Of a DNA stretch of 64,000 nucleotides, positions 1-64,000 are shown in pieces. The translations under genes and the position numbers were made by a program. How positions within the stretch are numbered: the first letter of the stretch is position 1; every line of letters starts with the position of its first letter. The DNA lies in IMG/VR virus record IMGVR_UViG_3300031996_000002. One strand, 5' to 3'. This stretch comes from an uncultured virus (IMG/VR IMGVR_UViG_3300031996_000002). Its lineage: Duplodnaviria; Heunggongvirae; Uroviricota; Caudoviricetes. The notes under the pieces are model-generated. The model ran no database searches, was not told where the DNA came from, and saw nothing but the letters and a program-made list of their open reading frames with translations.

Positions 1-139
1 CTCCCCAGTAGAACGTCGGTGTACTCCTCGATCTCGCGGTTGATCCGGTCCACCGTGGGCAGCCCGGCAGGCAGCGGCACACTGGTCAGCCGATGTCCGA
101 ACTGGACATGGCTGGGATGTGCCGCGGTGATCCTGATGC

Positions 140-886
140 TCATGCGATCCGCGCTCTCCCCTCCGGCCACTTGGCGTTCTCACAGATCGAGGCGTACTCG
201 CACCAGCGGTACTTGCCCTCCCCGTTGAGGCACTCAGGGAGCATCGGTATCAGCTCTCTTTGTGATGTTGATTCGTTCAACCTTTCAAGCTCTTCTCGTA
301 CTGATCCTATGACTTTTTCGTCCCGGGGGACAAGGATCTCCTTGAGCTGCTGGGTGTTCTTGTCCTCGTACACCGCGTGGAACGCCTCGATGTCGGTGGC
401 CAGCATGTACGCGTGCATCTGCAGCACGTGCTCGGGCTTGGCTCCGAAAGTGTTCACCTGGCCGAAGCCGAAGGTGTTGATACTCTTGAGCTCCAGGCCG
501 TGGCCGTTGCTCAGCACCCCGTCCATGGTGCCCAGCAGGTTGTACTTGGCCAGGGCCACGCTGACCTCGGTGTCGGTGATGTACCCCGCGACCGTCCCGA
601 AGGCCTGGTGGCGCAGGTGCATGTAGTCCCCGTTGGCGAAGATGTTCATCGCCTTGTCCCCCGGGCGGACCTGCGGCATCCCCAGGTAGGTGAACTGCCG
701 GGCGCGTAGACACCCACCCGCGCTGCTGGCGCTCCAGCTGTAGGTCCGCACCCGGGTGGGTCGGTCCATGATCGTGCTCAGCGCCTGCGCCTCGGCCGCG
801 AGGTCTCGGTGCTTGAGGTAGGCGTGGTACCGGCTGATGTACCAGTCCTGCCCCTTGACGATGCGGGCGGCACTTCCAAGCTTCAC
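140..886 (-). CDS. Cas4-like / RecB-family PD-(D/E)xK exonuclease
   Basis: N-terminal SASSAGGC, DG..ELKS, QxxxY (QMHAYM) and C-terminal C..C..C cluster typical of Fe-S Cas4-like phage nucleases; no CRISPR array nearby. Confidence 0.8.
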   Translation of the reverse strand: MKLGSAARIVKGQDWYISRYHAYLKHRDLAAEAQALSTIMDRPTRVRTYSWSASSAGGCLRARQFTYLGMPQVRPGDKAMNIFANGDYMHLRHQAFGTVAGYITDTEVSVALAKYNLLGTMDGVLSNGHGLELKSINTFGFGQVNTFGAKPEHVLQMHAYMLATDIEAFHAVYEDKNTQQLKEILVPRDEKVIGSVREELERLNESTSQRELIPMLPECLNGEGKYRWCEYASICENAKWPEGRARIA

Positions 887-1071
887 GTGTCCTCCGGGCG
901 GTAGGGACAGACCTCTTCGTGGTCAGCGGTCAGGGTTGGTACGACGAACTTTGTCTCACACCACTGACAGCTCCACCGTGGGGGATACCCCGGGGCCGTA
1001 GGTCGCGCTGAGGTAGGGGTCCGGCCCGACATAGATGAGTCGGGCCCCGTCCCGGTAGACCGAGCCATCAA
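883..1071 (-). CDS. small Zn-finger-like protein (start uncertain)
   Basis: CQWC...HEEVC motif; 3' end overlaps start of the nuclease gene. Confidence 0.35.
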   Translation of the reverse strand: MMARSTGTGPDSSMSGRTPTSARPTAPGYPPRWSCQWCETKFVVPTLTADHEEVCPYRPEDT

Positions 1072-1321
1072 TCATCAGCCCCGAGGGACTGTGTCCTTCC
1101 TCGTGGGCGTACTTGTGGTGGGCTCGACACAGCGCGATCAGGTGCTGGGTCTCACCGAGCTCATCTAGGAGTACCCCTCCCCTCGCACGAGTCAGCGCAT
1201 GGTGCACCTCGATGCCGTACCGACCACATCTGGTCCAGGTCCGGGGCAGCGCAATCATCGCTTCGCAGTGGCCCCCTGACCGGGCCACCACCAACTCGTG
1301 CGAGGAGAAGGGAAGACTCAC
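956..1321 (-). CDS. HNH endonuclease
   Basis: RSGGHCE..C...EVHH..RARGG...LIALCRAHH motif. Confidence 0.75.
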   Translation of the reverse strand: MSLPFSSHELVVARSGGHCEAMIALPRTWTRCGRYGIEVHHALTRARGGVLLDELGETQHLIALCRAHHKYAHEEGHSPSGLMIDGSVYRDGARLIYVGPDPYLSATYGPGVSPTVELSVV

Positions 1322-1635
1322 TTCTTGTGGGCCGATTCCTTGGCCGACTTCTCGTTCTCCTCCTGGATGGAGGCGATCGAGACCTGGCCCTCACCCAGCG
1401 CCTCGGTGGGCTGGTTGGGCTGGGTGTCGGGAGTGCCCAGGTCGTCCACCGCGCTGGGGTAGGCGCGCTGGATGTTGTCGCGGTCCTCGAAGGGGTCCTT
1501 GTCCGCCAGCTCCTTGCGAGCCTCCTCGGCCCTCAGGTCGGCCTCGTTGCGGACCTCGTTGTGCTCCGCCTGCTTGTCGGCGGCGTTCTTCTGCGCCTGC
1601 TTGTCGGCGGTCTGCTTCTCGGTCTTCTCACTCAA
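1318..1635 (-). CDS. hypothetical charged low-complexity protein
   Basis: TTG start after GGGAGAG; overlaps both neighbours as in an operon. Confidence 0.5.
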   Translation of the reverse strand: MSEKTEKQTADKQAQKNAADKQAEHNEVRNEADLRAEEARKELADKDPFEDRDNIQRAYPSAVDDLGTPDTQPNQPTEALGEGQVSIASIQEENEKSAKESAHKK

Positions 1636-1960
1636 GATGCTCTCCCAACGTCTTGATCCGCACCCCGGTGGAATCCGGGACGGATGGCCGCGGTGGCTCA
1701 TCCGGTGCGAATCGGTGTACCTCTCTAGTCTGCTCGCCAACCTGGGCTTCGCCAGCCACAGGCACTGGCTCGGGCACCAGGCCACCCACCATCTGCTGGG
1801 ACACCCGCAGCAGGCACTGCGGTGAGCAGACGTCCAGGTTGATCGGGGGCTGGTCGGCGTACTGGGTGCTGACCCAGCCCGAGGGCACGGCCAGTACGGC
1901 CACCTCTTCGTCCAGCTCCTTCACGTCGTCACACACGTCGCAGATGATGTGTCTGCTCAT
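1628..1960 (-). CDS. hypothetical Zn-binding protein
   Basis: CDVC and CSPQC motifs; ATGA overlap with dnaE stop. Confidence 0.6.
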   Translation of the reverse strand: MSRHIICDVCDDVKELDEEVAVLAVPSGWVSTQYADQPPINLDVCSPQCLLRVSQQMVGGLVPEPVPVAGEAQVGEQTREVHRFAPDEPPRPSVPDSTGVRIKTLGEHLE

Positions 1961-4638
1961 CCCACTCCTTCGATCGATGAGAAGCCGTCGGCATCATGGA
2001 TGGCGGCCATCTTCCCGGACAGGTTGGCCAGGTCCTTGGTCGCCAGGTAGTCCTTGATGCCGGTGACCGCTCGGGGGTTCACCCGGTCGGCGAACTCACT
2101 CATGGAGCCGAAGGGTCGCCCCTCCAAGATGGCCTGCACCGCGGTGGGCCCGATGCCCTTGATGGACAGCAGCCCGCGCCGGATGCCACGGCCCCTGGGG
2201 TCCACCGAGTATCCCTCCTCGGAGTAGGACACGTCCGCCTTGAGCAGCCGGATGCCCCGGCCTCGGGTGGCGCTGACGTACTGGCGCTCCTTGTCGGTGC
2301 CGCTGGCCACGGACAGCAGCGCGGCGTGGAACTGCAGCGGGTGGTGCAACGCCAACCAGGCGCAGCGGTAGGCGGTGATGCCGTACACCGTGGAGTGAGC
2401 CCGGTTGAAGGAGTACTCCGCGAAGGCCTCCAGGGCGCCCCACAGCCAGGTCACGTCGTCGTGGGTCATCCCGGCCTGCTCGCACAGCTGGTGGACCAGC
2501 TCGCTGTACTTGGCCATGGTCACCTCGGCGGCCGCCACGTTCTTGTTCGAGGCCTTGACCGCCTTGAGGAAGACGTTGAGGTCGTCGGCGTTCATCCCCA
2601 GCGCTCGCAGCACCTCCATGATCTGGTCCTGGTAGAGCAGGATGCCGAAGGTCTCGGCGGTGGAGCGCTCGATGATCGGGTGCCGCTTGGGGGTGTGCTC
2701 CTCGCCATGCTTGCGGCGCAGGTAGGCGTCCTTGGCCCCCGAGCCCATCACCCCGGGGCGGTACAGCGCCATCGCGGCAATCACGTCGGCGATCTTGGAG
2801 GGGTGCAGCTTGCGGATCTCCCGGGCGCTGGTGGGTCCCTCCAGTTGGAACACCCCGGCCACGTCGCCGCGACCCAGCATGGTGAAGACCTTGCGGTCGT
2901 TGAGCGGGATGAAGTCCAGCCCGTCCTTGGGGTTGCGCCCCATGTTGATGATGGTGCGGCGCAGCACGTCCATGGTCTTGACCCCCAGGGCGTCGAGCTT
3001 GACCAGCCCGATGCCCTCCACGTCCTTCATGTCGTACTGGGACACATAGGTCTTGGAGGAGGCCACGTACATGATCGGGACCTGGGTCTCCAGCTCGGTG
3101 CGGCTGTTGCACAAGATGATCCCCGCGGCATGCACGCCGTAGCCACTGGCCAGCTCCAGGCTGGACAGCTTGTTCAGCTCGGCGCGCTCCTCGGGGGTGA
3201 CGTTCTCCCACTTGGGCTCCACGCCCTGCTTGCGCAGCGCGGCGAAGTACTTGACCCGCAGGCTGCCCTTGCCGTCGTCGTCACCGCTCATCGAGTAGGT
3301 GCCGAAGGTGCCGATCTGGACCACCGAGAACGACTCGCCCAGCCAGTCCAGCAGCTCCTTGCGCCGACCCGACTCCACGTCGATGTCGATGTCCGGGGGC
3401 TTGGAGCGGTCCTTGGTCAGGAACCGGTCGAAGCGGCACTTCCACTTGATCGGGTCGACGTTGGTGATATCCAGCAGCCAGCACAGCAGGCTCCCGGCCG
3501 CGCTGCCGCGGCACTGGAAGAACATGTCGACCTCGCGCATGTGGTCGGTCACCTTGGCCACCAGCAGCAGGTAGTTGGCCATCCGCGAGGCCTGCACCAC
3601 CTCCAGCTCCTCGGACAGGCGGTCTAGGTAACGACGAGAGGCCAGACCACGGCGCACGAGCTGGCCTGTGCAACGCGCACGGAGTACACCCATTGGGTCC
3701 GGTACCAGCTGAGGAACTCGGTAGTTGTACTGGTCCATCTCGGCGATGGCCATGTCGTGAAGATCGAGGAGTCGCTGAAGTCCGGCCAGTCCGGCCTCGT
3801 AGATGGCGGGGCTGTGGTGGGCTGCCATCCATGCGTCGTCGGCCATGTGGAAGCCGTCGCCGGGGAAGACCGCGTCATCCGGGTCCGGACCGAACGCCAC
3901 CAGGCGCTTGAGCGACTCATGCAGCCCACGGTCACCCTCCTCAACGTAGTGACTGTCCTGGGTGATGATCACCGGCAGGTTCAGGTCGGTGGCGATGGTG
4001 AACAGGGCCTTGGCGATCTGGGCCTCGCTGAGCACCTCGTCGCCATGGTCGATGTGGTGGGCCTGGATCTCCACGTAGGTGTCGAACCAGCTGGCCAGCG
4101 TGGCCACCAGCTGGCGGCAGGCGTCGTAGCCGTCGTTGACCAGGGTCTGGATGACCAGCCCGAAGTAGCACCCGGTGGTCAGCGCGATGCCCTCGTTCAT
4201 CCCGGTCTCGGAGAACTCGGCCAGGTCGGCCAGGTCGATCAGCGGCTTGTGGTGGAACTGGCGGTAGCTGCGGGTGCTGATCTGCACCATGTTGCGGTAG
4301 CCCTGGGTGGTGTAGGCGATCAGCCCCAGGTGGTAGCGCTTGGCCTTCTTGTCGGCCCGGTCACGCACCAGGTACATCTCGGAGCCGGGGAAGGGCTTGA
4401 TGCCTGCCTTCATGGACTCGGTGTAGAGCTTGACCGACCCTGCCATGTTGCCGTGGTCGGTCAGTGCCAACCCGCGGTAGCCCAGCTCCTTGGCCTTGGC
4501 CACCATGGCCTCGACGGTGGGCAGCGCATCGTTGTAGCTGTAGCGCGAGTGGGTGTGGGCAGACCAAAACCTGGCGTCTCGGCCCATTGACCCGTCTACG
4601 TCTTTTACAGTATTGCGCAGGATCTTTAAACGTGTCAT
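1957..4638 (-). CDS. dnaE: DNA polymerase III alpha subunit (DnaE-like)
   Basis: PHP domain (HTHSRYS, TDHGNM), RGSAAGSL, PDIDID, GVHAAG, KLDALG, YSFNRAHS, HhH IKGIG; GGAG RBS before ATG at 4638. Confidence 0.95.
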   Translation of the reverse strand: MTRLKILRNTVKDVDGSMGRDARFWSAHTHSRYSYNDALPTVEAMVAKAKELGYRGLALTDHGNMAGSVKLYTESMKAGIKPFPGSEMYLVRDRADKKAKRYHLGLIAYTTQGYRNMVQISTRSYRQFHHKPLIDLADLAEFSETGMNEGIALTTGCYFGLVIQTLVNDGYDACRQLVATLASWFDTYVEIQAHHIDHGDEVLSEAQIAKALFTIATDLNLPVIITQDSHYVEEGDRGLHESLKRLVAFGPDPDDAVFPGDGFHMADDAWMAAHHSPAIYEAGLAGLQRLLDLHDMAIAEMDQYNYRVPQLVPDPMGVLRARCTGQLVRRGLASRRYLDRLSEELEVVQASRMANYLLLVAKVTDHMREVDMFFQCRGSAAGSLLCWLLDITNVDPIKWKCRFDRFLTKDRSKPPDIDIDVESGRRKELLDWLGESFSVVQIGTFGTYSMSGDDDGKGSLRVKYFAALRKQGVEPKWENVTPEERAELNKLSSLELASGYGVHAAGIILCNSRTELETQVPIMYVASSKTYVSQYDMKDVEGIGLVKLDALGVKTMDVLRRTIINMGRNPKDGLDFIPLNDRKVFTMLGRGDVAGVFQLEGPTSAREIRKLHPSKIADVIAAMALYRPGVMGSGAKDAYLRRKHGEEHTPKRHPIIERSTAETFGILLYQDQIMEVLRALGMNADDLNVFLKAVKASNKNVAAAEVTMAKYSELVHQLCEQAGMTHDDVTWLWGALEAFAEYSFNRAHSTVYGITAYRCAWLALHHPLQFHAALLSVASGTDKERQYVSATRGRGIRLLKADVSYSEEGYSVDPRGRGIRRGLLSIKGIGPTAVQAILEGRPFGSMSEFADRVNPRAVTGIKDYLATKDLANLSGKMAAIHDADGFSSIEGVG

Positions 4639-4677
4639 TCTTACTCCAGCACCGGTTCGAGCGCCTGTGTGAGCCAA

Positions 4678-4708
4678 AGAGAGGGCCCCCTGCCATGGGG
4701 GCCCTCTC
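4678..4708. terminator. stem-loop between SSB and dnaE
   Basis: AGAGAGGGCCCC...GGGGCCCTCTCT inverted repeat. Confidence 0.6.
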
Positions 4709-4716
4709 TACTGGTC

Positions 4717-5532
4717 TCAGCCCAATGCCGCGATCAGCTGGTCAGCCAGCTCGGTGGTGTCCTCGGTGTCGGGGACCTCCAGACCGCACTGGGTGAACAG
4801 GGCCTTGATCTGCGTGGCCGACATGGCGCGCAGCTGATCCTCGCTGATCTCCTGGTCGTCCTCCTCAACCGCGGTGTCCTGCTGCGGCTGAGGCTGGCTA
4901 AAAGGGGGCTCTCCGTCCCTGTCGCTCATCGAGCCGGTCTCCGACCAGCTCTTGGGCTCCTCGCGGACAGGCTGGGGCTGCTCACGAGCCTCCTCGGGCT
5001 CACCGCCCGGAGGAGCACCCCAGACCTCGACGAAGGCGTCCATCAGCATCTTCTGGTGGTCCTTCTTCTTGGACTCGTACGAGCTCAGGTCGATGATGTC
5101 GCGCTCTTCGCGGTCCACCGAGTACGAGGTCCGGTCGTCCTTCTTGAACTTCACGATGGTGTAGTCGCGGTCCATGATGGTGCCTCCGGACTTGTCCCGG
5201 TACCGGTCCAGGTCATCGAAGGTGCTGCCGGGCAGCATCCACAGGTTCACGTAGCCATCGGTCAGGGCGTTCACGAGGTACTTCTTGCTGCCCCTGGACT
5301 CCCGCTCGTTCTCGCTGGTGCACCCCGGGCAGGTCTGCCGGTCACCGGTGCACGGGAAGTTGCGCGACTTGGCCACGTTCCAGTGGCTCCAGTACTCGGT
5401 CCAGTTGTCCATCTCCTCAAGGAACCGCATCCGGGTCTCCCCGTCCTTGAAGTACCTGATCCAATCTCCGCTGCTGTTGGTGTCCCGTGCGGCCTTGGCC
5501 TTGGGGTCACCCGCCTTGACTCCGAACTTCAT
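4717..5532 (-). CDS. single-stranded DNA-binding protein (gp32-like, Zn-binding)
   Basis: His/Cys3 motif (HW..PC....TCPGC), acidic C-terminal half, position in replication operon. Confidence 0.6.
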   Translation of the reverse strand: MKFGVKAGDPKAKAARDTNSSGDWIRYFKDGETRMRFLEEMDNWTEYWSHWNVAKSRNFPCTGDRQTCPGCTSENERESRGSKKYLVNALTDGYVNLWMLPGSTFDDLDRYRDKSGGTIMDRDYTIVKFKKDDRTSYSVDREERDIIDLSSYESKKKDHQKMLMDAFVEVWGAPPGGEPEEAREQPQPVREEPKSWSETGSMSDRDGEPPFSQPQPQQDTAVEEDDQEISEDQLRAMSATQIKALFTQCGLEVPDTEDTTELADQLIAALG

Positions 5533-5783
5533 CTACTCATCTCCTGAACGTTGCGCACTGCGGCATCCACCGCTAATCGCATCTTCTCTGTGACATGTGA
5601 CAGGGCGCGTTGGAACGCCTCGTCACTGGTTTCTCCCGGGCCGACCTTGGTGGCGACCTTGTAGGAGACCCAGGTGCCGTCGCCGTCGATCTTCAACTCG
5701 TGCGACATGCCCAGCTCGACCACGTCGCTCTCGTTGAGGCTGGCGACCGGCAGCCTGGTGCTCTTGATGGTGACCCCGCTCAT
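5529..5783 (-). CDS. hypothetical protein
   Basis: ORF with ATGA overlaps on both sides. Confidence 0.6.
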   Translation of the reverse strand: MSGVTIKSTRLPVASLNESDVVELGMSHELKIDGDGTWVSYKVATKVGPGETSDEAFQRALSHVTEKMRLAVDAAVRNVQEMSR

Positions 5784-6082
5784 CCGGCACGCTTCCCGGG
5801 CACGCGTCCAGCGGCCAGGTACTCGCGCAACTCAGCGATGTCGTCCTTGTTGTACAGGTAGACCTTCATGGCTCCCTGCCGGATCTGGTAGCTCGGGGCA
5901 GCCAACCCCGTGTTCTTGCGCCGGATCAGCCGTCGCAAGGTGGTGGGGGACACGCCGACGATCTCGGCTGCCTCCGTCAACTTGTAGTAGGTCCCATCGA
6001 GGTCGGACACGAGCCTGTCTGCGGGGGAGATCCGCGGCGCGTGCTCGGCTTCGCCCCGGGGCTCAACCTGAGTGTTCATCAA
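5780..6082 (-). CDS. MerR/excisionase-like HTH DNA-binding protein
   Basis: YKLTEAAEIVGVSPTTLRRLI HTH and YLYNKDDI wing. Confidence 0.75.
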   Translation of the reverse strand: MMNTQVEPRGEAEHAPRISPADRLVSDLDGTYYKLTEAAEIVGVSPTTLRRLIRRKNTGLAAPSYQIRQGAMKVYLYNKDDIAELREYLAAGRVPGKRAG

Positions 6083-6479
6083 CGGTGTCTTCCTTTTCGG
6101 TGAATCGCAGGTACGGCTTGGAGGGAGCCACAGAGACGAACTGGCCCACCACGATCGGGTCGACCTCTCCGGTGTCCATGGCCGCCTCCAGCCGCTTGCG
6201 GTCCAACTTCTCCACGGTGTACTTGCGGAAGGCGGTTGCTCCCAGGGCCTTGCGTAGGCCCGCCTCGTCGATCGAGGCGGTCTCCCCTTGTACGTAGGTC
6301 ACCTGGAGGCGCTTGCCGCCATCTCGGGTACTGGTGGACTTCAGCTGAGACTTGGTCATCTCAGCCATCAGCTCCTCCTCAACCAGGGCACGGCGGCGCT
6401 TGGCGTCCTCCTCGGCTCGACGTGCCTCGGCATACCGCCGCAGCAGGTCGTCCCGGTCCCTAGTCTGAGTGATTCGCAT
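6063..6479 (-). CDS. hypothetical protein with N-terminal coiled coil
   Basis: ORF overlapping both neighbours in the replication operon. Confidence 0.6.
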   Translation of the reverse strand: MRITQTRDRDDLLRRYAEARRAEEDAKRRRALVEEELMAEMTKSQLKSTSTRDGGKRLQVTYVQGETASIDEAGLRKALGATAFRKYTVEKLDRKRLEAAMDTGEVDPIVVGQFVSVAPSKPYLRFTEKEDTVDEHSG

Positions 6480-7344
6480 ACGTGGAACCTACTCTTGTCA
6501 GGTCCGAATTAGCAACCCGACTCTCCGGCTCTTCTTGCAGAATTTCCGTCAACATCTCACGTCGTTCGTGCACCGGGATGGAGGAAAGGTCCTTGTAGGT
6601 GTCCCACACCATCCGGTCCACCGGGAACAGGCTGCCCAGGGTCCGACGAACCAGCTCGTGGGCACCGTCCCCGGCATCGTCTTGGTCCTGGGCGGTCAGG
6701 ATCCGGCTGGGCTGGTAGCGCCGGATGAGCTGGGCCTGGGCCTTGGACAGCCGCGAGCCGTACAGCGCCACCCCGTGGTTGAACCCGGCCTCCCAGATCG
6801 CCATCGCATCGGTGGCGCCCTCGGTCACGATCAGCACGTCGGTCTCGGTGCGGTGCAGGTCGAAGACGTACTTGGTCACGTCCACGCCGTAGGGGTACTT
6901 GTACTTCTGGCCCCAGCCGGTCAGGTCGCGCCGGATCACCCCCAGCACCTGGCCGGTGTTGTCGCGCATCGGGATCGTCGCGGCATCCCGGTCGGCGGTC
7001 TGGCCGAGCCGGAAGTGGGCACAGGTGGCGGCATCGAAGCGGTTGCTCCAGTAGCCCCCAGGCCCGGCCGCATCGTGGATGCTCAGCCACCCCTCGGGAT
7101 AGACCTGGTGCACCGGGGTCATCTTCTCCACCACCCGGCGCACCATCCGGCGCACGTTGAGCGGGTCGTACTCGTAGCGGTCCAGGTCCACCCGGCCCCA
7201 GGTCCCGCAGGAGTAGCAGCACCACCAGCCGGTCAGCGCGTTGACGCTGGCGCTGGGGTGGTTGTCCTGGTGGGCGGGACAGGAGAAGGTGCGCTCGATG
7301 CCGCTGCCCACCGCTAGGGCCTCATCGAGGCTGGCATAGCCCAT
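6460..7344 (-). CDS. DNA primase (Zn finger + Toprim)
   Basis: CPAH.D..PS...CYSC zinc finger; VTEGATDA and DQDDAG Toprim motifs. Confidence 0.9.
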   Translation of the reverse strand: MGYASLDEALAVGSGIERTFSCPAHQDNHPSASVNALTGWWCCYSCGTWGRVDLDRYEYDPLNVRRMVRRVVEKMTPVHQVYPEGWLSIHDAAGPGGYWSNRFDAATCAHFRLGQTADRDAATIPMRDNTGQVLGVIRRDLTGWGQKYKYPYGVDVTKYVFDLHRTETDVLIVTEGATDAMAIWEAGFNHGVALYGSRLSKAQAQLIRRYQPSRILTAQDQDDAGDGAHELVRRTLGSLFPVDRMVWDTYKDLSSIPVHERREMLTEILQEEPESRVANSDLTRVGSTYANHSD

Positions 7345-7508
7345 CAGCGCACCAACTCCTCCAGGATCACCCGACGCATCAGCTCGAAGGGGTCGACGTG
7401 CCGCTCCCGGGCGCAGTCGAACAGGTCCTCCAGCTCCTGGTCCGACAGCTTCACCGGAAGGGTGTTCATGTGCAGTACCGCTGGCTTGGTCCCTGCGTCA
7501 GCATTCAC
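7344..7508 (-). CDS. small ribbon-helix-helix-like protein (not in ORF track)
   Basis: 54-aa ORF ...TLPVKLSDQELEDLFDCARERHVDPFELMRRVILEEL; TGATG overlap with the primase start. Confidence 0.55.
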   Translation of the reverse strand: MNADAGTKPAVLHMNTLPVKLSDQELEDLFDCARERHVDPFELMRRVILEELVR

Positions 7509-7514
7509 TTGGGG

Positions 7515-8750
7515 TCAGTCCTCCTCTGAGAGATCTTTGATGTCATCCGCCTGGTCCCGGGTGATCTCCTCGTAGTTGCCGTTGTTGGCATCGAACGCGG
7601 CGAAGTAGCAGTGCCCGGAGGCGCCGTGGCGGTTCTTCTCCACGGAGATCACTGCGGCCCCCCGGCCGTAGTCCTTCATGGTGAGCACCACGTCGCCGTC
7701 GTTGCCCAGGTGGTCACTCTGGGCCAGGTGGTGCAACCGCGGCGGGTGCCAGCTGGTGCTGACCCCCTCACGGTTGATCTGGGCGGCAGCCACGATCCGG
7801 CTGCGCTTGCTCAAGGCGATCTGCTTGAGCTCGTTGGAGATCTCGGCGATCACCCGGTAGTCCTTGATGGCCGGGGTGCCGTCGTCGGCCTTCACCAGGC
7901 CGATGTAGTCCACGAAGATCTGGTCGTACTCGCTGGCCCGGGCGGCGATCACCGAGGGGGTCACCATGCCCAGGTCCGGGGTGTGGATATCGATCCGCCC
8001 GGTGATCCGGTCCTCAATGTCGCCCAACAGGGTCTTGTATGCCGTGGAGTCGAACCGGCGGTGCAGCATCTCGGTGTGGTTGACCGTGTGCCCCAGCATC
8101 CGGCCCAGGATCACGTGGGACTTCACCTGGACCTGCCGCTTGGTCATCTCCAGGGAGTAAAACAGCACCCGGTTGCCCTTGCGGGCGCTCTCGCAGGCCA
8201 TGTTGACCAGGAAGCTGGACTTGCCCTTGCCCTGCCGGGCGGCGAAGTACCACAGCTCCCCAGGGCCCTGGCCGTTGGTCACCCCCTGCAGGGTGTTCCA
8301 CGGCATCGGGATCCGGACCTCCTGGGTGTCGTGGTAGTCGTCCATGAAGGCCGGGTCGACCAGCGCGCTGACCGGCTTGGCGCTGACCGTCTCCAGGCGC
8401 AGGGGGGTGATCTGCTCGTAGGCCTCCTCGACCTGACCCTTGGCCAGGTGGTCGGTCGCCCGCATCACCGCCTTGGTGAGCTGACGGGCCGAGAACGCCC
8501 GCTTGACCTCGGTTGCAGGCCATCGGACGTCTTGCTGCTCATCGGTATGCGGGAAGCCCGGATAGGCGGTCTGCAGGGCCGCCACGGTGGGGCAGACCCC
8601 GTACTGGGTCCAGTAGCTCAAGATCCACTCGTACTCGTCCCGGTAGCCCACGAAGTGGGCCGGGAGGATGCCGTACTGCTTGGCTTCGCTTGGATCCATG
8701 CGGTTGAGAAGGGCACTGAGCAGCAGAGTCTCAGGCGTTGTGCGCGCCAT
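7515..8750 (-). CDS. DnaB-like replicative helicase
   Basis: Walker A ARQGKGKS, SLEM, FVDYIGL, AQINR, EKNRHG motifs. Confidence 0.92.
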   Translation of the reverse strand: MARTTPETLLLSALLNRMDPSEAKQYGILPAHFVGYRDEYEWILSYWTQYGVCPTVAALQTAYPGFPHTDEQQDVRWPATEVKRAFSARQLTKAVMRATDHLAKGQVEEAYEQITPLRLETVSAKPVSALVDPAFMDDYHDTQEVRIPMPWNTLQGVTNGQGPGELWYFAARQGKGKSSFLVNMACESARKGNRVLFYSLEMTKRQVQVKSHVILGRMLGHTVNHTEMLHRRFDSTAYKTLLGDIEDRITGRIDIHTPDLGMVTPSVIAARASEYDQIFVDYIGLVKADDGTPAIKDYRVIAEISNELKQIALSKRSRIVAAAQINREGVSTSWHPPRLHHLAQSDHLGNDGDVVLTMKDYGRGAAVISVEKNRHGASGHCYFAAFDANNGNYEEITRDQADDIKDLSEED

Positions 8751-8887
8751 GGTTGATACGTCCTGTTCGTCGGTTCGAGCGGTACCCAACCTAGTCGGTT
8801 GCGACTTGGGTTGACAACAGTGACCGCGTCGTGGTGGGCGTGTCGCTGTCTCTCCCCATGCCCTCAGTGTCCGACGGCGTGAAAGCC

Positions 8888-8930
8888 TTGAGAATTGTCA
8901 TTCAAAGGAGTAAAATAGAGGTACATGGCG
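8888..8930 (+). promoter_or_regulatory. sigma70/SigA-like early promoter
   Basis: TTGAGA-17 nt-TAAAAT at the strand divergence; downstream AGAGGTACA shared with the promoter at 25517. Confidence 0.7.
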
Positions 8931-8993
8931 GAGCTGTGCCCAAGAGGAAGGGGCGCGGCTCCGCCTTTGTCATGCCACGAGAAAGGAAGCCAG

Positions 8994-9383
8994 ATGACTG
9001 AGGAGAACTCCAGTGTGGAGCGCTACTCGCCCGCCTGGACTGCCCGGTTCAAGGAGCTCAATGGCCCCTCGTCCTCGGTAGCCGTAGGACCCCCTGGGGA
9101 CTCCACCGAAGCGGTGGTCTCCGGGGTGATCACCCAAGCCACCATGAAGGTCAGCATGACGGGCACCGAGGCCGCGCTGATCACGGAGTTCGCCCTGCGC
9201 GGGGTCACCAACCCACACGCCACCATCCCCATGGTGGGGATGTTCGTGCACCCCAACGATGCCGGTGAGCTGCTGACCAGCCTGCTCGACTGCCTCTACT
9301 GCGACACCGTGGTCGCCAAGGTGATCGACATGCTCAAGGCGCACGAGGACAGCGACTGTCCCGATCCGGCGCACCAGCAATGA
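8994..9383 (+). CDS. hypothetical protein
   Basis: AAAGGA RBS; first gene after the promoter. Confidence 0.6.
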   Translation: MTEENSSVERYSPAWTARFKELNGPSSSVAVGPPGDSTEAVVSGVITQATMKVSMTGTEAALITEFALRGVTNPHATIPMVGMFVHPNDAGELLTSLLDCLYCDTVVAKVIDMLKAHEDSDCPDPAHQQ

Positions 9384-9778
9384 GCGTCTACACGCTGCAC
9401 CTGGGCGCGCTGATGACCAGTGCGTCCTACCGCATGCGGCTCAGCGACTACGAGAGCGCCCAGGTCGTCGAGAGCGCCAAGCCGGGCGTCTTTGTGATCA
9501 CCACCGACGCGGAGCTGACCTATCAGGTGGTCTCCGACAGCGACTCGTGGTCCCAGTGGGGCGAGCACCTGGCGGACGGCACCATGCACCTGACGGTGGG
9601 GCTGACGCACATGCCAAGCACCACCGAGGTCCAGTTGATCTACCGCGCCATCGCCAAGGCGCTGCGCGGCGGTCGGCTGGCGGACTGGGTGGCGCTGACC
9701 AACGCCGAGAACTGGTCCGAGCACGTCGGGGTCTACCTGGCTGCTCCGGACGTGCCGATGCACTTTCTGGAGGAATAA
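9380..9778 (+). CDS. hypothetical protein
   Basis: ATGA overlap with upstream gene. Confidence 0.6.
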   Translation: MSVYTLHLGALMTSASYRMRLSDYESAQVVESAKPGVFVITTDAELTYQVVSDSDSWSQWGEHLADGTMHLTVGLTHMPSTTEVQLIYRAIAKALRGGRLADWVALTNAENWSEHVGVYLAAPDVPMHFLEE

Positions 9779-9780
9779 CC

Positions 9781-10395
9781 ATGGTCTACAACCTGACCGG
9801 GGTCAGCATCCTGGATCCGGAGCCCGCCGTCGGCAAGCTGGCCGAGTGGACCCGCTGGGCCAGCCGGGTCGGCTCGCCCACCCGAAACCAGATGGTCTCG
9901 GTGATCCGGGTCTGGTACACCACCGCCAGGGGCGACCGCGAGGACTACGCCGAGGCCATCGCCAACAACCGCACCGTGGCCAACGGCGTGCTGGCCATCA
10001 TCAAGACCAACGACCCCACCCTGGCCAACGTCCAGCTGCGCCTGCTGGTGCAGGGGATCAGGCGGTACGCCGGGGATCCGGCTGTCTGGGAGTCGGCCGA
10101 CGAACTCCTGCGCATTGGAGGGTGGACCGACCCGCTCCCCCACGACCAACACTCAACCACCACCAAAGGAGAAGACATGTACAGCATCACCACCGCCCGC
10201 ACCATCGACGGCCACGTCGGCCAGATCCAGTGGCGCGGCCTCATCGTCTGGCAGTCCGAGCCAGTCGAGGAGCCGCTCACCAAGGAGGACGGCACCGTGA
10301 TCAAGACCGCCGGGGCGCTGGCCGAGGAGGAGGCGCAGGCGCACCTGGACGAGGTGATGGCCTCGCTGTTCGAGACCAAGACCAAGAAGAAGTAG
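9781..10395 (+). CDS. hypothetical protein with in-frame internal start at 10177
   Basis: GGAGGA RBS at start; second strong RBS AAAGGAG before ATG 10177. Confidence 0.55.
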   Translation: MVYNLTGVSILDPEPAVGKLAEWTRWASRVGSPTRNQMVSVIRVWYTTARGDREDYAEAIANNRTVANGVLAIIKTNDPTLANVQLRLLVQGIRRYAGDPAVWESADELLRIGGWTDPLPHDQHSTTTKGEDMYSITTARTIDGHVGQIQWRGLIVWQSEPVEEPLTKEDGTVIKTAGALAEEEAQAHLDEVMASLFETKTKKK

Positions 10396-10422
10396 CCCAC
10401 CTAGCCAGAAAGAGAGACAGCG

Positions 10423-10680
10423 ATGAGATTTTTGTCCACGTTCGTGAAGACGGTGCGTGACAGCCCCTCCCTTCAAGTGTCCTTCGCCGGGGTGCTGTTG
10501 TGCCTCGTCGGGGTGGTTCTGGCCCCCTTCACCCGGCAGTCCATGTGGTTCACCGGGGTCGGGCTGGTGCTCACCCTGGTGGCGCTCGCGGTGAGCACCC
10601 GGCGGTACCGCCGCGAGCGCCGCGAGCTCGACGCGCAGATGGACGAGCTGATCGCCAAGTTCTACCGGGACCAGTCATGA
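10423..10680 (+). CDS. small membrane protein (2 TM)
   Basis: two hydrophobic stretches followed by a basic tail. Confidence 0.6.
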   Translation: MRFLSTFVKTVRDSPSLQVSFAGVLLCLVGVVLAPFTRQSMWFTGVGLVLTLVALAVSTRRYRRERRELDAQMDELIAKFYRDQS

Positions 10681-10886
10681 GCCTGCCGGTGGCCTTGGTG
10701 GCCTATCTAGGCGGGCTGACCCTGTGGGGCGCCGGGCTTGTCGTCCAGATCGACGGCAGGCCCAGCGGCCTGGTGCTGGTCCTGGGCGGCGTCGTGCTGA
10801 TGGTGATGTCCCGCTTCTGGCCACGCAAGAAGGAGTCCAAGGAGGATGCTGATGGACACCACCATCACGTTGACCCAACTGCTTGA
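10677..10886 (+). CDS. small membrane protein (2 TM)
   Basis: MSLPVALVAYLGG... hydrophobic; ATGA overlap. Confidence 0.55.
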   Translation: MSLPVALVAYLGGLTLWGAGLVVQIDGRPSGLVLVLGGVVLMVMSRFWPRKKESKEDADGHHHHVDPTA

Positions 10887-11037
10887 GGCCACCCAGCGCC
10901 TGTCTGGGCGCGGCTCAGAAGTCGACCGGACGCTGGTCGACCTGGTTGCCGAGGTGATGGGGCTGCCGTCCTTCGACGCCCATGGTCGGGCAGCCATCGC
11001 CCCAGCGGTGCTGGGCAGTCCCAAGGAGGAGTCATGA
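10846..11037 (+). CDS. hypothetical protein
   Basis: AAGGAGG RBS. Confidence 0.5.
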   Translation: MLMDTTITLTQLLEATQRLSGRGSEVDRTLVDLVAEVMGLPSFDAHGRAAIAPAVLGSPKEES

Positions 11038-11249
11038 GCGAGCTGAACAGGATCGAGGTCTTCGCCGACGGGCTACCCAGTGTCGATCTGGCGATCGAGG
11101 CCATCGACGCGGCACTGGCCGGACTGCACACGGATGTGAAGTTCGAGATGCAGGCGACCTGGACCGAGGAGGGTGTGGACTCCAAGAAGACCTACTACAC
11201 CCTGACCGGCGAGTCCGGCCTGTCCTGGGTACTGCGGATCGAGCAGTGA
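11034..11249 (+). CDS. hypothetical protein
   Basis: AAGGAGG RBS and ATGA overlap. Confidence 0.6.
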   Translation: MSELNRIEVFADGLPSVDLAIEAIDAALAGLHTDVKFEMQATWTEEGVDSKKTYYTLTGESGLSWVLRIEQ

Positions 11250-11254
11250 GAACG

Positions 11255-11289
11255 CCTGGCCCCCTCTAACGTCCTGGGAGGGGGCCAGG
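11255..11289 (+). terminator. intergenic GC hairpin
   Basis: CCTGGCCCCCTC...GAGGGGGCCAGG. Confidence 0.55.
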
Positions 11290-11320
11290 TCCTTCCTACG
11301 GGACGAGGAAAGGAACCACC

Positions 11321-11770
11321 ATGTTCACCAAGAAGGCCTCCGCACGCGAGGCCGCCAGGGCATCCCGCGGGGCGGCGATGCTAGACCAGGTGCTGCCCGG
11401 CTGGGAGCAGTACGTCGACACCAAGACGCTGGACTTGTACTCCAGCCAGCGCTGCGTGTTGGCCCAGCTGGCGCTGAACGACCGGAGAGTCCTCTCCCAC
11501 GGTCCTGAGTGGCTGTGCGTCACCCCGTTCGCCGTGGGCATGACCTACCTGCGGGAAGAGCTGCGTCGACGAAGACTGCCCTCTTGGTGGGGCATAGAGG
11601 AGGTGGGCTTTTGCCCCTCGTTCTTCGGGGACATCTCCAACGGCGGGCTCAGGCGGGCCTGGACCGTGGAGATCAAGCGGCGGCGGCACCAGACCAAGTG
11701 CAAGGCCAAGGCCGCCAAGGCGCTGCGCATCCTGCCGGTGACCGAGCAGGAGTACGACCTTGTCGCCTGA
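11321..11770 (+). CDS. hypothetical phage protein
   Basis: AAAGGA RBS; RGAxxLD...W...LDL....CVLAQL pattern. Confidence 0.6.
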   Translation: MFTKKASAREAARASRGAAMLDQVLPGWEQYVDTKTLDLYSSQRCVLAQLALNDRRVLSHGPEWLCVTPFAVGMTYLREELRRRRLPSWWGIEEVGFCPSFFGDISNGGLRRAWTVEIKRRRHQTKCKAKAAKALRILPVTEQEYDLVA

Positions 11771-12017
11771 GGACAGTCAGGACAAGCTGGACCAGGCACT
11801 GGACCGGGCCGAGCAGCTGATGGCTCTGTGCGAGGGCTACCTGTTCGTCCTAGGCGCCGTTAGCTCCGCGCTACCCGATCCGGTGGCCGCGGCCCAGTTG
11901 CACCACAGCCTGCCCCCGGACCACACCAGTGACGTGTGCACGGCCTGCCTGAGCCAGGAGATCGCCACGGTGGTCTCCACCGGGTTGCGCTCGGCACACG
12001 GCGTGACCGGGGTCTAG
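11760..12017 (+). CDS. hypothetical protein
   Basis: overlaps upstream gene; followed by a hairpin. Confidence 0.5.
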   Translation: MSPEDSQDKLDQALDRAEQLMALCEGYLFVLGAVSSALPDPVAAAQLHHSLPPDHTSDVCTACLSQEIATVVSTGLRSAHGVTGV

Positions 12018-12028
12018 CCCCTCGACGA

Positions 12029-12069
12029 AGTAGCCCCGCCCTTGTCTTGCACACAGGGGCGGGGCTACT
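12029..12069 (+). terminator. intrinsic-terminator-like hairpin
   Basis: AGTAGCCCCGCCC...GGGCGGGGCTACT followed by a pyrimidine run. Confidence 0.65.
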
Positions 12070-12156
12070 CTCTCTGCGAGTTGTCTACGCTCTGCAAAGG
12101 GCAGGACCCAATATAGGGGATCCTGCGTCGAGGATCTACTCCGCAGGAGGTGAAAT

Positions 12157-12345
12157 TTGGCTAAGCCAGACAACCGCTGGCGCAAGGCTCAACGAACCGG
12201 GCCCAAGAATAAGACGCTGCCCCCCACCATCACGACCAACACGGGGTACGGGTCGAGGATCGTTGAGCGTCCAGAGATGCTCAACAAGCCGTCCAAGGCC
12301 GAGCTGGCCAAGTGGGAGAGGAAGTTGCCCCGAGCCATGAGATAA
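12157..12345 (+). CDS. small basic protein
   Basis: perfect AGGAGGT RBS before TTG. Confidence 0.5.
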   Translation: MAKPDNRWRKAQRTGPKNKTLPPTITTNTGYGSRIVERPEMLNKPSKAELAKWERKLPRAMR

Positions 12346-12756
12346 CTCCCGCGCATGGTGCTGACGCGCATGCCACAGGTCAGGGTCTGGCTGTGGTGCA
12401 CCGAGATACCAGCGTGGTGGAAACCGGGATGCACCTGTCACTGTCCCTAAGCCCTTGCGGGTGAGCGACCACTAGGACCAAGGCCTATGACACGGGTGTG
12501 TCCAAAAGAGCAGTCTGCGTAGCAGTCCTGGCAGCCACTGGCTGCATGGAACCAGTGCTCCACGGCATACCGTGGCCGTCCCCGCCTGCGGGCCTGACCG
12601 GGGCGTGAGGGGAGGCCGAAGCGGAGCGGGCGAAGCTCCGAAGCGTAGGCCGGACCCGCCCCGACGATGCCTTCCTGGGCCTGACCCGGCCGAACGGGGC
12701 TGTACCACCGGATATCCATCCCAAATCACATGAAACCAAAGGAGATAGAGAGAACC

Positions 12757-13161
12757 ATGAGCGACACCGAGATCGACTTCGAAGGTGTGGATCTAGATGA
12801 GCTGCAGCGGTCCTTGTACTTCGTCACGGACAACTCTGTGGGAGACCAGCCAGCGCTGGCGGTTCTAGGGCCGGTGGCGGGCCAGGTGGAGCGAGTGCCT
12901 TCGGCCACCGTGACCTGCTACGCGCATGAGGCTCCCGCACTGGCCCTGTTCCGGCACTCCTCACACTGTGCCGTACCGGTCTGCGAGGACTGCCTGAAGA
13001 TCGTCAACGAGATCATCACGGTCTGGGAGGCCCTCAGCGATCAAGAGCGGATGCAGGCCGCACTGATGATTCCCGATGCCCTGGCCTGCCGGTTCTGCGG
13101 ACAGGTCTTCCTGGACCCCGAGGACCTGGTGGTCCGGCTCGAAGAGCTTCCGGAGGAGTAG
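12757..13161 (+). CDS. Cys/His-rich Zn-binding protein
   Basis: CYAH, HC..VCEDC, CRFC motifs. Confidence 0.6.
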   Translation: MSDTEIDFEGVDLDELQRSLYFVTDNSVGDQPALAVLGPVAGQVERVPSATVTCYAHEAPALALFRHSSHCAVPVCEDCLKIVNEIITVWEALSDQERMQAALMIPDALACRFCGQVFLDPEDLVVRLEELPEE

Positions 13162-13443
13162 ATGAGCCAGACCCTGGATCTGGACACCAGCACCCTGGAG
13201 CAGCTGGAGCTGGAGGAGAGCCTCAGTCGCGAGCTGCCCTGTGGCAACACCAGGTGGGACCACCCAGACCTTGCGGTGACCCGGCTGGTTCACCCGGGCT
13301 GCCAGGTCTTCCTGTGTGGCCCCTGCATAGGAAAGGCCCGCAAGATCCTGGCCCATTCGCAGACCTTCCACCTGGGCATCACCTGTCACCTCTGCCACTC
13401 CTTCGACCTGGATCCGGAGAGCTTCTCCTTCCTGCCCCTGTAA
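13162..13443 (+). CDS. Cys/His-rich Zn-binding protein
   Basis: PCG, HPGC..LCGPC, CHLC motifs; GGAGGAG RBS. Confidence 0.6.
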   Translation: MSQTLDLDTSTLEQLELEESLSRELPCGNTRWDHPDLAVTRLVHPGCQVFLCGPCIGKARKILAHSQTFHLGITCHLCHSFDLDPESFSFLPL

Positions 13444-13461
13444 CGACGAAAGGACCCTGTT

Positions 13462-14040
13462 ATGGCCTCAACCCCCGTTGATCAAGACGATGTGCTTGCC
13501 CGACTGGCTGCGATGCAGTCCCAACTAGACGGGGTCTCCTCCGGAGACACCATCGAGACCCCACCCCAGCTGACCGTCATCCGCCGCACCGACCAGGTGC
13601 TGGTCATCAACGAGAAGGAGTACGACGACATCTGGCTGCCCGACTTCCACACCTTCCGGCGCCAGATGCTGAACAAGGACTGGACCCGCTGTGAGGCGGA
13701 GTCCCCATCGGGCAGCTGGTCGTGCACCGGCAGTGTGGACCTGTGCTCTGGGGGCTTCTCCCACATTGCTGCGGAGTACACCTCCATCATCGGCTCGACG
13801 TCCGACCAGATCCTGGAGATCTGGAGCTCGGACAACGACGCTGACGCCGGGCTGTACATCCACAGGGAGCTGATCGGGTCGATCACGGTGCCCGACTTCA
13901 CCAAGGACTACCGAGACCACTACGGGAGCACCTGCAGGCAGACCTACGGCCCGACCGGGTACATCTGCACCCTGCACGCGGGCCATCCCTACTCGCACTG
14001 CGCGGGTAACAAGTCCACCGTGGTCGGGATCTGGACATGA
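13462..14040 (+). CDS. hypothetical protein with two Cys/His modules
   Basis: two C-x-C..H..A....IW segments. Confidence 0.55.
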   Translation: MASTPVDQDDVLARLAAMQSQLDGVSSGDTIETPPQLTVIRRTDQVLVINEKEYDDIWLPDFHTFRRQMLNKDWTRCEAESPSGSWSCTGSVDLCSGGFSHIAAEYTSIIGSTSDQILEIWSSDNDADAGLYIHRELIGSITVPDFTKDYRDHYGSTCRQTYGPTGYICTLHAGHPYSHCAGNKSTVVGIWT

Positions 14041-14210
14041 CCAGCGTGCTGGTGGTCCTGGTGCTGCTGGGCCTGTTGGGCCTGGTGATCCTGATCCCGC
14101 TGCTGGTCGCCGGAACCCTGTGGACTCACCCCGTTCTCCTGGTGGCGCTGCTGGCCCTGGGTGTGGGGAGGTGGCTATGGCAGGGCGTCGCAAGAAGTTC
14201 CTCGCGGTGA
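14037..14210 (+). CDS. small membrane protein (not in ORF track)
   Basis: 57 aa, MTSVLVVLVLLGLLGLVILIPLLV...; ATGA overlap. Confidence 0.55.
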   Translation: MTSVLVVLVLLGLLGLVILIPLLVAGTLWTHPVLLVALLALGVGRWLWQGVARSSSR

Positions 14211-14563
14211 CCCCACTGAGCCTGTTCCCGGGGAACCTGTATCCGGCGGTACGAACCGCCTTTGGCGGCACCGAGGTGCGCTGTCAGCTGTGCGGGGATG
14301 CCTGCGTGGTGGACAGCGCCATCGATGTCAGCGACGTGGAGATCTTCTACTGCATCAACTGCTCGGGCCGAGCTGGGCTGACCGTCACCGAGGTGGTCGA
14401 ACAGCTGGTCGCCGGGCTGGAGATCTCCTACGCCCGGTTCCTGACCCTGATCGAAATCCTCCGGGTGGAACCGGGGACCAGAAGGTATGAGGCGCTGGTC
14501 GACCGACTGCGTCACGCCGGGGTAGCCATCACCGGCCTACCCCCTACGCACAAGGAGTACTGA
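14177..14563 (+). CDS. Zn-finger hypothetical protein
   Basis: CQLC and CINC; GGAGGT RBS. Confidence 0.55.
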   Translation: MAGRRKKFLAVTPLSLFPGNLYPAVRTAFGGTEVRCQLCGDACVVDSAIDVSDVEIFYCINCSGRAGLTVTEVVEQLVAGLEISYARFLTLIEILRVEPGTRRYEALVDRLRHAGVAITGLPPTHKEY

Positions 14564-14565
14564 TC

Positions 14566-15483
14566 GTGGCTAACCCCAAGCCCACCCCCAAGACGGCCGC
14601 CAAGCCCAAGGCACCGGCCAAGAAAACCACGGCATCCCAGTCCGCCAAGAAGGCCGAGGTCACCATGGCCATCCCCAGGGCCGCGATTGGGATCACCACC
14701 ACCTACGAGGAGATCACCCCAGAGGTAGCCAGCCAATACCTGGAGCACAACAAGGCCAACCGCAACCTCAAGGAGGCCCGGATCGATGCCATCGTGCGAG
14801 ACATGCAGGGCGGCCGGTTCCTGACCACCCACCAAGGCATCGCCTTCGACAAGTCCGGGGAGCTGGTTGATGGTCAGCACCGGCTGTGGGCGGTGATCAA
14901 GGCCCAGACCCCGGTGGTCATGGCGGTCACCCGAGGGGTGGATGAGCGGACCAAGGCGGTGTTGGACACCGGGGTGAAGCGGACCACGGCCGACTACCTC
15001 AAGCTGGAGGGCTACGACAACCGGACCATCCTGGGCGCGATCGCCCGCACCGCAATGCTCTACGAGCGGGGCACCCCGATCGGGTCCTACCGGGCGGCCA
15101 CCTCCAACGCCGAGGTCTATGAGTTCCTGTCCGAGCACGAGGAGATGGTCGAGGCCGCCGAGCTGGCCCGCACCTGGTACACCCACCTGCAGGCCCGGCC
15201 CTCGGTAATAGGCACCGCGTACTGGATCTTCGCCCGGATCGACCAGGCGAAGGCGGTCGAGTTCTTCACCGACATGGTCAACATGACCCTGAACGGCGAG
15301 GGCGACCCTCGGGTGGCCCTGATGCGCCGGTTGAACCAGGCTCGGATCAACGCCGAGCGGATCCCCCAGCCGGTGGTGCTGAGCATGTTCGTGCGGGCCT
15401 GGAACGCCTGGCGCAACGGGCACACCATGATGCGGATGCCGGTGGACCGGCTGCGCACCAAGCGGGTCATCGAGGCCATCTGA
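14566..15483 (+). CDS. ParB/Srx-like (DGQHR) domain protein
   Basis: ITPEVA..L..N..NR..., GIAFD..G.LVDGQHRL motif; Lys/Ala-rich N-terminal tail. Confidence 0.75.
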   Translation: MANPKPTPKTAAKPKAPAKKTTASQSAKKAEVTMAIPRAAIGITTTYEEITPEVASQYLEHNKANRNLKEARIDAIVRDMQGGRFLTTHQGIAFDKSGELVDGQHRLWAVIKAQTPVVMAVTRGVDERTKAVLDTGVKRTTADYLKLEGYDNRTILGAIARTAMLYERGTPIGSYRAATSNAEVYEFLSEHEEMVEAAELARTWYTHLQARPSVIGTAYWIFARIDQAKAVEFFTDMVNMTLNGEGDPRVALMRRLNQARINAERIPQPVVLSMFVRAWNAWRNGHTMMRMPVDRLRTKRVIEAI

Positions 15484-15490
15484 GTCCCCC

Positions 15491-15519
15491 GCCCCCGGCC
15501 TGATCCCTGGGCCGGGGGC
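15491..15519 (+). terminator. intergenic GC hairpin
   Basis: GCCCCCGGCC...GGCCGGGGGC. Confidence 0.5.
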
Positions 15520-15543
15520 CCGACCTCACCAAGGAGGTGAGCA

Positions 15544-16017
15544 ATGAGCATTGGCGAGATCAGGACCGTCTACGCGGTGCTGGCCGACGGGACCCAGATC
15601 GTGCGCTACTCCGGGTCCAAGCGGTGGTTCTGGGAACACCCGGACCGCACCCGGATCCGGCGCTTTCGCCGGGTCAGTGATGCGGCGGACCTGGCCTGGT
15701 ACCAGAGCGCCACGGTGTTCCTGGGCCAGCCCGAGGGCAGCTACTTCGACAAGTACTACCAAGCCCGACAAAACGGAGCTCCGTTGCCACCGGTGCAGCG
15801 GTATACCGCGGCCGGGCGGGCCCAGGCGATCGGTCGGGCCCAGCGGGCCTACGACAAGCAGCTGCGCAACTACCGGGCTCGGACCACCCCGTACCGCAAG
15901 TGGGGCTACGACGAGGCCACCATCTGGCGGTACTGGGGCATCAGGCCGCCGGTGACGCCGTCGATACTGGTCCGCGCCGAACGCCTCTCCCGACGCAGGC
16001 ACAGAAAGGCCGCCTGA
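15544..16017 (+). CDS. basic hypothetical protein
   Basis: AAGGAGGT RBS; Arg/aromatic-rich. Confidence 0.6.
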   Translation: MSIGEIRTVYAVLADGTQIVRYSGSKRWFWEHPDRTRIRRFRRVSDAADLAWYQSATVFLGQPEGSYFDKYYQARQNGAPLPPVQRYTAAGRAQAIGRAQRAYDKQLRNYRARTTPYRKWGYDEATIWRYWGIRPPVTPSILVRAERLSRRRHRKAA

Positions 16018-16322
16018 TGACCTTCAAGAACTCGACCAACACCCCGGGGTGGACCTACCGCAACCGGCCGGAGTTCCGGGCGCTGCTGGCCGACGTCGGC
16101 GCCAAGCTGCGGGAGCTGCGGCTGGACAAGGGCCTGTCCCAGCGCGAGGTGACCCGGCTCAACGGGGCCACCAACGGCATGGTCTCCAACCTGGAGCACG
16201 GCAAGACCATGGGGGTCACGCTGTACTCCCTCTTCCGGCTCGCCGATGGATACGGGTATGACGTCAAGATCAGTTTCGAGAGGAGAGCACGTGCGGTACG
16301 CAGAGCAGATGGCGATGGATAA
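16017..16322 (+). CDS. XRE-family HTH regulator
   Basis: LRELRLDKGLSQREV...VSNLEHG. Confidence 0.85.
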   Translation: MTFKNSTNTPGWTYRNRPEFRALLADVGAKLRELRLDKGLSQREVTRLNGATNGMVSNLEHGKTMGVTLYSLFRLADGYGYDVKISFERRARAVRRADGDG

Positions 16323-16500
16323 GTACCCGCCGGGCACCACGGTGGTGATGGTCGCGGACAACAACCCCGACAGCGCCATCGCCGAGGGCACCAAGGGCAC
16401 TGTCCGTCGCATCACCCAGGACGGTCTGCTTCAAGTGGTCTGGTCCACCGGGGCGAACAGCTTCGTGGACATGGTGCGCGACCGGATCGAGGAGACGTGA
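16291..16500 (+). CDS. DUF4314-like small protein
   Basis: YPPGT.V......GTKGTV..I...G.LQVVW..G pattern. Confidence 0.55.
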   Translation: MRYAEQMAMDKYPPGTTVVMVADNNPDSAIAEGTKGTVRRITQDGLLQVVWSTGANSFVDMVRDRIEET

Positions 16501-16697
16501 TGGGCCAGATCCGAGCGGCCCGGGTCCCCGGCCCGGACGGCGCGAGCGAGGTGGTGGTCTTCCTGGTGGAGGGCACCAAGGTCACTCCGTGCGCCTACCT
16601 GCCGATGACCATGATTCCCGGGCTGATCGGCGATCTACGGATCGCCCTGCTCGGCGAGCAGGTAGTTCAAGCCGAGGCGCAGCTCCAGGCGTCCTAA
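16497..16697 (+). CDS. hypothetical protein
   Basis: GTGA overlap and GGAG RBS. Confidence 0.5.
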   Translation: MMGQIRAARVPGPDGASEVVVFLVEGTKVTPCAYLPMTMIPGLIGDLRIALLGEQVVQAEAQLQAS

Positions 16698-16766
16698 CCC
16701 CGTCCACCCCGGGTGGTTCCAGGCCGCCCGGGGTGGCACCCAACCAGACAGACGAGGAGACCAACC

Positions 16767-16988
16767 ATGGCGATCACCGATCCCTCCGACTACCGTCGGC
16801 AGATCTACGGGTTCACCCGAACCATGCGCCGGGCCCAGATCAGCGCCCATGCCCGGGACCTGTGCCACGAGCTGCTCTCGCGCCGAGGCACCCCCGAGCA
16901 GATGGCGGGCTGGCGCGGCGAGGTGATGGCAGTGATGATCGAGGCGCAGGCCGCCTTGGAGCGTCTCGATGCCGGAGCGCCGCGATGA
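16767..16988 (+). CDS. hypothetical protein
   Basis: GAGGAG RBS after a hairpin and an A/C-rich leader. Confidence 0.55.
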   Translation: MAITDPSDYRRQIYGFTRTMRRAQISAHARDLCHELLSRRGTPEQMAGWRGEVMAVMIEAQAALERLDAGAPR

Positions 16989-17476
16989 GCGACAACAACA
17001 CCCCCAGCGCCCCGCAGGAGCCCCGTGGAGCCATTCTCCCGGCCGTTGAGCCTGCACGCGGGTTCTCGGACGCGGACCTGCTGCGGAGGTGCACAGCGGC
17101 GCTGAACCGGACGTCCGCGGAGAACGAACGGCTGCGGGCGACCGCGGCTCTCTGGGAGAACTCATTCAAGGGCAAGAGTGCCGAATGGGTGCGCGAAAAG
17201 GCCCGCGCCGAGGCTGCGGAGGCCGAGAACGACCGGCTGCGGGCGGCGCAGTCCATGTGGGGCGACGCGATGAAGTCGCTGAACGAGTGGCGGGAGCGCG
17301 CCGAGGCCGCCGAGGCCAAGTTGCGCGACGTGGAGGCGCTGCTGCCCGATGAATGGCACGAGGCCGGAGGCGTCCTAGTCCGACCGTCGGCCATCCGCGA
17401 CGTTCTCGCCCGGTCGCAGGCACCAGCCGAGCCCTTTCCGTGCCTCCTGCCGCAGGTGGACGACGAGGATGAGTGA
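16985..17476 (+). CDS. coiled-coil hypothetical protein
   Basis: repeated AEN(E/D)RLRA / RAEAAEA segments. Confidence 0.55.
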   Translation: MSDNNTPSAPQEPRGAILPAVEPARGFSDADLLRRCTAALNRTSAENERLRATAALWENSFKGKSAEWVREKARAEAAEAENDRLRAAQSMWGDAMKSLNEWRERAEAAEAKLRDVEALLPDEWHEAGGVLVRPSAIRDVLARSQAPAEPFPCLLPQVDDEDE

Positions 17477-17606
17477 GTCGCCCCCAGAGCCCGACTGGCT
17501 GGAGTTCGAGGAGATCCGTGGCGTCGGACCCTCCCCGCTGGCCCTGGCCTTCTTCGTGGTCACCCTCGCTGCTGGCGCCGGGGCACTGTGGCTGTTGTGG
17601 TTCTGA
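17469..17606 (+). CDS. small C-terminally anchored membrane protein (not in ORF track)
   Basis: 45 aa ending LALAFFVVTLAAGAGALWLLWF. Confidence 0.45.
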   Translation: MSESPPEPDWLEFEEIRGVGPSPLALAFFVVTLAAGAGALWLLWF

Positions 17607-17662
17607 CGCCAGCCAAAGGAATGCCGTGGAAACCATCCAAATAGATGAACTCAAGGAGCACG

Positions 17663-17947
17663 ATGGCGATTAAGCATGTGTATGCCCCCTTTACCCCCAC
17701 CCAGGTGAAGAACCTCAATGACTTCCAGCGCAGCGGCTACTTTCACCCGTTCACCTGTCCGGACTGCTCCGCCTCGCTCACCGCGATGGAGATGGGCTGG
17801 CGGTGCCTGGGCTGCGGGGAGTACACCCAGGACTGGGCCCACAAGATGATGGCCGACGGGTCGGCCCTGGCCGCCTACCGCAAGCTGCAGTCCTACGGCT
17901 GGGACCCCGCAGCGGCCCCAGCAGCCCCGGAGAGCGCCGATGAGTGA
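17663..17947 (+). CDS. Zn-ribbon phage protein
   Basis: HPFTCPDC...WRCLGC..YTQDWAH; AAGGAG RBS. Confidence 0.65.
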   Translation: MAIKHVYAPFTPTQVKNLNDFQRSGYFHPFTCPDCSASLTAMEMGWRCLGCGEYTQDWAHKMMADGSALAAYRKLQSYGWDPAAAPAAPESADE

Positions 17948-18281
17948 CCTGGAGACCCAACTGGTCGTCCACATCCACTTCGACGCTGAGAATCCCGCAG
18001 AGCTCGTCGAGCAGATGTATGACCGGGTCACCGACCTGGTCTACGGGGACCCGGAGCTGTCCAGCTTCATCTCCTCCCACGGCCAGGAGTGCGACGTCAG
18101 CTCGCACTGCTACGGGCCGGGGTCCAAAGCGGCGATCAAGTACCACGACGAGGCCATCGACGAGGCCTTGAGCGCCCTGGTCGAGCGGGTGCGCGAGAAG
18201 TCCTACGCCGGAAAGCACCTGAACTGGCTCGACATTGTGTCCCTGTTAAACACTCTGAGAAAGAGCAAAGATGCCCACTAA
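17940..18281 (+). CDS. hypothetical protein
   Basis: overlaps both neighbours. Confidence 0.55.
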   Translation: MSDLETQLVVHIHFDAENPAELVEQMYDRVTDLVYGDPELSSFISSHGQECDVSSHCYGPGSKAAIKYHDEAIDEALSALVERVREKSYAGKHLNWLDIVSLLNTLRKSKDAH

Positions 18282-18594
18282 GCCTCAACTGCAGAGTTTC
18301 GCCAACACCCTCAGCGACGAGTTTCTCTACTGTCGTCGCTACGGGCACAACTGGCACCCGCGCACCGCCATCAAGCGCAAGGGCTGGTACGAGGCCACGG
18401 TGTTCTGCCAGCGGTGCACCAGTGAGCGCCTGGAGGTGATCTCGCTGCGCGGGGAGGTGGTGCGCTCCTCGATGCACTACCCCAAGGGGTACCTGGCCCA
18501 CAACATCGGCCGGATTGTCGGGGAGTCCAAGAACTACCTGCGCATCGAGGCCCTGGGTCGGCACCTGGGCTCGGTCACCCCTACACCTGAGTGA
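18271..18594 (+). CDS. Zn-binding hypothetical protein
   Basis: CRRYGHNW...CQRC motif. Confidence 0.6.
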   Translation: MPTKPQLQSFANTLSDEFLYCRRYGHNWHPRTAIKRKGWYEATVFCQRCTSERLEVISLRGEVVRSSMHYPKGYLAHNIGRIVGESKNYLRIEALGRHLGSVTPTPE

Positions 18595-18901
18595 CTTCGA
18601 TGTCGTCGGTCTGCCCGGCGATGATCTCCACGTCGTCGGTGTAGGTGATCATCGTTTCGTAGGTGCCCGGGGTCAGCGTCTGGGCCCCGCCACCGGAGGC
18701 GTCGGACCCGGCGAAGAGCACCGCCGCGCTGCGCGTGTGCACGGCGCCGGTGACCTGCTCGGCCCCGGACCAGTCCGCGGTCACCGTGGTCCAGGAGCTG
18801 GCCGCCTTGCGCCGGTAGGAGACCACCGGCGGGGAGGTCAGGGTGGAGCGCGAGGACACCGTCCAGGTGCCGTAGCGACGCTCGGTGCTCAGCAGTCTCA
18901 T
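18581..18901 (-). CDS. putative virion/tail accessory protein
   Basis: last gene of the leftward tail-fibre cassette; beta-rich composition. Confidence 0.5.
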   Translation of the reverse strand: MRLLSTERRYGTWTVSSRSTLTSPPVVSYRRKAASSWTTVTADWSGAEQVTGAVHTRSAAVLFAGSDASGGGAQTLTPGTYETMITYTDDVEIIAGQTDDIEVTQV

Positions 18902-18905
18902 GTCT

Positions 18906-21900
18906 CTATCCTCTCGGCCCTGAGAAGGACTGGGTGAATGGCTTCGGGCCGGATGCCTGTTGGGACCCGGTGTCCGGCCCGGAGCCGCTCTGACCGGCGG
19001 TGAGCGGCCCGGCGTACCAGACGTCGATGTCCTTGGTGACGGTGCCGATGATGAAGGAGTCCAGCACGCCCTCGGCGCCCAGGGCCGAGGCCAGCGTGCG
19101 GGTCACCACCACGTCGCCGGTCAGGGTCCCCTCCCCGGTCAGCGTGGACAGCAGCGTGTTGCGCTGGTCCAGGGCCGACTCCAGGAAGCCCTCGGCGATG
19201 AAGTCCGAGACCAGCCGCACCGTCAGCGTGCTGACCAGGGTGCCCTCTGCGTCGAATGCGGCGTTGGCGAACTTGGTCGGGATCAGCGTCGAGATGGTCA
19301 GCGACGTGACGATGCCAGCCAGCGCATCGGTGGCTCCAGCGGCCTGATCCGGGGCACCCACCGTGAAGGCAGCCCCCACCGTGGCGGCACCGGCGGTCTG
19401 CACCTGGGAGTAGAGGTTGATCGGCAGCCCGGCGATGACCACCCCGGCGTCGAGCATCGAGAAGCCGAGCGAGAGCCCCAGTGCTCCGCTGGTGGCCCCG
19501 ACCACCGCGCTGGACGAGCTCGCCGTCAGGTTCAGCGTCCCGGCGGTGATGCCCTCCTCCAGGGAGGTCAGCGAGGCGGTAAACCCCAGCATGCCGGTGG
19601 TCGGAATGATCTTGATGACCGTGGAGGTGACCAGGGCGATGTTGACCCCGGCGGTCAGGCCGGTGGTGATGCCGAACTCGGTCGAGCTGGCCGAGGCGGT
19701 GAACCCAGCGACCCCGTCGATGACGCCGTATGCCGTGGAAGCCAGCGAGGAGGTCAGCGGCAGCGTGCCGGTGGGCGTCGCATAGGAGGTCACCGAGGAG
19801 CACTGCAGGGCGGCGGTGAAGCCGACCTGACCGGAGGCGATGAACCAGACGTTTCCGGTCGCGCCTACCGCCATCGGCAGCGAGCCGGTGGTGGTCAGGA
19901 CCGTCGATCCGCCGCTTGACCCGGTGGTGACCGAGAAGTCATCCCAGTAGCTGGTGGCGAAGTTAGCCCCGGACCCGTAGCCGTTGTTGCCAACGCGGAA
20001 GCCCGCCTTGGTTGCCGTCAGGTTGAAGGAGTCAGTGGTGGTGGCGACCGTAGCTCCGTTGACCACCAGCGAGATGCTGCTGCCGTTGAACACCAACTTG
20101 GCGACGTCGCCCGCCTGCACCGCCGGGCCCGTGCTGTTGATCTGCGTGTAGGAGCCAGCGACCCTCTTGAACAGCCGCCACGCCCCCGTGGGGTCGGCGT
20201 GACCGAGCCAGTAGTTGTTGTCGTCGCTGTACCGACCAACAAGGCTGCAGTCCGCGCCGAGCCCCCCGGTGAGAGTGGCTTGCACCGTGCAGTCGGATAC
20301 CCCCGCGTTGAGCGTGATGCATGGATCCCCTACCGCGCCCGACTTGAGCTGCAGCTGATTCGAGACGACAGCGGCGTAGTTGAAGCTCGTGGGCGACCAG
20401 ACATGTCCGCTGGAGGAGGTGCCCAGACCCGCAGCGATGTCGGCCCGGTTGAAGTTGTCCGACGGAAGGGTGGTGCTGGTGGTGGCTGCCAGGTAATGCG
20501 CGGACAACCGAGAGGTGCTCAGCGACGAGTAGACCGCCATCTCGTCCACGACTGCGCGGGCATAGCCGTACTGCGGGGCGGCATACCGGGCGAACAGTCG
20601 GGTCGAGGCGGATGTGGTGGGGACCGATCCCGCCGAGGCCACCGATCCGAGGGACGAACCGTTGACGTAGAAGGTGACGAACGCGGATGTCTTGATCACC
20701 GCCAGGTGGTAGATGACCCCAGCGGTCGGCGACCACGGCATCTGGTGGTCGTGGAAGCTGCCGTCGTTGTATCCGAAGATCAGCGCCGTGCCGGTGCCCA
20801 GGTTGCCCCAGAAGAAGTAGAACTTGGAGTTGGCCTGCTCGATGAAGTAGTGCCAGTCCGCCTGGTTCGTGGTGGTGGTGGCGCTGTCGAACTTCACCAG
20901 CAGCTCGATGGCGAGGTTCTGGCCACCGCCGGTGTCCAGTGGCTTGCCGCTGGCTGTCACGGAGATGCTGTCGCCGTTGGTCCCGTTGCTACCGCCACCC
21001 AGGTAGCCGGGCCAGAAGGCGGTGTCGGTGTCGCCCACCAACAGGCCGGGCTTGGAGGTGCCGCGGACATCGATGGCCCCGGCGCTTGTCTGGCCGTTCG
21101 ACCCGTGGCCGCTGCTGTCCGCGATGGCGGTGCCGGTCTTCTCGCCCAGCCGCCAGTACGCCAGCGGGGAGTCCGCCATCACCGCGTCGCGGTAGGGGCC
21201 AAGGAGATACGAGGTGGTCAGCACCTCGACGTACTGGCCCTCCGCCACGGCAGCAGGGGTGCTGGTCGTCAGTGCCTCGACGTACTGGCCCTCGACCGCC
21301 GCCGCTGGGGTGCCAACGGTGAGCGCCTCAACGTACTGGCCGTCCAGCAGGGCGCCGGTCGCGTCCCCGACGAGCAGCAGCATGTCGAAGACGTTGGAGA
21401 CGGTGCCTGAACCGGTGTTCTCGACACCCAGGTTGATGGTGGTCGCGGCATTCACCGCCTGGTACACCACCGCGCTGGTTCCGCCGACGTAGTCCCTGAA
21501 ATCGGCAGTCGTCCATCCTGTGTTGGTGGACGCCGGGTAGGCGATCGTTGGCGAGTGAACGATCGCGCTCAGCAGCCCCAGCGCAAGACCGCCACCAGAG
21601 GCCACGGTCGGGTGCTGCCGGGTCGTCCCCACTGGTATGGAGGCCATGCCGGTGTACGTGGACGGGTCAACAAAGAGCACGTTGGTGTTGGGCAGCCCAC
21701 GGACAAGCAGCAGGCCCCACGTGCCGGGTACAGAGCTGCTGGTGATCGTGACCGACCCCGCAGCGGTGGCTCCGGTGCCGACGCGCACCACGCTGGTGTA
21801 GCCGATTCCCGTGGTGTCCTGTGCCGCCAAAGCCCACGTGGCGCCTAGTCCGCTGCACGCGATGTTGAGGCCGCCGGTGGCGTTGCCGACCATGAAGACG

Positions 21901-21998
21901 TAGTCCCCGGTCTGCGGGGTGGTCGTCAGGGTGACGGTGCGGGTGGTGGCGTTGGCGGCGTCAGAGACGAAGACGGCCTCGACAACCGAAACGGCCAT
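18906..21998 (-). CDS. tail fibre / receptor-binding protein with LamG (concanavalin A-like) domain
   Basis: DSPLAYWRLGE...YHLAV...FYVNGS...VDEMAVY LamG signature; second lectin-like module; Thr/Gly/Ala-rich C-terminal stalk. Confidence 0.75.
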   Translation of the reverse strand: MAVSVVEAVFVSDAANATTRTVTLTTTPQTGDYVFMVGNATGGLNIACSGLGATWALAAQDTTGIGYTSVVRVGTGATAAGSVTITSSSVPGTWGLLLVRGLPNTNVLFVDPSTYTGMASIPVGTTRQHPTVASGGGLALGLLSAIVHSPTIAYPASTNTGWTTADFRDYVGGTSAVVYQAVNAATTINLGVENTGSGTVSNVFDMLLLVGDATGALLDGQYVEALTVGTPAAAVEGQYVEALTTSTPAAVAEGQYVEVLTTSYLLGPYRDAVMADSPLAYWRLGEKTGTAIADSSGHGSNGQTSAGAIDVRGTSKPGLLVGDTDTAFWPGYLGGGSNGTNGDSISVTASGKPLDTGGGQNLAIELLVKFDSATTTTNQADWHYFIEQANSKFYFFWGNLGTGTALIFGYNDGSFHDHQMPWSPTAGVIYHLAVIKTSAFVTFYVNGSSLGSVASAGSVPTTSASTRLFARYAAPQYGYARAVVDEMAVYSSLSTSRLSAHYLAATTSTTLPSDNFNRADIAAGLGTSSSGHVWSPTSFNYAAVVSNQLQLKSGAVGDPCITLNAGVSDCTVQATLTGGLGADCSLVGRYSDDNNYWLGHADPTGAWRLFKRVAGSYTQINSTGPAVQAGDVAKLVFNGSSISLVVNGATVATTTDSFNLTATKAGFRVGNNGYGSGANFATSYWDDFSVTTGSSGGSTVLTTTGSLPMAVGATGNVWFIASGQVGFTAALQCSSVTSYATPTGTLPLTSSLASTAYGVIDGVAGFTASASSTEFGITTGLTAGVNIALVTSTVIKIIPTTGMLGFTASLTSLEEGITAGTLNLTASSSSAVVGATSGALGLSLGFSMLDAGVVIAGLPINLYSQVQTAGAATVGAAFTVGAPDQAAGATDALAGIVTSLTISTLIPTKFANAAFDAEGTLVSTLTVRLVSDFIAEGFLESALDQRNTLLSTLTGEGTLTGDVVVTRTLASALGAEGVLDSFIIGTVTKDIDVWYAGPLTAGQSGSGPDTGSQQASGPKPFTQSFSGPRG
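21215..21350 (-). repeat. three 51-nt tandem coding repeats (GQYVE[A/V]LT)
   Basis: CGTACTGGCC recurring at 51-nt period. Confidence 0.75.
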
Positions 21999-22993
21999 CA
22001 GACGACCTCGACGCCTGCCTCCAGAGCGTTGACCCCGGAGACGGTCCAGGCTGCGGAGGTGGCCGGGTCGGTGGTCCGCAGGGTGCTCACCGTGGTGTCG
22101 CTGGTGCTCAACGAGACGGCGGTCCCGGTGACGACCGTGGCCCCCGACTTGGACACCGTGCGCACGCTGCGGGCACCCGCGTCGGTCTTGCGCACCACCA
22201 CGTTGTTCTGCACCCCGAGCACCTGCGCGGTGCCCGCCAGCAGGTCGGTCAGGGCGTACAGGTCACGCTGGCCGGAGGTGGCGCTGGAGTTGTAGTCCGT
22301 GGTGGAGAAGGGCAGCTCGTTGACGTTGTCCCAGTTGTTCGCCGACCCCGTGGGAACCCACTGGGTGGAAGAGCCAGCAGCGTTGGGGGTCAGGGTCTGC
22401 ACCCGCACGTCACCGAGGAAGGTGTTGTTGGTGGTCCCGGTGGCGTCGCAGATGTAGAAGTCGTCGAATGAGCAGGCGGGGTTGTTGCCGCCGCGCCACA
22501 ACTGCACCGTGTCAATGTTGGTGCTGGTCCCACCGTTTCGGGTGTCACCGGTGAAGTTGATGACCTCGGTGCCGTTGATCCGGATGATGCAGGTGCCGCC
22601 GGTGTCGGCGATGGTGGCCGACACCTCCCAGTACTGCCACCCGTTCGCCGTCTCGCCGTAGGGGTTGGCGGCGGTCGTGATCTGGGTACCCGCCCGGCCC
22701 AGCCAAACCTGCCCGCCACCGGAACTGATGCGCAGGTGCTCGGTAGCCCCGACGTCTCCGCTGAGGATGAAAATCTGCGAACTGCCGCCAGCAGCGTTCG
22801 AAACGGATGGAGTCGTGTAGGCGAAGCCGCAGAAGACCTGAGCGGAAGGCGTGATGGACTTCTTGAGGCCGTTACTGGTGATCGACACGGAACTTCCGCC
22901 GAACCGGCCAGTTGCGGTGGCGGCAATGCCCGCGAGGGTGTACTTAGTCGCGTAGTCACCGGCATCGAAGCCGTCCATGAACAGCAGCGCCAT
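21998..22993 (-). CDS. virion structural protein (lectin-like fold)
   Basis: MALLFMDGFD start and FDDFYICD..G...NTFLGDVRV motif seen in phage virion proteins; TGATG coupling to the fibre gene. Confidence 0.65.
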   Translation of the reverse strand: MALLFMDGFDAGDYATKYTLAGIAATATGRFGGSSVSITSNGLKKSITPSAQVFCGFAYTTPSVSNAAGGSSQIFILSGDVGATEHLRISSGGGQVWLGRAGTQITTAANPYGETANGWQYWEVSATIADTGGTCIIRINGTEVINFTGDTRNGGTSTNIDTVQLWRGGNNPACSFDDFYICDATGTTNNTFLGDVRVQTLTPNAAGSSTQWVPTGSANNWDNVNELPFSTTDYNSSATSGQRDLYALTDLLAGTAQVLGVQNNVVVRKTDAGARSVRTVSKSGATVVTGTAVSLSTSDTTVSTLRTTDPATSAAWTVSGVNALEAGVEVV

Positions 22994-23019
22994 GGCTGCC
23001 TCCCTTCTGCCGCAGCAGA

Positions 23020-23418
23020 TTAGGCCGCGGAGACCGGGCCGACCCCGATGGAGACCTTGATCTGTCCCTGGGAGGCCAGCACCTGGGAGGAGGACAGCGC
23101 GTTGGAACAGCGGATCGTCCCGGCGGTCGCGGCATTCCAGGCGGCGAAGTGGGTGTAGGTCCCGGTCGGCACGTCGAAGGTCACCTGGTTGGACCAGGCC
23201 ACCCCGATGGTGGCGGGCTGGGCGGTGGCGCCCATCGGGCCCACCGCACCAGAGGCGTTGAAGGTCACCGCCTGACGGGCGTATGCCGGGGAGCCACCGG
23301 TGGCCTCGGCGGTGCCGGTGGTGCCGGGGTTGGAGGTGTGCAGGCTCATGTAGGTGATCCGAGCAGCCTCCTGGTCGGCCAGGTAGTTGCGCTCGGCGTC
23401 GGTGTAGACGGCAGCCAT
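23020..23418 (-). CDS. small minor tail protein
   Basis: SLHT..PG..G..E..GG...YAR....F motif shared with four paralogues. Confidence 0.65.
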   Translation of the reverse strand: MAAVYTDAERNYLADQEAARITYMSLHTSNPGTTGTAEATGGSPAYARQAVTFNASGAVGPMGATAQPATIGVAWSNQVTFDVPTGTYTHFAAWNAATAGTIRCSNALSSSQVLASQGQIKVSIGVGPVSAA

Positions 23419-23431
23419 GGAAAGTCTCCTG

Positions 23432-23770
23432 TTAGACCTGGGTGAAGGTGAACGTGACCTGGAGCGTGCCCCCGGTCGGGAAGGCCTGGCTGACTACGGT
23501 GTTGCCGTCCAGGTAGGCCCCACCGGTCAACGCGGTGTGCACGCCGGTGCCCACCACCGTGGTCCCGGTGGGGATGTCGAAGGTGGCAGTGGCGGTGATC
23601 GCCCCGTTGGCCGGAGCCGACCAGCTCAGCGACTTGCGGGCGAAGGTACCGCCGGTGGGTTCGGTGCCCGCGGCGCTGCCCGGGGCCGTGGTGTAAACAG
23701 TTCCGAACAGGGCCTGGGCAGCGTAGTCCGAGGCGAGAGTGTTCTTCATCGTCGCGGTCTTGATGGCCAT
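23432..23770 (-). CDS. small minor tail protein
   Basis: paralogue of the adjacent gene (TEPTGGTFARK..W, FDIPTG); AAGGAG RBS. Confidence 0.65.
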   Translation of the reverse strand: MAIKTATMKNTLASDYAAQALFGTVYTTAPGSAAGTEPTGGTFARKSLSWSAPANGAITATATFDIPTGTTVVGTGVHTALTGGAYLDGNTVVSQAFPTGGTLQVTFTFTQV

Positions 23771-23827
23771 ACGGCTCCTTACAGAGTGGATCTACCGTCA
23801 TCGTATGGATGGCAGGAAGGCAGGCAG

Positions 23828-24406
23828 ATGAACGACGACCTCCCCTTCGGGGACGACGCAAGGCTGTACGCCACCGGGGAGCACGAGGGCATCCGGTGGG
23901 CGGTCTACTACCGTGACGCGCCCGGCTTCGAGGGCTTCAACGGCTACGCCCAGCTCCCGGCGGGTCATCCCTGGTTGGCCATCGGGGACTATGACAACCT
24001 GCCGGTGCAGGTGCACGGCGGGCTGACCTACGGCCCCAAGCCAAAGCGGGTCACGATGGACTTCACCGACGAGGAGATAGCTCAATGGGAGGCCGAGGGC
24101 GGTACCCCCTTCCCCCGGCAGCTGCTACGCCAGCACCACGAAGCCGTCGACACCGATGGTTGGATCGGCTTCGACACCGCTCACGCCGGTGACCTCTGGG
24201 AACACCAGGAACTAGCCAGTCTCGGCCGTGAGCCCAATTTCAAGTTCCGACACCTACTGCCGCCACCACCCAAGGAGGACCCATGGACGACTGTATGGAC
24301 GATGCAGCGACTGGAGCAGGAGGTGAGGAGCCTCTGCTCGCAGATCTCGTCATCCCGGGAGAGCCCTTCGTCTACAACGGCGAGTACCGAGGACACTCCG
24401 CCATGA
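23828..24406 (+). CDS. conserved phage hypothetical protein (VHGGLTY / IGFDxxH type)
   Basis: NGY..LP.GHPW...VHGGLTY...WIGFDTAHAGD. Confidence 0.65.
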   Translation: MNDDLPFGDDARLYATGEHEGIRWAVYYRDAPGFEGFNGYAQLPAGHPWLAIGDYDNLPVQVHGGLTYGPKPKRVTMDFTDEEIAQWEAEGGTPFPRQLLRQHHEAVDTDGWIGFDTAHAGDLWEHQELASLGREPNFKFRHLLPPPPKEDPWTTVWTMQRLEQEVRSLCSQISSSRESPSSTTASTEDTPP

Positions 24407-24585
24407 GCGACTACTCGCTGGTCAGCGGGATGATCGCCGGGGCCCTGCACACCGCGGCCACCCGGGTGCCGTACATGCTGGTCGAGATGGGCCACCAGCG
24501 CGGCGAGCTCAACTACACCAACCAGATCTTCCTCACCATCGGTGGCAAGCGCTACGTGGTGGAGGTTCGCCCCGAGAACTTCTAA
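24403..24585 (+). CDS. hypothetical protein
   Basis: ATGA overlap. Confidence 0.5.
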   Translation: MSDYSLVSGMIAGALHTAATRVPYMLVEMGHQRGELNYTNQIFLTIGGKRYVVEVRPENF

Positions 24586-24588
24586 GGG

Positions 24589-24617
24589 TTGAAAATAGCG
24601 TACAAATGTTGTACTAT
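24589..24617 (+). promoter_or_regulatory. sigma70/SigA-like promoter
   Basis: TTGAAA-17 nt-TACTAT in an AT-rich island; contains a GTACAA..TTGTAC dyad. Confidence 0.7.
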
Positions 24618-24620
24618 TAA

Positions 24621-24721
24621 GGCATCGCCCCGATCCACGTCGGCGTTCCTACAGGAAGCAGCGCTTAGACGCGGGGTGGTTACCTGAAGTCTCAGGCCCC
24701 GGAATCGCCTCCGGGGCCTTT
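24621..24721 (+). ncRNA. candidate structured small RNA or attenuator leader
   Basis: directly after the promoter; ATCGCCCCG/CGGGGTGGT stem enclosing CGTC/GACG and TTCC/GGAA; ends in a 10-bp stem followed by T residues. Confidence 0.5.
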
Positions 24722-24754
24722 GTCATGTCCGGACGCAGAGAAAGAGAGTCATCC

Positions 24755-25498
24755 ATGATGCACGTGCCCGTCTTCAGCGGTGAGGTCACCGAGGAGAACC
24801 TCGCCCAGGCCACCGAGTCGGTGGCGCTGTCCCAGGTGGTGATGTTCCGGCACTGGGAGGCCCTGGTCGAGAGCATCGCCAGGCTGTGCCGGGACTTCAA
24901 CGTGCCCGAGGAGCTGGCCAAGCACATGGCCGACTTCGCCTCGCACTGCACCACCGCGGCCCAGGAGCACTACTGGGACACCGCGATGGCCACCATGGCG
25001 ATACGGGCCTGGGTGGAGGCGGTCGAGGAGCCGGAGCGGACCAAGCGCAAGGTCGCGGCCTTCGAGGAGGTGCTCAAGGCCAAGTACAAGGTGGCGGCCT
25101 GCCACAGCGACGAGGACCTGGGCGCCGTGATGGCCGAGTGGGACTGGTCGGAGTCCACCGAGAACGCCGACGAGTTCCTGGCCTCCCTGCTGGCCGAGCA
25201 GGAGCCGCTGCCTCCGGAGCTTCAATCCCTGCTGGACTCGGTGCCCGCCCCGATCCACGACGCGGTGGAGAAGCTCCTGCGCGAGAAGAGGCAGGAGCTG
25301 CTGGACATGCCGAAGGGCAAGTCCTTCGCGGCCATGATCGCGGTCAACCCCGAGACCGGGGAGGTCAAGCTGGTCAACGCGATGCAGGTGGACGCCCCCA
25401 AGGCGATTCGACGCAAGCCCAAGCCCACCGGCAGCCCCAAGTCCCGTCTGGACGACATGATCGGCCACCTGCGGCCCGAGGATGACGAAAAAGGTTAG
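24755..25498 (+). CDS. hypothetical helical protein
   Basis: long ORF with GC3-biased codons. Confidence 0.65.
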   Translation: MMHVPVFSGEVTEENLAQATESVALSQVVMFRHWEALVESIARLCRDFNVPEELAKHMADFASHCTTAAQEHYWDTAMATMAIRAWVEAVEEPERTKRKVAAFEEVLKAKYKVAACHSDEDLGAVMAEWDWSESTENADEFLASLLAEQEPLPPELQSLLDSVPAPIHDAVEKLLREKRQELLDMPKGKSFAAMIAVNPETGEVKLVNAMQVDAPKAIRRKPKPTGSPKSRLDDMIGHLRPEDDEKG

Positions 25499-25516
25499 AA
25501 AAAATCCTCAGATCGC

Positions 25517-25560
25517 TTGCAAATAGCCCTTAAAAAGGGCTAAAATAGAGGTACACGGCG
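25517..25560 (+). promoter_or_regulatory. sigma70/SigA-like promoter with palindromic spacer
   Basis: TTGCAA-18 nt-TAAAAT; TAGCCCTT-AAA-AAGGGCTA dyad at 25524-25542. Confidence 0.7.
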
Positions 25561-25645
25561 CAGCCATGCCCTTCATCTACGGGGCGTGGTTGCGCCGTTC
25601 TCATTTCCACCCAACCCAGCAGACTCCCAGAGAGAGGGAACCACC

Positions 25646-25987
25646 ATGAACGAGCGTCCCACCATCAAGCTGAGCAACGCCGCCAAGTCCTTCGGGTCCG
25701 GCGCCAAGAGCGTCTTCAACGCCATCGGCGAGGCCGTCATCGCGGCCGCGGATGCCAGCGCCGAGCGCAGTGCCCAGATCCAGCTGCTGGAGGTCCAGAT
25801 GCGTGACCTGGACCGCCAGATCACTGAGCTGGGCGGCAAGTCCCGGATGAACAACGGCCACAACATCTGGTCCCCCACCCGGCAGGGCCACCTGTTCACC
25901 TGCCCGGCCCAGTGCCAGGTCAGGCACTGCCCCACCTGCGGCAACCAGGCCCGGGTCAGCACCCCGTTCTGCTGGGACCACAGCTGA
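25646..25987 (+). CDS. hypothetical protein (coiled coil + Cys-rich tail)
   Basis: ORF after the promoter; CPAQC..CPTC..CWDH. Confidence 0.55.
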   Translation: MNERPTIKLSNAAKSFGSGAKSVFNAIGEAVIAAADASAERSAQIQLLEVQMRDLDRQITELGGKSRMNNGHNIWSPTRQGHLFTCPAQCQVRHCPTCGNQARVSTPFCWDHS

Positions 25988-26016
25988 ACCAACCAACCAG
26001 ACAGACAGGACGACAG

Positions 26017-26358
26017 ATGGACATCGATCCCTACGCGGCCCCCAACCCCTATGACGACGGGGAACGGGACCGCTTTTTCATGTGGGCCAACGAGGACGAG
26101 ATGGTCGTGCACCTCATCGGCCGTGGCGTACTCGTCGGCGAGCACAAGGTCGAGAAGGGCACCGTGTTGCCGCAGAACGAGCACATGGTCGGCAAGAAGG
26201 ACATGCTCTTCATGCTCGACGGCGGCGGCCACGCCTGGTACCACGAGGTCATGGGGAACTTCTCCTACGAGAAGAACACCGCGGCCTTCACCAAGTGGCT
26301 CGGCACCCGCCGGGTCATCAAGGTTCCACCGCAGCACCAGACCGCAGTGGCGGTCTGA
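26017..26358 (+). CDS. hypothetical protein
   Basis: AGGA RBS after the CCAACCAGACAGAC leader. Confidence 0.6.
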   Translation: MDIDPYAAPNPYDDGERDRFFMWANEDEMVVHLIGRGVLVGEHKVEKGTVLPQNEHMVGKKDMLFMLDGGGHAWYHEVMGNFSYEKNTAAFTKWLGTRRVIKVPPQHQTAVAV

Positions 26359-26440
26359 ACCAAACCAGTCCCTTGTAGTGAAGGAGCACGTCCATGAACA
26401 CCGTCCCCACCATCCTCGGCAAGGCCTGAAGGAGATCACG

Positions 26441-26608
26441 ATGAACACCAAGCAGGTTCGTCGGGCCACTCAGCAGGCCCACCGCGTCGAGTCCGGTTCC
26501 ACCTACGCCATGCTCTTCCTGTTCCTCGGCGCGGTCATGCTCGGCGTCGCGGTGCTGCTGCACGGCATCTTCGGCATCGTCTCCGATCTACTCACCGGGG
26601 TGATCTGA
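26441..26608 (+). CDS. small membrane protein
   Basis: AAGGAG RBS; one long hydrophobic helix. Confidence 0.55.
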   Translation: MNTKQVRRATQQAHRVESGSTYAMLFLFLGAVMLGVAVLLHGIFGIVSDLLTGVI

Positions 26609-26609
26609 G

Positions 26610-26834
26610 ATGGCGAACACCTCGTGGAACCGCCAGCGCAAGCTGATGGAGCGGGAGCGGGCCATCCGCCGCTCCATCGAGATCCGCCGGGAGCGGGAGG
26701 TGCTGCGGAACCTTCTAACGCACTGCCGCCCCGGTGACCCGTTCGTGCGGGTCTACTACCAGGCGCTGAACCACCTGCGCGAGGAGAGCGTGACACTCTC
26801 GATCGCCATGCATCCGGCAGGTTCAGCGCTGTAA
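26610..26834 (+). CDS. basic hypothetical protein
   Basis: directly follows the previous gene. Confidence 0.5.
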   Translation: MANTSWNRQRKLMERERAIRRSIEIRREREVLRNLLTHCRPGDPFVRVYYQALNHLREESVTLSIAMHPAGSAL

Positions 26835-27006
26835 GAACCTGGCCATCTCCTCGGCCAGGGGAGTGTCTTTTCCCGAGCACTCCTGTTGGGCCCCAGCCAT
26901 TCAAGGGGGGATGGCTGGGGCCCTTCACCTGTCGCTCGGCATGGGCAGGATCGCACCACCAACCAGTAGAACTCTAGAGAGAGTCAACCAGAAAGAGAGC
27001 AACACC

Positions 27007-28035
27007 ATGATCAACATCGCCATCCAGGCAGCACGTCTGGCTCCGCTGGCCGCCAAGGCGGCTCCGCACATCCCCACCGCGATCAAGGTCGCCAAGGGCG
27101 TCGGCGTCGTTGTGGCGGCCGACATCGTGATCAACGAGTCGCTGCGTGCCTGGGCCAAGGCCAAGCTCGCCGAGAAGGTCGAGCGTCCGGAGACCTTCGA
27201 GGTCAAGCGGCCGCTGTGGAAGAAGATGACCAACACCCACGCCGACGAGACGTACGGGCAGGGGGTCAAGCGTCGGTCCCGGCTGATCTGGGACATCGTC
27301 TGCTACGGGGTGGGGGATGCGCTGAGCATCCTCAACCTGTTCACCTTCAAGCTCGCCAAGGTCGTCCTGTTCGTGGTGGGCAACCTGGCGCTGGTGGTCT
27401 GCACCGTGGTGGTGCTGATCCCGCTGCTGCTGGCCAAGCTGGTGGGGCTGTCCTGGGACAAGTTCCTGGTGGCCTACTCCGGCTGCCTGTCGGTGCTCTC
27501 CACGGTGCTCTACGCGCCGGGTCGGGCAGCGCGGGTGATCGACCGGATCTTGGAGCGGACCGCGACCAGGCTGCAGGCTGGTCGCACGGCTGTCCCGCTG
27601 CTGGCCAAGCTCTCCGAGCGATTCACGGCTAGGTTCAAGAACATGGCCAGCGACTGGCTGAACGAGGACGGCATCGAGGTCTTCACCACCACCGAGCCCG
27701 ACAGCGAGCCTGTCACCGAGCCCGCCGTCGTTGAGGTGGAGGTCGAGGAGATGGTCAAGTCGTCACAGGACGAGCGTGAGTCGCAGATGGCCGACATCCA
27801 CCACATCGTGGTGCTACTCACCCTGGACGTGAAGAAGGCTCGGACCAACCCGAAGGCCTACGGCGCCGAGCTGTACGCCCAGACGGTCTCCGAGTCCTCC
27901 CACGAGGAGGCCATGCGGGCCCGCAAGTCCGGGCTGCCCAAGCGACTGCGCGACGGTGGCCTGGTCGCCCGCGACGTGACCCTGGTTCTGCAGGGCTTCG
28001 ACGAGGCGGCCTCCGCCATGGCAGGAAAGGAGTGA
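27007..28035 (+). CDS. membrane-associated hypothetical protein
   Basis: central hydrophobic segments; acidic linker. Confidence 0.6.
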   Translation: MINIAIQAARLAPLAAKAAPHIPTAIKVAKGVGVVVAADIVINESLRAWAKAKLAEKVERPETFEVKRPLWKKMTNTHADETYGQGVKRRSRLIWDIVCYGVGDALSILNLFTFKLAKVVLFVVGNLALVVCTVVVLIPLLLAKLVGLSWDKFLVAYSGCLSVLSTVLYAPGRAARVIDRILERTATRLQAGRTAVPLLAKLSERFTARFKNMASDWLNEDGIEVFTTTEPDSEPVTEPAVVEVEVEEMVKSSQDERESQMADIHHIVVLLTLDVKKARTNPKAYGAELYAQTVSESSHEEAMRARKSGLPKRLRDGGLVARDVTLVLQGFDEAASAMAGKE

Positions 28036-28125
28036 CTCAACCGTAGGGCGGTAGGTCGTGCCCGGTCAGTGCCAGCGACGCCGGGCCGGGCATGACATCC
28101 ACCCCAACCAGACAGGAGAAAGCGC

Positions 28126-28374
28126 ATGAGCACCCAGCGCACCGTTCGCCACGTCATGGTGGCGATCGATACCGAGGGTCTGAGCGAGAAGGAGCATGAG
28201 CGCCGAGTCACCTGGGTGGAGAAGAACATCCAGGACGCGGGTCGCAACATTGAGTCCGCGTTCGTCACCATGGCGATCTACGACCAGGACAAGTCCCTGG
28301 TCGGCATCTTCGGGGCGGGAGGTACGCCCACCGAGGAGATCAGGGAGATCGCCGAAGAGATGTTCCATGGCTGA
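28126..28374 (+). CDS. hypothetical protein
   Basis: AGGAG RBS. Confidence 0.6.
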   Translation: MSTQRTVRHVMVAIDTEGLSEKEHERRVTWVEKNIQDAGRNIESAFVTMAIYDQDKSLVGIFGAGGTPTEEIREIAEEMFHG

Positions 28375-28942
28375 GGACAACGAGTTCTTCACCGTTCCGC
28401 TCGCGGCACGGCTGATGTCGCGTCCAGTCGGCTTCGGTGACGTGGAGTCCTTCCACGACTTCGTCGGCGACCTGTTCGCCACCGATGAGTGGGACACCGA
28501 TCCAGCCCTGCTGCTGCTGTTCTCCGATCAGCCGAAGCAGGGTCGAGTGATGGCCGCGGTGTTCACCGTGGAGGATGCCAAGCCGTACACGGTGACCACT
28601 CACCTGGCACGGGCGATGGTTTCGTCGGCCCGCGAGGACCACCTCTTCGCGAAGCGGATCGTCGCGGCCAGCTTCTACAGCGAAGCCTGGGCGTACACCG
28701 TGGACAAGAGCGTGGCCACCGAGGAGGAGATACAGCAGGACTGGGAGCGGTACCGCAAGGTCGCGGCCCGTTCCGAGTCCAAGGTGATCTCCACCATCGA
28801 GGTGGACGGGGACAGGGAGTTCCACTCCTTCCTGCACCGCGGTGTCGACACCGCGTTCCAGGACTCACCCCAACCTCTGGAGGGCGGCGGGATGCAGATC
28901 GCACTCGCCGAACTTCGGACCACCCTGCGGGCCATGCAGTGA
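28367..28942 (+). CDS. hypothetical protein
   Basis: overlaps upstream gene; contains SEAW motif. Confidence 0.6.
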   Translation: MAEDNEFFTVPLAARLMSRPVGFGDVESFHDFVGDLFATDEWDTDPALLLLFSDQPKQGRVMAAVFTVEDAKPYTVTTHLARAMVSSAREDHLFAKRIVAASFYSEAWAYTVDKSVATEEEIQQDWERYRKVAARSESKVISTIEVDGDREFHSFLHRGVDTAFQDSPQPLEGGGMQIALAELRTTLRAMQ

Positions 28943-28974
28943 GGCTCGCACAACCAAGAAAGAGAGATAACTAG

Positions 28975-29232
28975 ATGGCAGCGATCGTTCGGCTCTCCGC
29001 CGACATTCAAGTAGCCAAGGGCGACCCCGCCCGGTTGGTGCAGGCGCTCAACAAGAAGGAGAACCGCAAGAAGTTGGCCGACTACTGCGCGCACGTCCTC
29101 GTGGCGGACGTCATGGAGTCGGCCGAGGTGTCTCCCGAGGGCGCCTACATCCACGCGCACGACATGAGCTCAGGGTCGTGCAACGTGGACAAGAACGAGG
29201 CCAAGACCGAGGTCCTTCCCGACTTCAGCTGA
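28975..29232 (+). CDS. hypothetical protein
   Basis: ORF after an AGAAAGAGAG leader. Confidence 0.5.
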   Translation: MAAIVRLSADIQVAKGDPARLVQALNKKENRKKLADYCAHVLVADVMESAEVSPEGAYIHAHDMSSGSCNVDKNEAKTEVLPDFS

Positions 29233-29285
29233 TGGCAACCCGCACCCCCGAAAGTTCCGACCAGACAACAAGAAAGGCACACACC

Positions 29286-30806
29286 GTGTCCGACACCATC
29301 GAGCTCGTCCCCGTCGACGCCAAGCCCAAGATGAACAACTTGGACGACAAGAAGATCAAGGAGGCCTTCCTCAACGAGCTGGCCCAGTTCAGTTCCTCCT
29401 CCTACACCGCCGACGACGGCGTGGCGTACCACAAGGAGCCGAAGAACAAGATCTCTCTACCGGAGGGCATGACGCCGGAGAAGGGCGCTCAGGCGCTCAT
29501 CGAGGTCGCCACAGCGAACGCCGAGAAGCAGAACTTCACGCACACCTTCAAGTTCCGTCCCTGGGACGGGGCCTTCGCACTGCAGAAGGTGCTGCACAAG
29601 TTCTTCGGCACCACGGGTCGCGGCAAGCCGATCCAGACCATGTTCGGCCCGATCCCGCCGCAGACCATCGAGATCGAGGTCGGCGTGGGCCCGAACGGCA
29701 AGATCGAGACGGCCCAGATCCCGTGGGGCCACATCGACATCGCCTTCTTTGACGGGCACATGGAGCTGGGCACCCAGCGGGACGAGGAGTACGGGCTGCT
29801 CTTCTCGCTGACGGTCAACTGCCCGAAGAAGTATGCGGCAGCCATCCACGGCTTCTTCAACCTGATCGAGAACGAGCTGGAGACCAACTCGATCTACAAG
29901 GGCAAGTCCATCAAGGGCACCGACCAGCCCCGCTTCATCAACGTCAAGTCCAACCCCACCATCGTGTACAACGAGGACGTCACCCGCGCCCTGACGAACA
30001 CGGTGTGGGGCGTCATCGCCAACGCCGAGCTGCTCAAGAGTGACAACCGCCGGGTCAACAACCGGGTGCTCTTACACGGTCCGTTCGGCACCGGCAAGTC
30101 CGAGTGCGGCATGCTCACGGCACAGGTGGCCAACGAGTTCGGCTGGACCTTCATCCAGTTCAAGTCGGGCCAGTCCACCCTGGAGGACCTGGAGTCCACC
30201 ATCGCCACGGCCAAGCTGATGAGCCCCTGCGTGGTGTTCATCGAGGACATCGACATCTACGCCTCCAAGGAGGGGGCCAACGCCCAGACCAGGATCACCA
30301 ACCTGTTCGACGGCATCGGCTCCAAGGGTGACGAGGTCATGATCGTGATGACCTCCAACCGTGCCGCGGACTTCTCCAAGGGCATGCTTCGAGCCGGTCG
30401 AGTGGACCGGATGATCGAGATTGGGCCGTTGGACCGCAACTCCACCGAGGAGCTCATCCGCAGGGTCATCGGCAAGGACCGGCTGGACCCCAACACGGAC
30501 TACGACAAGGTCTGGAAGGCGCTGGAGGGCTTCGAGCCCGCCTTCGTGCGCCAGACCTTCGACCAAGCCGCCACGGCAGCGCTGATCCGGACCCAGTCCA
30601 AGGACTACATGCTCACCACGGAGGACTTCGTGGGAGCAGCAGAGCTGCTGCGTCCGCAGCACGAGCTGCACACCTCCAAGGCGGACCGGGCCAACGAGGT
30701 CACCGTAGACACCATGTTCCGCAAGGCCATGGCCGAGGTGTTCACCGACAACCTGCAGCTGACCTGGCAGGGCGACGAGATCGAGGTCGTGCTCGTCGAG
30801 CAGTGA
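29286..30806 (+). CDS. AAA+ ATPase
   Basis: Walker A GPFGTGKS, Walker B VVFIEDID, sensor TSN, SRH LRAGRVD. Confidence 0.9.
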   Translation: MSDTIELVPVDAKPKMNNLDDKKIKEAFLNELAQFSSSSYTADDGVAYHKEPKNKISLPEGMTPEKGAQALIEVATANAEKQNFTHTFKFRPWDGAFALQKVLHKFFGTTGRGKPIQTMFGPIPPQTIEIEVGVGPNGKIETAQIPWGHIDIAFFDGHMELGTQRDEEYGLLFSLTVNCPKKYAAAIHGFFNLIENELETNSIYKGKSIKGTDQPRFINVKSNPTIVYNEDVTRALTNTVWGVIANAELLKSDNRRVNNRVLLHGPFGTGKSECGMLTAQVANEFGWTFIQFKSGQSTLEDLESTIATAKLMSPCVVFIEDIDIYASKEGANAQTRITNLFDGIGSKGDEVMIVMTSNRAADFSKGMLRAGRVDRMIEIGPLDRNSTEELIRRVIGKDRLDPNTDYDKVWKALEGFEPAFVRQTFDQAATAALIRTQSKDYMLTTEDFVGAAELLRPQHELHTSKADRANEVTVDTMFRKAMAEVFTDNLQLTWQGDEIEVVLVEQ

Positions 30807-30897
30807 TCTACAACTGAACCGGCGGGGGCAGTGGGCATCTCGCCTGCTGCCCCCGCTCCGTTGTCTTCATTCGTTTCCGAGGGAAGGAACCCCCGCC

Positions 30898-31089
30898 GTG
30901 CGCGGCCCCATCATCGTTTTCGTCGTATCGCTTGCCAAGGAAGCCGCTCAGGTCGTCGCACACTCGCTCATGCGGATCCTCTCCGGGAAGCCGGAGAACA
31001 ACTTCGAGCGTGAGGTCGCTGACCTGCTGCGCAGGTTCCTGCAGAAGCTCATCAACCGATCCAGACTCATGAACCCAGGCGTGCCGTGA
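30898..31089 (+). CDS. hypothetical protein
   Basis: AAGGA RBS; GTGA overlap with next gene. Confidence 0.45.
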   Translation: MRGPIIVFVVSLAKEAAQVVAHSLMRILSGKPENNFEREVADLLRRFLQKLINRSRLMNPGVP

Positions 31090-31571
31090 TGGCCAACCTT
31101 CCAACCTCAGTGCCCATCGAGATCCCGCCCGGCACCACACTCGCGTGCCAGAGCAGGAGCAAGCCCATGGGCTCCTCGCTTGCAGACCTGGACCAGCGCA
31201 CCGCGGTGCACTTCGAGTCGCTGCCTGCCATCGATGACGACGAGTACTACGCCGTCGATGTCCTGGACAACTGGCGGCAGAACGTTCCGATCGAGAAGAT
31301 CATCACGGTCTACCGCTGCGCCAACTGTGAGTTCTGGTACGAGCAGGACCACTTCGTGGTGCGCACCGTCGCCACCACCTCCTGGCAGTGCGGGCGCTGC
31401 TCGAAAGAGCATCCCGAGCGGGAGCAGGCCGTGCTGTGCTGCGACTACGAAGCCAAGCAGGACGAGCGCAGACGTGCCGAGGTGCGAGCCAAGTTGGCCC
31501 GGATGAACCCGCAGGATCGCGACCAGCTGCTGGCCGAGTTCTCCCGCGGGATCACCAAGGCGGACCTATGA
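31086..31571 (+). CDS. Zn-finger protein
   Basis: VYRCANC...WQCGRC...QAVLCC. Confidence 0.6.
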   Translation: MMANLPTSVPIEIPPGTTLACQSRSKPMGSSLADLDQRTAVHFESLPAIDDDEYYAVDVLDNWRQNVPIEKIITVYRCANCEFWYEQDHFVVRTVATTSWQCGRCSKEHPEREQAVLCCDYEAKQDERRRAEVRAKLARMNPQDRDQLLAEFSRGITKADL

Positions 31572-32092
31572 GTGTCTCCCGGCTGGCGCCCAACACCGCC
31601 GGGCAGTGCCTGCAGTGCGACGGGCTCTTCGAGCTGCCGCTGCTGCGCAATGTCACCGACCTGGATCACACCATGGTGCTTTGGCTAGATCCTGGCGATG
31701 ACTATGCCGCAGAGGAGGCCGAGGTCCTCTGGTTCGCCGTCGAAGAGTTGATCGCCAGGTTGGACCGGGAGCGCCCACCGATGTTCTGGGTGTACCGCTG
31801 CCCGTGTTGTGACAACTGGCTCGACGAATCCGACTTCAACATCTTCGGTGCCGTGGAGATGTGGCGTTGCGACAGCTGCGAGACGCTCTGGGAAGACCGG
31901 GTGCAGGCCTACGAGTGCTGCAGCACTGTGGATGATGGTGCGGATCCACCCGTCCTGGAGCTACCGCAGGAGAACCCGATCCCGGTGTTGCCCGCCGTGT
32001 TGCGGGCCAAGGCGGCGATGCACGACGTCTCGGTGGCCGCCCTGAACCTGCAGCAGGCGCTGGAACGTGCCCGCGCCAAGATCGACAAGTAG
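31568..32092 (+). CDS. Zn-finger protein, paralogue of preceding gene
   Basis: VYRCPCC...WRCDSC...QAYECC. Confidence 0.6.
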   Translation: MSVSRLAPNTAGQCLQCDGLFELPLLRNVTDLDHTMVLWLDPGDDYAAEEAEVLWFAVEELIARLDRERPPMFWVYRCPCCDNWLDESDFNIFGAVEMWRCDSCETLWEDRVQAYECCSTVDDGADPPVLELPQENPIPVLPAVLRAKAAMHDVSVAALNLQQALERARAKIDK

Positions 32093-32099
32093 GCTCACC

Positions 32100-32197
32100 A
32101 AGCCCCCGTCAGGCCTTCGGGTCTGGCGGGGGCCCAGGGAGCTTTCTTTGTGCCCTCCTGCCCTCCCCTTCGGGGGAGGGCTCAGGGGGCCTTTTTG
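32100..32197. terminator. terminator region between convergent early and late operons
   Basis: GCCCCCGTCAGGCC-TTCG-GGTCTGGCGGGGGC and CCCTCCCC-TTCG-GGGGAGGG hairpins with T-tracts. Confidence 0.75.
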
Positions 32198-32207
32198 CGT
32201 TTCTGGG

Positions 32208-32576
32208 CTAGTTCATCGACAGCGCGATGGTGTTGGCCGAGACCGCCCACGCCGAGCCCTGGGTGATCCGCACGACGGCATCCAGGCTGGAGTACCACAG
32301 CAGGTTGCCGTTGAGCTGGGCATCCCAGCCCGCCACGTGGGTGATCACGATGGACGGCAGGCCGGGCCAGCGCACCGGACCGGCGTTCCAGATGGTCCGG
32401 CCGTCCACCGAGGTGAAGTCGGCCCGCACCCGCTTGTAGGTGCCGCCGAACACCTCGGAGGCGTAGGCCCCGGCGATGTCGGGGTTGTCGTAGTGCAGTG
32501 CCAGCCAGTAGCCGTCCTGGGAGGCGTCGGTGAGCCACTGCTGCACCTGGTAGTCGCTGAATCTGCCAACGCTCAT
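32208..32576 (-). CDS. small minor tail protein
   Basis: YWLALH..P.....EV.GG.Y.R...THV..WDA..GN motif; last gene of tail operon. Confidence 0.65.
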   Translation of the reverse strand: MSVGRFSDYQVQQWLTDASQDGYWLALHYDNPDIAGAYASEVFGGTYKRVRADFTSVDGRTIWNAGPVRWPGLPSIVITHVAGWDAQLNGNLLWYSSLDAVVRITQGSAWAVSANTIALSMN

Positions 32577-32586
32577 CGAAACTCCT

Positions 32587-34752
32587 CTAGGCGCCGGGGG
32601 ACTGGATGTAGAGCCGACCCAGCAGGTAGGCCGGGGTGGCCCCCTGGTCGTCGGCGTAGACCATCACGTAGAGCATTCCCGCGGTGGTGTTCGACTGGGT
32701 CTTCTTGGCGTCGTACTTGTCGAAGCTGGGGTCGCTGGAGGTGTTGAAGGTCCAGGTCTGCTCGTCGACCAGCTTGCCGGTCTTGGGCGCGTGCGCGCTC
32801 TCCAGCCCGGGGGAGTAGCCAGCGCCCTCGTAGTAGTTGCCCCAGCCGATCACCAGGTCGCTGCCACCGGCCAGCAGCTGGCCCGGGTTGTTGGTCTCGG
32901 TGCCGTCGGCGTTGATGGTCTCGAAGGCCCCGGGGAAGAACGGGTAGCGCTGCCCGGCCAGGTAGCCCTTGTACTTCTTGGAGTACTGCGCCGGGATCAT
33001 CGGCATCGAGGTCACGTTGGTCCCCGAGGTGCCGTAGATGCTCACGTGGAACCGGCACGGCAGCACGTTGCCGTCCTGGTCGTAGATGGCGAACTGGGAC
33101 AGCCGGATCGAGCCCGCCTGGCTCATCTTGATCGGGATGGCCGCCACCTTGGTCCCGGCCCGAGAGACCCCGGACCAGTTGTTGGTGGCGATGGGGTCCG
33201 CGGTGCCCAGCGGGATGTAGTACTTGGTGTAGCTCTTGTCCTTGGGCGGGTACTTGGTGGTCCACTGGGTCCAGGGGAAGGCGATGTCCTGGGGCATGGT
33301 CCGGAAGAACTCGGTGGCGTCGTAGGAGGCCGGGTCGCTGGGCACCACCCCGGAGCCGCCGGAGTAGCTCCACGGCTTGATCTGGTCCTGCACCGTGGTG
33401 GAGAACTTGCCGACCTGCAGCAGCCGGACCGGGTCCAGGGCGTCCCGGGTGCGGGCCTTGACCTCGGCCACCGTCAGGGCGTCGCGGAACTTGGTGTCCA
33501 CGGTGAGCGTGGCTGTCCCCTCGGCCACGTCAATGGCAACCTGTGAGATGTGGAAGAGGACATCAGTGCGCCGGAAGTTGCGCAGCACCACCGTCTGACC
33601 GGCCTTGATGAGCTGGCGCGGAAATGGGCTACCGCCGATCAACGGATCCACCCGAAGGGTGATGGAGCCAACGTAGCCCGGGTCGGCGAAGCGCCTCAGC
33701 TGAGTGGCGGCGGCATCCCGAGCGGCCTGCTCGTCCAACCCCTGCGGGAACTGGACCCGCGCTTCCTTGCGGGCCAGGTGCGGCAGCAGCCGCGGGTTGG
33801 ACGCGGAGCTGGGGTAGTACTGCGGCAGCGCAGCGAAGGGTTCGTAGTACGTGGTCTCTCCATCTGGAGTGACCTGTTGTCCGGAAAACTGGCTCCCAGC
33901 AAGGTCGGTACCTTGGCCATAGATGACGTTGGCGGACTGCGTAAAGTCGCGGGACAAGGAGACCTCTGTCCCGTGTACGCCATAGAAGACCTCAAGCGTG
34001 TTCGACTGCGGCGCACGAAGAGCAGGCCGAACCTGAAGCACGGGCACCCGGCCGGAACGCTTGTAGACCGTCCACTGGCCACCGTCATCGGTATACATGA
34101 CCGACAGCAGCGACTGGACGAACCCGGTCAGTAGCGGCTCCCAGGAGCCGGTGGAGCGGGTGGTCAGCCCGGTCCACAGGTGTCGCGGGGTCACGCCCCA
34201 GGGCCGCAGGAACCACAGGTAGTCCGGGTCGTCGAAGATCGGCACCCGCACGTTCCACAGGTAGGGGAACTGGATCACCAGCGGTGAGGTCCGCAGCGAG
34301 GGGTGCTTGGTGACGTCGAAGGCGTTGGCGATCAGCCGCTCGTAGGGGATCGGGTACTGCGGGAAGAACGGTGCGGCCAGGAAGTTGTCCAGCTGGTACA
34401 GCGCGCCCTTGCACTGCACGGTCAGCCCGCTGGCCCCGATCTCCTCGCTGACCGCGAAGCCCTCCCAGGTGTAGGCGGTCGGCTGGTTGTCCTGGTCGTA
34501 CCAGATCAGGTCGATGTCGGCCCACGGCACCAGCCACCACAGGTCGCCGCTGCCGGGCCGGTCGAAGCCGGTGACCCGAGGGAAGATCACCGTGGCCACG
34601 GCATCCCCGAAGGGGTCGGTGGAGGACATCTGGCCGATCTGGGTCGGCACGTCGCGGAAGAAGGTGACGTCCTGGCGCTGGCCTCCCGGAGGGCGTACGA
34701 AGATCCGCCAGCTGCCTCCGGAGGAGCTGGTGCGTACTGTCAGCTCGCCCAT
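32587..34752 (-). CDS. minor tail protein (tail tip / Tal-like hub)
   Basis: size and position downstream of tape measure. Confidence 0.65.
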   Translation of the reverse strand: MGELTVRTSSSGGSWRIFVRPPGGQRQDVTFFRDVPTQIGQMSSTDPFGDAVATVIFPRVTGFDRPGSGDLWWLVPWADIDLIWYDQDNQPTAYTWEGFAVSEEIGASGLTVQCKGALYQLDNFLAAPFFPQYPIPYERLIANAFDVTKHPSLRTSPLVIQFPYLWNVRVPIFDDPDYLWFLRPWGVTPRHLWTGLTTRSTGSWEPLLTGFVQSLLSVMYTDDGGQWTVYKRSGRVPVLQVRPALRAPQSNTLEVFYGVHGTEVSLSRDFTQSANVIYGQGTDLAGSQFSGQQVTPDGETTYYEPFAALPQYYPSSASNPRLLPHLARKEARVQFPQGLDEQAARDAAATQLRRFADPGYVGSITLRVDPLIGGSPFPRQLIKAGQTVVLRNFRRTDVLFHISQVAIDVAEGTATLTVDTKFRDALTVAEVKARTRDALDPVRLLQVGKFSTTVQDQIKPWSYSGGSGVVPSDPASYDATEFFRTMPQDIAFPWTQWTTKYPPKDKSYTKYYIPLGTADPIATNNWSGVSRAGTKVAAIPIKMSQAGSIRLSQFAIYDQDGNVLPCRFHVSIYGTSGTNVTSMPMIPAQYSKKYKGYLAGQRYPFFPGAFETINADGTETNNPGQLLAGGSDLVIGWGNYYEGAGYSPGLESAHAPKTGKLVDEQTWTFNTSSDPSFDKYDAKKTQSNTTAGMLYVMVYADDQGATPAYLLGRLYIQSPGA

Positions 34753-36866
34753 GTCATCGCATACCCGTAGATCGATCCGTACTGTGCATTGAGTTGCTCA
34801 ACCTGGGCCGAGGTCCGGGCATACAGGTCGATGTTCAGCTCCAGCATCTCGGCGTTGGCAATCGGGCCGCCCACCTTGACGGTGGCCGGGATGACGCTGG
34901 CGGTGGCCGAGCGCACCGTGAAGGAGTTGGTGGCTCCCGGCCCGGTGGAGATGTAGTAGGTCACCAGGGGTGGGGCGAACACCGCGGTGATGAACAGCGG
35001 GGTCACCGCCGCAGCCGCGATGGACAGCTGGGAGACCCGGGTCACCTCGGCGTTGCGTCCGGTCCAGTACGGCGTGGCGGTGAGCGCGAAGTCATCGTCC
35101 CCACCCGAGAGCAGCTGGTAGCCCAGCGGGGTGCGCAGCAGGAACACCCCGGAGACGGTCATCGCGGTGGTGTCCCCGTAGCCGAAGTCCCCGGCCAGCA
35201 CGCCGCCGGGATCCAGCGAGACCGCGCTGAAGGAGAAGATCTCCTTGACCCGGCGGTAGCTGGCGGTGAGCTTCTCCACCGGTCCGCTGGCCTGCAGCGA
35301 CCAGGGGTACAGCGAGCCGGTGTGGGCCCCCAGTGAGGTGCCGTTCATCTCGCTGGGCAGGAAGCGCACCTGGGTGCCCATGTCGACCGCCTCGGGCAGG
35401 TCTCGTCCGGTGGTCAGAAACTCCCCGCTGGTCGAGCACAGCGTGTCCGCCACCACCGACAGGGCAGGCTGGCGCGGGAACCCGTTGAGCGTCTGCACCA
35501 GACCGGGGTCCAGCGAGATCCCGTAGTTGCTGGCCCGCCCGGTGCTGGGCAGCCGCATCGGCTGGTTCTCCCCCGGATAGACCGAGAACAGCGTCTCCGG
35601 AGTGGGGTCGGGGATGACGATGCCGATCTTGCCCGGGGTCTCGTTCAGCACGCTCTCGATCGGCGCGGCGATGGCCTGGCGCAGCTGCAGCCGTCCGCTG
35701 GCGGTGGAGGTGTTGCCGGTGGAGAAGGCGGCCGCCTCGGGCGCCACCGAGGTGCCGACCTGGATCAGCCAGAAGCCCAGGGAGAACTCCTGGGGGCTGG
35801 TGGTCGGCCGGTTGACGTTGGTCCCGGCCAGGATCATGACCCCGTTGTGCACGTCGGCGGTCCACGAGCCGTAGTTGACCGAGATCGCCCCTTCCCACCA
35901 GTCCAGCACCAGCTCATCGCGGGTGGGCGGGGAGACCGTGGAGTCGATCAGGGCGATCGCCGGGGACCACTTCTCGGTGTTCTGGTCCCCGTAGTACAGG
36001 TCGTACTCGTAGACCGCGGCCTGGATGCCGGGGGCCACCGGGTAGGTCGGGCCGCTGACGTTCTGGTAGCTGCCGTTGTCGTTGGGGGCGATGACCGCCA
36101 GCTGGGTGCCGTTGGGGTCCAGCAGCTGCCAGCCGTCGGGGCGCGGGGTCAGCGGGTTGGCCTCGTAGTTGACCGGGGTGGCCGAGTAGGGGTCCCCGGC
36201 ACCGAAGAGCCAGTAGCGCTCGACGGCGGTCCACTCCGGCTTGGTCACGAAGGTCAGCGAGTCCGGCCCGACGGTGAACTCGATGCCGCTGCGCACCCCG
36301 TTGGAGCGACCCAGCACCGCGAACTTGGTCGGGTCGCTGGGGTTGCGCCACCAGCCGTTGACCTCCCAGCTGTAGGTGGTCGGCTGGTAGTGGTCGGTGT
36401 GCGCCCCGGCGGTGTACAGCCCCACCCCGTTGTAGCCACCCAGCACCACCTGGTCGGTGTCGGGCAGGTAGAAGCCCCAGCTGGGGATCAGGGTGTTGGT
36501 GAAGTCCTGCTCCCAGGTGCTGAGCTGGACCGAGGCCTCCACCGGGGTGGGCCCCGAGGCGTCCAGGGTGATCAGCGTGCTGGTGGTGCCCTCGGTGACC
36601 ACCAGCAGGGCGTGGGCGTTCTTGGTGGCCACCAGGGCCGGGTCCTTGCCCACGTCCGACCCGGCGTAGGAGTAGGTGCCCAGCACGGTGCCGTCGGCGC
36701 CCAGGTGCCAGACCTGGACCCGCTCGCCGGAGGCGCTGGAGCGGATCGAGGAGGCCAGCAGGAAGGTGCCGTCGTCCAGGGCCGCACAGGCCGGGGACAT
36801 GTTCGGGTTGCCGATGGTCCCGTACGGAATCCGGTCCAGCAGGAGCGCGGTGGTCAGCAGCTGCAT
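34740..36866 (-). CDS. minor tail protein
   Basis: long beta-rich ORF in the tail module. Confidence 0.6.
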   Translation of the reverse strand: MQLLTTALLLDRIPYGTIGNPNMSPACAALDDGTFLLASSIRSSASGERVQVWHLGADGTVLGTYSYAGSDVGKDPALVATKNAHALLVVTEGTTSTLITLDASGPTPVEASVQLSTWEQDFTNTLIPSWGFYLPDTDQVVLGGYNGVGLYTAGAHTDHYQPTTYSWEVNGWWRNPSDPTKFAVLGRSNGVRSGIEFTVGPDSLTFVTKPEWTAVERYWLFGAGDPYSATPVNYEANPLTPRPDGWQLLDPNGTQLAVIAPNDNGSYQNVSGPTYPVAPGIQAAVYEYDLYYGDQNTEKWSPAIALIDSTVSPPTRDELVLDWWEGAISVNYGSWTADVHNGVMILAGTNVNRPTTSPQEFSLGFWLIQVGTSVAPEAAAFSTGNTSTASGRLQLRQAIAAPIESVLNETPGKIGIVIPDPTPETLFSVYPGENQPMRLPSTGRASNYGISLDPGLVQTLNGFPRQPALSVVADTLCSTSGEFLTTGRDLPEAVDMGTQVRFLPSEMNGTSLGAHTGSLYPWSLQASGPVEKLTASYRRVKEIFSFSAVSLDPGGVLAGDFGYGDTTAMTVSGVFLLRTPLGYQLLSGGDDDFALTATPYWTGRNAEVTRVSQLSIAAAAVTPLFITAVFAPPLVTYYISTGPGATNSFTVRSATASVIPATVKVGGPIANAEMLELNIDLYARTSAQVEQLNAQYGSIYGYAMTWAS

Positions 36867-37321
36867 CAGGTGCCCTCCGGCGAGATGGCCCAGTCCATCA
36901 CCGACATGGCCACCGCCAGGGAGCCACGCGGGTAGGTCACCGCTCCGGCCACCAGCTCGACGGGCTCGGCGAAGAACCCAGCGAACAGCACCCGCCCACC
37001 GGCCGGGGAGTCCAGCAGCGCCCAGCCGCGCACCTGGCCCCAGTCGCTGGTGGCGGTGAAGGTCAGGTCGACGTCGTTGAACACCGCTCCGCCGTAGGCC
37101 ATCCAGTCGATCGCCGCGGTGCCGGGCAGCCGGGCGTAGTCGGCGGCCTGCGGCTCCTCCAGGTCCTCGGCGCTGTTGTGCACGGTGGGCACCACCGCGC
37201 TCAGGGCCAGGTAGTACCGGTCCACACAGGACTCGTTGCCCACCATGATGCCCAGTAGGTAGTTGGCGCCGTCCTCGGTCAGGTAGCCGAAGGTGTCCAG
37301 GGTGGGTGGGGTGTAGGTCAT
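36866..37321 (-). CDS. small minor tail protein
   Basis: DYAR...DWGQVRGWALLDSP.GG.VL; TGATG overlaps. Confidence 0.65.
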   Translation of the reverse strand: MTYTPPTLDTFGYLTEDGANYLLGIMVGNESCVDRYYLALSAVVPTVHNSAEDLEEPQAADYARLPGTAAIDWMAYGGAVFNDVDLTFTATSDWGQVRGWALLDSPAGGRVLFAGFFAEPVELVAGAVTYPRGSLAVAMSVMDWAISPEGT

Positions 37322-37749
37322 CAGATCTCCAGCGCCCAGGAGGAGACCGTGATGGACAGGTTGAGCTGTCCGGGGGCCATCACCGGCTGCATTCCGGCAC
37401 CGATGGTCCAGGTGATGCCCAGATCGCCCCCGTACAGCACGCTGCCGCCCTGCGGGGAGTCCAGGAGGGCCCAGCCCTGGACATCGCCCCAGTCGGCCCC
37501 AGGGACGCCCCACAGGACCTCCACGGTGTTGGCCACCGTGGTTCCCGAGGCGGCCCAGGACAGTCCGTCTGCCGCGATCGGGGCCCGGGCGTAGTCCGGG
37601 GCGTCGATCTCGTCGAGCTCCTCGGTGGACAGGAACGGCGCCGGGACGCTGCGGGTCAAGGTGAGCCAGTACTGGGCCGGAGGGAGCACCCGCTGGGTAG
37701 CCAGCCGGGCCAGGTACACCGCGCCGTCGCTGGTGATGAACCCCGCCAC
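37321..37749 (-). CDS. small minor tail protein, tandem paralogue
   Basis: DYAR...DWGDVQGWALLDSP.GG.VL; GTG start overlapping upstream TAG. Confidence 0.65.
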   Translation of the reverse strand: MAGFITSDGAVYLARLATQRVLPPAQYWLTLTRSVPAPFLSTEELDEIDAPDYARAPIAADGLSWAASGTTVANTVEVLWGVPGADWGDVQGWALLDSPQGGSVLYGGDLGITWTIGAGMQPVMAPGQLNLSITVSSWALEI

Positions 37750-38237
37750 TAGAAGATCACTTCGTAGCTGACCGCAGGCAGACGTGGCACCTCGAAGCTC
37801 ATCGTGGCCCGGCAGTTGTGGGCGTTCACCTGGGAGCGGTCGATGGAGTAGTCGGCGCTGTTGCAGATCCACACCTCGCGGTGCTCGTCCAGGGTCAGCC
37901 GCAGGTTGTAGACACTCTGCTCGAAGGCGTCCACCAGCAGCAGGATGTTCTCGGTGAGCATCGACTGGGACTGGCCCAGCACGTAGACCCCGATGGTCTC
38001 CTTGACGTTCTCCTTGACGCTGTGGACCTCGTACTCGCCGTCGTAGAACGGGCTGGTGACGGTCTCGCGCTTGCGGGTGGTCTGGGAGTTGCCCAGCCCC
38101 TCGGAGGTGACCACGTACCGGGCGTGGTCGTTCAACGAGACCCACTGGTCCTGGTAGGAAATCTCCAGGTTGAAGCTGCGCAGCCGGTTGTCGTTGACCC
38201 CGATCAGGGCGCCGTTCTGGTACTCGGCAGTGCTCAT
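37749..38237 (-). CDS. distal tail (Dit-like) protein
   Basis: first gene after tape measure; ATGA overlap. Confidence 0.55.
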   Translation of the reverse strand: MSTAEYQNGALIGVNDNRLRSFNLEISYQDQWVSLNDHARYVVTSEGLGNSQTTRKRETVTSPFYDGEYEVHSVKENVKETIGVYVLGQSQSMLTENILLLVDAFEQSVYNLRLTLDEHREVWICNSADYSIDRSQVNAHNCRATMSFEVPRLPAVSYEVIF

Positions 38238-41200
38238 CGACGTGCTCCCGTCAGGGCATCCAGGCGCTTCTTGGCCTCAAGCTTGCGCAGCATCTCGTTG
38301 GGGTCCTGCGCCTGCACGGTGATCGGACCGCTGATCTTGGTGGACCGGTCCACGTGCGAGTTGGTGATGTAGGTGGACGCCGCGGCAGGCACCCCGCGTG
38401 CCGCGCCCACGGCCCGGCGGGCATCGGCAGCGGAGTACTGCTTCATCACCGCCAGCAGGTAGTCCACGCCGCGCTGGTTCAGTGGCAGCACCATCTCCGG
38501 ACCACGCTCGCCCAACCCGGTAACCTTCTGCGCGCCACCGCTGAACAGACCGCCGTCGCCGTACCAGTTGTGCGCCTTCCAGAACTGCTGGGCCTTGGTC
38601 GGGGTGCCGTAGCGCTCGGCGATGTAGCCCAGGCCCCACTTGATCTGGGTGGCCGCGTTGGTCCGCCAGTCCGCTCCGGCGCTGGCCATCTTGGAGCCGG
38701 GCAGCGCCTGCGGAATGCCGTAGGCGTCGCTGCTGGGGTTCTTGGCGTACTGGTTCCAGCCGGACTCGTGCATGTAGATCCAGTTCAGCGCGTCCCAGTT
38801 GGGGCCGGTCCAGCCGCGGGCGGCCGCCATCCCCCGGCCCAGCATCGCGTTGCGCGCCGGAGTGCCTCGGCTGGGCGTGGGCATGGACAGGTCACCGCTG
38901 CCGCCGAAGTCGGCGTTCTCGGAGATCACCTTGGCCAGGAAGCCCGCCGGGATGGTCTGGGCCAACAGCCGCTCGGCGGCCCGGGTCTTCTCCCACTTGC
39001 GGACACCGTTGAGCTTGGCGATCTGGTCCAGCAGGTTGTACTGACCCGAGGAGTTGCGCACCCCGCGGGGAACCCCGGGGCCGATCATGTCCGGACCGCC
39101 ACCGATGTCGAAGTGGGCGTGGTTGAAGTGGTCGGCGACCTGCCAGATCACCCGCAGGCCGTACTGGCGAGCGACGTTGATGACCTTATTGATCGCGTTC
39201 TTCTCGTCGCTCTGGTCGTGGTTGACGTCGATCGCGCCAGCCTTGTAGTGCCAGGAGTTCTTGGCGTGCACCGGGTGGACCCCACCGAACAGCGGGTGCT
39301 CGGAGACGTTGTAGTCCTTGGACTGCAGCCAGCGACCGAACGGCACCAGGCCACCGGAGGCGAAGGCCATCTCGCCCTTGGGGATCTGGCGCTTGTTCAG
39401 CGCGTCCATGAAGCCCTTGCCGTAGTAGTTCACGGCGTCCACGTTGTGCACGTACTCACCGGCGGTGAGCCGGGCGTTGATGTTGTCGGCGCGCTTGTTC
39501 GGGGACCAGCCCTGGACGTGCCCCCCGTCGGCGTACTTGGTCGTCCCGCCGCCCATGTTGGCGCCACCACCGGAGGACATCGCCACCCCGCCGGAGGTGG
39601 TGCCCATCTTCAGGCCCATCTGGGAGAACAGGTGGGCCACGTCGGTGGCCAGCGTCTTGGCCTCGTCCTTGACCTGCTTGGAGGTGCCCTTGAACTGGTT
39701 GTACAGCGCCTGGGCCTGCTTGGCCGCGGTACCGGTCAGCGACCCGATCGCCTTGGCGACCAGGTCGTCGAAGGTGCCGGTGATCTCCTCGGCCGAGCGG
39801 GACAGGTCGTCGCGGGCGCGGATCATCTGCCGGTTGAAGTCGGTGACCATGTTGGCCACCGAGCGGGCGTAGTCGTCGGCCTGGCGCTGCCGGGCCTGGG
39901 AGAAGTCCGCCTCGGCCTGGGAGACCTGGATCCGGTTCTCCGTGCGCATGTCCTTCAGCGAGGTGGCGAAGGCCTCGGCCTGGCGGCCCATCGACTGGTT
40001 GAAGTCCGTCAGGGCGCGGTCGGCGTTGAGCTTGAAGGACCGCTCCATCTCGGACCACTGCTCGTTGTCCTTGTCGGTGACGATCTTCTTGGACGCCTTG
40101 AGCCGCGCCGTGGCCATGTCGTTGTAGGCCTTGACCAGCGCGGGGTCGCTCTGCAAGTCGGCGATGAAGCGGGCCAGCTGCTGGGCGTTCTCGGTCTCGT
40201 TCAGGCCCAGCAGCTTGATCACGTCACTGGACACGCCCATGCCCCTGGCCGTGGTCAGGTTGGTGGCCTGCTGCTGCAGCTGCTGGAGCTGGTCGTTGGC
40301 GTTGACCAACAGGTTGCTGGCGTCCCAGGAGCGCTTGACCTGGATCCGGTCGTAGATGTCGTACAGCTGCCGGGCCGCCTGGGACTGCAGCAGCATCACC
40401 TGGTGCTGGTAGTCCTCCTCGGAGCGGGCCCGCTGCTTGTTGAAGTCCGCCAGGGCGTAGCCGCGCTGCTTGTTGTAGTCACGCTGGCTGCGACCGATCT
40501 GCCGGTCGAAGGAGGCCTGGGACCGGTTGCGCTGCTTGTCGAAGTCCTCCTGGGCCCGCTTGCGGGACAGGTTGTACTCGAACTCCTGGCGCCCACGCTG
40601 GATGGCGAAGTCGGTCTGCGCCCGCTCGGTGGAGATCTCGAACTCGCGCTGCTGGGCGACGATCTGCTTGAAGAAGTCGTACGCCCCGGCCTTGGCGCCC
40701 TCCATCTGCTGGCGGGACTGCTCCAGCTCGGTCTCGGCCTCGGGGGAGTCCGGGTGGGCCGCAGCGTTGCGCTGGGCGGCCCTGAAGTTGCCGACCAGCT
40801 GTCCCGCCTGCTCGCCGCGGGACATGTAGTGCATCGCCTCGCTCTGGCGCTGCATGACCACGGCCTGGGCGTTGGCGGCCAGCTGGTAGAGCGGGTCGTT
40901 GACGTCGCCGACCGCGGCCTTGAAGTCCTGCAGCGAGCTGACCGCGCCGGAGAACCCCTTGGAGGTCGCCATGGCCGAAGCGGCCAGCTCCTTCATGGCG
41001 ATCTGCTGCATGTTGGCGTTGCCCTGGTTGCCAATGGCCTCGTTGACGTCCAGGCCCACCCGGGTCTGGTCGCCGCCGAAGACCCGGGCCCCGAACTGGG
41101 AGTACCGCAGCTGCTTGAGCGAGTAGTCCCCGACCTGGTCGAAGGGGTTGCGGGTCACCGTGGCCGAGGTGGTCGGGTTGAAGACCGAGGAGGTGTAGTT

Positions 41201-44071
41201 GGCCCCGGCGCCCGCGGTGGAGGCCAGCGCCTGGATCTGCTGACCCAGTGCCGAGGAGTACATCCTCGGGTCGGCCTTGTACCGGTCCAGCGCGGTCTTG
41301 AAGGTGGCGTTGCTGACCACCCCGTTGTCGATCGAGGGCGCGAACAGGTTGGTGAAGTCCCGCTGGACGTTCTTGTCCTTGGCGTCGATGCCCAGCTGAG
41401 CGGCGATCGAGGACAGGATGAGCTCGGTGTTGCCACCCCTCATCCGCGAGCGGGAGGCTCCGTTGAGGGTGGCGATGGTGTACTGCGCCCCGGCAGCCGA
41501 GCCGTACTTGGAGTTGATGTCGGCCAGGTTGGCCTGGCCGGTGGCGGCCGCCAGCTTGGAGGCGTTGCGGGCATCGTCCGAGGAGTGCCGCCAGGGGCCG
41601 AACCCGCTGCGGTCACCCAGGGTGTTGTTGAACAGGTCCCGGGTGTCCAGCGCCCCGCTCATCGAGGACTGGGCGTTGAGGATCTGCTGGGCGGTCTTCT
41701 GGCCGAACCGCTTGGTCAGGTCATAGCCGAGCAGGATCTTGCCCTGGTCGGACAGGCTGGCGCTCTTGGCGTAGGTGGTGGCCTCCGCCTCGGTCATCTT
41801 TCCGATGCGCGGGTCGGTGTAGGCGTGGCCGGGCTTGGCGGCCTCCTTGGCCATCGCGTCGGAGACAACCCCAGGCTTCTCCTTGGGGCTCATGTCCGAG
41901 GCGTTGCGCTTGACGATGTCGGCGAAGGTCGTGGTGGCCCGCGCTGCCTCGCCCAGGGCCACCCGGTAGGCCCCACCGGCGGCCTGGGTGGCATCGGCGT
42001 CATCAGCCGCGGCCAGGTCCTTGGACATGTTGTCCTTGTGGCTCTGGTAGGCCGAGAAGCCAATAGCCCCAGCGGTCAGGGCCAAGCCCACCGGACCGCC
42101 CAGGAAGCCCATCGCAGCCCCGCCGATGCCCTTCAGGGCGGTCCCGGCCAGGCCTGCTATGCCCGGGGCTGCCTTGGCCAGGCCTCGGGCCGCACCGCCG
42201 CCGACCATCAGCATGGAGCCTGCCGCGGCCTTGCCCATCGCCACGCTCAGCGACAGGGTCTCCTTGCCCAGGGTCTTGAAGAACCCGGCCTGCCGGGCGC
42301 TCTCCCGCCCGACGTTGTTCAGCCCGTTGGCGGCGTTCTTGGCGGCCGCCGCGGTGGCGGCGTTGTTCTTGCCGCTCAGGGCGTCCTTGATCCCGGAGAA
42401 GCTGTCGCTGATGGTCTTCTTCTGGGCGGCGAAGAAGTCCCCGAAGGTCTTGGACTCGAAGGTGGCGCTGCGGTTCATCGGGTTGCGGACGTTGCCCCAG
42501 TAGACGGGCTCCATCTGCATCCGGGTGAAGGCGCCCAGACCGTGCACGCCCAGGGCACCCAGCCGGGACAGCGGGTTGGGACCGCCCTGGCCCGAGCCGC
42601 CGCTGCGCCGGGCGCTGCGCCAGTCGTGGAACCGGTTCTGGGCGGCCCCGGCGGACATGCCGATCTCGAACAGGCGGCGCTGGAACATGCCGCCCTCGCC
42701 GCTGGTGTAGCTGTCCGCGGCCCGGCTGGCCCAGCCACGGTCGTCGCCACGAGCGATCCGGCGACCGGCGTTGAAGGTGCCGCCCTGCAGCTGGCGGAAG
42801 GCAGCCATGCCAGTCATCAGGCCCAGGCTGCGCACGATGGTGCCCGCCACCCCGACCATGGCGGTCCCGGCCAGGGCTGCCACGCCGGGGATCGACCCCA
42901 TCGACTGCAGCAGCGCGGCGATCGGCTTGACCACCGAGTTGATCGCCGAGACCACGGCCTTGGTGGGGCCGACGAAGGCCTTGCCGAAGGCCTGGCCCAC
43001 CATGGACAGGTTGTTGCCGAGCTTCTGCAGCTCGTCGTTGAGCCCGTCCATCGCCGTCTTGGCGGCGTCGTTGAACGGCTTGGTGTTCTCGTACCCCTTG
43101 GCCACGTCGGCCATGGCGGACTGGATCCCACCCTGGGAGGCCATGCCCTGCAGGGCCTTGTAGGTCCGGATGCCGTCCAGACCGAAGCGCTCCAGGGTCT
43201 TGATCGCGTCCGGGCCCTGCTTGTTGATCGCGTCGAAGATCTTGATGACGGCCTCGGAGCGCGGCATCTGCTTGAACTGCGAGACGCTGACCCCGATGAG
43301 GTTGGAGTAGGCCTTCAGCTCCGGGGAGCCGTACTGGATGCTCCGAGTGATGTCGGTGAGCATCTTGTTGAACGCCGTGGCGGCCGCGCCACCGTCCTGA
43401 CCGGCCTTCACGAAGGCGGTCGAGAAGCCCATCACTTCTTTTTGGGAGATCCCCGCGACCTTGGCCACCGGTGCGATGGCGTTGGAGAAGTCCAGCACCG
43501 ACTGGGCGCTGACACCGGCGCTGGCACTGACCTTGGCGAGCGCGGAGGAGAACTTCTCGGTGTACTGCCCGCCCAGGGTCCCCATCTGGCGCTGCAGGCC
43601 GATCATGCCCGCGGTGAGCCCGGACAGCGACTCCCCGGTGACCGCGGAGAGCTTGAGCATCGAGGCGCTGATCTGGTCGATGCCGCGGACCTGACCAAGC
43701 TTGGACAGCTGGGTCTGCAGCGCGATGGCCTGGTCGGTGGTGACCGCGAACGAGCCACGCAGGGCGTTGACGTTCTTGGCCATGTCGTCGACCTTGCGGC
43801 CGGTCAGCACGGCGTTGGCCTGCATGGTCGACATCTGCTGGTCGAACTTGGCCGCCGAGGCCGTAGCGGCCGCCAGACCGGCGATCCCGGCGGCGGAGAC
43901 GATCTGCAGCTTCTTGCCGGTCCGCTGGGCCAGCGTGTTCATCGCCGAGGACAGCGCGAGCACCGAGGTGGTCAGCGAGGCAGTCGACTTGGCCGACTCG
44001 TCCATCGAGCGGTTGTACTGCCGGTTGTCAGCAGTCAGGACGACATTGGCAGTCTGGTCTGCGCCAGGCAC
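38234..44071 (-). CDS. tape measure protein with C-terminal peptidase-like and lytic transglycosylase domains
   Basis: 1945-aa Ala-rich helical protein after the chaperones; HESGWN..A.NPSS.AYGIPQ transglycosylase motif; HxxxxAxD...HxH motif. Confidence 0.92.
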   Translation of the reverse strand: MPGADQTANVVLTADNRQYNRSMDESAKSTASLTTSVLALSSAMNTLAQRTGKKLQIVSAAGIAGLAAATASAAKFDQQMSTMQANAVLTGRKVDDMAKNVNALRGSFAVTTDQAIALQTQLSKLGQVRGIDQISASMLKLSAVTGESLSGLTAGMIGLQRQMGTLGGQYTEKFSSALAKVSASAGVSAQSVLDFSNAIAPVAKVAGISQKEVMGFSTAFVKAGQDGGAAATAFNKMLTDITRSIQYGSPELKAYSNLIGVSVSQFKQMPRSEAVIKIFDAINKQGPDAIKTLERFGLDGIRTYKALQGMASQGGIQSAMADVAKGYENTKPFNDAAKTAMDGLNDELQKLGNNLSMVGQAFGKAFVGPTKAVVSAINSVVKPIAALLQSMGSIPGVAALAGTAMVGVAGTIVRSLGLMTGMAAFRQLQGGTFNAGRRIARGDDRGWASRAADSYTSGEGGMFQRRLFEIGMSAGAAQNRFHDWRSARRSGGSGQGGPNPLSRLGALGVHGLGAFTRMQMEPVYWGNVRNPMNRSATFESKTFGDFFAAQKKTISDSFSGIKDALSGKNNAATAAAAKNAANGLNNVGRESARQAGFFKTLGKETLSLSVAMGKAAAGSMLMVGGGAARGLAKAAPGIAGLAGTALKGIGGAAMGFLGGPVGLALTAGAIGFSAYQSHKDNMSKDLAAADDADATQAAGGAYRVALGEAARATTTFADIVKRNASDMSPKEKPGVVSDAMAKEAAKPGHAYTDPRIGKMTEAEATTYAKSASLSDQGKILLGYDLTKRFGQKTAQQILNAQSSMSGALDTRDLFNNTLGDRSGFGPWRHSSDDARNASKLAAATGQANLADINSKYGSAAGAQYTIATLNGASRSRMRGGNTELILSSIAAQLGIDAKDKNVQRDFTNLFAPSIDNGVVSNATFKTALDRYKADPRMYSSALGQQIQALASTAGAGANYTSSVFNPTTSATVTRNPFDQVGDYSLKQLRYSQFGARVFGGDQTRVGLDVNEAIGNQGNANMQQIAMKELAASAMATSKGFSGAVSSLQDFKAAVGDVNDPLYQLAANAQAVVMQRQSEAMHYMSRGEQAGQLVGNFRAAQRNAAAHPDSPEAETELEQSRQQMEGAKAGAYDFFKQIVAQQREFEISTERAQTDFAIQRGRQEFEYNLSRKRAQEDFDKQRNRSQASFDRQIGRSQRDYNKQRGYALADFNKQRARSEEDYQHQVMLLQSQAARQLYDIYDRIQVKRSWDASNLLVNANDQLQQLQQQATNLTTARGMGVSSDVIKLLGLNETENAQQLARFIADLQSDPALVKAYNDMATARLKASKKIVTDKDNEQWSEMERSFKLNADRALTDFNQSMGRQAEAFATSLKDMRTENRIQVSQAEADFSQARQRQADDYARSVANMVTDFNRQMIRARDDLSRSAEEITGTFDDLVAKAIGSLTGTAAKQAQALYNQFKGTSKQVKDEAKTLATDVAHLFSQMGLKMGTTSGGVAMSSGGGANMGGGTTKYADGGHVQGWSPNKRADNINARLTAGEYVHNVDAVNYYGKGFMDALNKRQIPKGEMAFASGGLVPFGRWLQSKDYNVSEHPLFGGVHPVHAKNSWHYKAGAIDVNHDQSDEKNAINKVINVARQYGLRVIWQVADHFNHAHFDIGGGPDMIGPGVPRGVRNSSGQYNLLDQIAKLNGVRKWEKTRAAERLLAQTIPAGFLAKVISENADFGGSGDLSMPTPSRGTPARNAMLGRGMAAARGWTGPNWDALNWIYMHESGWNQYAKNPSSDAYGIPQALPGSKMASAGADWRTNAATQIKWGLGYIAERYGTPTKAQQFWKAHNWYGDGGLFSGGAQKVTGLGERGPEMVLPLNQRGVDYLLAVMKQYSAADARRAVGAARGVPAAASTYITNSHVDRSTKISGPITVQAQDPNEMLRKLEAKKRLDALTGARR

Positions 44072-44454
44072 TAGCCCTCCTCGTCGCCCAGGTCCATCAT
44101 CGCTAGCCGGGCTTGGTTCACCTTCTTCTGTGCTCGGGTGAGCTCAGTAACGGGGATCAACTCGACTGTGGTGCCGGGGAGGTTGTTACTTCCCTCGGAA
44201 GCCACCGCTTTCAGGTAGCACCCTCGGCAGTACTGCTCCTCGGCCTCATAGGCGAATCGGTTCTCCGTCCACTCCCATTCTGCTGTTCCGCACAACTGGC
44301 ACCGGGCCGCCTGCTCCAGGGCGAAGGCCAGTGTCTTGGCACGGTCTTGGGGCGCCCAGGACAGGAAGTCACTGTGGGAGATGCCCCGCTCGTAGCAGTA
44401 AGACATCTCCAGGGAAAAGCTGGAGTCGCTCCTCAGGCGCTCTCGGTAAAAGGG
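44071..44454 (-). CDS. tail assembly chaperone, -1 frameshift extension (gpGT-like)
   Basis: overlapping -1 frame entered at CCCTTTT (44448-44454); ends at the tape measure start. Confidence 0.7.
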   Translation of the reverse strand, partial: PFYRERLRSDSSFSLEMSYCYERGISHSDFLSWAPQDRAKTLAFALEQAARCQLCGTAEWEWTENRFAYEAEEQYCRGCYLKAVASEGSNNLPGTTVELIPVTELTRAQKKVNQARLAMMDLGDEEG

Positions 44455-44855
44455 ATGTCCATCCCCTCCATGCACAGCTGGGACGCCGTGTTGAACAGTG
44501 TGCCGAGCTCACCGGCCGACCACTCACCGGACTCCCAGATCTCCTTCATCTCCTGCTCGGAGACCTCGGGGTCCTGCAGGCAGGCCGCCACCAGCGCCGG
44601 GGCGAAGGTGTCGGGGTTCCAGGACATCCCGTCGATCTTCTGCTTGGGCGTCGGCTGGTGCTTGGCCTGCAGGGCATCCAGGTCGTGGCTGCCCAAGGCG
44701 GTGAAGGTGAACTCGGCGGTCTGTCCGTTGATCGACATGGCGATCGTCTTGGACCGACGCTTCTTGCTGCGCAGCAGGTCCAGGGTGGCCTTCTTCGAGG
44801 CCTTGCTCTGGTCCTGCCGCGCAGCAACGGTAGAAACGCTGATGTTGCTAGGCAT
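44433..44855 (-). CDS. tail assembly chaperone (gpG-like)
   Basis: between tail tube and tape measure; GGAGG RBS. Confidence 0.75.
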   Translation of the reverse strand: MPSNISVSTVAARQDQSKASKKATLDLLRSKKRRSKTIAMSINGQTAEFTFTALGSHDLDALQAKHQPTPKQKIDGMSWNPDTFAPALVAACLQDPEVSEQEMKEIWESGEWSAGELGTLFNTASQLCMEGMDIPFTESA

Positions 44856-44919
44856 TACGTCCTCCGGGCGGGAGAGGGTTATGGGTGTTGGGTAGCTCTA
44901 CCTGATCTGGAAAGCCAGG

Positions 44920-45408
44920 TCAGGCAGCGACAGTTGCGGACTCCGCAGGCTCCACGGGAACCGAGCAGGTGACCGTGAAGGTCATCACGGTGTTGTTGCT
45001 CATGTTCGCCATGGTCCGAGAGACCACGGCCACCGGCCAGACCTCGACCTTGTCCGCAGCCGCAGGCTGGTTGGCCGTACCTGAACCGCCGAAGCGGGAC
45101 AGGATGAAGAAGCCGTTGGTGGCTCGCGGCAACGTGACCCAGGCCAGGTCACCCGTGGCGCCGCTGGCGTCGTCACGGTAGAAGTCCGCGGAGAACGACG
45201 CCTGGGAGGTGCCCGGGATGCTGGTCTCGAACAGGGTGTCGAAGCTGGGGGTGGGGACCGAGTTGCCCTGAGCGCTGGCGTTGATCGAGATGACGTAGTG
45301 CGTCAGGTCGACTGCGGCCGTGATCTCGGCAGCGGTGGGGGCAGCGATCGAAGCAACCGTAGTCGCAAAGCCGACCCAGGTGTTCTCATTCGGGATGAGG
45401 CGTGCCAC
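44920..45408 (-). CDS. major tail (tube) protein
   Basis: IAAPTAAEI.A.VDL..., KVEVWPV motifs like actinophage tube proteins; AAGGAG RBS. Confidence 0.8.
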   Translation of the reverse strand: MARLIPNENTWVGFATTVASIAAPTAAEITAAVDLTHYVISINASAQGNSVPTPSFDTLFETSIPGTSQASFSADFYRDDASGATGDLAWVTLPRATNGFFILSRFGGSGTANQPAAADKVEVWPVAVVSRTMANMSNNTVMTFTVTCSVPVEPAESATVAA

Positions 45409-45480
45409 TGGTTACTCCTTGTTGGTGTAGTACTTACCGCTCTTATCGTCCAAGGCAGGCTGGGTCATTTCCAGCCACCC

Positions 45481-45666
45481 CTACTTCTTCAGCTTGTACT
45501 TGCGCTCCAGCCACACCGGCACGGACTCGGGCTGCACCCAGACCTCGTTGCCGAAGGGGTCGGACAGCGCCACACCCTGGCGAGTGACGGTGACCTTCTC
45601 GGTCTTTCCGTCGGTCACCTCCACGGCAACCTGCTCGGCCTGGGGCTCGTCCTTCTTGGTCGTCAT
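45481..45666 (-). CDS. small hypothetical protein
   Basis: AAAGGAG RBS; TGATG overlap. Confidence 0.55.
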   Translation of the reverse strand: MTTKKDEPQAEQVAVEVTDGKTEKVTVTRQGVALSDPFGNEVWVQPESVPVWLERKYKLKK

Positions 45667-46127
45667 CACAGCTCCTTTGAGAGATACACAGCGACGATGT
45701 CGCTCTGGGAGAACTCGGAAGGCTCGGTGTTGTCGGTTCGACCCACCCCTCCGAGACTGGTGGTCCGGACCTGCTGGATCCGGTAGCTGTCGTTGCCCAG
45801 GGTCAGGTTCAGCCGGGCGGTGGGGCGCACCAGCAACCGGCACCGGTCGGCCTGGAACTCCACCTGCTCGCGGGAGATCCCGAAGGAGTCGATCCGGTAG
45901 GGCAGGATCCAGTCCGCGCTGGAGTCGGCCAGCGGTCCGCTGATGTCCCCCGAGGGCATCGGGGTCAGCACGCTGTAGGCCGCGTAGGAGGCGCTGTCGG
46001 AGGTGGGGGACTGGTCCCAGCCGCCCTCGTCCGGAGCCTCGGCATCCCCGACCAGGAACTCACTGCGCAGCTGGGCCAACAGCCACGCCGACAGGTCCCC
46101 ACGGGAGACGTCGGTGGGGCTAGGCAC
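45666..46127 (-). CDS. tail terminator protein
   Basis: position before the tube gene; VGD.EAP..GGW..Y.VL pattern. Confidence 0.65.
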   Translation of the reverse strand: MPSPTDVSRGDLSAWLLAQLRSEFLVGDAEAPDEGGWDQSPTSDSASYAAYSVLTPMPSGDISGPLADSSADWILPYRIDSFGISREQVEFQADRCRLLVRPTARLNLTLGNDSYRIQQVRTTSLGGVGRTDNTEPSEFSQSDIVAVYLSKEL

Positions 46128-46578
46128 CCTGACCCCCAGTGATCATGGCCAGGCCCACCTGGGCCGCCCTGGGGCCCAAGGAGGCCACGTACTCGGCAGC
46201 CGCGGGACGGGCGTAGGGAGAGGCCTTCTGACCGCGCAGCCCGGAGGCCTTCTTGGTGTCGATCACCAACACGGTGCCGCGGGTGGAGACCAGGTAGGCC
46301 TTGTTGTAGAGCTCCCCACGAGCTCCGGTGCCGAACTCCACGAAGGCGGCATACGGCACGGTGGTGGGACCCACGACCACCTTCATGTGCATGGAGACCA
46401 CCCGGATGTCGGACTTGAGCCGACCGGTACGCACCGGCACCAGCTCGCGCATCCGCTTGGCGATCTTCTCCCCGGCGTCCTGGAGCATCTCCTGCAGCGC
46501 GGCGTCGCTGCGCTTGCCCGCCTTGGCCAGCCGGTCGCCCAGTGCCGTCAGGTCTGCGTAGGCAGCGTCGTAGCCCAT
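46120..46578 (-). CDS. HK97 gp10-like neck/tail completion protein
   Basis: PVRTGRLKS.I, YAAFVEFGT, PY.RPA motifs. Confidence 0.8.
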   Translation of the reverse strand: MGYDAAYADLTALGDRLAKAGKRSDAALQEMLQDAGEKIAKRMRELVPVRTGRLKSDIRVVSMHMKVVVGPTTVPYAAFVEFGTGARGELYNKAYLVSTRGTVLVIDTKKASGLRGQKASPYARPAAAEYVASLGPRAAQVGLAMITGGQGA

Positions 46579-46991
46579 TACCAGGACCCCTTCTGGGACT
46601 CCACCACGCGCACCAGCAGCTTGCGGCTGGCCCGCAGCCCACCGCCGCGGACCACCGAGATGACGCTCACCGTGGTGCCCACCAAGGTGGGGTCGGAGGA
46701 GGCGGTGATCTGGACCGTGTCGTCGCTCTCGGGGACCGCGGCGTCGTACGGCAGGGACAGGTAGGACTGGGTCATCACCAGCTCCTCCTCTCCCACCAGG
46801 ATCTGCTGCCCGGCCTGGACCTCCCAGTACCGGCACGGCCCCTGGTACTTCATCGTCGGGGCCGGGGTGTGCGTCTTGCCGGTGGTGCGGTCCAGTACCG
46901 GCTTGCCCGGGGTGTAGATCTTGCAGGCGTCGTGCATCAGGTCGGTCGCCCGCTTGCGGATGTAGCCACTGGCCATCGGTGAGATGCGCAT
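46578..46991 (-). CDS. head-to-tail stopper (DUF6093-like)
   Basis: M.D.C.I......LD..TG......Y.GPCR...D.V.IT.S.DP.LVG pattern. Confidence 0.7.
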   Translation of the reverse strand: MRISPMASGYIRKRATDLMHDACKIYTPGKPVLDRTTGKTHTPAPTMKYQGPCRYWEVQAGQQILVGEEELVMTQSYLSLPYDAAVPESDDTVQITASSDPTLVGTTVSVISVVRGGGLRASRKLLVRVVESQKGSW

Positions 46992-47461
46992 CAGTAACTC
47001 CCGTTGATCTCCGGGATCCACACCGGTGGGCCGTACCCACCGAAGTCCTGCTGGCCTGCCTCCGGGTCGTCGTGCATGCCGCGTCCGAAGGACAACGGGC
47101 GCACGGTGGGGTCAGGCTGCTCGCCGATGGTGACGCCGCCCGCATCAACTAGTCCACCGGCGAGCAGCTGTTCGTGCTGAGACCGTAGGCGATCCGCCAG
47201 GCTCAGATACTTCTCCTGCAGCTCTCCTGCCGACAGCGACTGGCTGTCCGCGGAGATGTTCACCTCACGCGCATACCGGGCGGCGATGGCCTCAGCAGCC
47301 ATGGCAGCGGCGTAGTACACCGACCGGTCACCCCACAGCTGCAGGAGGTAGTTGATCTCCTCGTCCTGCAGCTGAGGCTCGCTGGCGTCGATGTCACCCA
47401 CCAAGAAGCGCACCGAGTCCAGCGGCACGCTCTCGGGGTTGGAGGTGTAGGTGAAACCCAT
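46991..47461 (-). CDS. head-to-tail adaptor
   Basis: FTY...D.VRFLVGD.D...LQDEEINYLL motif. Confidence 0.75.
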   Translation of the reverse strand: MGFTYTSNPESVPLDSVRFLVGDIDASEPQLQDEEINYLLQLWGDRSVYYAAAMAAEAIAARYAREVNISADSQSLSAGELQEKYLSLADRLRSQHEQLLAGGLVDAGGVTIGEQPDPTVRPLSFGRGMHDDPEAGQQDFGGYGPPVWIPEINGSY

Positions 47462-47980
47462 TTAGGCCTTCTTGGCGGCCGTCTTCTTCGCGGGCTTGGG
47501 CTCAGGAGCGTCGTCGTGCTTGACCTTGACCTTCGAGCCCGAGTCCGTGGTGAGCTGCTCCTGCTCGGTGGCCAGCAGCTTCTCAGCATCGGAGTGACCG
47601 GCCTGGTCGTGGGCCTGGGCGGCGTGGTCGAGCACGAGCTGGTGCAGCTGCTCCTGGACCTCGGCCTCCTTCTCGGCCTGCTCCATCTGTGGGGTCTTCT
47701 CCCACTCGTTCTGGGCCGACACGAAGCTCTGGTCACCCTCGATGGCAGCCAGCGCCTCCTCCTTGGTGCGCACCGCAGTGAACACGTGTGGGGGCAGCCG
47801 GTCGTAGCCCTCGCCGTACACCTTGTACAGCAGGCCGGTGTCGACGAAGGCCTCCAGGTAGCGCCAGGACTCGGCAAGCCGAGCCGGGATCTCCTCCCCG
47901 GTGGTGTGCTCGCCTTCCTCGGAGGTAAACGGGCGGCCCACGATGTACTTCACACCCTGGGTTCCGAGGTACTCGCTCAT
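47462..47980 (-). CDS. hypothetical head-associated protein
   Basis: between capsid and adaptor genes; AKK-rich tail. Confidence 0.6.
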   Translation of the reverse strand: MSEYLGTQGVKYIVGRPFTSEEGEHTTGEEIPARLAESWRYLEAFVDTGLLYKVYGEGYDRLPPHVFTAVRTKEEALAAIEGDQSFVSAQNEWEKTPQMEQAEKEAEVQEQLHQLVLDHAAQAHDQAGHSDAEKLLATEQEQLTTDSGSKVKVKHDDAPEPKPAKKTAAKKA

Positions 47981-48222
47981 GACTTCTTCTTCCTCGACGT
48001 CTTGGCCTTGTTGTACTCGCTGCGCAGCTCGGCAGTCTGTGCCTTGCGGTAGCTGCGAGAGGTGAAGGTCCGCTTCAGACCGTCCAGGTCGGCTGCTTCC
48101 CTGAATCCCTTGCCGCGGGCCTGGTTCCGCTTCTCGTGAGTCGCCTTGCGGGCCTGGACGTAGTCCATGAACCCCTTGGCGACCTCATCGGGACCGTGGT
48201 CCACACCCCACACCGATTGCAT
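47977..48222 (-). CDS. small basic protein starting with the SVWGVDH...VAK motif (putative capsid cargo)
   Basis: AGGAG RBS; MQSVWGVDHGPDEVAKG then a K/R-rich body. Confidence 0.65.
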   Translation of the reverse strand: MQSVWGVDHGPDEVAKGFMDYVQARKATHEKRNQARGKGFREAADLDGLKRTFTSRSYRKAQTAELRSEYNKAKTSRKKKS

Positions 48223-48239
48223 GTCTCTCCTAGATGTGA

Positions 48240-48277
48240 AGGAGGGGGCCAAGAGGCTAACCTCTCAGCCCCCTCCT
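48240..48277 (-). terminator. hairpin after the capsid gene
   Basis: AGGAGGGGGC...GCCCCCTCCT enclosing AGAGG/CCTCT. Confidence 0.55.
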
Positions 48278-48290
48278 ACAGGGTTCTTCG

Positions 48291-49286
48291 TCAGGCCACG
48301 ATGCCGTTGAGGAAGACGCCCACGTCCGGCGAGATCACTCGCATGTCGTAGGTCATCTCGCCCTCGATGCGGTCCGAGGCGATCTGCTCCATGCGGAACC
48401 GCTTGACCCGGATGCCCTGGCCGTTGCCACCGAGGTAGCCGTTCCAGGTGAAGGTGTAGCCCGCAGCGGGCTGCATCAGCGAGGGGCTGGAGGGCGTGTA
48501 GCACAGCAGCGCCGAGTTGGGGTTGGCGATGAAGCTGAAGGATGCAGCAGCGTCCTGGGCAGCTGCATCCGGCACCTGCGGGCCGGTGGCGGAGGTGGCA
48601 TACGACACCAGCACCTTGTCCACGTCGAAGAGCGTCGCGATCAGATCGGTCGAGACGATGCCCTTCTGGGTGTACTTGATCCGGTCGATGATCGCCGGGT
48701 GGTTCTTCAGGGCCTTGAGCACGTTCGCGCCGAGCACGAGGGTGTTGGCCTTGAAGCCGGTCTGCTGGACGAAGTTGACCTGCAGAGTCGACAGCTGGGA
48801 GATCGGGTCCGAGGTGGTCACCGACCAACGGAGCAGCTGGCTGCCCGTCGGGGAGGCGTCCACGCCGGTGTAGTCCGTGCCCCAGACGCCGGTCTTGAAG
48901 TAGGTGGCCGCCCAGTCGATGTCCCGCTTGAGCAGGAGCTGGTTGGTCACGAACGCGGTGGCGTCGCTGTCGAGCCGGAAGCGGGAGTCCGCGTTGGCAC
49001 GAAGCTGGTCGTCGATGTCCTTGTGGACGCCGTAGACGTGCGCGAAGTAGCTGTCCGTGGTCACGTTCCAGCCGACACCAGGGGTCTCGGTGGACGGGGC
49101 CCGGCGCTGCACGTCGGTACGACGCCAGTCGGACTTGGAGTACTTCCAGTAGAGGTCGGACTGCTTCGCAACAGAGACCCTCGGGAAGATCTTTGTCGCG
49201 ATGAACGCGTCAGACTTCTGGATGTAGGCGACCGAAACGTTCGTCAGCGGGGCGTTGACGTGCAGATCGCTCTGGGTGGGGTTCAT
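48291..49286 (-). CDS. major capsid protein (lambda E-like HK97 fold)
   Basis: LHVNAPLTNVSVAY.Q...FIA.KIFP.V.V.KQSD.Y N-terminus, size and position. Confidence 0.88.
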   Translation of the reverse strand: MNPTQSDLHVNAPLTNVSVAYIQKSDAFIATKIFPRVSVAKQSDLYWKYSKSDWRRTDVQRRAPSTETPGVGWNVTTDSYFAHVYGVHKDIDDQLRANADSRFRLDSDATAFVTNQLLLKRDIDWAATYFKTGVWGTDYTGVDASPTGSQLLRWSVTTSDPISQLSTLQVNFVQQTGFKANTLVLGANVLKALKNHPAIIDRIKYTQKGIVSTDLIATLFDVDKVLVSYATSATGPQVPDAAAQDAAASFSFIANPNSALLCYTPSSPSLMQPAAGYTFTWNGYLGGNGQGIRVKRFRMEQIASDRIEGEMTYDMRVISPDVGVFLNGIVA

Positions 49287-49298
49287 TCCTTACCTTCC

Positions 49299-49715
49299 TC
49301 AGCCGATCGTGAGCAGGACCGGGAAGAGCTCGTTAGCTCCCGAGGCCGCTGCCAGAGCGATGCCGTAGCACTTGTCGGTTCCCACGGTGCCGGTGATCCC
49401 GCGCCCGTTGGCATCGCACGTAACTGCAGCGCCCGCAGCGACGGCCGCTCCGGCCATCACGTTGGTCACCCCGCGGATGCCCACGGTGGCGGCCTGACCG
49501 GTCACCTGTGGCTTGTTCTGCATGACTCCGACGGAGACGTCGGTTGCCTTGGTCGTGGCCAGACCCACCTGGTGGGTACCGGTGACCTTGACGAACCGGT
49601 ACTGGAACCCGTAGTTCGGGTTAGCAGCACCGGGGGTGTTCGGCACGCCGGTGTACACCGCGACGGACGAGTCCGCGTTGAGCGAGATAGACCGGAGGCT
49701 CTCTTCGTATGCCAT
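49299..49715 (-). CDS. capsid decoration/cement protein (DUF2190-like)
   Basis: YRFVK, GV.QN.P..GQ.A.V...G...V.AG.AV..G, GIAL.AA motifs. Confidence 0.75.
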   Translation of the reverse strand: MAYEESLRSISLNADSSVAVYTGVPNTPGAANPNYGFQYRFVKVTGTHQVGLATTKATDVSVGVMQNKPQVTGQAATVGIRGVTNVMAGAAVAAGAAVTCDANGRGITGTVGTDKCYGIALAAASGANELFPVLLTIG

Positions 49716-49730
49716 TTACTTCCTCCGTTC

Positions 49731-50546
49731 TTATCGCTGGTTCTCGGCGAGGTACTCGTCGTAGGCCGCTGGGTTGGACTCGAACAAGTCCGCCAGCGCC
49801 TGCTCCCGGCTACCGCCGGACTTGGAGACCATCTGGTCGACGGTCGCCTGGGCCTGGGAGAAAATGTCCGCGTTGTCGCCGCCGCCCTGGTAGCCGACCT
49901 CGTCGAAGAGGGCCTCGCTAGCCGCGTCGAAGCACTTGGCGATCACCGCGCAGTCGTCCTCGGACATGTTCTCGGCGAGGCGCTTCATCACCGGGCCGAG
50001 CACACCGGGGTGCACGGGCAGGTTGTAGGACTTGGCGATCTCGGTGTACTCGCGGTCCAGGCGCATGTCGCGCTCGGACTTGGCGATCTCCTCGGCAGCC
50101 GCAGCCTGGTCCGCGTAGGCGTCCACGGCCGCCAGGGCCTTGGAGATGGCCTGGTCGCGGTCGTCGTCGGTGAGCGCCTTGGAGAGCTCCTCGCGAAGCA
50201 CCTCGGCAGCGCTGGCGCGCTTGGCCACCGGCTCGGGGCGGCGGAAAGCCTTGCCGACGCTGGCGAGCTCAGGCTCGTCCTCGTACTGCAGCTCCTGCTC
50301 GCCCTCGTCCTGTCCATCGAGCTCAAAGAGGTACGCCTGACCATCCTCGCCGTAGACGATGGCACCGTCCTCAAGGGTCTCGGCGTCGAGCGGGTTGCCC
50401 TGCTCGTCGAAGATGTCCATACCCTGTTCCTCCTCGCCGTCGTACGACTTGGCGATAGTGACTGATGCGTGTTGGTTCGCGCCCTTGTCGACCAGCGACA
50501 CCTCGTCGATGATCAGGTCACGAATTTCTCGTACGCGCTTGGTCAT
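49731..50546 (-). CDS. scaffolding protein with N-terminal EVSLVDxxAN segment
   Basis: acidic helical protein upstream of capsid; repeated IAKS; C-terminal NP..Y.EY. Confidence 0.75.
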   Translation of the reverse strand: MTKRVREIRDLIIDEVSLVDKGANQHASVTIAKSYDGEEEQGMDIFDEQGNPLDAETLEDGAIVYGEDGQAYLFELDGQDEGEQELQYEDEPELASVGKAFRRPEPVAKRASAAEVLREELSKALTDDDRDQAISKALAAVDAYADQAAAAEEIAKSERDMRLDREYTEIAKSYNLPVHPGVLGPVMKRLAENMSEDDCAVIAKCFDAASEALFDEVGYQGGGDNADIFSQAQATVDQMVSKSGGSREQALADLFESNPAAYDEYLAENQR

Positions 50547-50588
50547 TCCTTGTACCTCGTTCTAAGTTTCCTGATCTGTGCAACACCC

Positions 50589-52016
50589 TCAGTAGCCAAT
50601 GGCACGCATGGGGGTGTAGCTGCGTCCCCGGCCCTTGCGGTATTGCTTGATCCGGTCTGACCCGATGGCCAAACCGGCTGCGCCGACGCCCAGGGCACCA
50701 GCCTTGCCGAGCTTCTTCAAGGAGCCACGCACCACGGCACCAGAGGGAGAGTGGAGCCCCGTACCGGGTGCGTTCACCTTGAAGCTTGTGTTCTTCTTGG
50801 TGCGCCACTCTTCGCGAGACTTGTGACCGACCGCGCCACGCGCAGTCTGTGCAGCGCCCAGTGCCATGGCCCCCGAGCCGAACATGGTGGCGTTCTGGTA
50901 CCGGGACAGACGGTTCTGCCGCTTGCGCTCGGGGTCGTAGGCCTTGCCGATCTGGCGGTCGTGGCTCAGCGGGGTGAAGGTGCCCTTCTTGGGCTTGATC
51001 ACCTTGGACTTCACCGTCATCTTCGCGGGGTCCCCGAGCTTGATGCTCGGGACCCGCAGGCTCTTGTCCACCTCGGTGAAGGACTTGCCGACCCGGGCGC
51101 GACGCTGGCGGGCAATGGCCCGGTCGTGGCGCTTCTCGTTGAACCGGGCACCGGCCATCACGCCACCGGCGGCCAGCGCGGTGCCATAGCCAGCCAGGGC
51201 GGTGCTGCCGTGCGGCATGGACCGAGCGACGCTGCCCACGGCACGCAGGTTGGCCTTGCGAGCAAAGGCAGCCTCCGGGCCCCGGCCCTTGTTGGCCCAG
51301 GCTCCCTGAGCTCCGCCCTTGACGGCACGGCCCACGACATGGGCCTCCTTGAACGGGTCCTTGCCGCTGTAGATGCCATGCGCCAGCGCAGCAGCGCCCA
51401 CGGTGGAGCCCAGCCCGGCCACGCTCTTGGCCCGGCCACGGGTGCGACGAGAGTCCCTGGCCCGGCGCTCGTGCTCGGAGATGTTCTGCCAGTCCTTCTT
51501 GGAGATCTCCTCGCCCTGATGCACTCCACCAAGTCCAAAGTCCATCCCGGGCTCCCAGCTCTTCTTGATCTTCTTCTGGCCTTCGGCCTTGGTGTACGCC
51601 GCGAAGTTGTAGCCGCCCACCCCACCGACGCCCGAGGAGACGATGCCGGTGTTGATGGCAGTGTTGTTGAGCTGGTGGGACAGCTTGGTGTACTTGGCCG
51701 CCCGCACTGCGGCCGGAGAGTGGACGAAGGCACCCGCCGCCTCGTTGGCCTTGGCAGCGGTTCGGCCCACCCGACCGGCGGCTATCGAGCCACCCTTGAG
51801 TCCCAGGGCGCCCAGGCCCAGGGTGGAGGTGGTCACCGCGATGTGGCTCTGCAACTTCTTGCGCCGGGCCAGCTCGGACTGGGACATCACCCGCTTGGAG
51901 ACCCCGGCGCCTTCCAGCACCTCCGCGGTCTTGTGTCTCCCGGCCATGACGAACTGTCCCGAGAGCGGGTCACGAATGCTCTTGGGACGTCCGGCCTGGA
52001 TGGGGGTGAAGGTCAT
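50589..52016 (-). CDS. basic Gly/Ala-rich modular protein (putative head cargo polyprotein)
   Basis: ATG at 52016 overlaps upstream stop; VSKR, IKKS, ISKK, VGKS, VDKS, IGKA separate cationic modules with hydrophobic helices. Confidence 0.65.
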   Translation of the reverse strand: MTFTPIQAGRPKSIRDPLSGQFVMAGRHKTAEVLEGAGVSKRVMSQSELARRKKLQSHIAVTTSTLGLGALGLKGGSIAAGRVGRTAAKANEAAGAFVHSPAAVRAAKYTKLSHQLNNTAINTGIVSSGVGGVGGYNFAAYTKAEGQKKIKKSWEPGMDFGLGGVHQGEEISKKDWQNISEHERRARDSRRTRGRAKSVAGLGSTVGAAALAHGIYSGKDPFKEAHVVGRAVKGGAQGAWANKGRGPEAAFARKANLRAVGSVARSMPHGSTALAGYGTALAAGGVMAGARFNEKRHDRAIARQRRARVGKSFTEVDKSLRVPSIKLGDPAKMTVKSKVIKPKKGTFTPLSHDRQIGKAYDPERKRQNRLSRYQNATMFGSGAMALGAAQTARGAVGHKSREEWRTKKNTSFKVNAPGTGLHSPSGAVVRGSLKKLGKAGALGVGAAGLAIGSDRIKQYRKGRGRSYTPMRAIGY

Positions 52017-53416
52017 CGTCCCTGCCGACGCCCACTGAACGCAGTGATCTGGTTGGACTTCAGACCGGTCTGGATGTCGCCGCTCTTGACCCCGGCGTTC
52101 CAGGCCTTGGCGCGTGCGCGGGTGCCGATCTTTTCCTGGGCGTGAAATGAGCCGCCCATCGCGCCCACCTCGGCCCCAATCGTGCCGCCAACCACAGCTC
52201 CGCTCCTGCGACGCGTGAGTGCAGTGCCGACCACGGCACCGGCGCCTGCACCAATCCCAGCGCCTCTGGCGGTCGAGCGACCGAGCTGGTGCCAGTTGGC
52301 CGAACGGTTGGTGCCGTTCGGAGAGAAGAACGCGCCTTCGCGGCCCGCAACCTTGCCCGCTCGCCTGCGCGCCCCCGGCTGGGCAAAGGCAGCCCCCTGG
52401 CTCTTCAAGCTCTTGTTGCCGACCAGGTCCTTGCTGATGTCCTCCGGGCCGTGATCCACGCCCCACACCGACACGCCCACGCTGCTCTCCATGTTCTTCC
52501 TGACGCCTAGGCGGTTGCCCAGTGCGGACTGCTGACCTGCGTTGAACCTCGACCGCCCCTTGATCCGGCTGGCGGCGGCACCGAACTGGCCCTGCGAGGC
52601 CCCGGTGGGCACCCCGGTGGGCTTGGCCATCCCACCGATCTGCTTCAGGCCGTTGGCCACGCTGGGTCCGGTCGGCGGCTTGGGGATCTTCGGCATGCCT
52701 GCCGCTCGCGCCAGCACCGGGGTGAAGGCCTTGTGCACCTTCTGGTTCTTGTAGTAGCCCTCCTTGTGGGCGAAGTGCGCACCCACGCCGCCGCCCACCG
52801 CGGGAACCACCAGCGCGCCACCCAGCTCGTATCCGGCAGCCCGCAGCTTCTTGCCCTTGCGGCCAGCCGCCGCAGCGTGCCAGCCGGGGAACACCGCCGC
52901 GGTGGCCATGCGGCCGAAGCTGGCGTTCTCACGGGGCTCGCGCTGGGCCTTCTTGCTGACCTCTTCGAGGTGGTCGACACCCCAGACGGACACAGTGCTC
53001 ATACTCTTGGTCACCTGACTCTTCTTGTTGCGGCCCACCGGGGCCAGTCCGTATTGGGTGCGGCGGTAGCCCTTGTACTGCTTGCGACCGCTGATCTCGT
53101 TCCCGGCGACGGCGCCGCCATAGCCACCGACCGCGGCCTGCGGCCAGCCCGTGACGGCTCGCTCGAACTTCTGGTTCGGCACCCGGGCGCCGGTCTTGGT
53201 GGCCAGCCACGTCACGCCCTTGCGACCTCTGGCGTTCTTGGCCGCCCAGGCGGCTCCTCGTCCGGCGTTGACCCCCCGCCCGGCCAGGGCAGCTCCACCC
53301 AGCCCGGCGGCCAGGCCGGTGAACCCGGCGATCTGCGCGGTGTGGGCGATCTTGGCGTCCTTGGCCTTGGAGCCGTGCTCCTTGTACAGGGCCCGCTCCT
53401 GGCGGATGCTGCTCAT
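52013..53416 (-). CDS. basic Gly-zipper modular protein (putative head cargo polyprotein)
   Basis: two SVWGVDH motifs; VTKS, VSKK, VHKA, VRKN, ISKD; GxxxG helices. Confidence 0.65.
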   Translation of the reverse strand: MSSIRQERALYKEHGSKAKDAKIAHTAQIAGFTGLAAGLGGAALAGRGVNAGRGAAWAAKNARGRKGVTWLATKTGARVPNQKFERAVTGWPQAAVGGYGGAVAGNEISGRKQYKGYRRTQYGLAPVGRNKKSQVTKSMSTVSVWGVDHLEEVSKKAQREPRENASFGRMATAAVFPGWHAAAAGRKGKKLRAAGYELGGALVVPAVGGGVGAHFAHKEGYYKNQKVHKAFTPVLARAAGMPKIPKPPTGPSVANGLKQIGGMAKPTGVPTGASQGQFGAAASRIKGRSRFNAGQQSALGNRLGVRKNMESSVGVSVWGVDHGPEDISKDLVGNKSLKSQGAAFAQPGARRRAGKVAGREGAFFSPNGTNRSANWHQLGRSTARGAGIGAGAGAVVGTALTRRRSGAVVGGTIGAEVGAMGGSFHAQEKIGTRARAKAWNAGVKSGDIQTGLKSNQITAFSGRRQGR

Positions 53417-54303
53417 CGGTCCAGCACTTTGGTCACCCGTTGTCCGGAGCCATGGATGCTGAACTGGGTGCGCTTGCCGTCGCGGACCTGATTCCAGGTC
53501 TCGTCATCGTTGACCTGGAATCCCACCAGCCAGCCGGTGGGGAAGTCGGCAGGCAGACCGAGCTTCTCCTTCTTCTCGTCCGTCACCACAAAGGACTCGA
53601 TCATGTCGCTGACGTGATGAGGCTCCTCGCCGTTGCGGGCGTGCATGTTGCCGCCCTTGCGCGAGGACTTCACGTAGTCGTAGGCGGCCTTCTCGATGGT
53701 CTCCATGGCCATGTAGTCGTCCTGCAGGTCGACCACCGGCTCTCCGTTCATGGTGATCACCGAGGCCCAGCCGAAGACCTGGCGCTTGTCGGCGTTGACC
53801 TTGGAGATCTCGAAGGTGGTGTCGATCTCGACGTTCTTGGAGACCTCACCGTCGTGCACCTCGGTGAGCTGGCGCTTGGCCACCTGCTTCTTGGCGTTGC
53901 GGGCCAGCACCCGGTTGGCCACGGCATCCCCGGCCAGGTTGGCACCCTGCAACCCCAGCCCGGCCAGGGCCAGTCCCTTGGGGTGCTTGGCGGCGAACTC
54001 CGCCCCGGCCACACCAAGCTTCTTGAACCGTCCCGGCGCCTTGAGCACCTTGATGTCGCCGGGCTTGGGAGCGCCCTGGAAGGCCTGCCTGGTGCGCTTG
54101 ATCTCCCCACCCAGAGCGGCACCACCGGCGGTGATTCCCAGCACGTTGGTGGCCAGTCCGATGCGTGCCTGGGTGCGGTTCTTGCTCTCCTCATCCAGGC
54201 TCCGCTTGGCGACGAACTCCCAGGCCCCGTCGCCGTAAAGCAGCTTGGCGATCTCTGCCAGGTCACCCCCGGCGGCGCTCAGGGCACGGGCATTCATCTC
54301 CAT
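53413..54303 (-). CDS. XkdF-like prohead serine protease with N-terminal extension
   Basis: KRQVFGWAS...D.Q.D....IEKAAY...MH...ESF...GW.VGF.V.DD.TW..V..G....FSI.G. Confidence 0.8.
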   Translation of the reverse strand: MEMNARALSAAGGDLAEIAKLLYGDGAWEFVAKRSLDEESKNRTQARIGLATNVLGITAGGAALGGEIKRTRQAFQGAPKPGDIKVLKAPGRFKKLGVAGAEFAAKHPKGLALAGLGLQGANLAGDAVANRVLARNAKKQVAKRQLTEVHDGEVSKNVEIDTTFEISKVNADKRQVFGWASVITMNGEPVVDLQDDYMAMETIEKAAYDYVKSSRKGGNMHARNGEEPHHVSDMIESFVVTDEKKEKLGLPADFPTGWLVGFQVNDDETWNQVRDGKRTQFSIHGSGQRVTKVLDR

Positions 54304-54392
54304 GCCTCAATCATCGAGCGGCCCGCAAGACTGGTTGGTCTTTCTACGCTTGAGGCAGGAAACTCCGTCGAAAATGAGGTCAAGGGGGTCTG

Positions 54393-54734
54393 TTGCTCAT
54401 CTACGCAGCAGCGGCAGTTTTAACTGCCAGCAGCCCAGGGCCCTCAAGCACCGATCTGGTGTCTACTCTGATCACATGGGGACCCGGAGGGGTCGTCCTG
54501 GGGTTGATCATCCTTGGAGTACTGGAACCCTCCAGGTTCCGCAAGATGGTTGAGACCGACCGGGACTCTTGGAAGTCAGCCTTCAGTAACGAACAGGAAG
54601 CTCATCAGTTAACCCGTGTGGCCTTGGCCAAGGCCGAAGAGCGAGCGGAGGCAGCGTTGGAGACCGCCCGGACCACGGCGTCGCTGCTCGAAGAGCTCAA
54701 CCACCGCAAGACCCGACAGACCAGGAGTACGTGA
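54393..54734 (+). CDS. membrane protein with coiled-coil tail
   Basis: N-terminal TM helix then helical tail; first of three + strand genes. Confidence 0.6.
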   Translation: MLIYAAAAVLTASSPGPSSTDLVSTLITWGPGGVVLGLIILGVLEPSRFRKMVETDRDSWKSAFSNEQEAHQLTRVALAKAEERAEAALETARTTASLLEELNHRKTRQTRST

Positions 54735-54979
54735 TGGACTCCCTGTTGCGTTGGTTCAGGGGAACCAAGGAACCAGGGGAAGCACAGCGAGCCGAGAGCT
54801 CCTCGCAGGAGTCCCTGGTCCAGGCCCACAGTGATCTTGAGCGCGCCCAACGCAGGTTGACCGAGTCAAACAAGGTCGCTCGGCGGATACGAGAGCACAA
54901 CGTGGCCAATCACTACGATGACTGGCTCTGCGAGCAATTCTTGAAGTACTACTCCACGTCGAGCTCCCAGAGGAACTGA
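54731..54979 (+). CDS. small coiled-coil protein
   Basis: AGGAG RBS; GTGA overlap. Confidence 0.6.
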   Translation: MMDSLLRWFRGTKEPGEAQRAESSSQESLVQAHSDLERAQRRLTESNKVARRIREHNVANHYDDWLCEQFLKYYSTSSSQRN

Positions 54980-54981
54980 TC

Positions 54982-55338
54982 GTGCCCCTATACGTGACCT
55001 GGTGCGTGATCATCGGCATCGGTCTGTTGAGCTCCGCGACGTTCCTGACGTTGCACCGTCCGGCTCACTGGCTGCGCCCGGCCGCCATCAACGCCACCGG
55101 GTGGGTGGTGATCATCGGGCTGCTCTACGTGCGCTCCGCCATCACCCTGGCCACCAGCTTCGACCGACTGGCCCACAAGCCGTTCTGGTCCCCGGACAAC
55201 CTGATACAGCTGGTCCTGGCCCTGGCGATCGACGCCCTGCTGATCTTTCGGATCTACACCTTCGTGAAGTACCGCGCCCTGGGCACCAGCAGCCCGGCTC
55301 AACCTCAGAAGTCAAACAGGTCGTTGGGCTCGAAGTAG
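54982..55338 (+). CDS. 3-TM membrane protein (holin-like)
   Basis: three hydrophobic helices; GAGGA RBS. Confidence 0.55.
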   Translation: MPLYVTWCVIIGIGLLSSATFLTLHRPAHWLRPAAINATGWVVIIGLLYVRSAITLATSFDRLAHKPFWSPDNLIQLVLALAIDALLIFRIYTFVKYRALGTSSPAQPQKSNRSLGSK

Positions 55339-57284
55339 ACCACGTCGTAGGGCAGCGTCTTGGAGAAGTCGTTGCCGCCCTGGTTGCGGGCGCTGACCGC
55401 ACGGAAGGTGCCGGGGTTGCGGGCACTCCAGGTCGCCCTGGAGTCGTGGATCTCCCCGTCCTCGACGTTGATGTAGTCGCTCACCATGATGGTCGGGGTG
55501 GCCTCGTCGATCTCGTCGGACAGGCTGATGGCGTCCGAGAGCACCCCGGCGGGCACCAGCTTGGTCTCGTACTGCCCGGTCTCCGGTCCCCGGTAGACCT
55601 CGATCATCGGCTGGTCGCGCTCCTCGTCACCGTGCAGGTACCAGTTGAGCGTCTCTGCGTAGGCGTTCCGGTTGACCATCCAGGTCCGGCCGGTGCGAGG
55701 GTCGGTGTAGTGGTACTGGTTGGAGGCCAGGTCACCGGCGTCGAAGTAGCCCAGCTGCTGGTCGACCCAGGACTCCCAGTAGCCCTGCAGGGACTTGGGC
55801 ACCATCCCGTTCTTGACCCAGAGCTGGTCCTGGTCGATGTGGGCCAGGTCGCCGCTGCGGTTGAAGCCGGGGACCAGGACCGTGTACAGCGGCATCTCCC
55901 CGACCACCCAGCGGTCGCTCTTGCCCGGCGGGACCGGGGCGGGCTTGTCCATCCCCAGCGAGGAGCGCACGACGTCGTCGGAGGGGAAGCGAGCCTTGGG
56001 CAGGGAGACCTTGGGCAGGCCGCGCTTGGGCTGGTCCAGCGAGGTCTTCTCCTGGCCGACTTCGCTCAGTGAGGTCTTGGCGTTCAACGAGACCCGCTTG
56101 AGGGAGGAGCGGCCGAGCTTGTCGCGCCCCAGGGAGACCGGCACCCCCGGCAGCGGCGGCAGGGTGCCCGGCAGCGGGGGCAGCTCCTGCTGCCCCTCGA
56201 CAACGTCCGGGATGGTGATGGGGGTCAGCTTCACCCGCGGGGCCGGGTCCTTGAACCCCAGCTTGGGCTTGGCCTTGGAGCGGGACTCCTGGCGCGAGAA
56301 CCGGCCGTGGCGGTCCCGGTCGTAGGGGTCGTCGCCGAAGTTCTTGCCGACCAGCTCCTCCTCGCGCACCGGGCGGAACAGGCTGGTCACGTCGAAGGCC
56401 AGGTCGATGTCGCAGCGGCAGTTCGGGTGGGTGGGCGGCGACCAGAACTTCCCGGCGTCGGTGACGAACGGCTGGGCGATCGGCACCTCGACCTTGTGCA
56501 ACGGGCCGCACACCGCGCAGACCCGCTCGTCCTTGGCGGTGCGCCAGACCCGGGTCGCCTCGGGCGGGATGGTGCCCTTCTGAATGCCGTACATCCAGAC
56601 CAGCTGCTTGGCCTGGCTACGGGCCGTCCAGGCCTCATTCTCCCCGATCTGGTGGGCCCTGGTGGCCAGCGCCTTGTCGATGATGGCGTCGGCCTTGGCG
56701 TCACGGCGTGAGGACACCGGGGAGGCGGAGAGCACCTTGGGGTCCTCACCGGTCCAGATGGTCACCAGCGAGTTCATCGTGCGCGGTGGCGTGCCGATGG
56801 CGTGCACCACGTTGCTCAGCGCCTTGCGGGGCGGGACCTTGCGGTTGACCTGGGCGTGGAACCCCGAGACCGCGGCCTCGATGGTCACCTCGTTCAGCGA
56901 GGCCCCCAGTTCGGCGGCATACCCCTCGGCGATGTCCAGCAGGTACTCCTGGGATATATCTCCGGCCTGGGCCTGGGCCAGCCCCTCCAGGTAGCCCGCC
57001 ACCAGGTGCGGGGCCACCAGCTGCACCCAGCGGGGGATGAAGGCGTTGGCGGTGGCCTGGGCCACCAGGGACAGGTCCGAGGGGTCCTTGTCCTTCATCT
57101 CCTGGTTCAGCCGCCGCTTGAGGTACCTGTGGTACAGCAGGAAGGCAGCCCCCAGCCCCGCCGCCACCAGGACCAGCGAGTGGTCCGGGTTGGGGTGGTC
57201 GATCCGATCGGCCAGGGCCTGCTCATCGGGGGTGAGCTCGGCCCCGGCCAGGTTCGGGGAGGGGTCCAGCAGGGGCTGACTCAT
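55305..57284 (-). CDS. MuF-like minor head protein with C-terminal extension
   Basis: WRTAKDERVCAVC..LH...PP.HPNCRC MuF signature followed by about 370 extra residues. Confidence 0.8.
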   Translation of the reverse strand: MSQPLLDPSPNLAGAELTPDEQALADRIDHPNPDHSLVLVAAGLGAAFLLYHRYLKRRLNQEMKDKDPSDLSLVAQATANAFIPRWVQLVAPHLVAGYLEGLAQAQAGDISQEYLLDIAEGYAAELGASLNEVTIEAAVSGFHAQVNRKVPPRKALSNVVHAIGTPPRTMNSLVTIWTGEDPKVLSASPVSSRRDAKADAIIDKALATRAHQIGENEAWTARSQAKQLVWMYGIQKGTIPPEATRVWRTAKDERVCAVCGPLHKVEVPIAQPFVTDAGKFWSPPTHPNCRCDIDLAFDVTSLFRPVREEELVGKNFGDDPYDRDRHGRFSRQESRSKAKPKLGFKDPAPRVKLTPITIPDVVEGQQELPPLPGTLPPLPGVPVSLGRDKLGRSSLKRVSLNAKTSLSEVGQEKTSLDQPKRGLPKVSLPKARFPSDDVVRSSLGMDKPAPVPPGKSDRWVVGEMPLYTVLVPGFNRSGDLAHIDQDQLWVKNGMVPKSLQGYWESWVDQQLGYFDAGDLASNQYHYTDPRTGRTWMVNRNAYAETLNWYLHGDEERDQPMIEVYRGPETGQYETKLVPAGVLSDAISLSDEIDEATPTIMVSDYINVEDGEIHDSRATWSARNPGTFRAVSARNQGGNDFSKTLPYDVVYFEPNDLFDF

Positions 57285-60199
57285 CAGTCCTCGTCAGGGT
57301 CGACACCGAGCTGCTTGAGGTGCCCGCGCACCAGGGTCGCGTCGGTGGGCTTCAGCTCGTCCAGGGCGTCCTGGATGTCGCGGTTCATCATCGCCTTGTC
57401 CAGGGCCCCGCTCTTGTGGTCACCCAGGGCCCGGGCGATCACGTTGTAGACCCCGGCCACGTCCTTGTTGCCGCCCTTGGCCGCCGCGCCAGCGGCCTCG
57501 CGGAACTTGGACTGGGCAACCCCCAGCACGTCGCTCACCGTGGGGTTGAAGTTGGTGTTGCCGAGCTGGCTGGTCTGGGCCGGGGTCTCCTGGGGCTGCT
57601 TGCTGCGCACCGCCAGGTCCTTGCCCGACGCCTGCGACGAGGCGCTGTCCAGGTTGTCCAGGTTGGCCTGCAGCCTGCGCAGCCGGTGCAAGGCCTCGGA
57701 CTGCTTGAGGATGGCCTTGGCCCGCTTCTCCGCCTCCGAGCCACCACGGTTGGCCACGCTCATGACGCTGCGGATCTGCTCGGCGGTGGCGCCGTACCCG
57801 GCAGCCTTGGCCGCGAAGGACTCATCCAGCCCCTGGCGCAGGGCGTGGCCCATGTAGCCGTACATGGCGGCCAGCTTGCCCAGCTCCTCCTGGGTCTTGT
57901 CCCCGGGCTGGACGTTGAACAGCGCGCCAGGAGCCACCCGGCGCCACTCCGCTTCGATCTCCGGTGCGTTGGCGGCACCGGAATACCCGACCCGCCTGCC
58001 CTTGTCGCTGTCGAAGGCGAACGGGGTCTTGGGGTTCTCGGCAGCCTTGGCCTCGTCGTACATCGACCCGCCGCGCATGGCCTCGACGGCCACGAACAGA
58101 GCCCGGGCCTTCTCGTGCACGTCGGCGTGCTTGGGGTCGCCCTCGATCTTGGTCTGGACGTTGTTGAGCTCGTCCATCAGCTCCTGGCGCTTGGTGGCGT
58201 TGTTCGCGATGGAGTCGAAGTCGTCCCCGGCAGCCCGAGTGATGATCGGCGGCAGCTCATCGAAGTTGCTCTGGTAGAGCTTGGCCAGCTTCTGCAGCGA
58301 CTCGTTGCCGCGGGTCTGGGCCTGGCCCTGGGCGATCTGCTCGCGCAGCTTGGCCTCTCGCGCCAGGGGGTTCTTGGCGTCCTCGGCGTTCTCCTGCTCC
58401 ACCGGGGTCAGCCGTGCACCACCGGCGTGGGCCCGCTCGGGGTTGTTGGCCCAGTTGGCGTAGTTGAGCCGGTCGGCGCTGATCTTCTTGCGCCCGGTGA
58501 TCGTGTCGTCGAAGTAGCCCTCCTTGGCACCCTCGGGACGGATGTACCGCGGCTTGACGTAGCCCTTGTCGGTCTCGTTGGTGAACGGGTCCTCGACGGT
58601 GCCGTGCTCGGGGTCGCGGTGCTTGTACTCGACGTTGGCGATGTAGTACGGGAACTGCTCACGCAGCGCCTCCATGGACGCCGCGTAGCCCTCCCCGTCG
58701 AGCCGGTAGTTGCGCTGGGCCTTCTTGTCCAGCGCCGCGCTGATCAGCTCGCTGCGGGCGATCTTGTACTTGCGCTCGTCGTCGTCGTTGTCCTTGCGCG
58801 CCCGGGCATCGATGTCGGCCAGCTCGGCCTTGGTCAAGGTGGGACGGCTCTTGTACTCGTCCTCGCGCTCCTTGATCAGGTCCTCCAGCTCGGTGGAGGG
58901 CATCCCGAAGCCCGCGTACTCACCCTCCACCTGGTCGCGGATCTCGGCCCGCTCCTCGGGGGACAGCGACCGGCGGCTGACCGTCTCGGACTTCACCGCA
59001 TCCAGGGTCGAGGCGTAGCGGCTCACCATCTGGGCGGCCTTGTCGTTGTAGCGACGGCCGCCGCGGAAGTCGTCCTCGAAGTTGATCGTGAAGATCCCAG
59101 AGCGGCTGACCACCGTGACGGATCGAGCGCCAGACACCAACCCCGTGTAGATGTCTTCGGTGGTCAGCCCGCCCTGGGACCGGGAGCGCACATAGTGCCC
59201 TCCCTGTAGGCCCTTCAGATTCTTCAGGTTGAAGGGCAGGTAGTGGTCGTCGGCGTACCCCACGGCCTGAGTGATGATCTTGCCATCGGCATTGATGATC
59301 ACGCCTTCGGAGGGCGGGATCTTGCCGCTGGCCTGCTGCAGCTTGGTCCACTTCTTCTTGGGCAGACGCTCCATGAGGTAGCCCGCGGCGGCCCGCTGCG
59401 AGGCGTGGGTACGCATCGCCGGGGTGAGCTCGTCGGTCTCGTCGTAGCGCATCAGGTTCTTGGAGTTGGTGTTGGCCGCCTGGATCAACGCGCTGTCCGG
59501 GGTGCGCTCGGTGCCGCGGTAGCGGTAGGCGGTGCGGCGCAGGTGCGGACCGACCACCTTCTCGGCCTCCGGGCCGTACTTGCCGAAGAACCCGGCCACC
59601 CCGGTGGCGGCCTGCATCTTGGGCCCGCCCACCCCGTGCAGGGCCTGGGACCCGGCGGCGATCCGGTCGTAGGTGCGCTTGTTGGTCGAGGCGTACAGCG
59701 GGTCGGACTTGTTCCAGGAGTCCTGGAAGGCGGTGGTGCGCCCACCGGTCTCGGCCAGTGCCGAGGTGAGGTTGAACTCCGGGCCGACCATGACGTTGCC
59801 GCGCTGGTACTTCTTGCCCTTGGGGGTCTTGCCCTGCTTCTCCCGGGAGATGGACACCGACCAGCGGCCGCCCTTCCCGCGGGGCTGCTCGCGGTGGTAG
59901 AGCTCCTCGTAGGGGGTGCTGCCCTTGGACACCACACCCACCACCGCAGCGGCCTGCTTGGCCCCGTCGACGGCTCCCTTGGAGACCAGCGAGACGGCGG
60001 CCTTGGCCACGGTGTCGGCCAGCCGCTTGTGCACCGCGGCGGTGTGCCGCTCCAGGGTGCGCCGGTTGGCCTCGATGTCAGCCATCAAGGTGTCGTAGGT
60101 GGCCAGCCGCATGAACATCTCGGCCTCATCTGCATCCATCTTCGACACGATGCTGCGCACCTTGGCCGCAAACTGCGCGTTGTAGAACTCGTCCATCAA
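57284..60199 (-). CDS. large putative head/ejection protein
   Basis: AGGAGG RBS before TTG; five VxK motifs in the first ~95 aa then QPRGKGGRW; coupled to MuF by TGATG. Confidence 0.65.
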   Translation of the reverse strand: MMDEFYNAQFAAKVRSIVSKMDADEAEMFMRLATYDTLMADIEANRRTLERHTAAVHKRLADTVAKAAVSLVSKGAVDGAKQAAAVVGVVSKGSTPYEELYHREQPRGKGGRWSVSISREKQGKTPKGKKYQRGNVMVGPEFNLTSALAETGGRTTAFQDSWNKSDPLYASTNKRTYDRIAAGSQALHGVGGPKMQAATGVAGFFGKYGPEAEKVVGPHLRRTAYRYRGTERTPDSALIQAANTNSKNLMRYDETDELTPAMRTHASQRAAAGYLMERLPKKKWTKLQQASGKIPPSEGVIINADGKIITQAVGYADDHYLPFNLKNLKGLQGGHYVRSRSQGGLTTEDIYTGLVSGARSVTVVSRSGIFTINFEDDFRGGRRYNDKAAQMVSRYASTLDAVKSETVSRRSLSPEERAEIRDQVEGEYAGFGMPSTELEDLIKEREDEYKSRPTLTKAELADIDARARKDNDDDERKYKIARSELISAALDKKAQRNYRLDGEGYAASMEALREQFPYYIANVEYKHRDPEHGTVEDPFTNETDKGYVKPRYIRPEGAKEGYFDDTITGRKKISADRLNYANWANNPERAHAGGARLTPVEQENAEDAKNPLAREAKLREQIAQGQAQTRGNESLQKLAKLYQSNFDELPPIITRAAGDDFDSIANNATKRQELMDELNNVQTKIEGDPKHADVHEKARALFVAVEAMRGGSMYDEAKAAENPKTPFAFDSDKGRRVGYSGAANAPEIEAEWRRVAPGALFNVQPGDKTQEELGKLAAMYGYMGHALRQGLDESFAAKAAGYGATAEQIRSVMSVANRGGSEAEKRAKAILKQSEALHRLRRLQANLDNLDSASSQASGKDLAVRSKQPQETPAQTSQLGNTNFNPTVSDVLGVAQSKFREAAGAAAKGGNKDVAGVYNVIARALGDHKSGALDKAMMNRDIQDALDELKPTDATLVRGHLKQLGVDPDED

Positions 60200-60226
60200 C
60201 AGACCTCCTGGGTCTATCTTCTCGGG

Positions 60227-60433
60227 TCAGTCCTCCCAGGCGATGGTGGTGGCTCCGCCATGGCCGTGAATGGCCTGCACATCCTCGATCCCAGGCCAGA
60301 TCACGGTGGAGGACCGCTCCCCTCGCCAGCGCACCACCACCTGCCCGTCGCGGAACTGCACCCCGTCGGCCACGATCCCGGTCCCGGAGATCCCCGAGGG
60401 ATCGCGGTGGCGGACCAGGTGGAAGCGACGCAT
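60227..60433 (-). CDS. conserved small phage protein
   Basis: F.L.R..D.SG.SGTG.VA.GV.F.DG.V..RW...IHGHGG.T motif. Confidence 0.7.
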   Translation of the reverse strand: MRRFHLVRHRDPSGISGTGIVADGVQFRDGQVVVRWRGERSSTVIWPGIEDVQAIHGHGGATTIAWED

Positions 60434-60684
60434 CAGAACTTGCCGCCGGTGACGAAGTGCAACACCAGCCAAGCCATGAAGGCCAGCAGGGCGAAGCGCC
60501 TCAGTCGTAGGCCCACCGTCCTGGGACGCTTGCCGTCATCCTTGGAGCCCGCCTGGGGGATGGCGAACCACTTCCAGACGTGCTCGGACAGGGTGTCCCC
60601 GTTGACCTTGTTGGTCAGCGCGAAGCCCTCCTCGACCGCGAACGCCGCGACCCAGAGCAGCCAGCCGACCGTCCACAGGCTCAT
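60433..60684 (-). CDS. 2-TM membrane protein (lysis-associated)
   Basis: W..W...F...E..AL......TLSEHVW...W...HF pattern; follows the holin. Confidence 0.6.
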   Translation of the reverse strand: MSLWTVGWLLWVAAFAVEEGFALTNKVNGDTLSEHVWKWFAIPQAGSKDDGKRPRTVGLRLRRFALLAFMAWLVLHFVTGGKF

Positions 60685-60920
60685 GCCGGTGGCTGCACTG
60701 ACTCTTGCTGGTGCTCGGCCTGGGGGTCCTTGTTGGGTACCGACCAGACGACGCTGGCGGTCACCACACCGGTGAGCAGCGAGACCAGCCACTCGGTGCC
60801 GGTGATGGTGCTGCCTCCCGGCGTGCCGTTCTGGGTGGCCGCGATGAGCGAGCTGGCAACCGGGGCAACGAAGCCGACGATGGCCTTGGCGTAGGGCAGG
60901 ATCTGGTCGACCTTGGACAT
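60681..60920 (-). CDS. holin
   Basis: two TM helices, YAKAIV...EWL...VW.VPN; directly after endolysin. Confidence 0.7.
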   Translation of the reverse strand: MSKVDQILPYAKAIVGFVAPVASSLIAATQNGTPGGSTITGTEWLVSLLTGVVTASVVWSVPNKDPQAEHQQESVQPPA

Positions 60921-61760
60921 CTAGAACGCTCCGGTGTTGAGCCGCCGCTGCAGGGCGGAGATGGTGACCGGACCGGCGATGCCGTCCGGGGTGACCTTGA
61001 GGCGGCGCTGGACGCCCTTCCAGGTGACCGGCCCCAAGATGCCGTCCACGCTGACCCCCACGACCTTCTGGACCGCCCTGATCAGCAGGCTGGGCCGGGA
61101 GATGACCCCGTCGACCGGGGTGTGCAGGATCTGCTGCCAGCGAGCGATGGTGCGCACCCCCAGGATCCCGTCCACGGTCAGCTGGGCCACGAACGGCTTG
61201 GCCGGGTACTTGGGCTTGGCCGGGGTCGGCGGGGTGGCGGGCAGGTTGGCGTGCACCAGGGTCAGGAAGAAGTTGACCGGGAAGTTCGGGCCCGGGTCCC
61301 AGTGGGTGGAGCGCTTGAACACCCGGGACACCTGGACGTGGGTGGTGATGCCCTTGGTCTTGCCATCGGCCAGCTGGGCGTCGGTCAGGTAGGAGGCCGG
61401 GATCTTGTAGGCGGCACACCAGTTGGCCACCTCGATGGCCCCCCGGGTCAGGATCGCCTGGGAGGACGCGTCGTCCCACTGCCCGGTGGTCTGCCCGGCT
61501 CGACCGGCCATCTCCAGCTGCAGCCCATCGGCGTTGGCTCCCGGGGCGGCCCAGGCGGTGTCGTTGTCGTCCACGTAGCGACAGGTGGAGTCGGTGTCCA
61601 CGCCCAGGTGCGCGCTGGCCTGGGTGGTGGGCTTGGCGAAGTAGTTGCCCACCGCCTCGGCGACCGAGCCGTCCTCGTCGGTCTCCATGGTGTGCAGCAC
61701 GATCACCCGGATCGGGGAGATCCGGCCCTCGTACTTGTTGGGGCTGTAGATCGTGCTCAT
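60921..61760 (-). CDS. endolysin: N-acetylmuramoyl-L-alanine amidase with peptidoglycan-binding repeats
   Basis: IVLHT.E, ASAH, AWAA..AN, H.DPG..F motifs; repeated [VP]DG.[LA]G..T C-terminal repeats. Confidence 0.9.
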   Translation of the reverse strand: MSTIYSPNKYEGRISPIRVIVLHTMETDEDGSVAEAVGNYFAKPTTQASAHLGVDTDSTCRYVDDNDTAWAAPGANADGLQLEMAGRAGQTTGQWDDASSQAILTRGAIEVANWCAAYKIPASYLTDAQLADGKTKGITTHVQVSRVFKRSTHWDPGPNFPVNFFLTLVHANLPATPPTPAKPKYPAKPFVAQLTVDGILGVRTIARWQQILHTPVDGVISRPSLLIRAVQKVVGVSVDGILGPVTWKGVQRRLKVTPDGIAGPVTISALQRRLNTGAF

Positions 61761-63151
61761 CGGATTCTCCGGATCGCGTCGGGCGGACACTTGCGCAGGC
61801 GACCACGCCTCTGTCCTGAGGATCCGGCCACGTGCAACTCACTCGGATCCGGGCCCATCTTGGAGACCTCCGAACGGATGCCATCCCAGGGCTGGTAGGA
61901 CTTGTTCACCTTGTGGTCTCGATAGGCCGCGACGCCCACACCAGCTCCTACGGTGCCGCCCGCGGCATACCGGATGGCTCGGTTCCGGCGCTTGCGTCGC
62001 CTCCAGTCGACGTACTGGTTGCCGTGGAACGCATCACCGGGAGTGCCAAAGTCCGGCTTGGGCTCAGGGGCCTTGTATCCCCAGGCCGGGGAGTAGAAGT
62101 GTTGGCCCGGACCCAGTCTCTTGTCGTCCTCCGTCTTGATCCGTGCGCCCCGAGCGATGGCGATTTTGTCCTGGACCATGCGGTAGTCACCGGCTTCCCG
62201 GGGGCTGAGACCTGAGCCAACGAGATGAGAAAGCATCTGGTACCCCGGGTCGGAGGCCGCCGCCGCGTATCCGCTGTGGGCGCTCGCTTCGCCCGCACCA
62301 GGCTGGATGCGGAAGTAGGACGCCCCGGTCATGTCGGCCCTGGCCTCCTCGCTGCCCCGCTTGCCGTTGAGGTGGTTCTGGAAGGTACGGTACGAGGAGC
62401 GCTTGGGGGTCAGATGGGCTATCTCGTGGGCCAGGGTCTGCGCGTCGGTGTCAGCGGGGGCAACGATGTAGCGTTCGCCCCGGCGACCGCCCAAGGTCAC
62501 GGCGTAGGCAAGAGCGTTGCGGTCGATCTTCCCCGGATTGGCCTGGATGAGGGTGATCTTCCCGCGCTTGGTCTGGATGGTCCGAGTCGGCTGGCCCTCG
62601 TGGATGTTGATCGCATCCCGCATGCTGCTCAGGTACCGGCGATAGGTCACGGCGTTGTTGGGGTCCACCTCGCCGGTGGCCGTGTTGAACCGGATCCGCT
62701 GCTTGCCCTTCTTGCCCATCCGGGTGGCCTCATAGCCATGGGAAGAGCGCAGCTTGGCGCCTCGACGCAGCGCTTCAGCGCCCGCCTCCGTGGCCTTGAC
62801 GTACCCCTGGCCGGGGATGAAGGACTTGGCCACCGCCGGGCGCAGCCGCCCCTGTCCGCTGGCGGTCTCGCGGATCAGCTTGTCCTTGTCGTTGAGGCTG
62901 GACACGTCGTAGGAGACGCTGCGGATGGTCTCGGCCGCCTTGGTGCGTCCGGTGGTGATCACCTTGGAGCCCACCCGCTTGACGGTGGGCAGGTGCCGAT
63001 CCACCAGAGGCCGCGGGGTGGGCTTGCGCCGCTTGGCGGCATACGGCTCGACCCGGTCGGCCACCCGGGAGAGCTTGACCGTCCAGTGCGCCCCAGCCAC
63101 GTGTGGGATGTCCCGTGGGGCCATCTTCTCCACACCCAGGTCGTCATTCAC
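61757..63151 (-). CDS. basic modular protein with HExxH metallopeptidase-like domain (putative head cargo)
   Basis: TLAHEIAH...EEARAD; FHGNQY; VEKM, VAKS, VNKS, VSKM; C-terminal Gly-rich helix. Confidence 0.65.
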   Translation of the reverse strand: MNDDLGVEKMAPRDIPHVAGAHWTVKLSRVADRVEPYAAKRRKPTPRPLVDRHLPTVKRVGSKVITTGRTKAAETIRSVSYDVSSLNDKDKLIRETASGQGRLRPAVAKSFIPGQGYVKATEAGAEALRRGAKLRSSHGYEATRMGKKGKQRIRFNTATGEVDPNNAVTYRRYLSSMRDAINIHEGQPTRTIQTKRGKITLIQANPGKIDRNALAYAVTLGGRRGERYIVAPADTDAQTLAHEIAHLTPKRSSYRTFQNHLNGKRGSEEARADMTGASYFRIQPGAGEASAHSGYAAAASDPGYQMLSHLVGSGLSPREAGDYRMVQDKIAIARGARIKTEDDKRLGPGQHFYSPAWGYKAPEPKPDFGTPGDAFHGNQYVDWRRRKRRNRAIRYAAGGTVGAGVGVAAYRDHKVNKSYQPWDGIRSEVSKMGPDPSELHVAGSSGQRRGRLRKCPPDAIRRIR

Positions 63152-63429
63152 GTCTTCGTCCTGTGCTTTCGGGGGTTGGAGGGATGGTCGTCAAAGCTCT
63201 TGGCGAACCGGTTGGCATACCGGGCGCCGAACCACAGCCAGGAGCCGGTGAAGAAGAAGACCAGGGAGAACACCGCGGACACCCAGACCCACCAGCTGGG
63301 CACCGAGGCGTCGGAGGCGATCCGCAGCGCATCAGAGCCGCGGACCACCCCCTGGATCCAGAAGGCTCCGGCCAACACGCGCAGCGCGACGATGAGCACG
63401 TGAATCAAGCGGTACTGGTCGGAGCTCAT
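63148..63429 (-). CDS. 2-TM membrane protein
   Basis: two hydrophobic helices; overlaps the downstream start. Confidence 0.55.
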   Translation of the reverse strand: MSSDQYRLIHVLIVALRVLAGAFWIQGVVRGSDALRIASDASVPSWWVWVSAVFSLVFFFTGSWLWFGARYANRFAKSFDDHPSNPRKHRTKT

Positions 63430-63432
63430 GGA

Positions 63433-64000
63433 TCAACCGCAGAGTGAGGACTTGGCGGTGCCCACGATGCAGGTCTGCTGCATGGTCAGGAACGCGTCGT
63501 CCTCCCAGGCCTGCCAGAAGTCGGCGTGCATCGAGGCGCCGTTGGTGGTGTTGGCCATGGCGTCGGAGGTGACCGCCAGGTACTGCACCGGGACCTTGTC
63601 CGGGTTGGGGAACTGGATGGTCTCGCGCAGCTGGAGCATCTTGCGCGGGAAGGCGGAGGGGCAGACCCAGTTCTTGCCGCTCTTGACCGGGTAGGCGTAG
63701 TGGGCGTTGTCCCGGGTGTCCCCGGTGTCGCTGGCACTGTGGGTGGGCTTGACGCCATCCCAGCAGGACGGGAAGTTGATGTGCGCGGTGAGCACGTAGC
63801 CCGCCTTCTGGGACAGGTTGGAGCAGTCCGGGATGGTGGCGGTGCTGCCGGTGCCGGAGAACTGCCCGCAGGACCAGCCGTGCGCCCCGGGGGAGACCGA
63901 GGTCTGCGGGGCCACCAGGCGGGTGTCCGGCGGGAACAGCTCGGCGCTGGAGGCCGGGCCGTGGCTCTTGCCATCGAAGGTGCGGTAGTAGGCGGTGAAG
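63433..64000 (-). CDS. DUF1996-like protein (5' end outside window)
   Basis: INFPSCWDG, H.AYP, CP..FP, MHADF..AW motifs; frame appears open to the window edge. Confidence 0.75.
   Translation of the reverse strand, partial: FTAYYRTFDGKSHGPASSAELFPPDTRLVAPQTSVSPGAHGWSCGQFSGTGSTATIPDCSNLSQKAGYVLTAHINFPSCWDGVKPTHSASDTGDTRDNAHYAYPVKSGKNWVCPSAFPRKMLQLRETIQFPNPDKVPVQYLAVTSDAMANTTNGASMHADFWQAWEDDAFLTMQQTCIVGTAKSSLCG

Follow-up and report, generated by a model that had tools for sequence, protein, structure and literature searches.

Head-region genes of a soil phage carry a shared acidic tag and Lys site that may serve loading into the prohead and cutting there

Genes of the head region and their modules

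The window, that is, the whole stretch of 64,000 nucleotides analysed here, comes from an uncultured virus of the Caudoviricetes (IMG/VR IMGVR_UViG_3300031996_000002), and the genes considered all lie on its minus strand (Table 1). The major capsid protein (MCP), shared with 80 related loci at 63-100% identity, reaches 21.6 bits against Pfam Phage_cap_E, under the cut-off of 22.9, and the MuF-like protein reaches 28.8 bits against PF04233, slightly under a cut-off of 29.6 that 10 of 12 homologs exceed. The protease had been called XkdF-like in a preliminary description of this DNA, an identity that we confirm (PF14550, 69.1 bits; cut-off 24), Pfam grading XkdF as a 'putative' serine protease only. 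Frame-specific GC places the start of the ORF at 50589 at position 52016 (475 aa), and a start at 52466 was rejected on this ground; for the ORF at 47977, the start is most likely the ATG at 48222 (81 aa), with AGGAGA 5 nt upstream.

Table 1. Features of the window discussed in the text, with positions counted from its first letter
Feature	Position	Strand	Basis or remark
p91	47977..48222	-	81-aa basic protein, pI ~10.4 (91-aa ORF)
Major capsid protein (gpE-like)	48291..49286	-	phrog_1005 E 4.2e-86
Cement/decoration-like protein	49299..49715	-	PF09956 Phage_cement_2, 26.8 bits (cut-off 24)
Scaffold	49731..50546	-	acidic, pI 4.2; 12/12 lysines in [LIVM]xK, 10 in [VI]xK
gz2	50589..52016	-	475-aa basic Gly/Ala-rich cargo-slot protein; start from frame GC
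gz1	52013..53416	-	467 aa; three basic Gly-zipper modules, two acidic linkers
XkdF-like prohead protease	53413..54303	-	PF14550 E 4.5e-19; XkdF domain 53437-53814
MuF-like head morphogenesis protein	55305..57284	-	phrog_3517 E 1.1e-10; C-terminal half variable
p971	57284..60199	-	conserved 971-aa protein adjoining MuF
p464	61757..63151	-	basic modular protein, upstream of lysis cassette

What lies between protease and scaffold varies, and this slot holds one to three ORFs in no fewer than 33 of 39 related loci. In gz1, acidic linkers of 18-22 aa (pI 4.3-4.6), SMSTVSVWGVDHLEEVSK (52952-53005) and NMESSVGVSVWGVDHGPEDISK (52430-52495), separate basic modules (pI 10.4-12) and have [VI]xK on both flanks, the upstream sites lying at 53006-53014 and 52496-52504. 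Its middle module matches stand-alone genes of 104-110 aa in other phages (loci L046, L047 and L016) end to end at 41-49% identity, and a gz1-type linker is the N-terminal leader of those genes. The preliminary description had proposed that the motif-bearing ORFs encode polyproteins cut into effector or core peptides; sequence comparison bears this out to the extent that gz1 is a modular chain. The 'effector' label is unsupported, because no enzyme or toxin domain was recognised in any cargo module with Pfam. The cargo modules resemble internal proteins of a basic Gly-zipper type, and the Gly-zipper Pfam matches of gz1 (24.9-25.6 bits) fall slightly under their cut-offs. In gz2 a module begins past VSK (51894-51902), positions 51498-51560 encode a tag-like acidic linker, SWEPGMDFGLGGVHQGEEISK, and IGK (50943-50951) is followed by AYDPE; the module of residues 39-164 is kept in 19 of 21 cargo homologs, where [VI][SA]K precedes it whether it opens an ORF or lies inside one.

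Similar modules are joined to the protease, whose N-extension (53836-54303) consists of two basic Gly-zipper-like modules and the acidic stretch RQLTEVHDGEVSK, an architecture kept in 35 homologs. In its AF2 model, for which we found no solved structural relative, residues 131-156 have pLDDT <50 and the blocks of residues 161-280 average 57-91. The C-terminal half of the MuF-like protein is alignable in only 4 of 28 homologs; at its junction, just past the MuF domain (VGK, 56343-56351), 16 of the 28 have [VI]xK, and three (L011, L022 and L052) have the tag described below, as KSAFG[VI]VxK or KSVWGVVSK. For p971 there were no Pfam, PHROG or PDB-sequence matches, and its AF2 model (mean pLDDT 64.8) gave no fold match; its N-terminal 92 residues are helical and hold five [VI]xK sites, of which site 18 recurs in 14, site 72 in 10 and site 90 in 11 of 24 homologs, 8-9 of these homologs being without the N-terminus. 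The ORF of p464 had been counted among the head genes and is actually upstream of the lysis cassette. It has no Pfam match, and its VAK107-109 (62825-62833) is the start of a HExxH-containing domain (HEIAH, 62414-62428), while its C-terminal end (61829-61909) reads VNK, SYQPWDGIRSEVSK and MGPDPSELHV in succession. This domain (residues 107-274) is a separate gene of 200-219 aa in two relatives (L016:14188-14847 and L060:13272-13874), located in the post-MCP slot and opening with an 11-15-aa peptide that ends in [VI]xK.

An acidic tag and its adjoining Lys

The preliminary description had concentrated on [VI]xK and overlooked the real signature, an S-A/V-F/W-G-V-D-H tag. When the window is compared with 80 related IMG/VR loci, the acidic core S-[AV]-[FW]-G-[VI]-[DE]-H occurs 171 times, each time on the gene strand, and the three reverse frames contain none, counts that apply to phylogenetically related loci and to a pattern fixed after inspection of the data. 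With L001 left out, 168 occurrences remain, 133 of which have a Lys at most 9 residues downstream. At P3 of this Lys stands I (66), V (59) or F (8), so that V/I accounts for 125/133 (94%), against 10.1% of 5817 lysines in the background. The distance from core to Lys varies between 2 and 9 residues, in keeping with two separate elements.

The position of the Lys depends on that of the tag. N-terminal leaders with a downstream Lys make up 116 of the 168 cores, and 34 of the 35 cores without a downstream Lys have one at most 9 residues upstream; internal linkers have Lys on either side. Upstream of C-terminal tags, Y and V are equally frequent at P3 (14 each). The Lys thus changes side with the tag and is always between the tag and the attached protein. 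As a leader, the tag opens 91 distinct small basic Gly/Ala-rich proteins that fall into 33 unrelated sequence clusters; in relatives it also closes other ORFs, with the Lys before the tag. This grammar is both conserved and modular.

In the window, p91 begins with the leader MQSVWGVDHGPDEVAK (48175-48222), and in relatives small post-MCP ORFs begin with MQSAWGIEHGDAVSK or MISYWGIDHGDEISK. A leader HMM made from sequences of relatives finds p91 at E 4.8e-9, p91 being one of its 91 training sequences, and the two gz1 linkers, both outside the training set, at E 0.02 and 1.4e-4; look-alikes of the tag in the window's protease, gz2 (its linker taken by itself) and p464 were not significant with this HMM. 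An independent DNA-pattern scan of IMG/VR returned 71 translated matches, 66 of them N-terminal and 64 with [VI]xK at most 10 residues away. All ten homologs retrieved with a leader protein query came from JGI, ENA or Logan, and the family is known from metagenomes only.

Aliphatic-x-Lys in the scaffold, the protease and elsewhere

Every [VI]xK listed in the preliminary description is present: in the scaffold IAKS three times, VGKA, VAKR, ISKA and VSKS (with VDK, VMK and IAKC as unlisted extras); in the protease IAKL, VAKR twice, VSKN and ISKV (extras VLK, IEK and VTK); in gz2 VSKR, IKKS, ISKK, VGKS, VDKS and IGKA (extra VIKP); in gz1 VTKS, VSKK, VHKA, VRKN and ISKD (extra IPKP); in p464 VEKM, VAKS, VNKS and VSKM; in the ORF at 47977 VAKG; in the MuF-like protein VGKN, at residue 312; and in p971 the five sites, within residues 18-92. 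That description had asked whether the motif exceeds the Lys background, and judged in this way it stands out in the scaffold and the protease only [observed/expected in composition-preserving shuffles: scaffold 10/1.0, p<0.001; protease 8/3.0, p=0.003]. The two Gly-zipper ORFs do not pass (gz2 7/4.2, p=0.12; gz1 6/3.6, p=0.14), and there is no excess in the MuF-like protein (4/3.6), p971 (6/6.0), p464 (4/3.1), the ORF at 47977 (1/0.5) or the remainder of the window (72/67.8). Relatives, L001 again left out, give 471/87 for the scaffold and 238/158 for the protease; their cargo-slot ORFs as a class are without bulk excess (156/149), and MuF (75/106) and p971 (120/130) are at or below expectation. 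As a mark of module boundaries, then, the motif survives as a conserved subset of sites at boundaries and not as a bulk excess outside scaffold and protease; three of the four MuF sites, and one of six in p971, lack conservation. Some sites probably have a structural role and are not cut, because the AF2 model puts ISK166-168 of the protease in the first beta-strand of the protease domain.

The scaffold signal is specific in spacing and residue. [LIVM]xK is found 12 times against 2.4 expected (p<0.001), with no excess at i+1, i+3 or i+4 or when E, R or D replaces K. Eight of the ten [VI]xK sites recur, to within +-6 columns, in 25-41 of the 41 homologs. Of seven isolated phages tested, six show an aliphatic-x-Lys excess in the gene that follows the XkdF-like protease (observed/expected: RHph_TM3_3_9 21/7.7, KPP23 15/6.8, RDJL6 17/6.0, Mulvp2 16/7.2, RcZahn 21/10.8 and CRP-6 17/6.7), the exception being psiM100 (8/8.2); the capsid and portal proteins of the tested phages show none.

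Load-then-cut as a candidate mechanism and its alternatives

We propose, at a probability of roughly 55%, that the tag is a capsid-targeting and recognition signal, that the prohead protease cuts after the Lys and that the system provides an expandable slot for internal head proteins; it would be a new member of the class that includes the T4 capsid targeting sequence (CTS) and the phiKZ/SPN3US propeptides. The signal is bipartite, with an acidic tag core and an aliphatic-x-Lys site between the tag and the attached protein, and it takes three positions: that of an N-terminal leader (p91), of a C-terminal tail (in relatives) or of an inter-module linker with a site on each side (gz1). We infer targeting, cleavage, the enzyme and the fate of the modules. 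The tag may draw the small, strongly basic Gly/Ala-rich modules into the prohead during assembly or show them to the protease; the XkdF-like prohead protease, which carries two modules of this kind itself, would then cut after Lys, freeing the modules and chopping the acidic scaffold into short peptides able to exit, and the freed basic modules would remain alongside the DNA as internal proteins of the head. Modules are gained and lost, as genes or as fusions, in the protease-scaffold slot and in a second, post-capsid slot.

ORF boundaries within the motif, and modules shuffled among phages, are also what one would see if the linker were a nucleotide-level boundary sequence that promotes module recombination and carried no peptide signal. 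Yet Ser in the tag is encoded by both codon families (AGY 65, TCN 68), the four Gly codons are about equally used (35, 34, 32 and 32), third positions are free and the motif is absent from other frames and the other strand. Selection on the tag, judged from these Ser and Gly codons, is thus at the protein level, and the nucleotide-level explanation is already disfavoured, to the point that we give it almost no credence. It is also very improbable that [VI]xK has no shared function and arises from helical or coiled-coil periodicity in the scaffold and from chance and high Lys content elsewhere. The counts in cargo, MuF, p971 and p464 do match expectation, and several conserved sites are in predicted helices, but in four scaffolds the excess is limited to the i+2 spacing and to Lys (versus Glu, Arg and Asp), conserved sites also occur in variable acidic regions, and V/I predominates at P3 next to the tag.

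Two other explanations keep a function for the peptide. The tagged Gly-zipper proteins might be small membrane proteins serving lysis timing, superinfection exclusion or envelope crossing, with the peptide a sorting or regulatory signal that has nothing to do with the capsid; many modules resemble membrane hairpins, Gly-zipper families match weakly and some tagged genes are 12-26 kb from the capsid gene. We regard this as improbable, since the modules are extremely basic with few hydrophobic residues, the tag is acidic, no Sec, Tat or lipobox signal was seen by eye, and the tag is found in the N-extension region of the protease, at the MuF junction of three homologs and in ORFs between protease and scaffold. 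Alternatively, the peptide could only bind or anchor its protein to the scaffold, the inner capsid surface or the portal and stay uncut, with [VI]xK as part of the epitope. Encapsulin cargo-loading peptides are short, N- or C-terminal, and load diverse cargo into an HK97-fold shell; such targeting peptides work at the range of positions, N-terminal, C-terminal and internal, at which the tag is found, and VGK in the scaffold is followed by SAFF, which looks like the start of the tag. In encapsulins, though, the protease step and DNA are absent and the consensus differs. Against binding alone speak the variable core-Lys spacing, the constant location of the Lys on the cargo side, a protease gene adjacent in every case and an aliphatic-x-Lys pattern that spans all scaffold lysines and is enriched in the scaffolds of phages without any tag. 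We consider binding without cleavage unlikely.

The proposed loading and cutting has a close parallel in T4, where IPI-III and Alt, like the proteins here, have a short conserved N-terminal peptide on diverse small basic proteins, where this shared peptide also ends at the consensus site of the prohead protease, gp21, and where the core is cut small at the same motif. The gp21 motif is L/I-x-E. Here, by contrast, P1 is Lys and not Glu, the tag sequence differs, the protease belongs to XkdF/PF14550 and not to the gp21 family, the tag is also found at C-termini and as a polyprotein linker, and the genome is siphovirus-like, ~80 kb, the system being known from sequence alone. In Mu (I/Z), PBSX (XkdF) and psiM100 (ORF12, one 406-aa gene), protease and scaffold are likewise fused or adjacent, and the gene directly after the XkdF-like protease is the scaffold gene in six of six isolated bacterial phages examined; what differs here is that up to three cargo ORFs lie between the two genes and that the protease has a cargo-like N-extension.

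A CTS is found on diverse internal proteins of T4 (PMC3012670). In the giant phages phiKZ, 201phi2-1 and SPN3US, many head and ejection proteins have propeptides cut at a 3-residue motif; SPN3US gp245 removes N-terminal propeptides, cutting after AXE, and the protease (gp175/gp245) cleaves itself and cuts long propeptides several times (PMC10052503). Their motif and protease family differ from those here, most of their propeptides are long (111-254 residues), the propeptides do not share one tag, and polyproteins of stand-alone modules are not known from these phages. For DarB of P1, an N-terminal signal of ~30 residues is enough to bring a reporter inside the capsid (PMC9024508); that signal belongs to a single protein, in contrast to the family-wide conserved tag here, and a linked cleavage motif is not part of that account. 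MuF polymorphic toxins of temperate phages combine, as here, a conserved MuF N-terminal part with a variable C-terminal domain (PMC5576092), whereas the MuF-like protein here has no recognisable toxin or immunity domain and its junction has [VI]xK, with the tag in three homologs. The head genes of this soil phage would appear to encode a new version of the T4-type strategy of loading proteins into the capsid and then cutting them.

Organization of the head region and its relatives

Genes of the window, whose G+C content is 63-70%, were mapped from frame-specific GC, giving crude, heuristic calls that are consistent with the family matches (see table). The head region, on the minus strand, runs from about 63150 to 47460, the tail module includes a 1945-aa tape measure, and besides the replication genes there is a separate AAA ATPase. 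On frame-specific GC the long upstream extension of gz2, to 52466, is not coding. A lysis cassette lies between p464 and p971, within the block of structural genes; its endolysin belongs to phrog_12609 (E 8e-36), and two of the three small ORFs beside it fall in phrog_3555 and phrog_7499. Between the MuF and protease genes the opposite strand carries one or two small ORFs (54982-55338, plus strand, in the window) that are kept in the closest relatives (L001, L002 and L011) at 118-128 aa and 79-120 aa and have no family match.

Features of the window, with [VI]xK counts as observed/expected after shuffling the residues of each protein
Feature	Coordinates	Strand	[VI]xK	Remarks
Replication genes	1957-8699 and 29232-30806			DnaE-like Pol III alpha with PHP domain; Toprim/DnaG-like primase; DnaB-like helicase
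p464	61757-63151	minus	4/3.1, not significant	first in minus-strand reading order
Endolysin and three small membrane ORFs	60227-61790	minus		
p971	57284-60199	minus	6/6.0, not significant	
MuF-like protein	55305-57284	minus	4/3.6, not significant	
XkdF-like protease	53413-54303	minus	8/3.0, p 0.003	
gz1	52013-53416	minus	6/3.6, not significant	basic Gly/Ala-rich ORF
gz2	50589-52016	minus	7/4.2, not significant	basic Gly/Ala-rich ORF
Acidic scaffold	49731-50546	minus	10/1.0, p<0.001	
Cement-like protein, then gpE-like capsid protein		minus		after scaffold in reading order
p91	47977-48252	minus	1/0.5, not significant	real start probably 48222
Remaining window ORFs, pooled			72/67.8	

Scanning IMG/VR with the capsid protein yielded 80 loci at 63-100% identity. 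One of them, L001, is the same phage as the window and was excluded from counts; the loci are kin, so the counts do not represent independent events. Gene maps of 39 loci show a conserved synteny of p971, MuF, protease, a variable stretch, scaffold, cement and capsid. In at least 33 of these loci the variable stretch holds one to three plus-strand ORFs, 124-1145 aa in length, and the heuristic caller found no ORF there in the other six; ORFs were probably missed in L060 and L074, because the gap between protease and scaffold contains a C-terminal copy of the tag described below. No close cultured relative was found in the phage collection: the sole megablast match of the region was one of 100 nt to Streptomyces phage Caelum, and tblastn with gz1 returned none. 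Arthrobacter phage Laroye has the capsid protein in common with the window phage, and neither an XkdF-like protease nor cargo ORFs are annotated beside its putative scaffold gene.

The lysine signature of scaffold and protease

According to the preliminary description, polyproteins of the head module are punctuated by a [VI]xK motif at which the neighboring protease would cut. All the motifs it named are present in the window. Measured against shuffled residues, enrichment over the Lys background holds for the scaffold and the protease, and the proposal's own enrichment test fails for the other six of the eight ORFs, in which the count does not significantly exceed expectation. Shuffles across the family agree with the window, with observed and expected counts of 471 and 87 for the scaffold, 238 and 158 for the protease, 156 and 149 for the cargo-slot ORFs (gz1, gz2 and their counterparts between protease and scaffold), 75 and 106 for MuF, and 120 and 130 for p971. 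A motif chosen post hoc, [DE][VI][SA]K (10 occurrences in the eight ORFs against 0.5 expected), was abandoned in favor of the tag because the latter could be checked independently.

The signal is strongest in the scaffold, where every one of the 12 lysines lies in an [LIVM]xK motif (12 observed, 2.4 expected) and where, of the ten [VI]xK sites, eight recur within six alignment columns in 25-41 of 41 homologs. Helix periodicity could be invoked for such regular spacing, and is disfavored because the excess is confined to the i+2 spacing and to Lys: the controls at i+1, i+3 and i+4 gave 1/2.3, 3/2.2 and 1/2.3, respectively, and substituting another residue for Lys gave 8/6.4 for Glu, 3/2.8 for Arg and 8/5.7 for Asp. 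The Lys-specific i/i+2 pattern would fit a substrate bound in an extended form, with P3 (the aliphatic residue) and P1 (the Lys) on one face. The signature is, moreover, common to distant XkdF-type head modules. In six isolated phages of Proteobacteria the gene after the XkdF-like protease has an excess of [LIVM]xK (RHph_TM3_3_9, 21/7.7; KPP23, 15/6.8; RDJL6, 17/6.0; Mulvp2, 16/7.2; RcZahn, 21/10.8; CRP-6, 17/6.7) that is absent from their capsid and portal proteins. The archaeal virus psiM100 has no such excess (8/8.2). Its ORF12 (L277), a fused protease-scaffold, has [LIVM]xR at 8/3.8 (p=0.02), a surplus that may reflect a shifted specificity. One of the eight conserved scaffold sites, VGK97, stands in the midst of an acidic region that is variable elsewhere, with SAFF behind it in most relatives; in the scaffold ORFs of L002 (8444-9553), L071 and L075 a basic Gly-rich insertion directly follows this VGK, placing a cargo-like module inside the scaffold gene.

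The protease, which sits in the head module beside the scaffold and capsid genes, matches PF14550 (Peptidase_S78_2/XkdF) over residues 164-289 with 69.1 bits against a cut-off of 24, and the G001 copy scores 71.1 bits. Four serines (S181, S214, S237, S282) and two histidines (H221, H284) are invariant in 35 sequences. Foldseek with the AF2 model gave no PDB match at E<=0.001, and we found neither a solved structure nor mapped cleavage sites for XkdF-like prohead proteases. The N-terminal extension comprises two basic Gly-rich pieces of 55 aa, with acidic stretches behind them; in the model, pLDDT is below 50 at residues 131-156, and within the XkdF domain (161-280) it averages 57-91 over blocks of 10 residues. 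ISK166-168 belongs to the first strand of the XkdF domain, where its role is probably structural. Predicting a complex between protease residues 169-296 and p91 residues 1-45 was uninformative (score 0.01). Among 38 protease homologs, 24 repeat the N-terminal sequence of the capsid protein behind their first [VI]xK (MNPTQSDLHV in the capsid protein; ...EL[VI][SA]K before MNPTQSDL... in the protease N-extensions, from L002 to L078), which could be a second targeting device mimicking the capsid N-arm. The window protease has no such copy; p464 ends in VSK followed by MGPDPSELHV (61829-61858).

An acidic tag and the modules that it joins

Listing the contexts of 150 unique [VI]xK sites in cargo-slot ORFs brought out a recurring acidic peptide with the core S-[AV]-[FW]-G-[VI]-[DE]-H. 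A regular expression for this tag, [SAT][AVLI][FWY]G[VIL][DE]H, set post hoc after the data had been seen, matches 171 times in the window and the loci; every match is on the gene strand, and the three reverse frames have none. Among the 168 occurrences that remain without L001, 116 stand at the N-terminus as leaders of the form M-x-(core)-...-x-x-K. A Lys follows within nine residues in 133 of the 168, with Ile (66), Val (59) or Phe (8) at P3; V/I thus accounts for 125 of 133, compared with 10.1% of the 5817 other lysines of the tagged proteins. The 35 tags with no downstream Lys are C-terminal tails, many directly before the stop codon, and 34 of them have a Lys within nine residues upstream, mostly four residues ahead of the core. 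The P3 of this upstream Lys, over 46 unique internal or C-terminal tags, is Val in 14, Tyr in 14, Phe in 3 and Ile in 2. Internal copies are flanked by a site on both sides. The tag thus follows a grammar: the side of the Lys switches with the position of the tag, and the Lys always stands between tag and protein body. It lies 2-9 residues from the core His, Ser occupies P2 in 68 of 104 cases, and P1' is mostly Ala, Gly or Leu.

A repeated junction of this kind might be a boundary sequence maintained for recombination. This reading is disfavored by codon usage: the tag Ser is encoded by AGY 65 times and by TCN 68 times, and the Gly uses its four codons 35, 34, 32 and 32 times. Since both codon families of Ser and all four codons of Gly are used, selection acts on the tag peptide and not on the DNA; the conservation is at the protein level.

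A separate DNA-pattern scan of the whole of IMG/VR gave 71 translated matches, of which 66 have a Met within three residues upstream and are N-terminal, and 64 have [VI]xK within 10 residues downstream; some lie 12-26 kb from the capsid gene on the same contig. In genome contigs (596 Gb) a degenerate 23-nt tag pattern had more than 121 matches, dispersed over unrelated phyla, judged near chance level and uninformative as to the host. The 91 unique leader proteins, with lengths of 62-452 aa and a high content of Lys, Arg, Gly and Ala, form 33 sequence clusters; no Pfam domain was found in the six that were scanned. A leader protein used as query found just 10 homologs in a set of 5.8 billion proteins, all metagenomic. 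In the cargo ORFs of L071, L075 and L011 a second type of linker, [VI]KK-(x)-N-D-P-F-E-[VI]-x-K, takes the place of the SAFGVDH tag between modules.

A six-frame search of the window with an HMM trained on 91 leaders from relatives, p91 included, found three significant copies: the N-terminus of p91 (E 4.8e-9, itself one of the 91 training sequences) and two internal copies in gz1 (E 1.4e-4 and 0.02), neither of which was in the training set. Look-alikes in the protease (TEVHDGEVSK), gz2 (GLGGVHQGEEISK) and p464 (WDGIRSEVSK) were not significant. When gz1 is cut in silico at [VI]xK, it yields basic pieces (137 aa; 74, 17 and 61 aa; 138 aa) with a pI of 10.4-12; the two linkers between them are acidic, the 18-aa one with pI 4.6 and the 22-aa one with pI 4.3. 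Together with the linker that serves as its leader, the middle module aligns over the full length, at 41-49% identity, to complete genes of 104-110 aa in L046, L047 and L016, located after the capsid gene. This alignment with stand-alone genes identifies gz1 as a fusion whose units exist as genes of their own in other phages. It is a polyprotein of independent units joined by two repeated linkers, and genes and polyproteins are in this respect interchangeable as modules. Residues 39-164 of gz2 are conserved in 19 of 21 cargo homologs, starting directly after VSK39-41; in relatives the module comes after [VI][SA]K, either deep within an ORF or, in L024, after the five residues MTISK at the ORF start.

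Outside this core cluster, the proposal that [VI]xK marks module boundaries is borne out in part, from few sequences. The MuF-like protein (28.8 bits to PF04233 against a cut-off of 29.6, with 10 of 12 homologs at 30.8-47.4 bits; phrog_3517 'head morphogenesis', E 1.1e-10) has VGK312-314 just past the MuF domain, and [VI]xK occurs there in 16 of 28 homologs, the junction reading KSAFG[VI]VxK or KSVWGVVSK in L011, L022 and L052. Its three other sites are not conserved (0-5 of 28 homologs). In p971, sites 18, 72 and 90 lie in predicted helices; of 24 homologs, 14, 10 and 11, respectively, retain them, and 8-9 of the 24 have no N-terminus. The longer homologs carry an additional peptide at the N-terminus, which ends in [VI]xK ahead of a D-P-x-F-N motif. 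A conserved motif, (E)HPR-x(3-6)-G-[RKQ]-F, follows a [VI]xK junction in the MuF (56250-56340) and p971 (about 59850-59900) families alike. Whether p971 is a portal was tested by profile searches of Pfam, PHROG and PDB, none of which gave a match; with its AF2 model (mean pLDDT 64.8), Foldseek returned nothing at E<=0.001 and VIA-align wide matched helical hairpins only (Z <= 8.3). The HExxH-containing domain of p464 starts where VAK107-109 lies; in L016 and L060 this domain forms a gene of 200-219 aa in the post-capsid slot, after an 11-15-residue peptide ending in [VI]xK. A homolog search with the HExxH region found one protein.

A candidate load-and-cut system

The most economical reading of these patterns is a T4-like load-and-cut system with a different protease and a different tag. 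As in the capsid-targeting/propeptide system of T4-type phages, one short terminal peptide is common to otherwise unrelated proteins, and the putative protease site stands at the junction of tag and cargo and is repeated in the scaffold, here as seen in sequence. The T4-type protease, of the gp21 family, cuts after Glu, whereas here the protease is XkdF-like and [LIVM]xE is not enriched in the scaffold (8/6.4). The tag would direct or present proteins to the prohead, the XkdF domain would be the cleaving enzyme, the cut would fall after the Lys, and the basic modules would remain as internal proteins. The C-terminal half of the MuF-like protein is variable, and only the four closest of 28 homologs align past about residue 480; it matches no Pfam domain, of a MuF polymorphic toxin or otherwise, either in the window or in 12 homologs. 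We found no support for the 'effector' role that the preliminary description gave to the cargo modules.

We tentatively propose, with a probability of about 0.4, that a portable capsid-loading tag (S-A-F-G-V-D-H-G plus aliphatic-x-Lys) and the XkdF protease family together constitute an open-ended cargo system of soil phages. The specificity of XkdF would then be for an aliphatic residue at P3 and for Lys at P1; any module behind, before or between tags would be packed into the head and freed by cleavage, and genes and polyproteins would interconvert through gain or loss of stop and start codons inside the tag. We found neither this tag nor a Lys rule for XkdF proteases described in the non-subscription literature searched for the tag and for prohead cleavage by XkdF.

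If true, aliphatic-x-Lys would be the first substrate rule for XkdF-like prohead proteases, which are encoded in the head modules of phages that infect Proteobacteria and high-GC hosts, and the tag of 14-17 residues could be tried for loading foreign proteins into phage heads, with the T4 CTS as precedent. The hypervariable stretch of these head modules would be explained as a cargo slot, and the system would show that a virion payload can grow by the insertion of modules between a protease and its scaffold.
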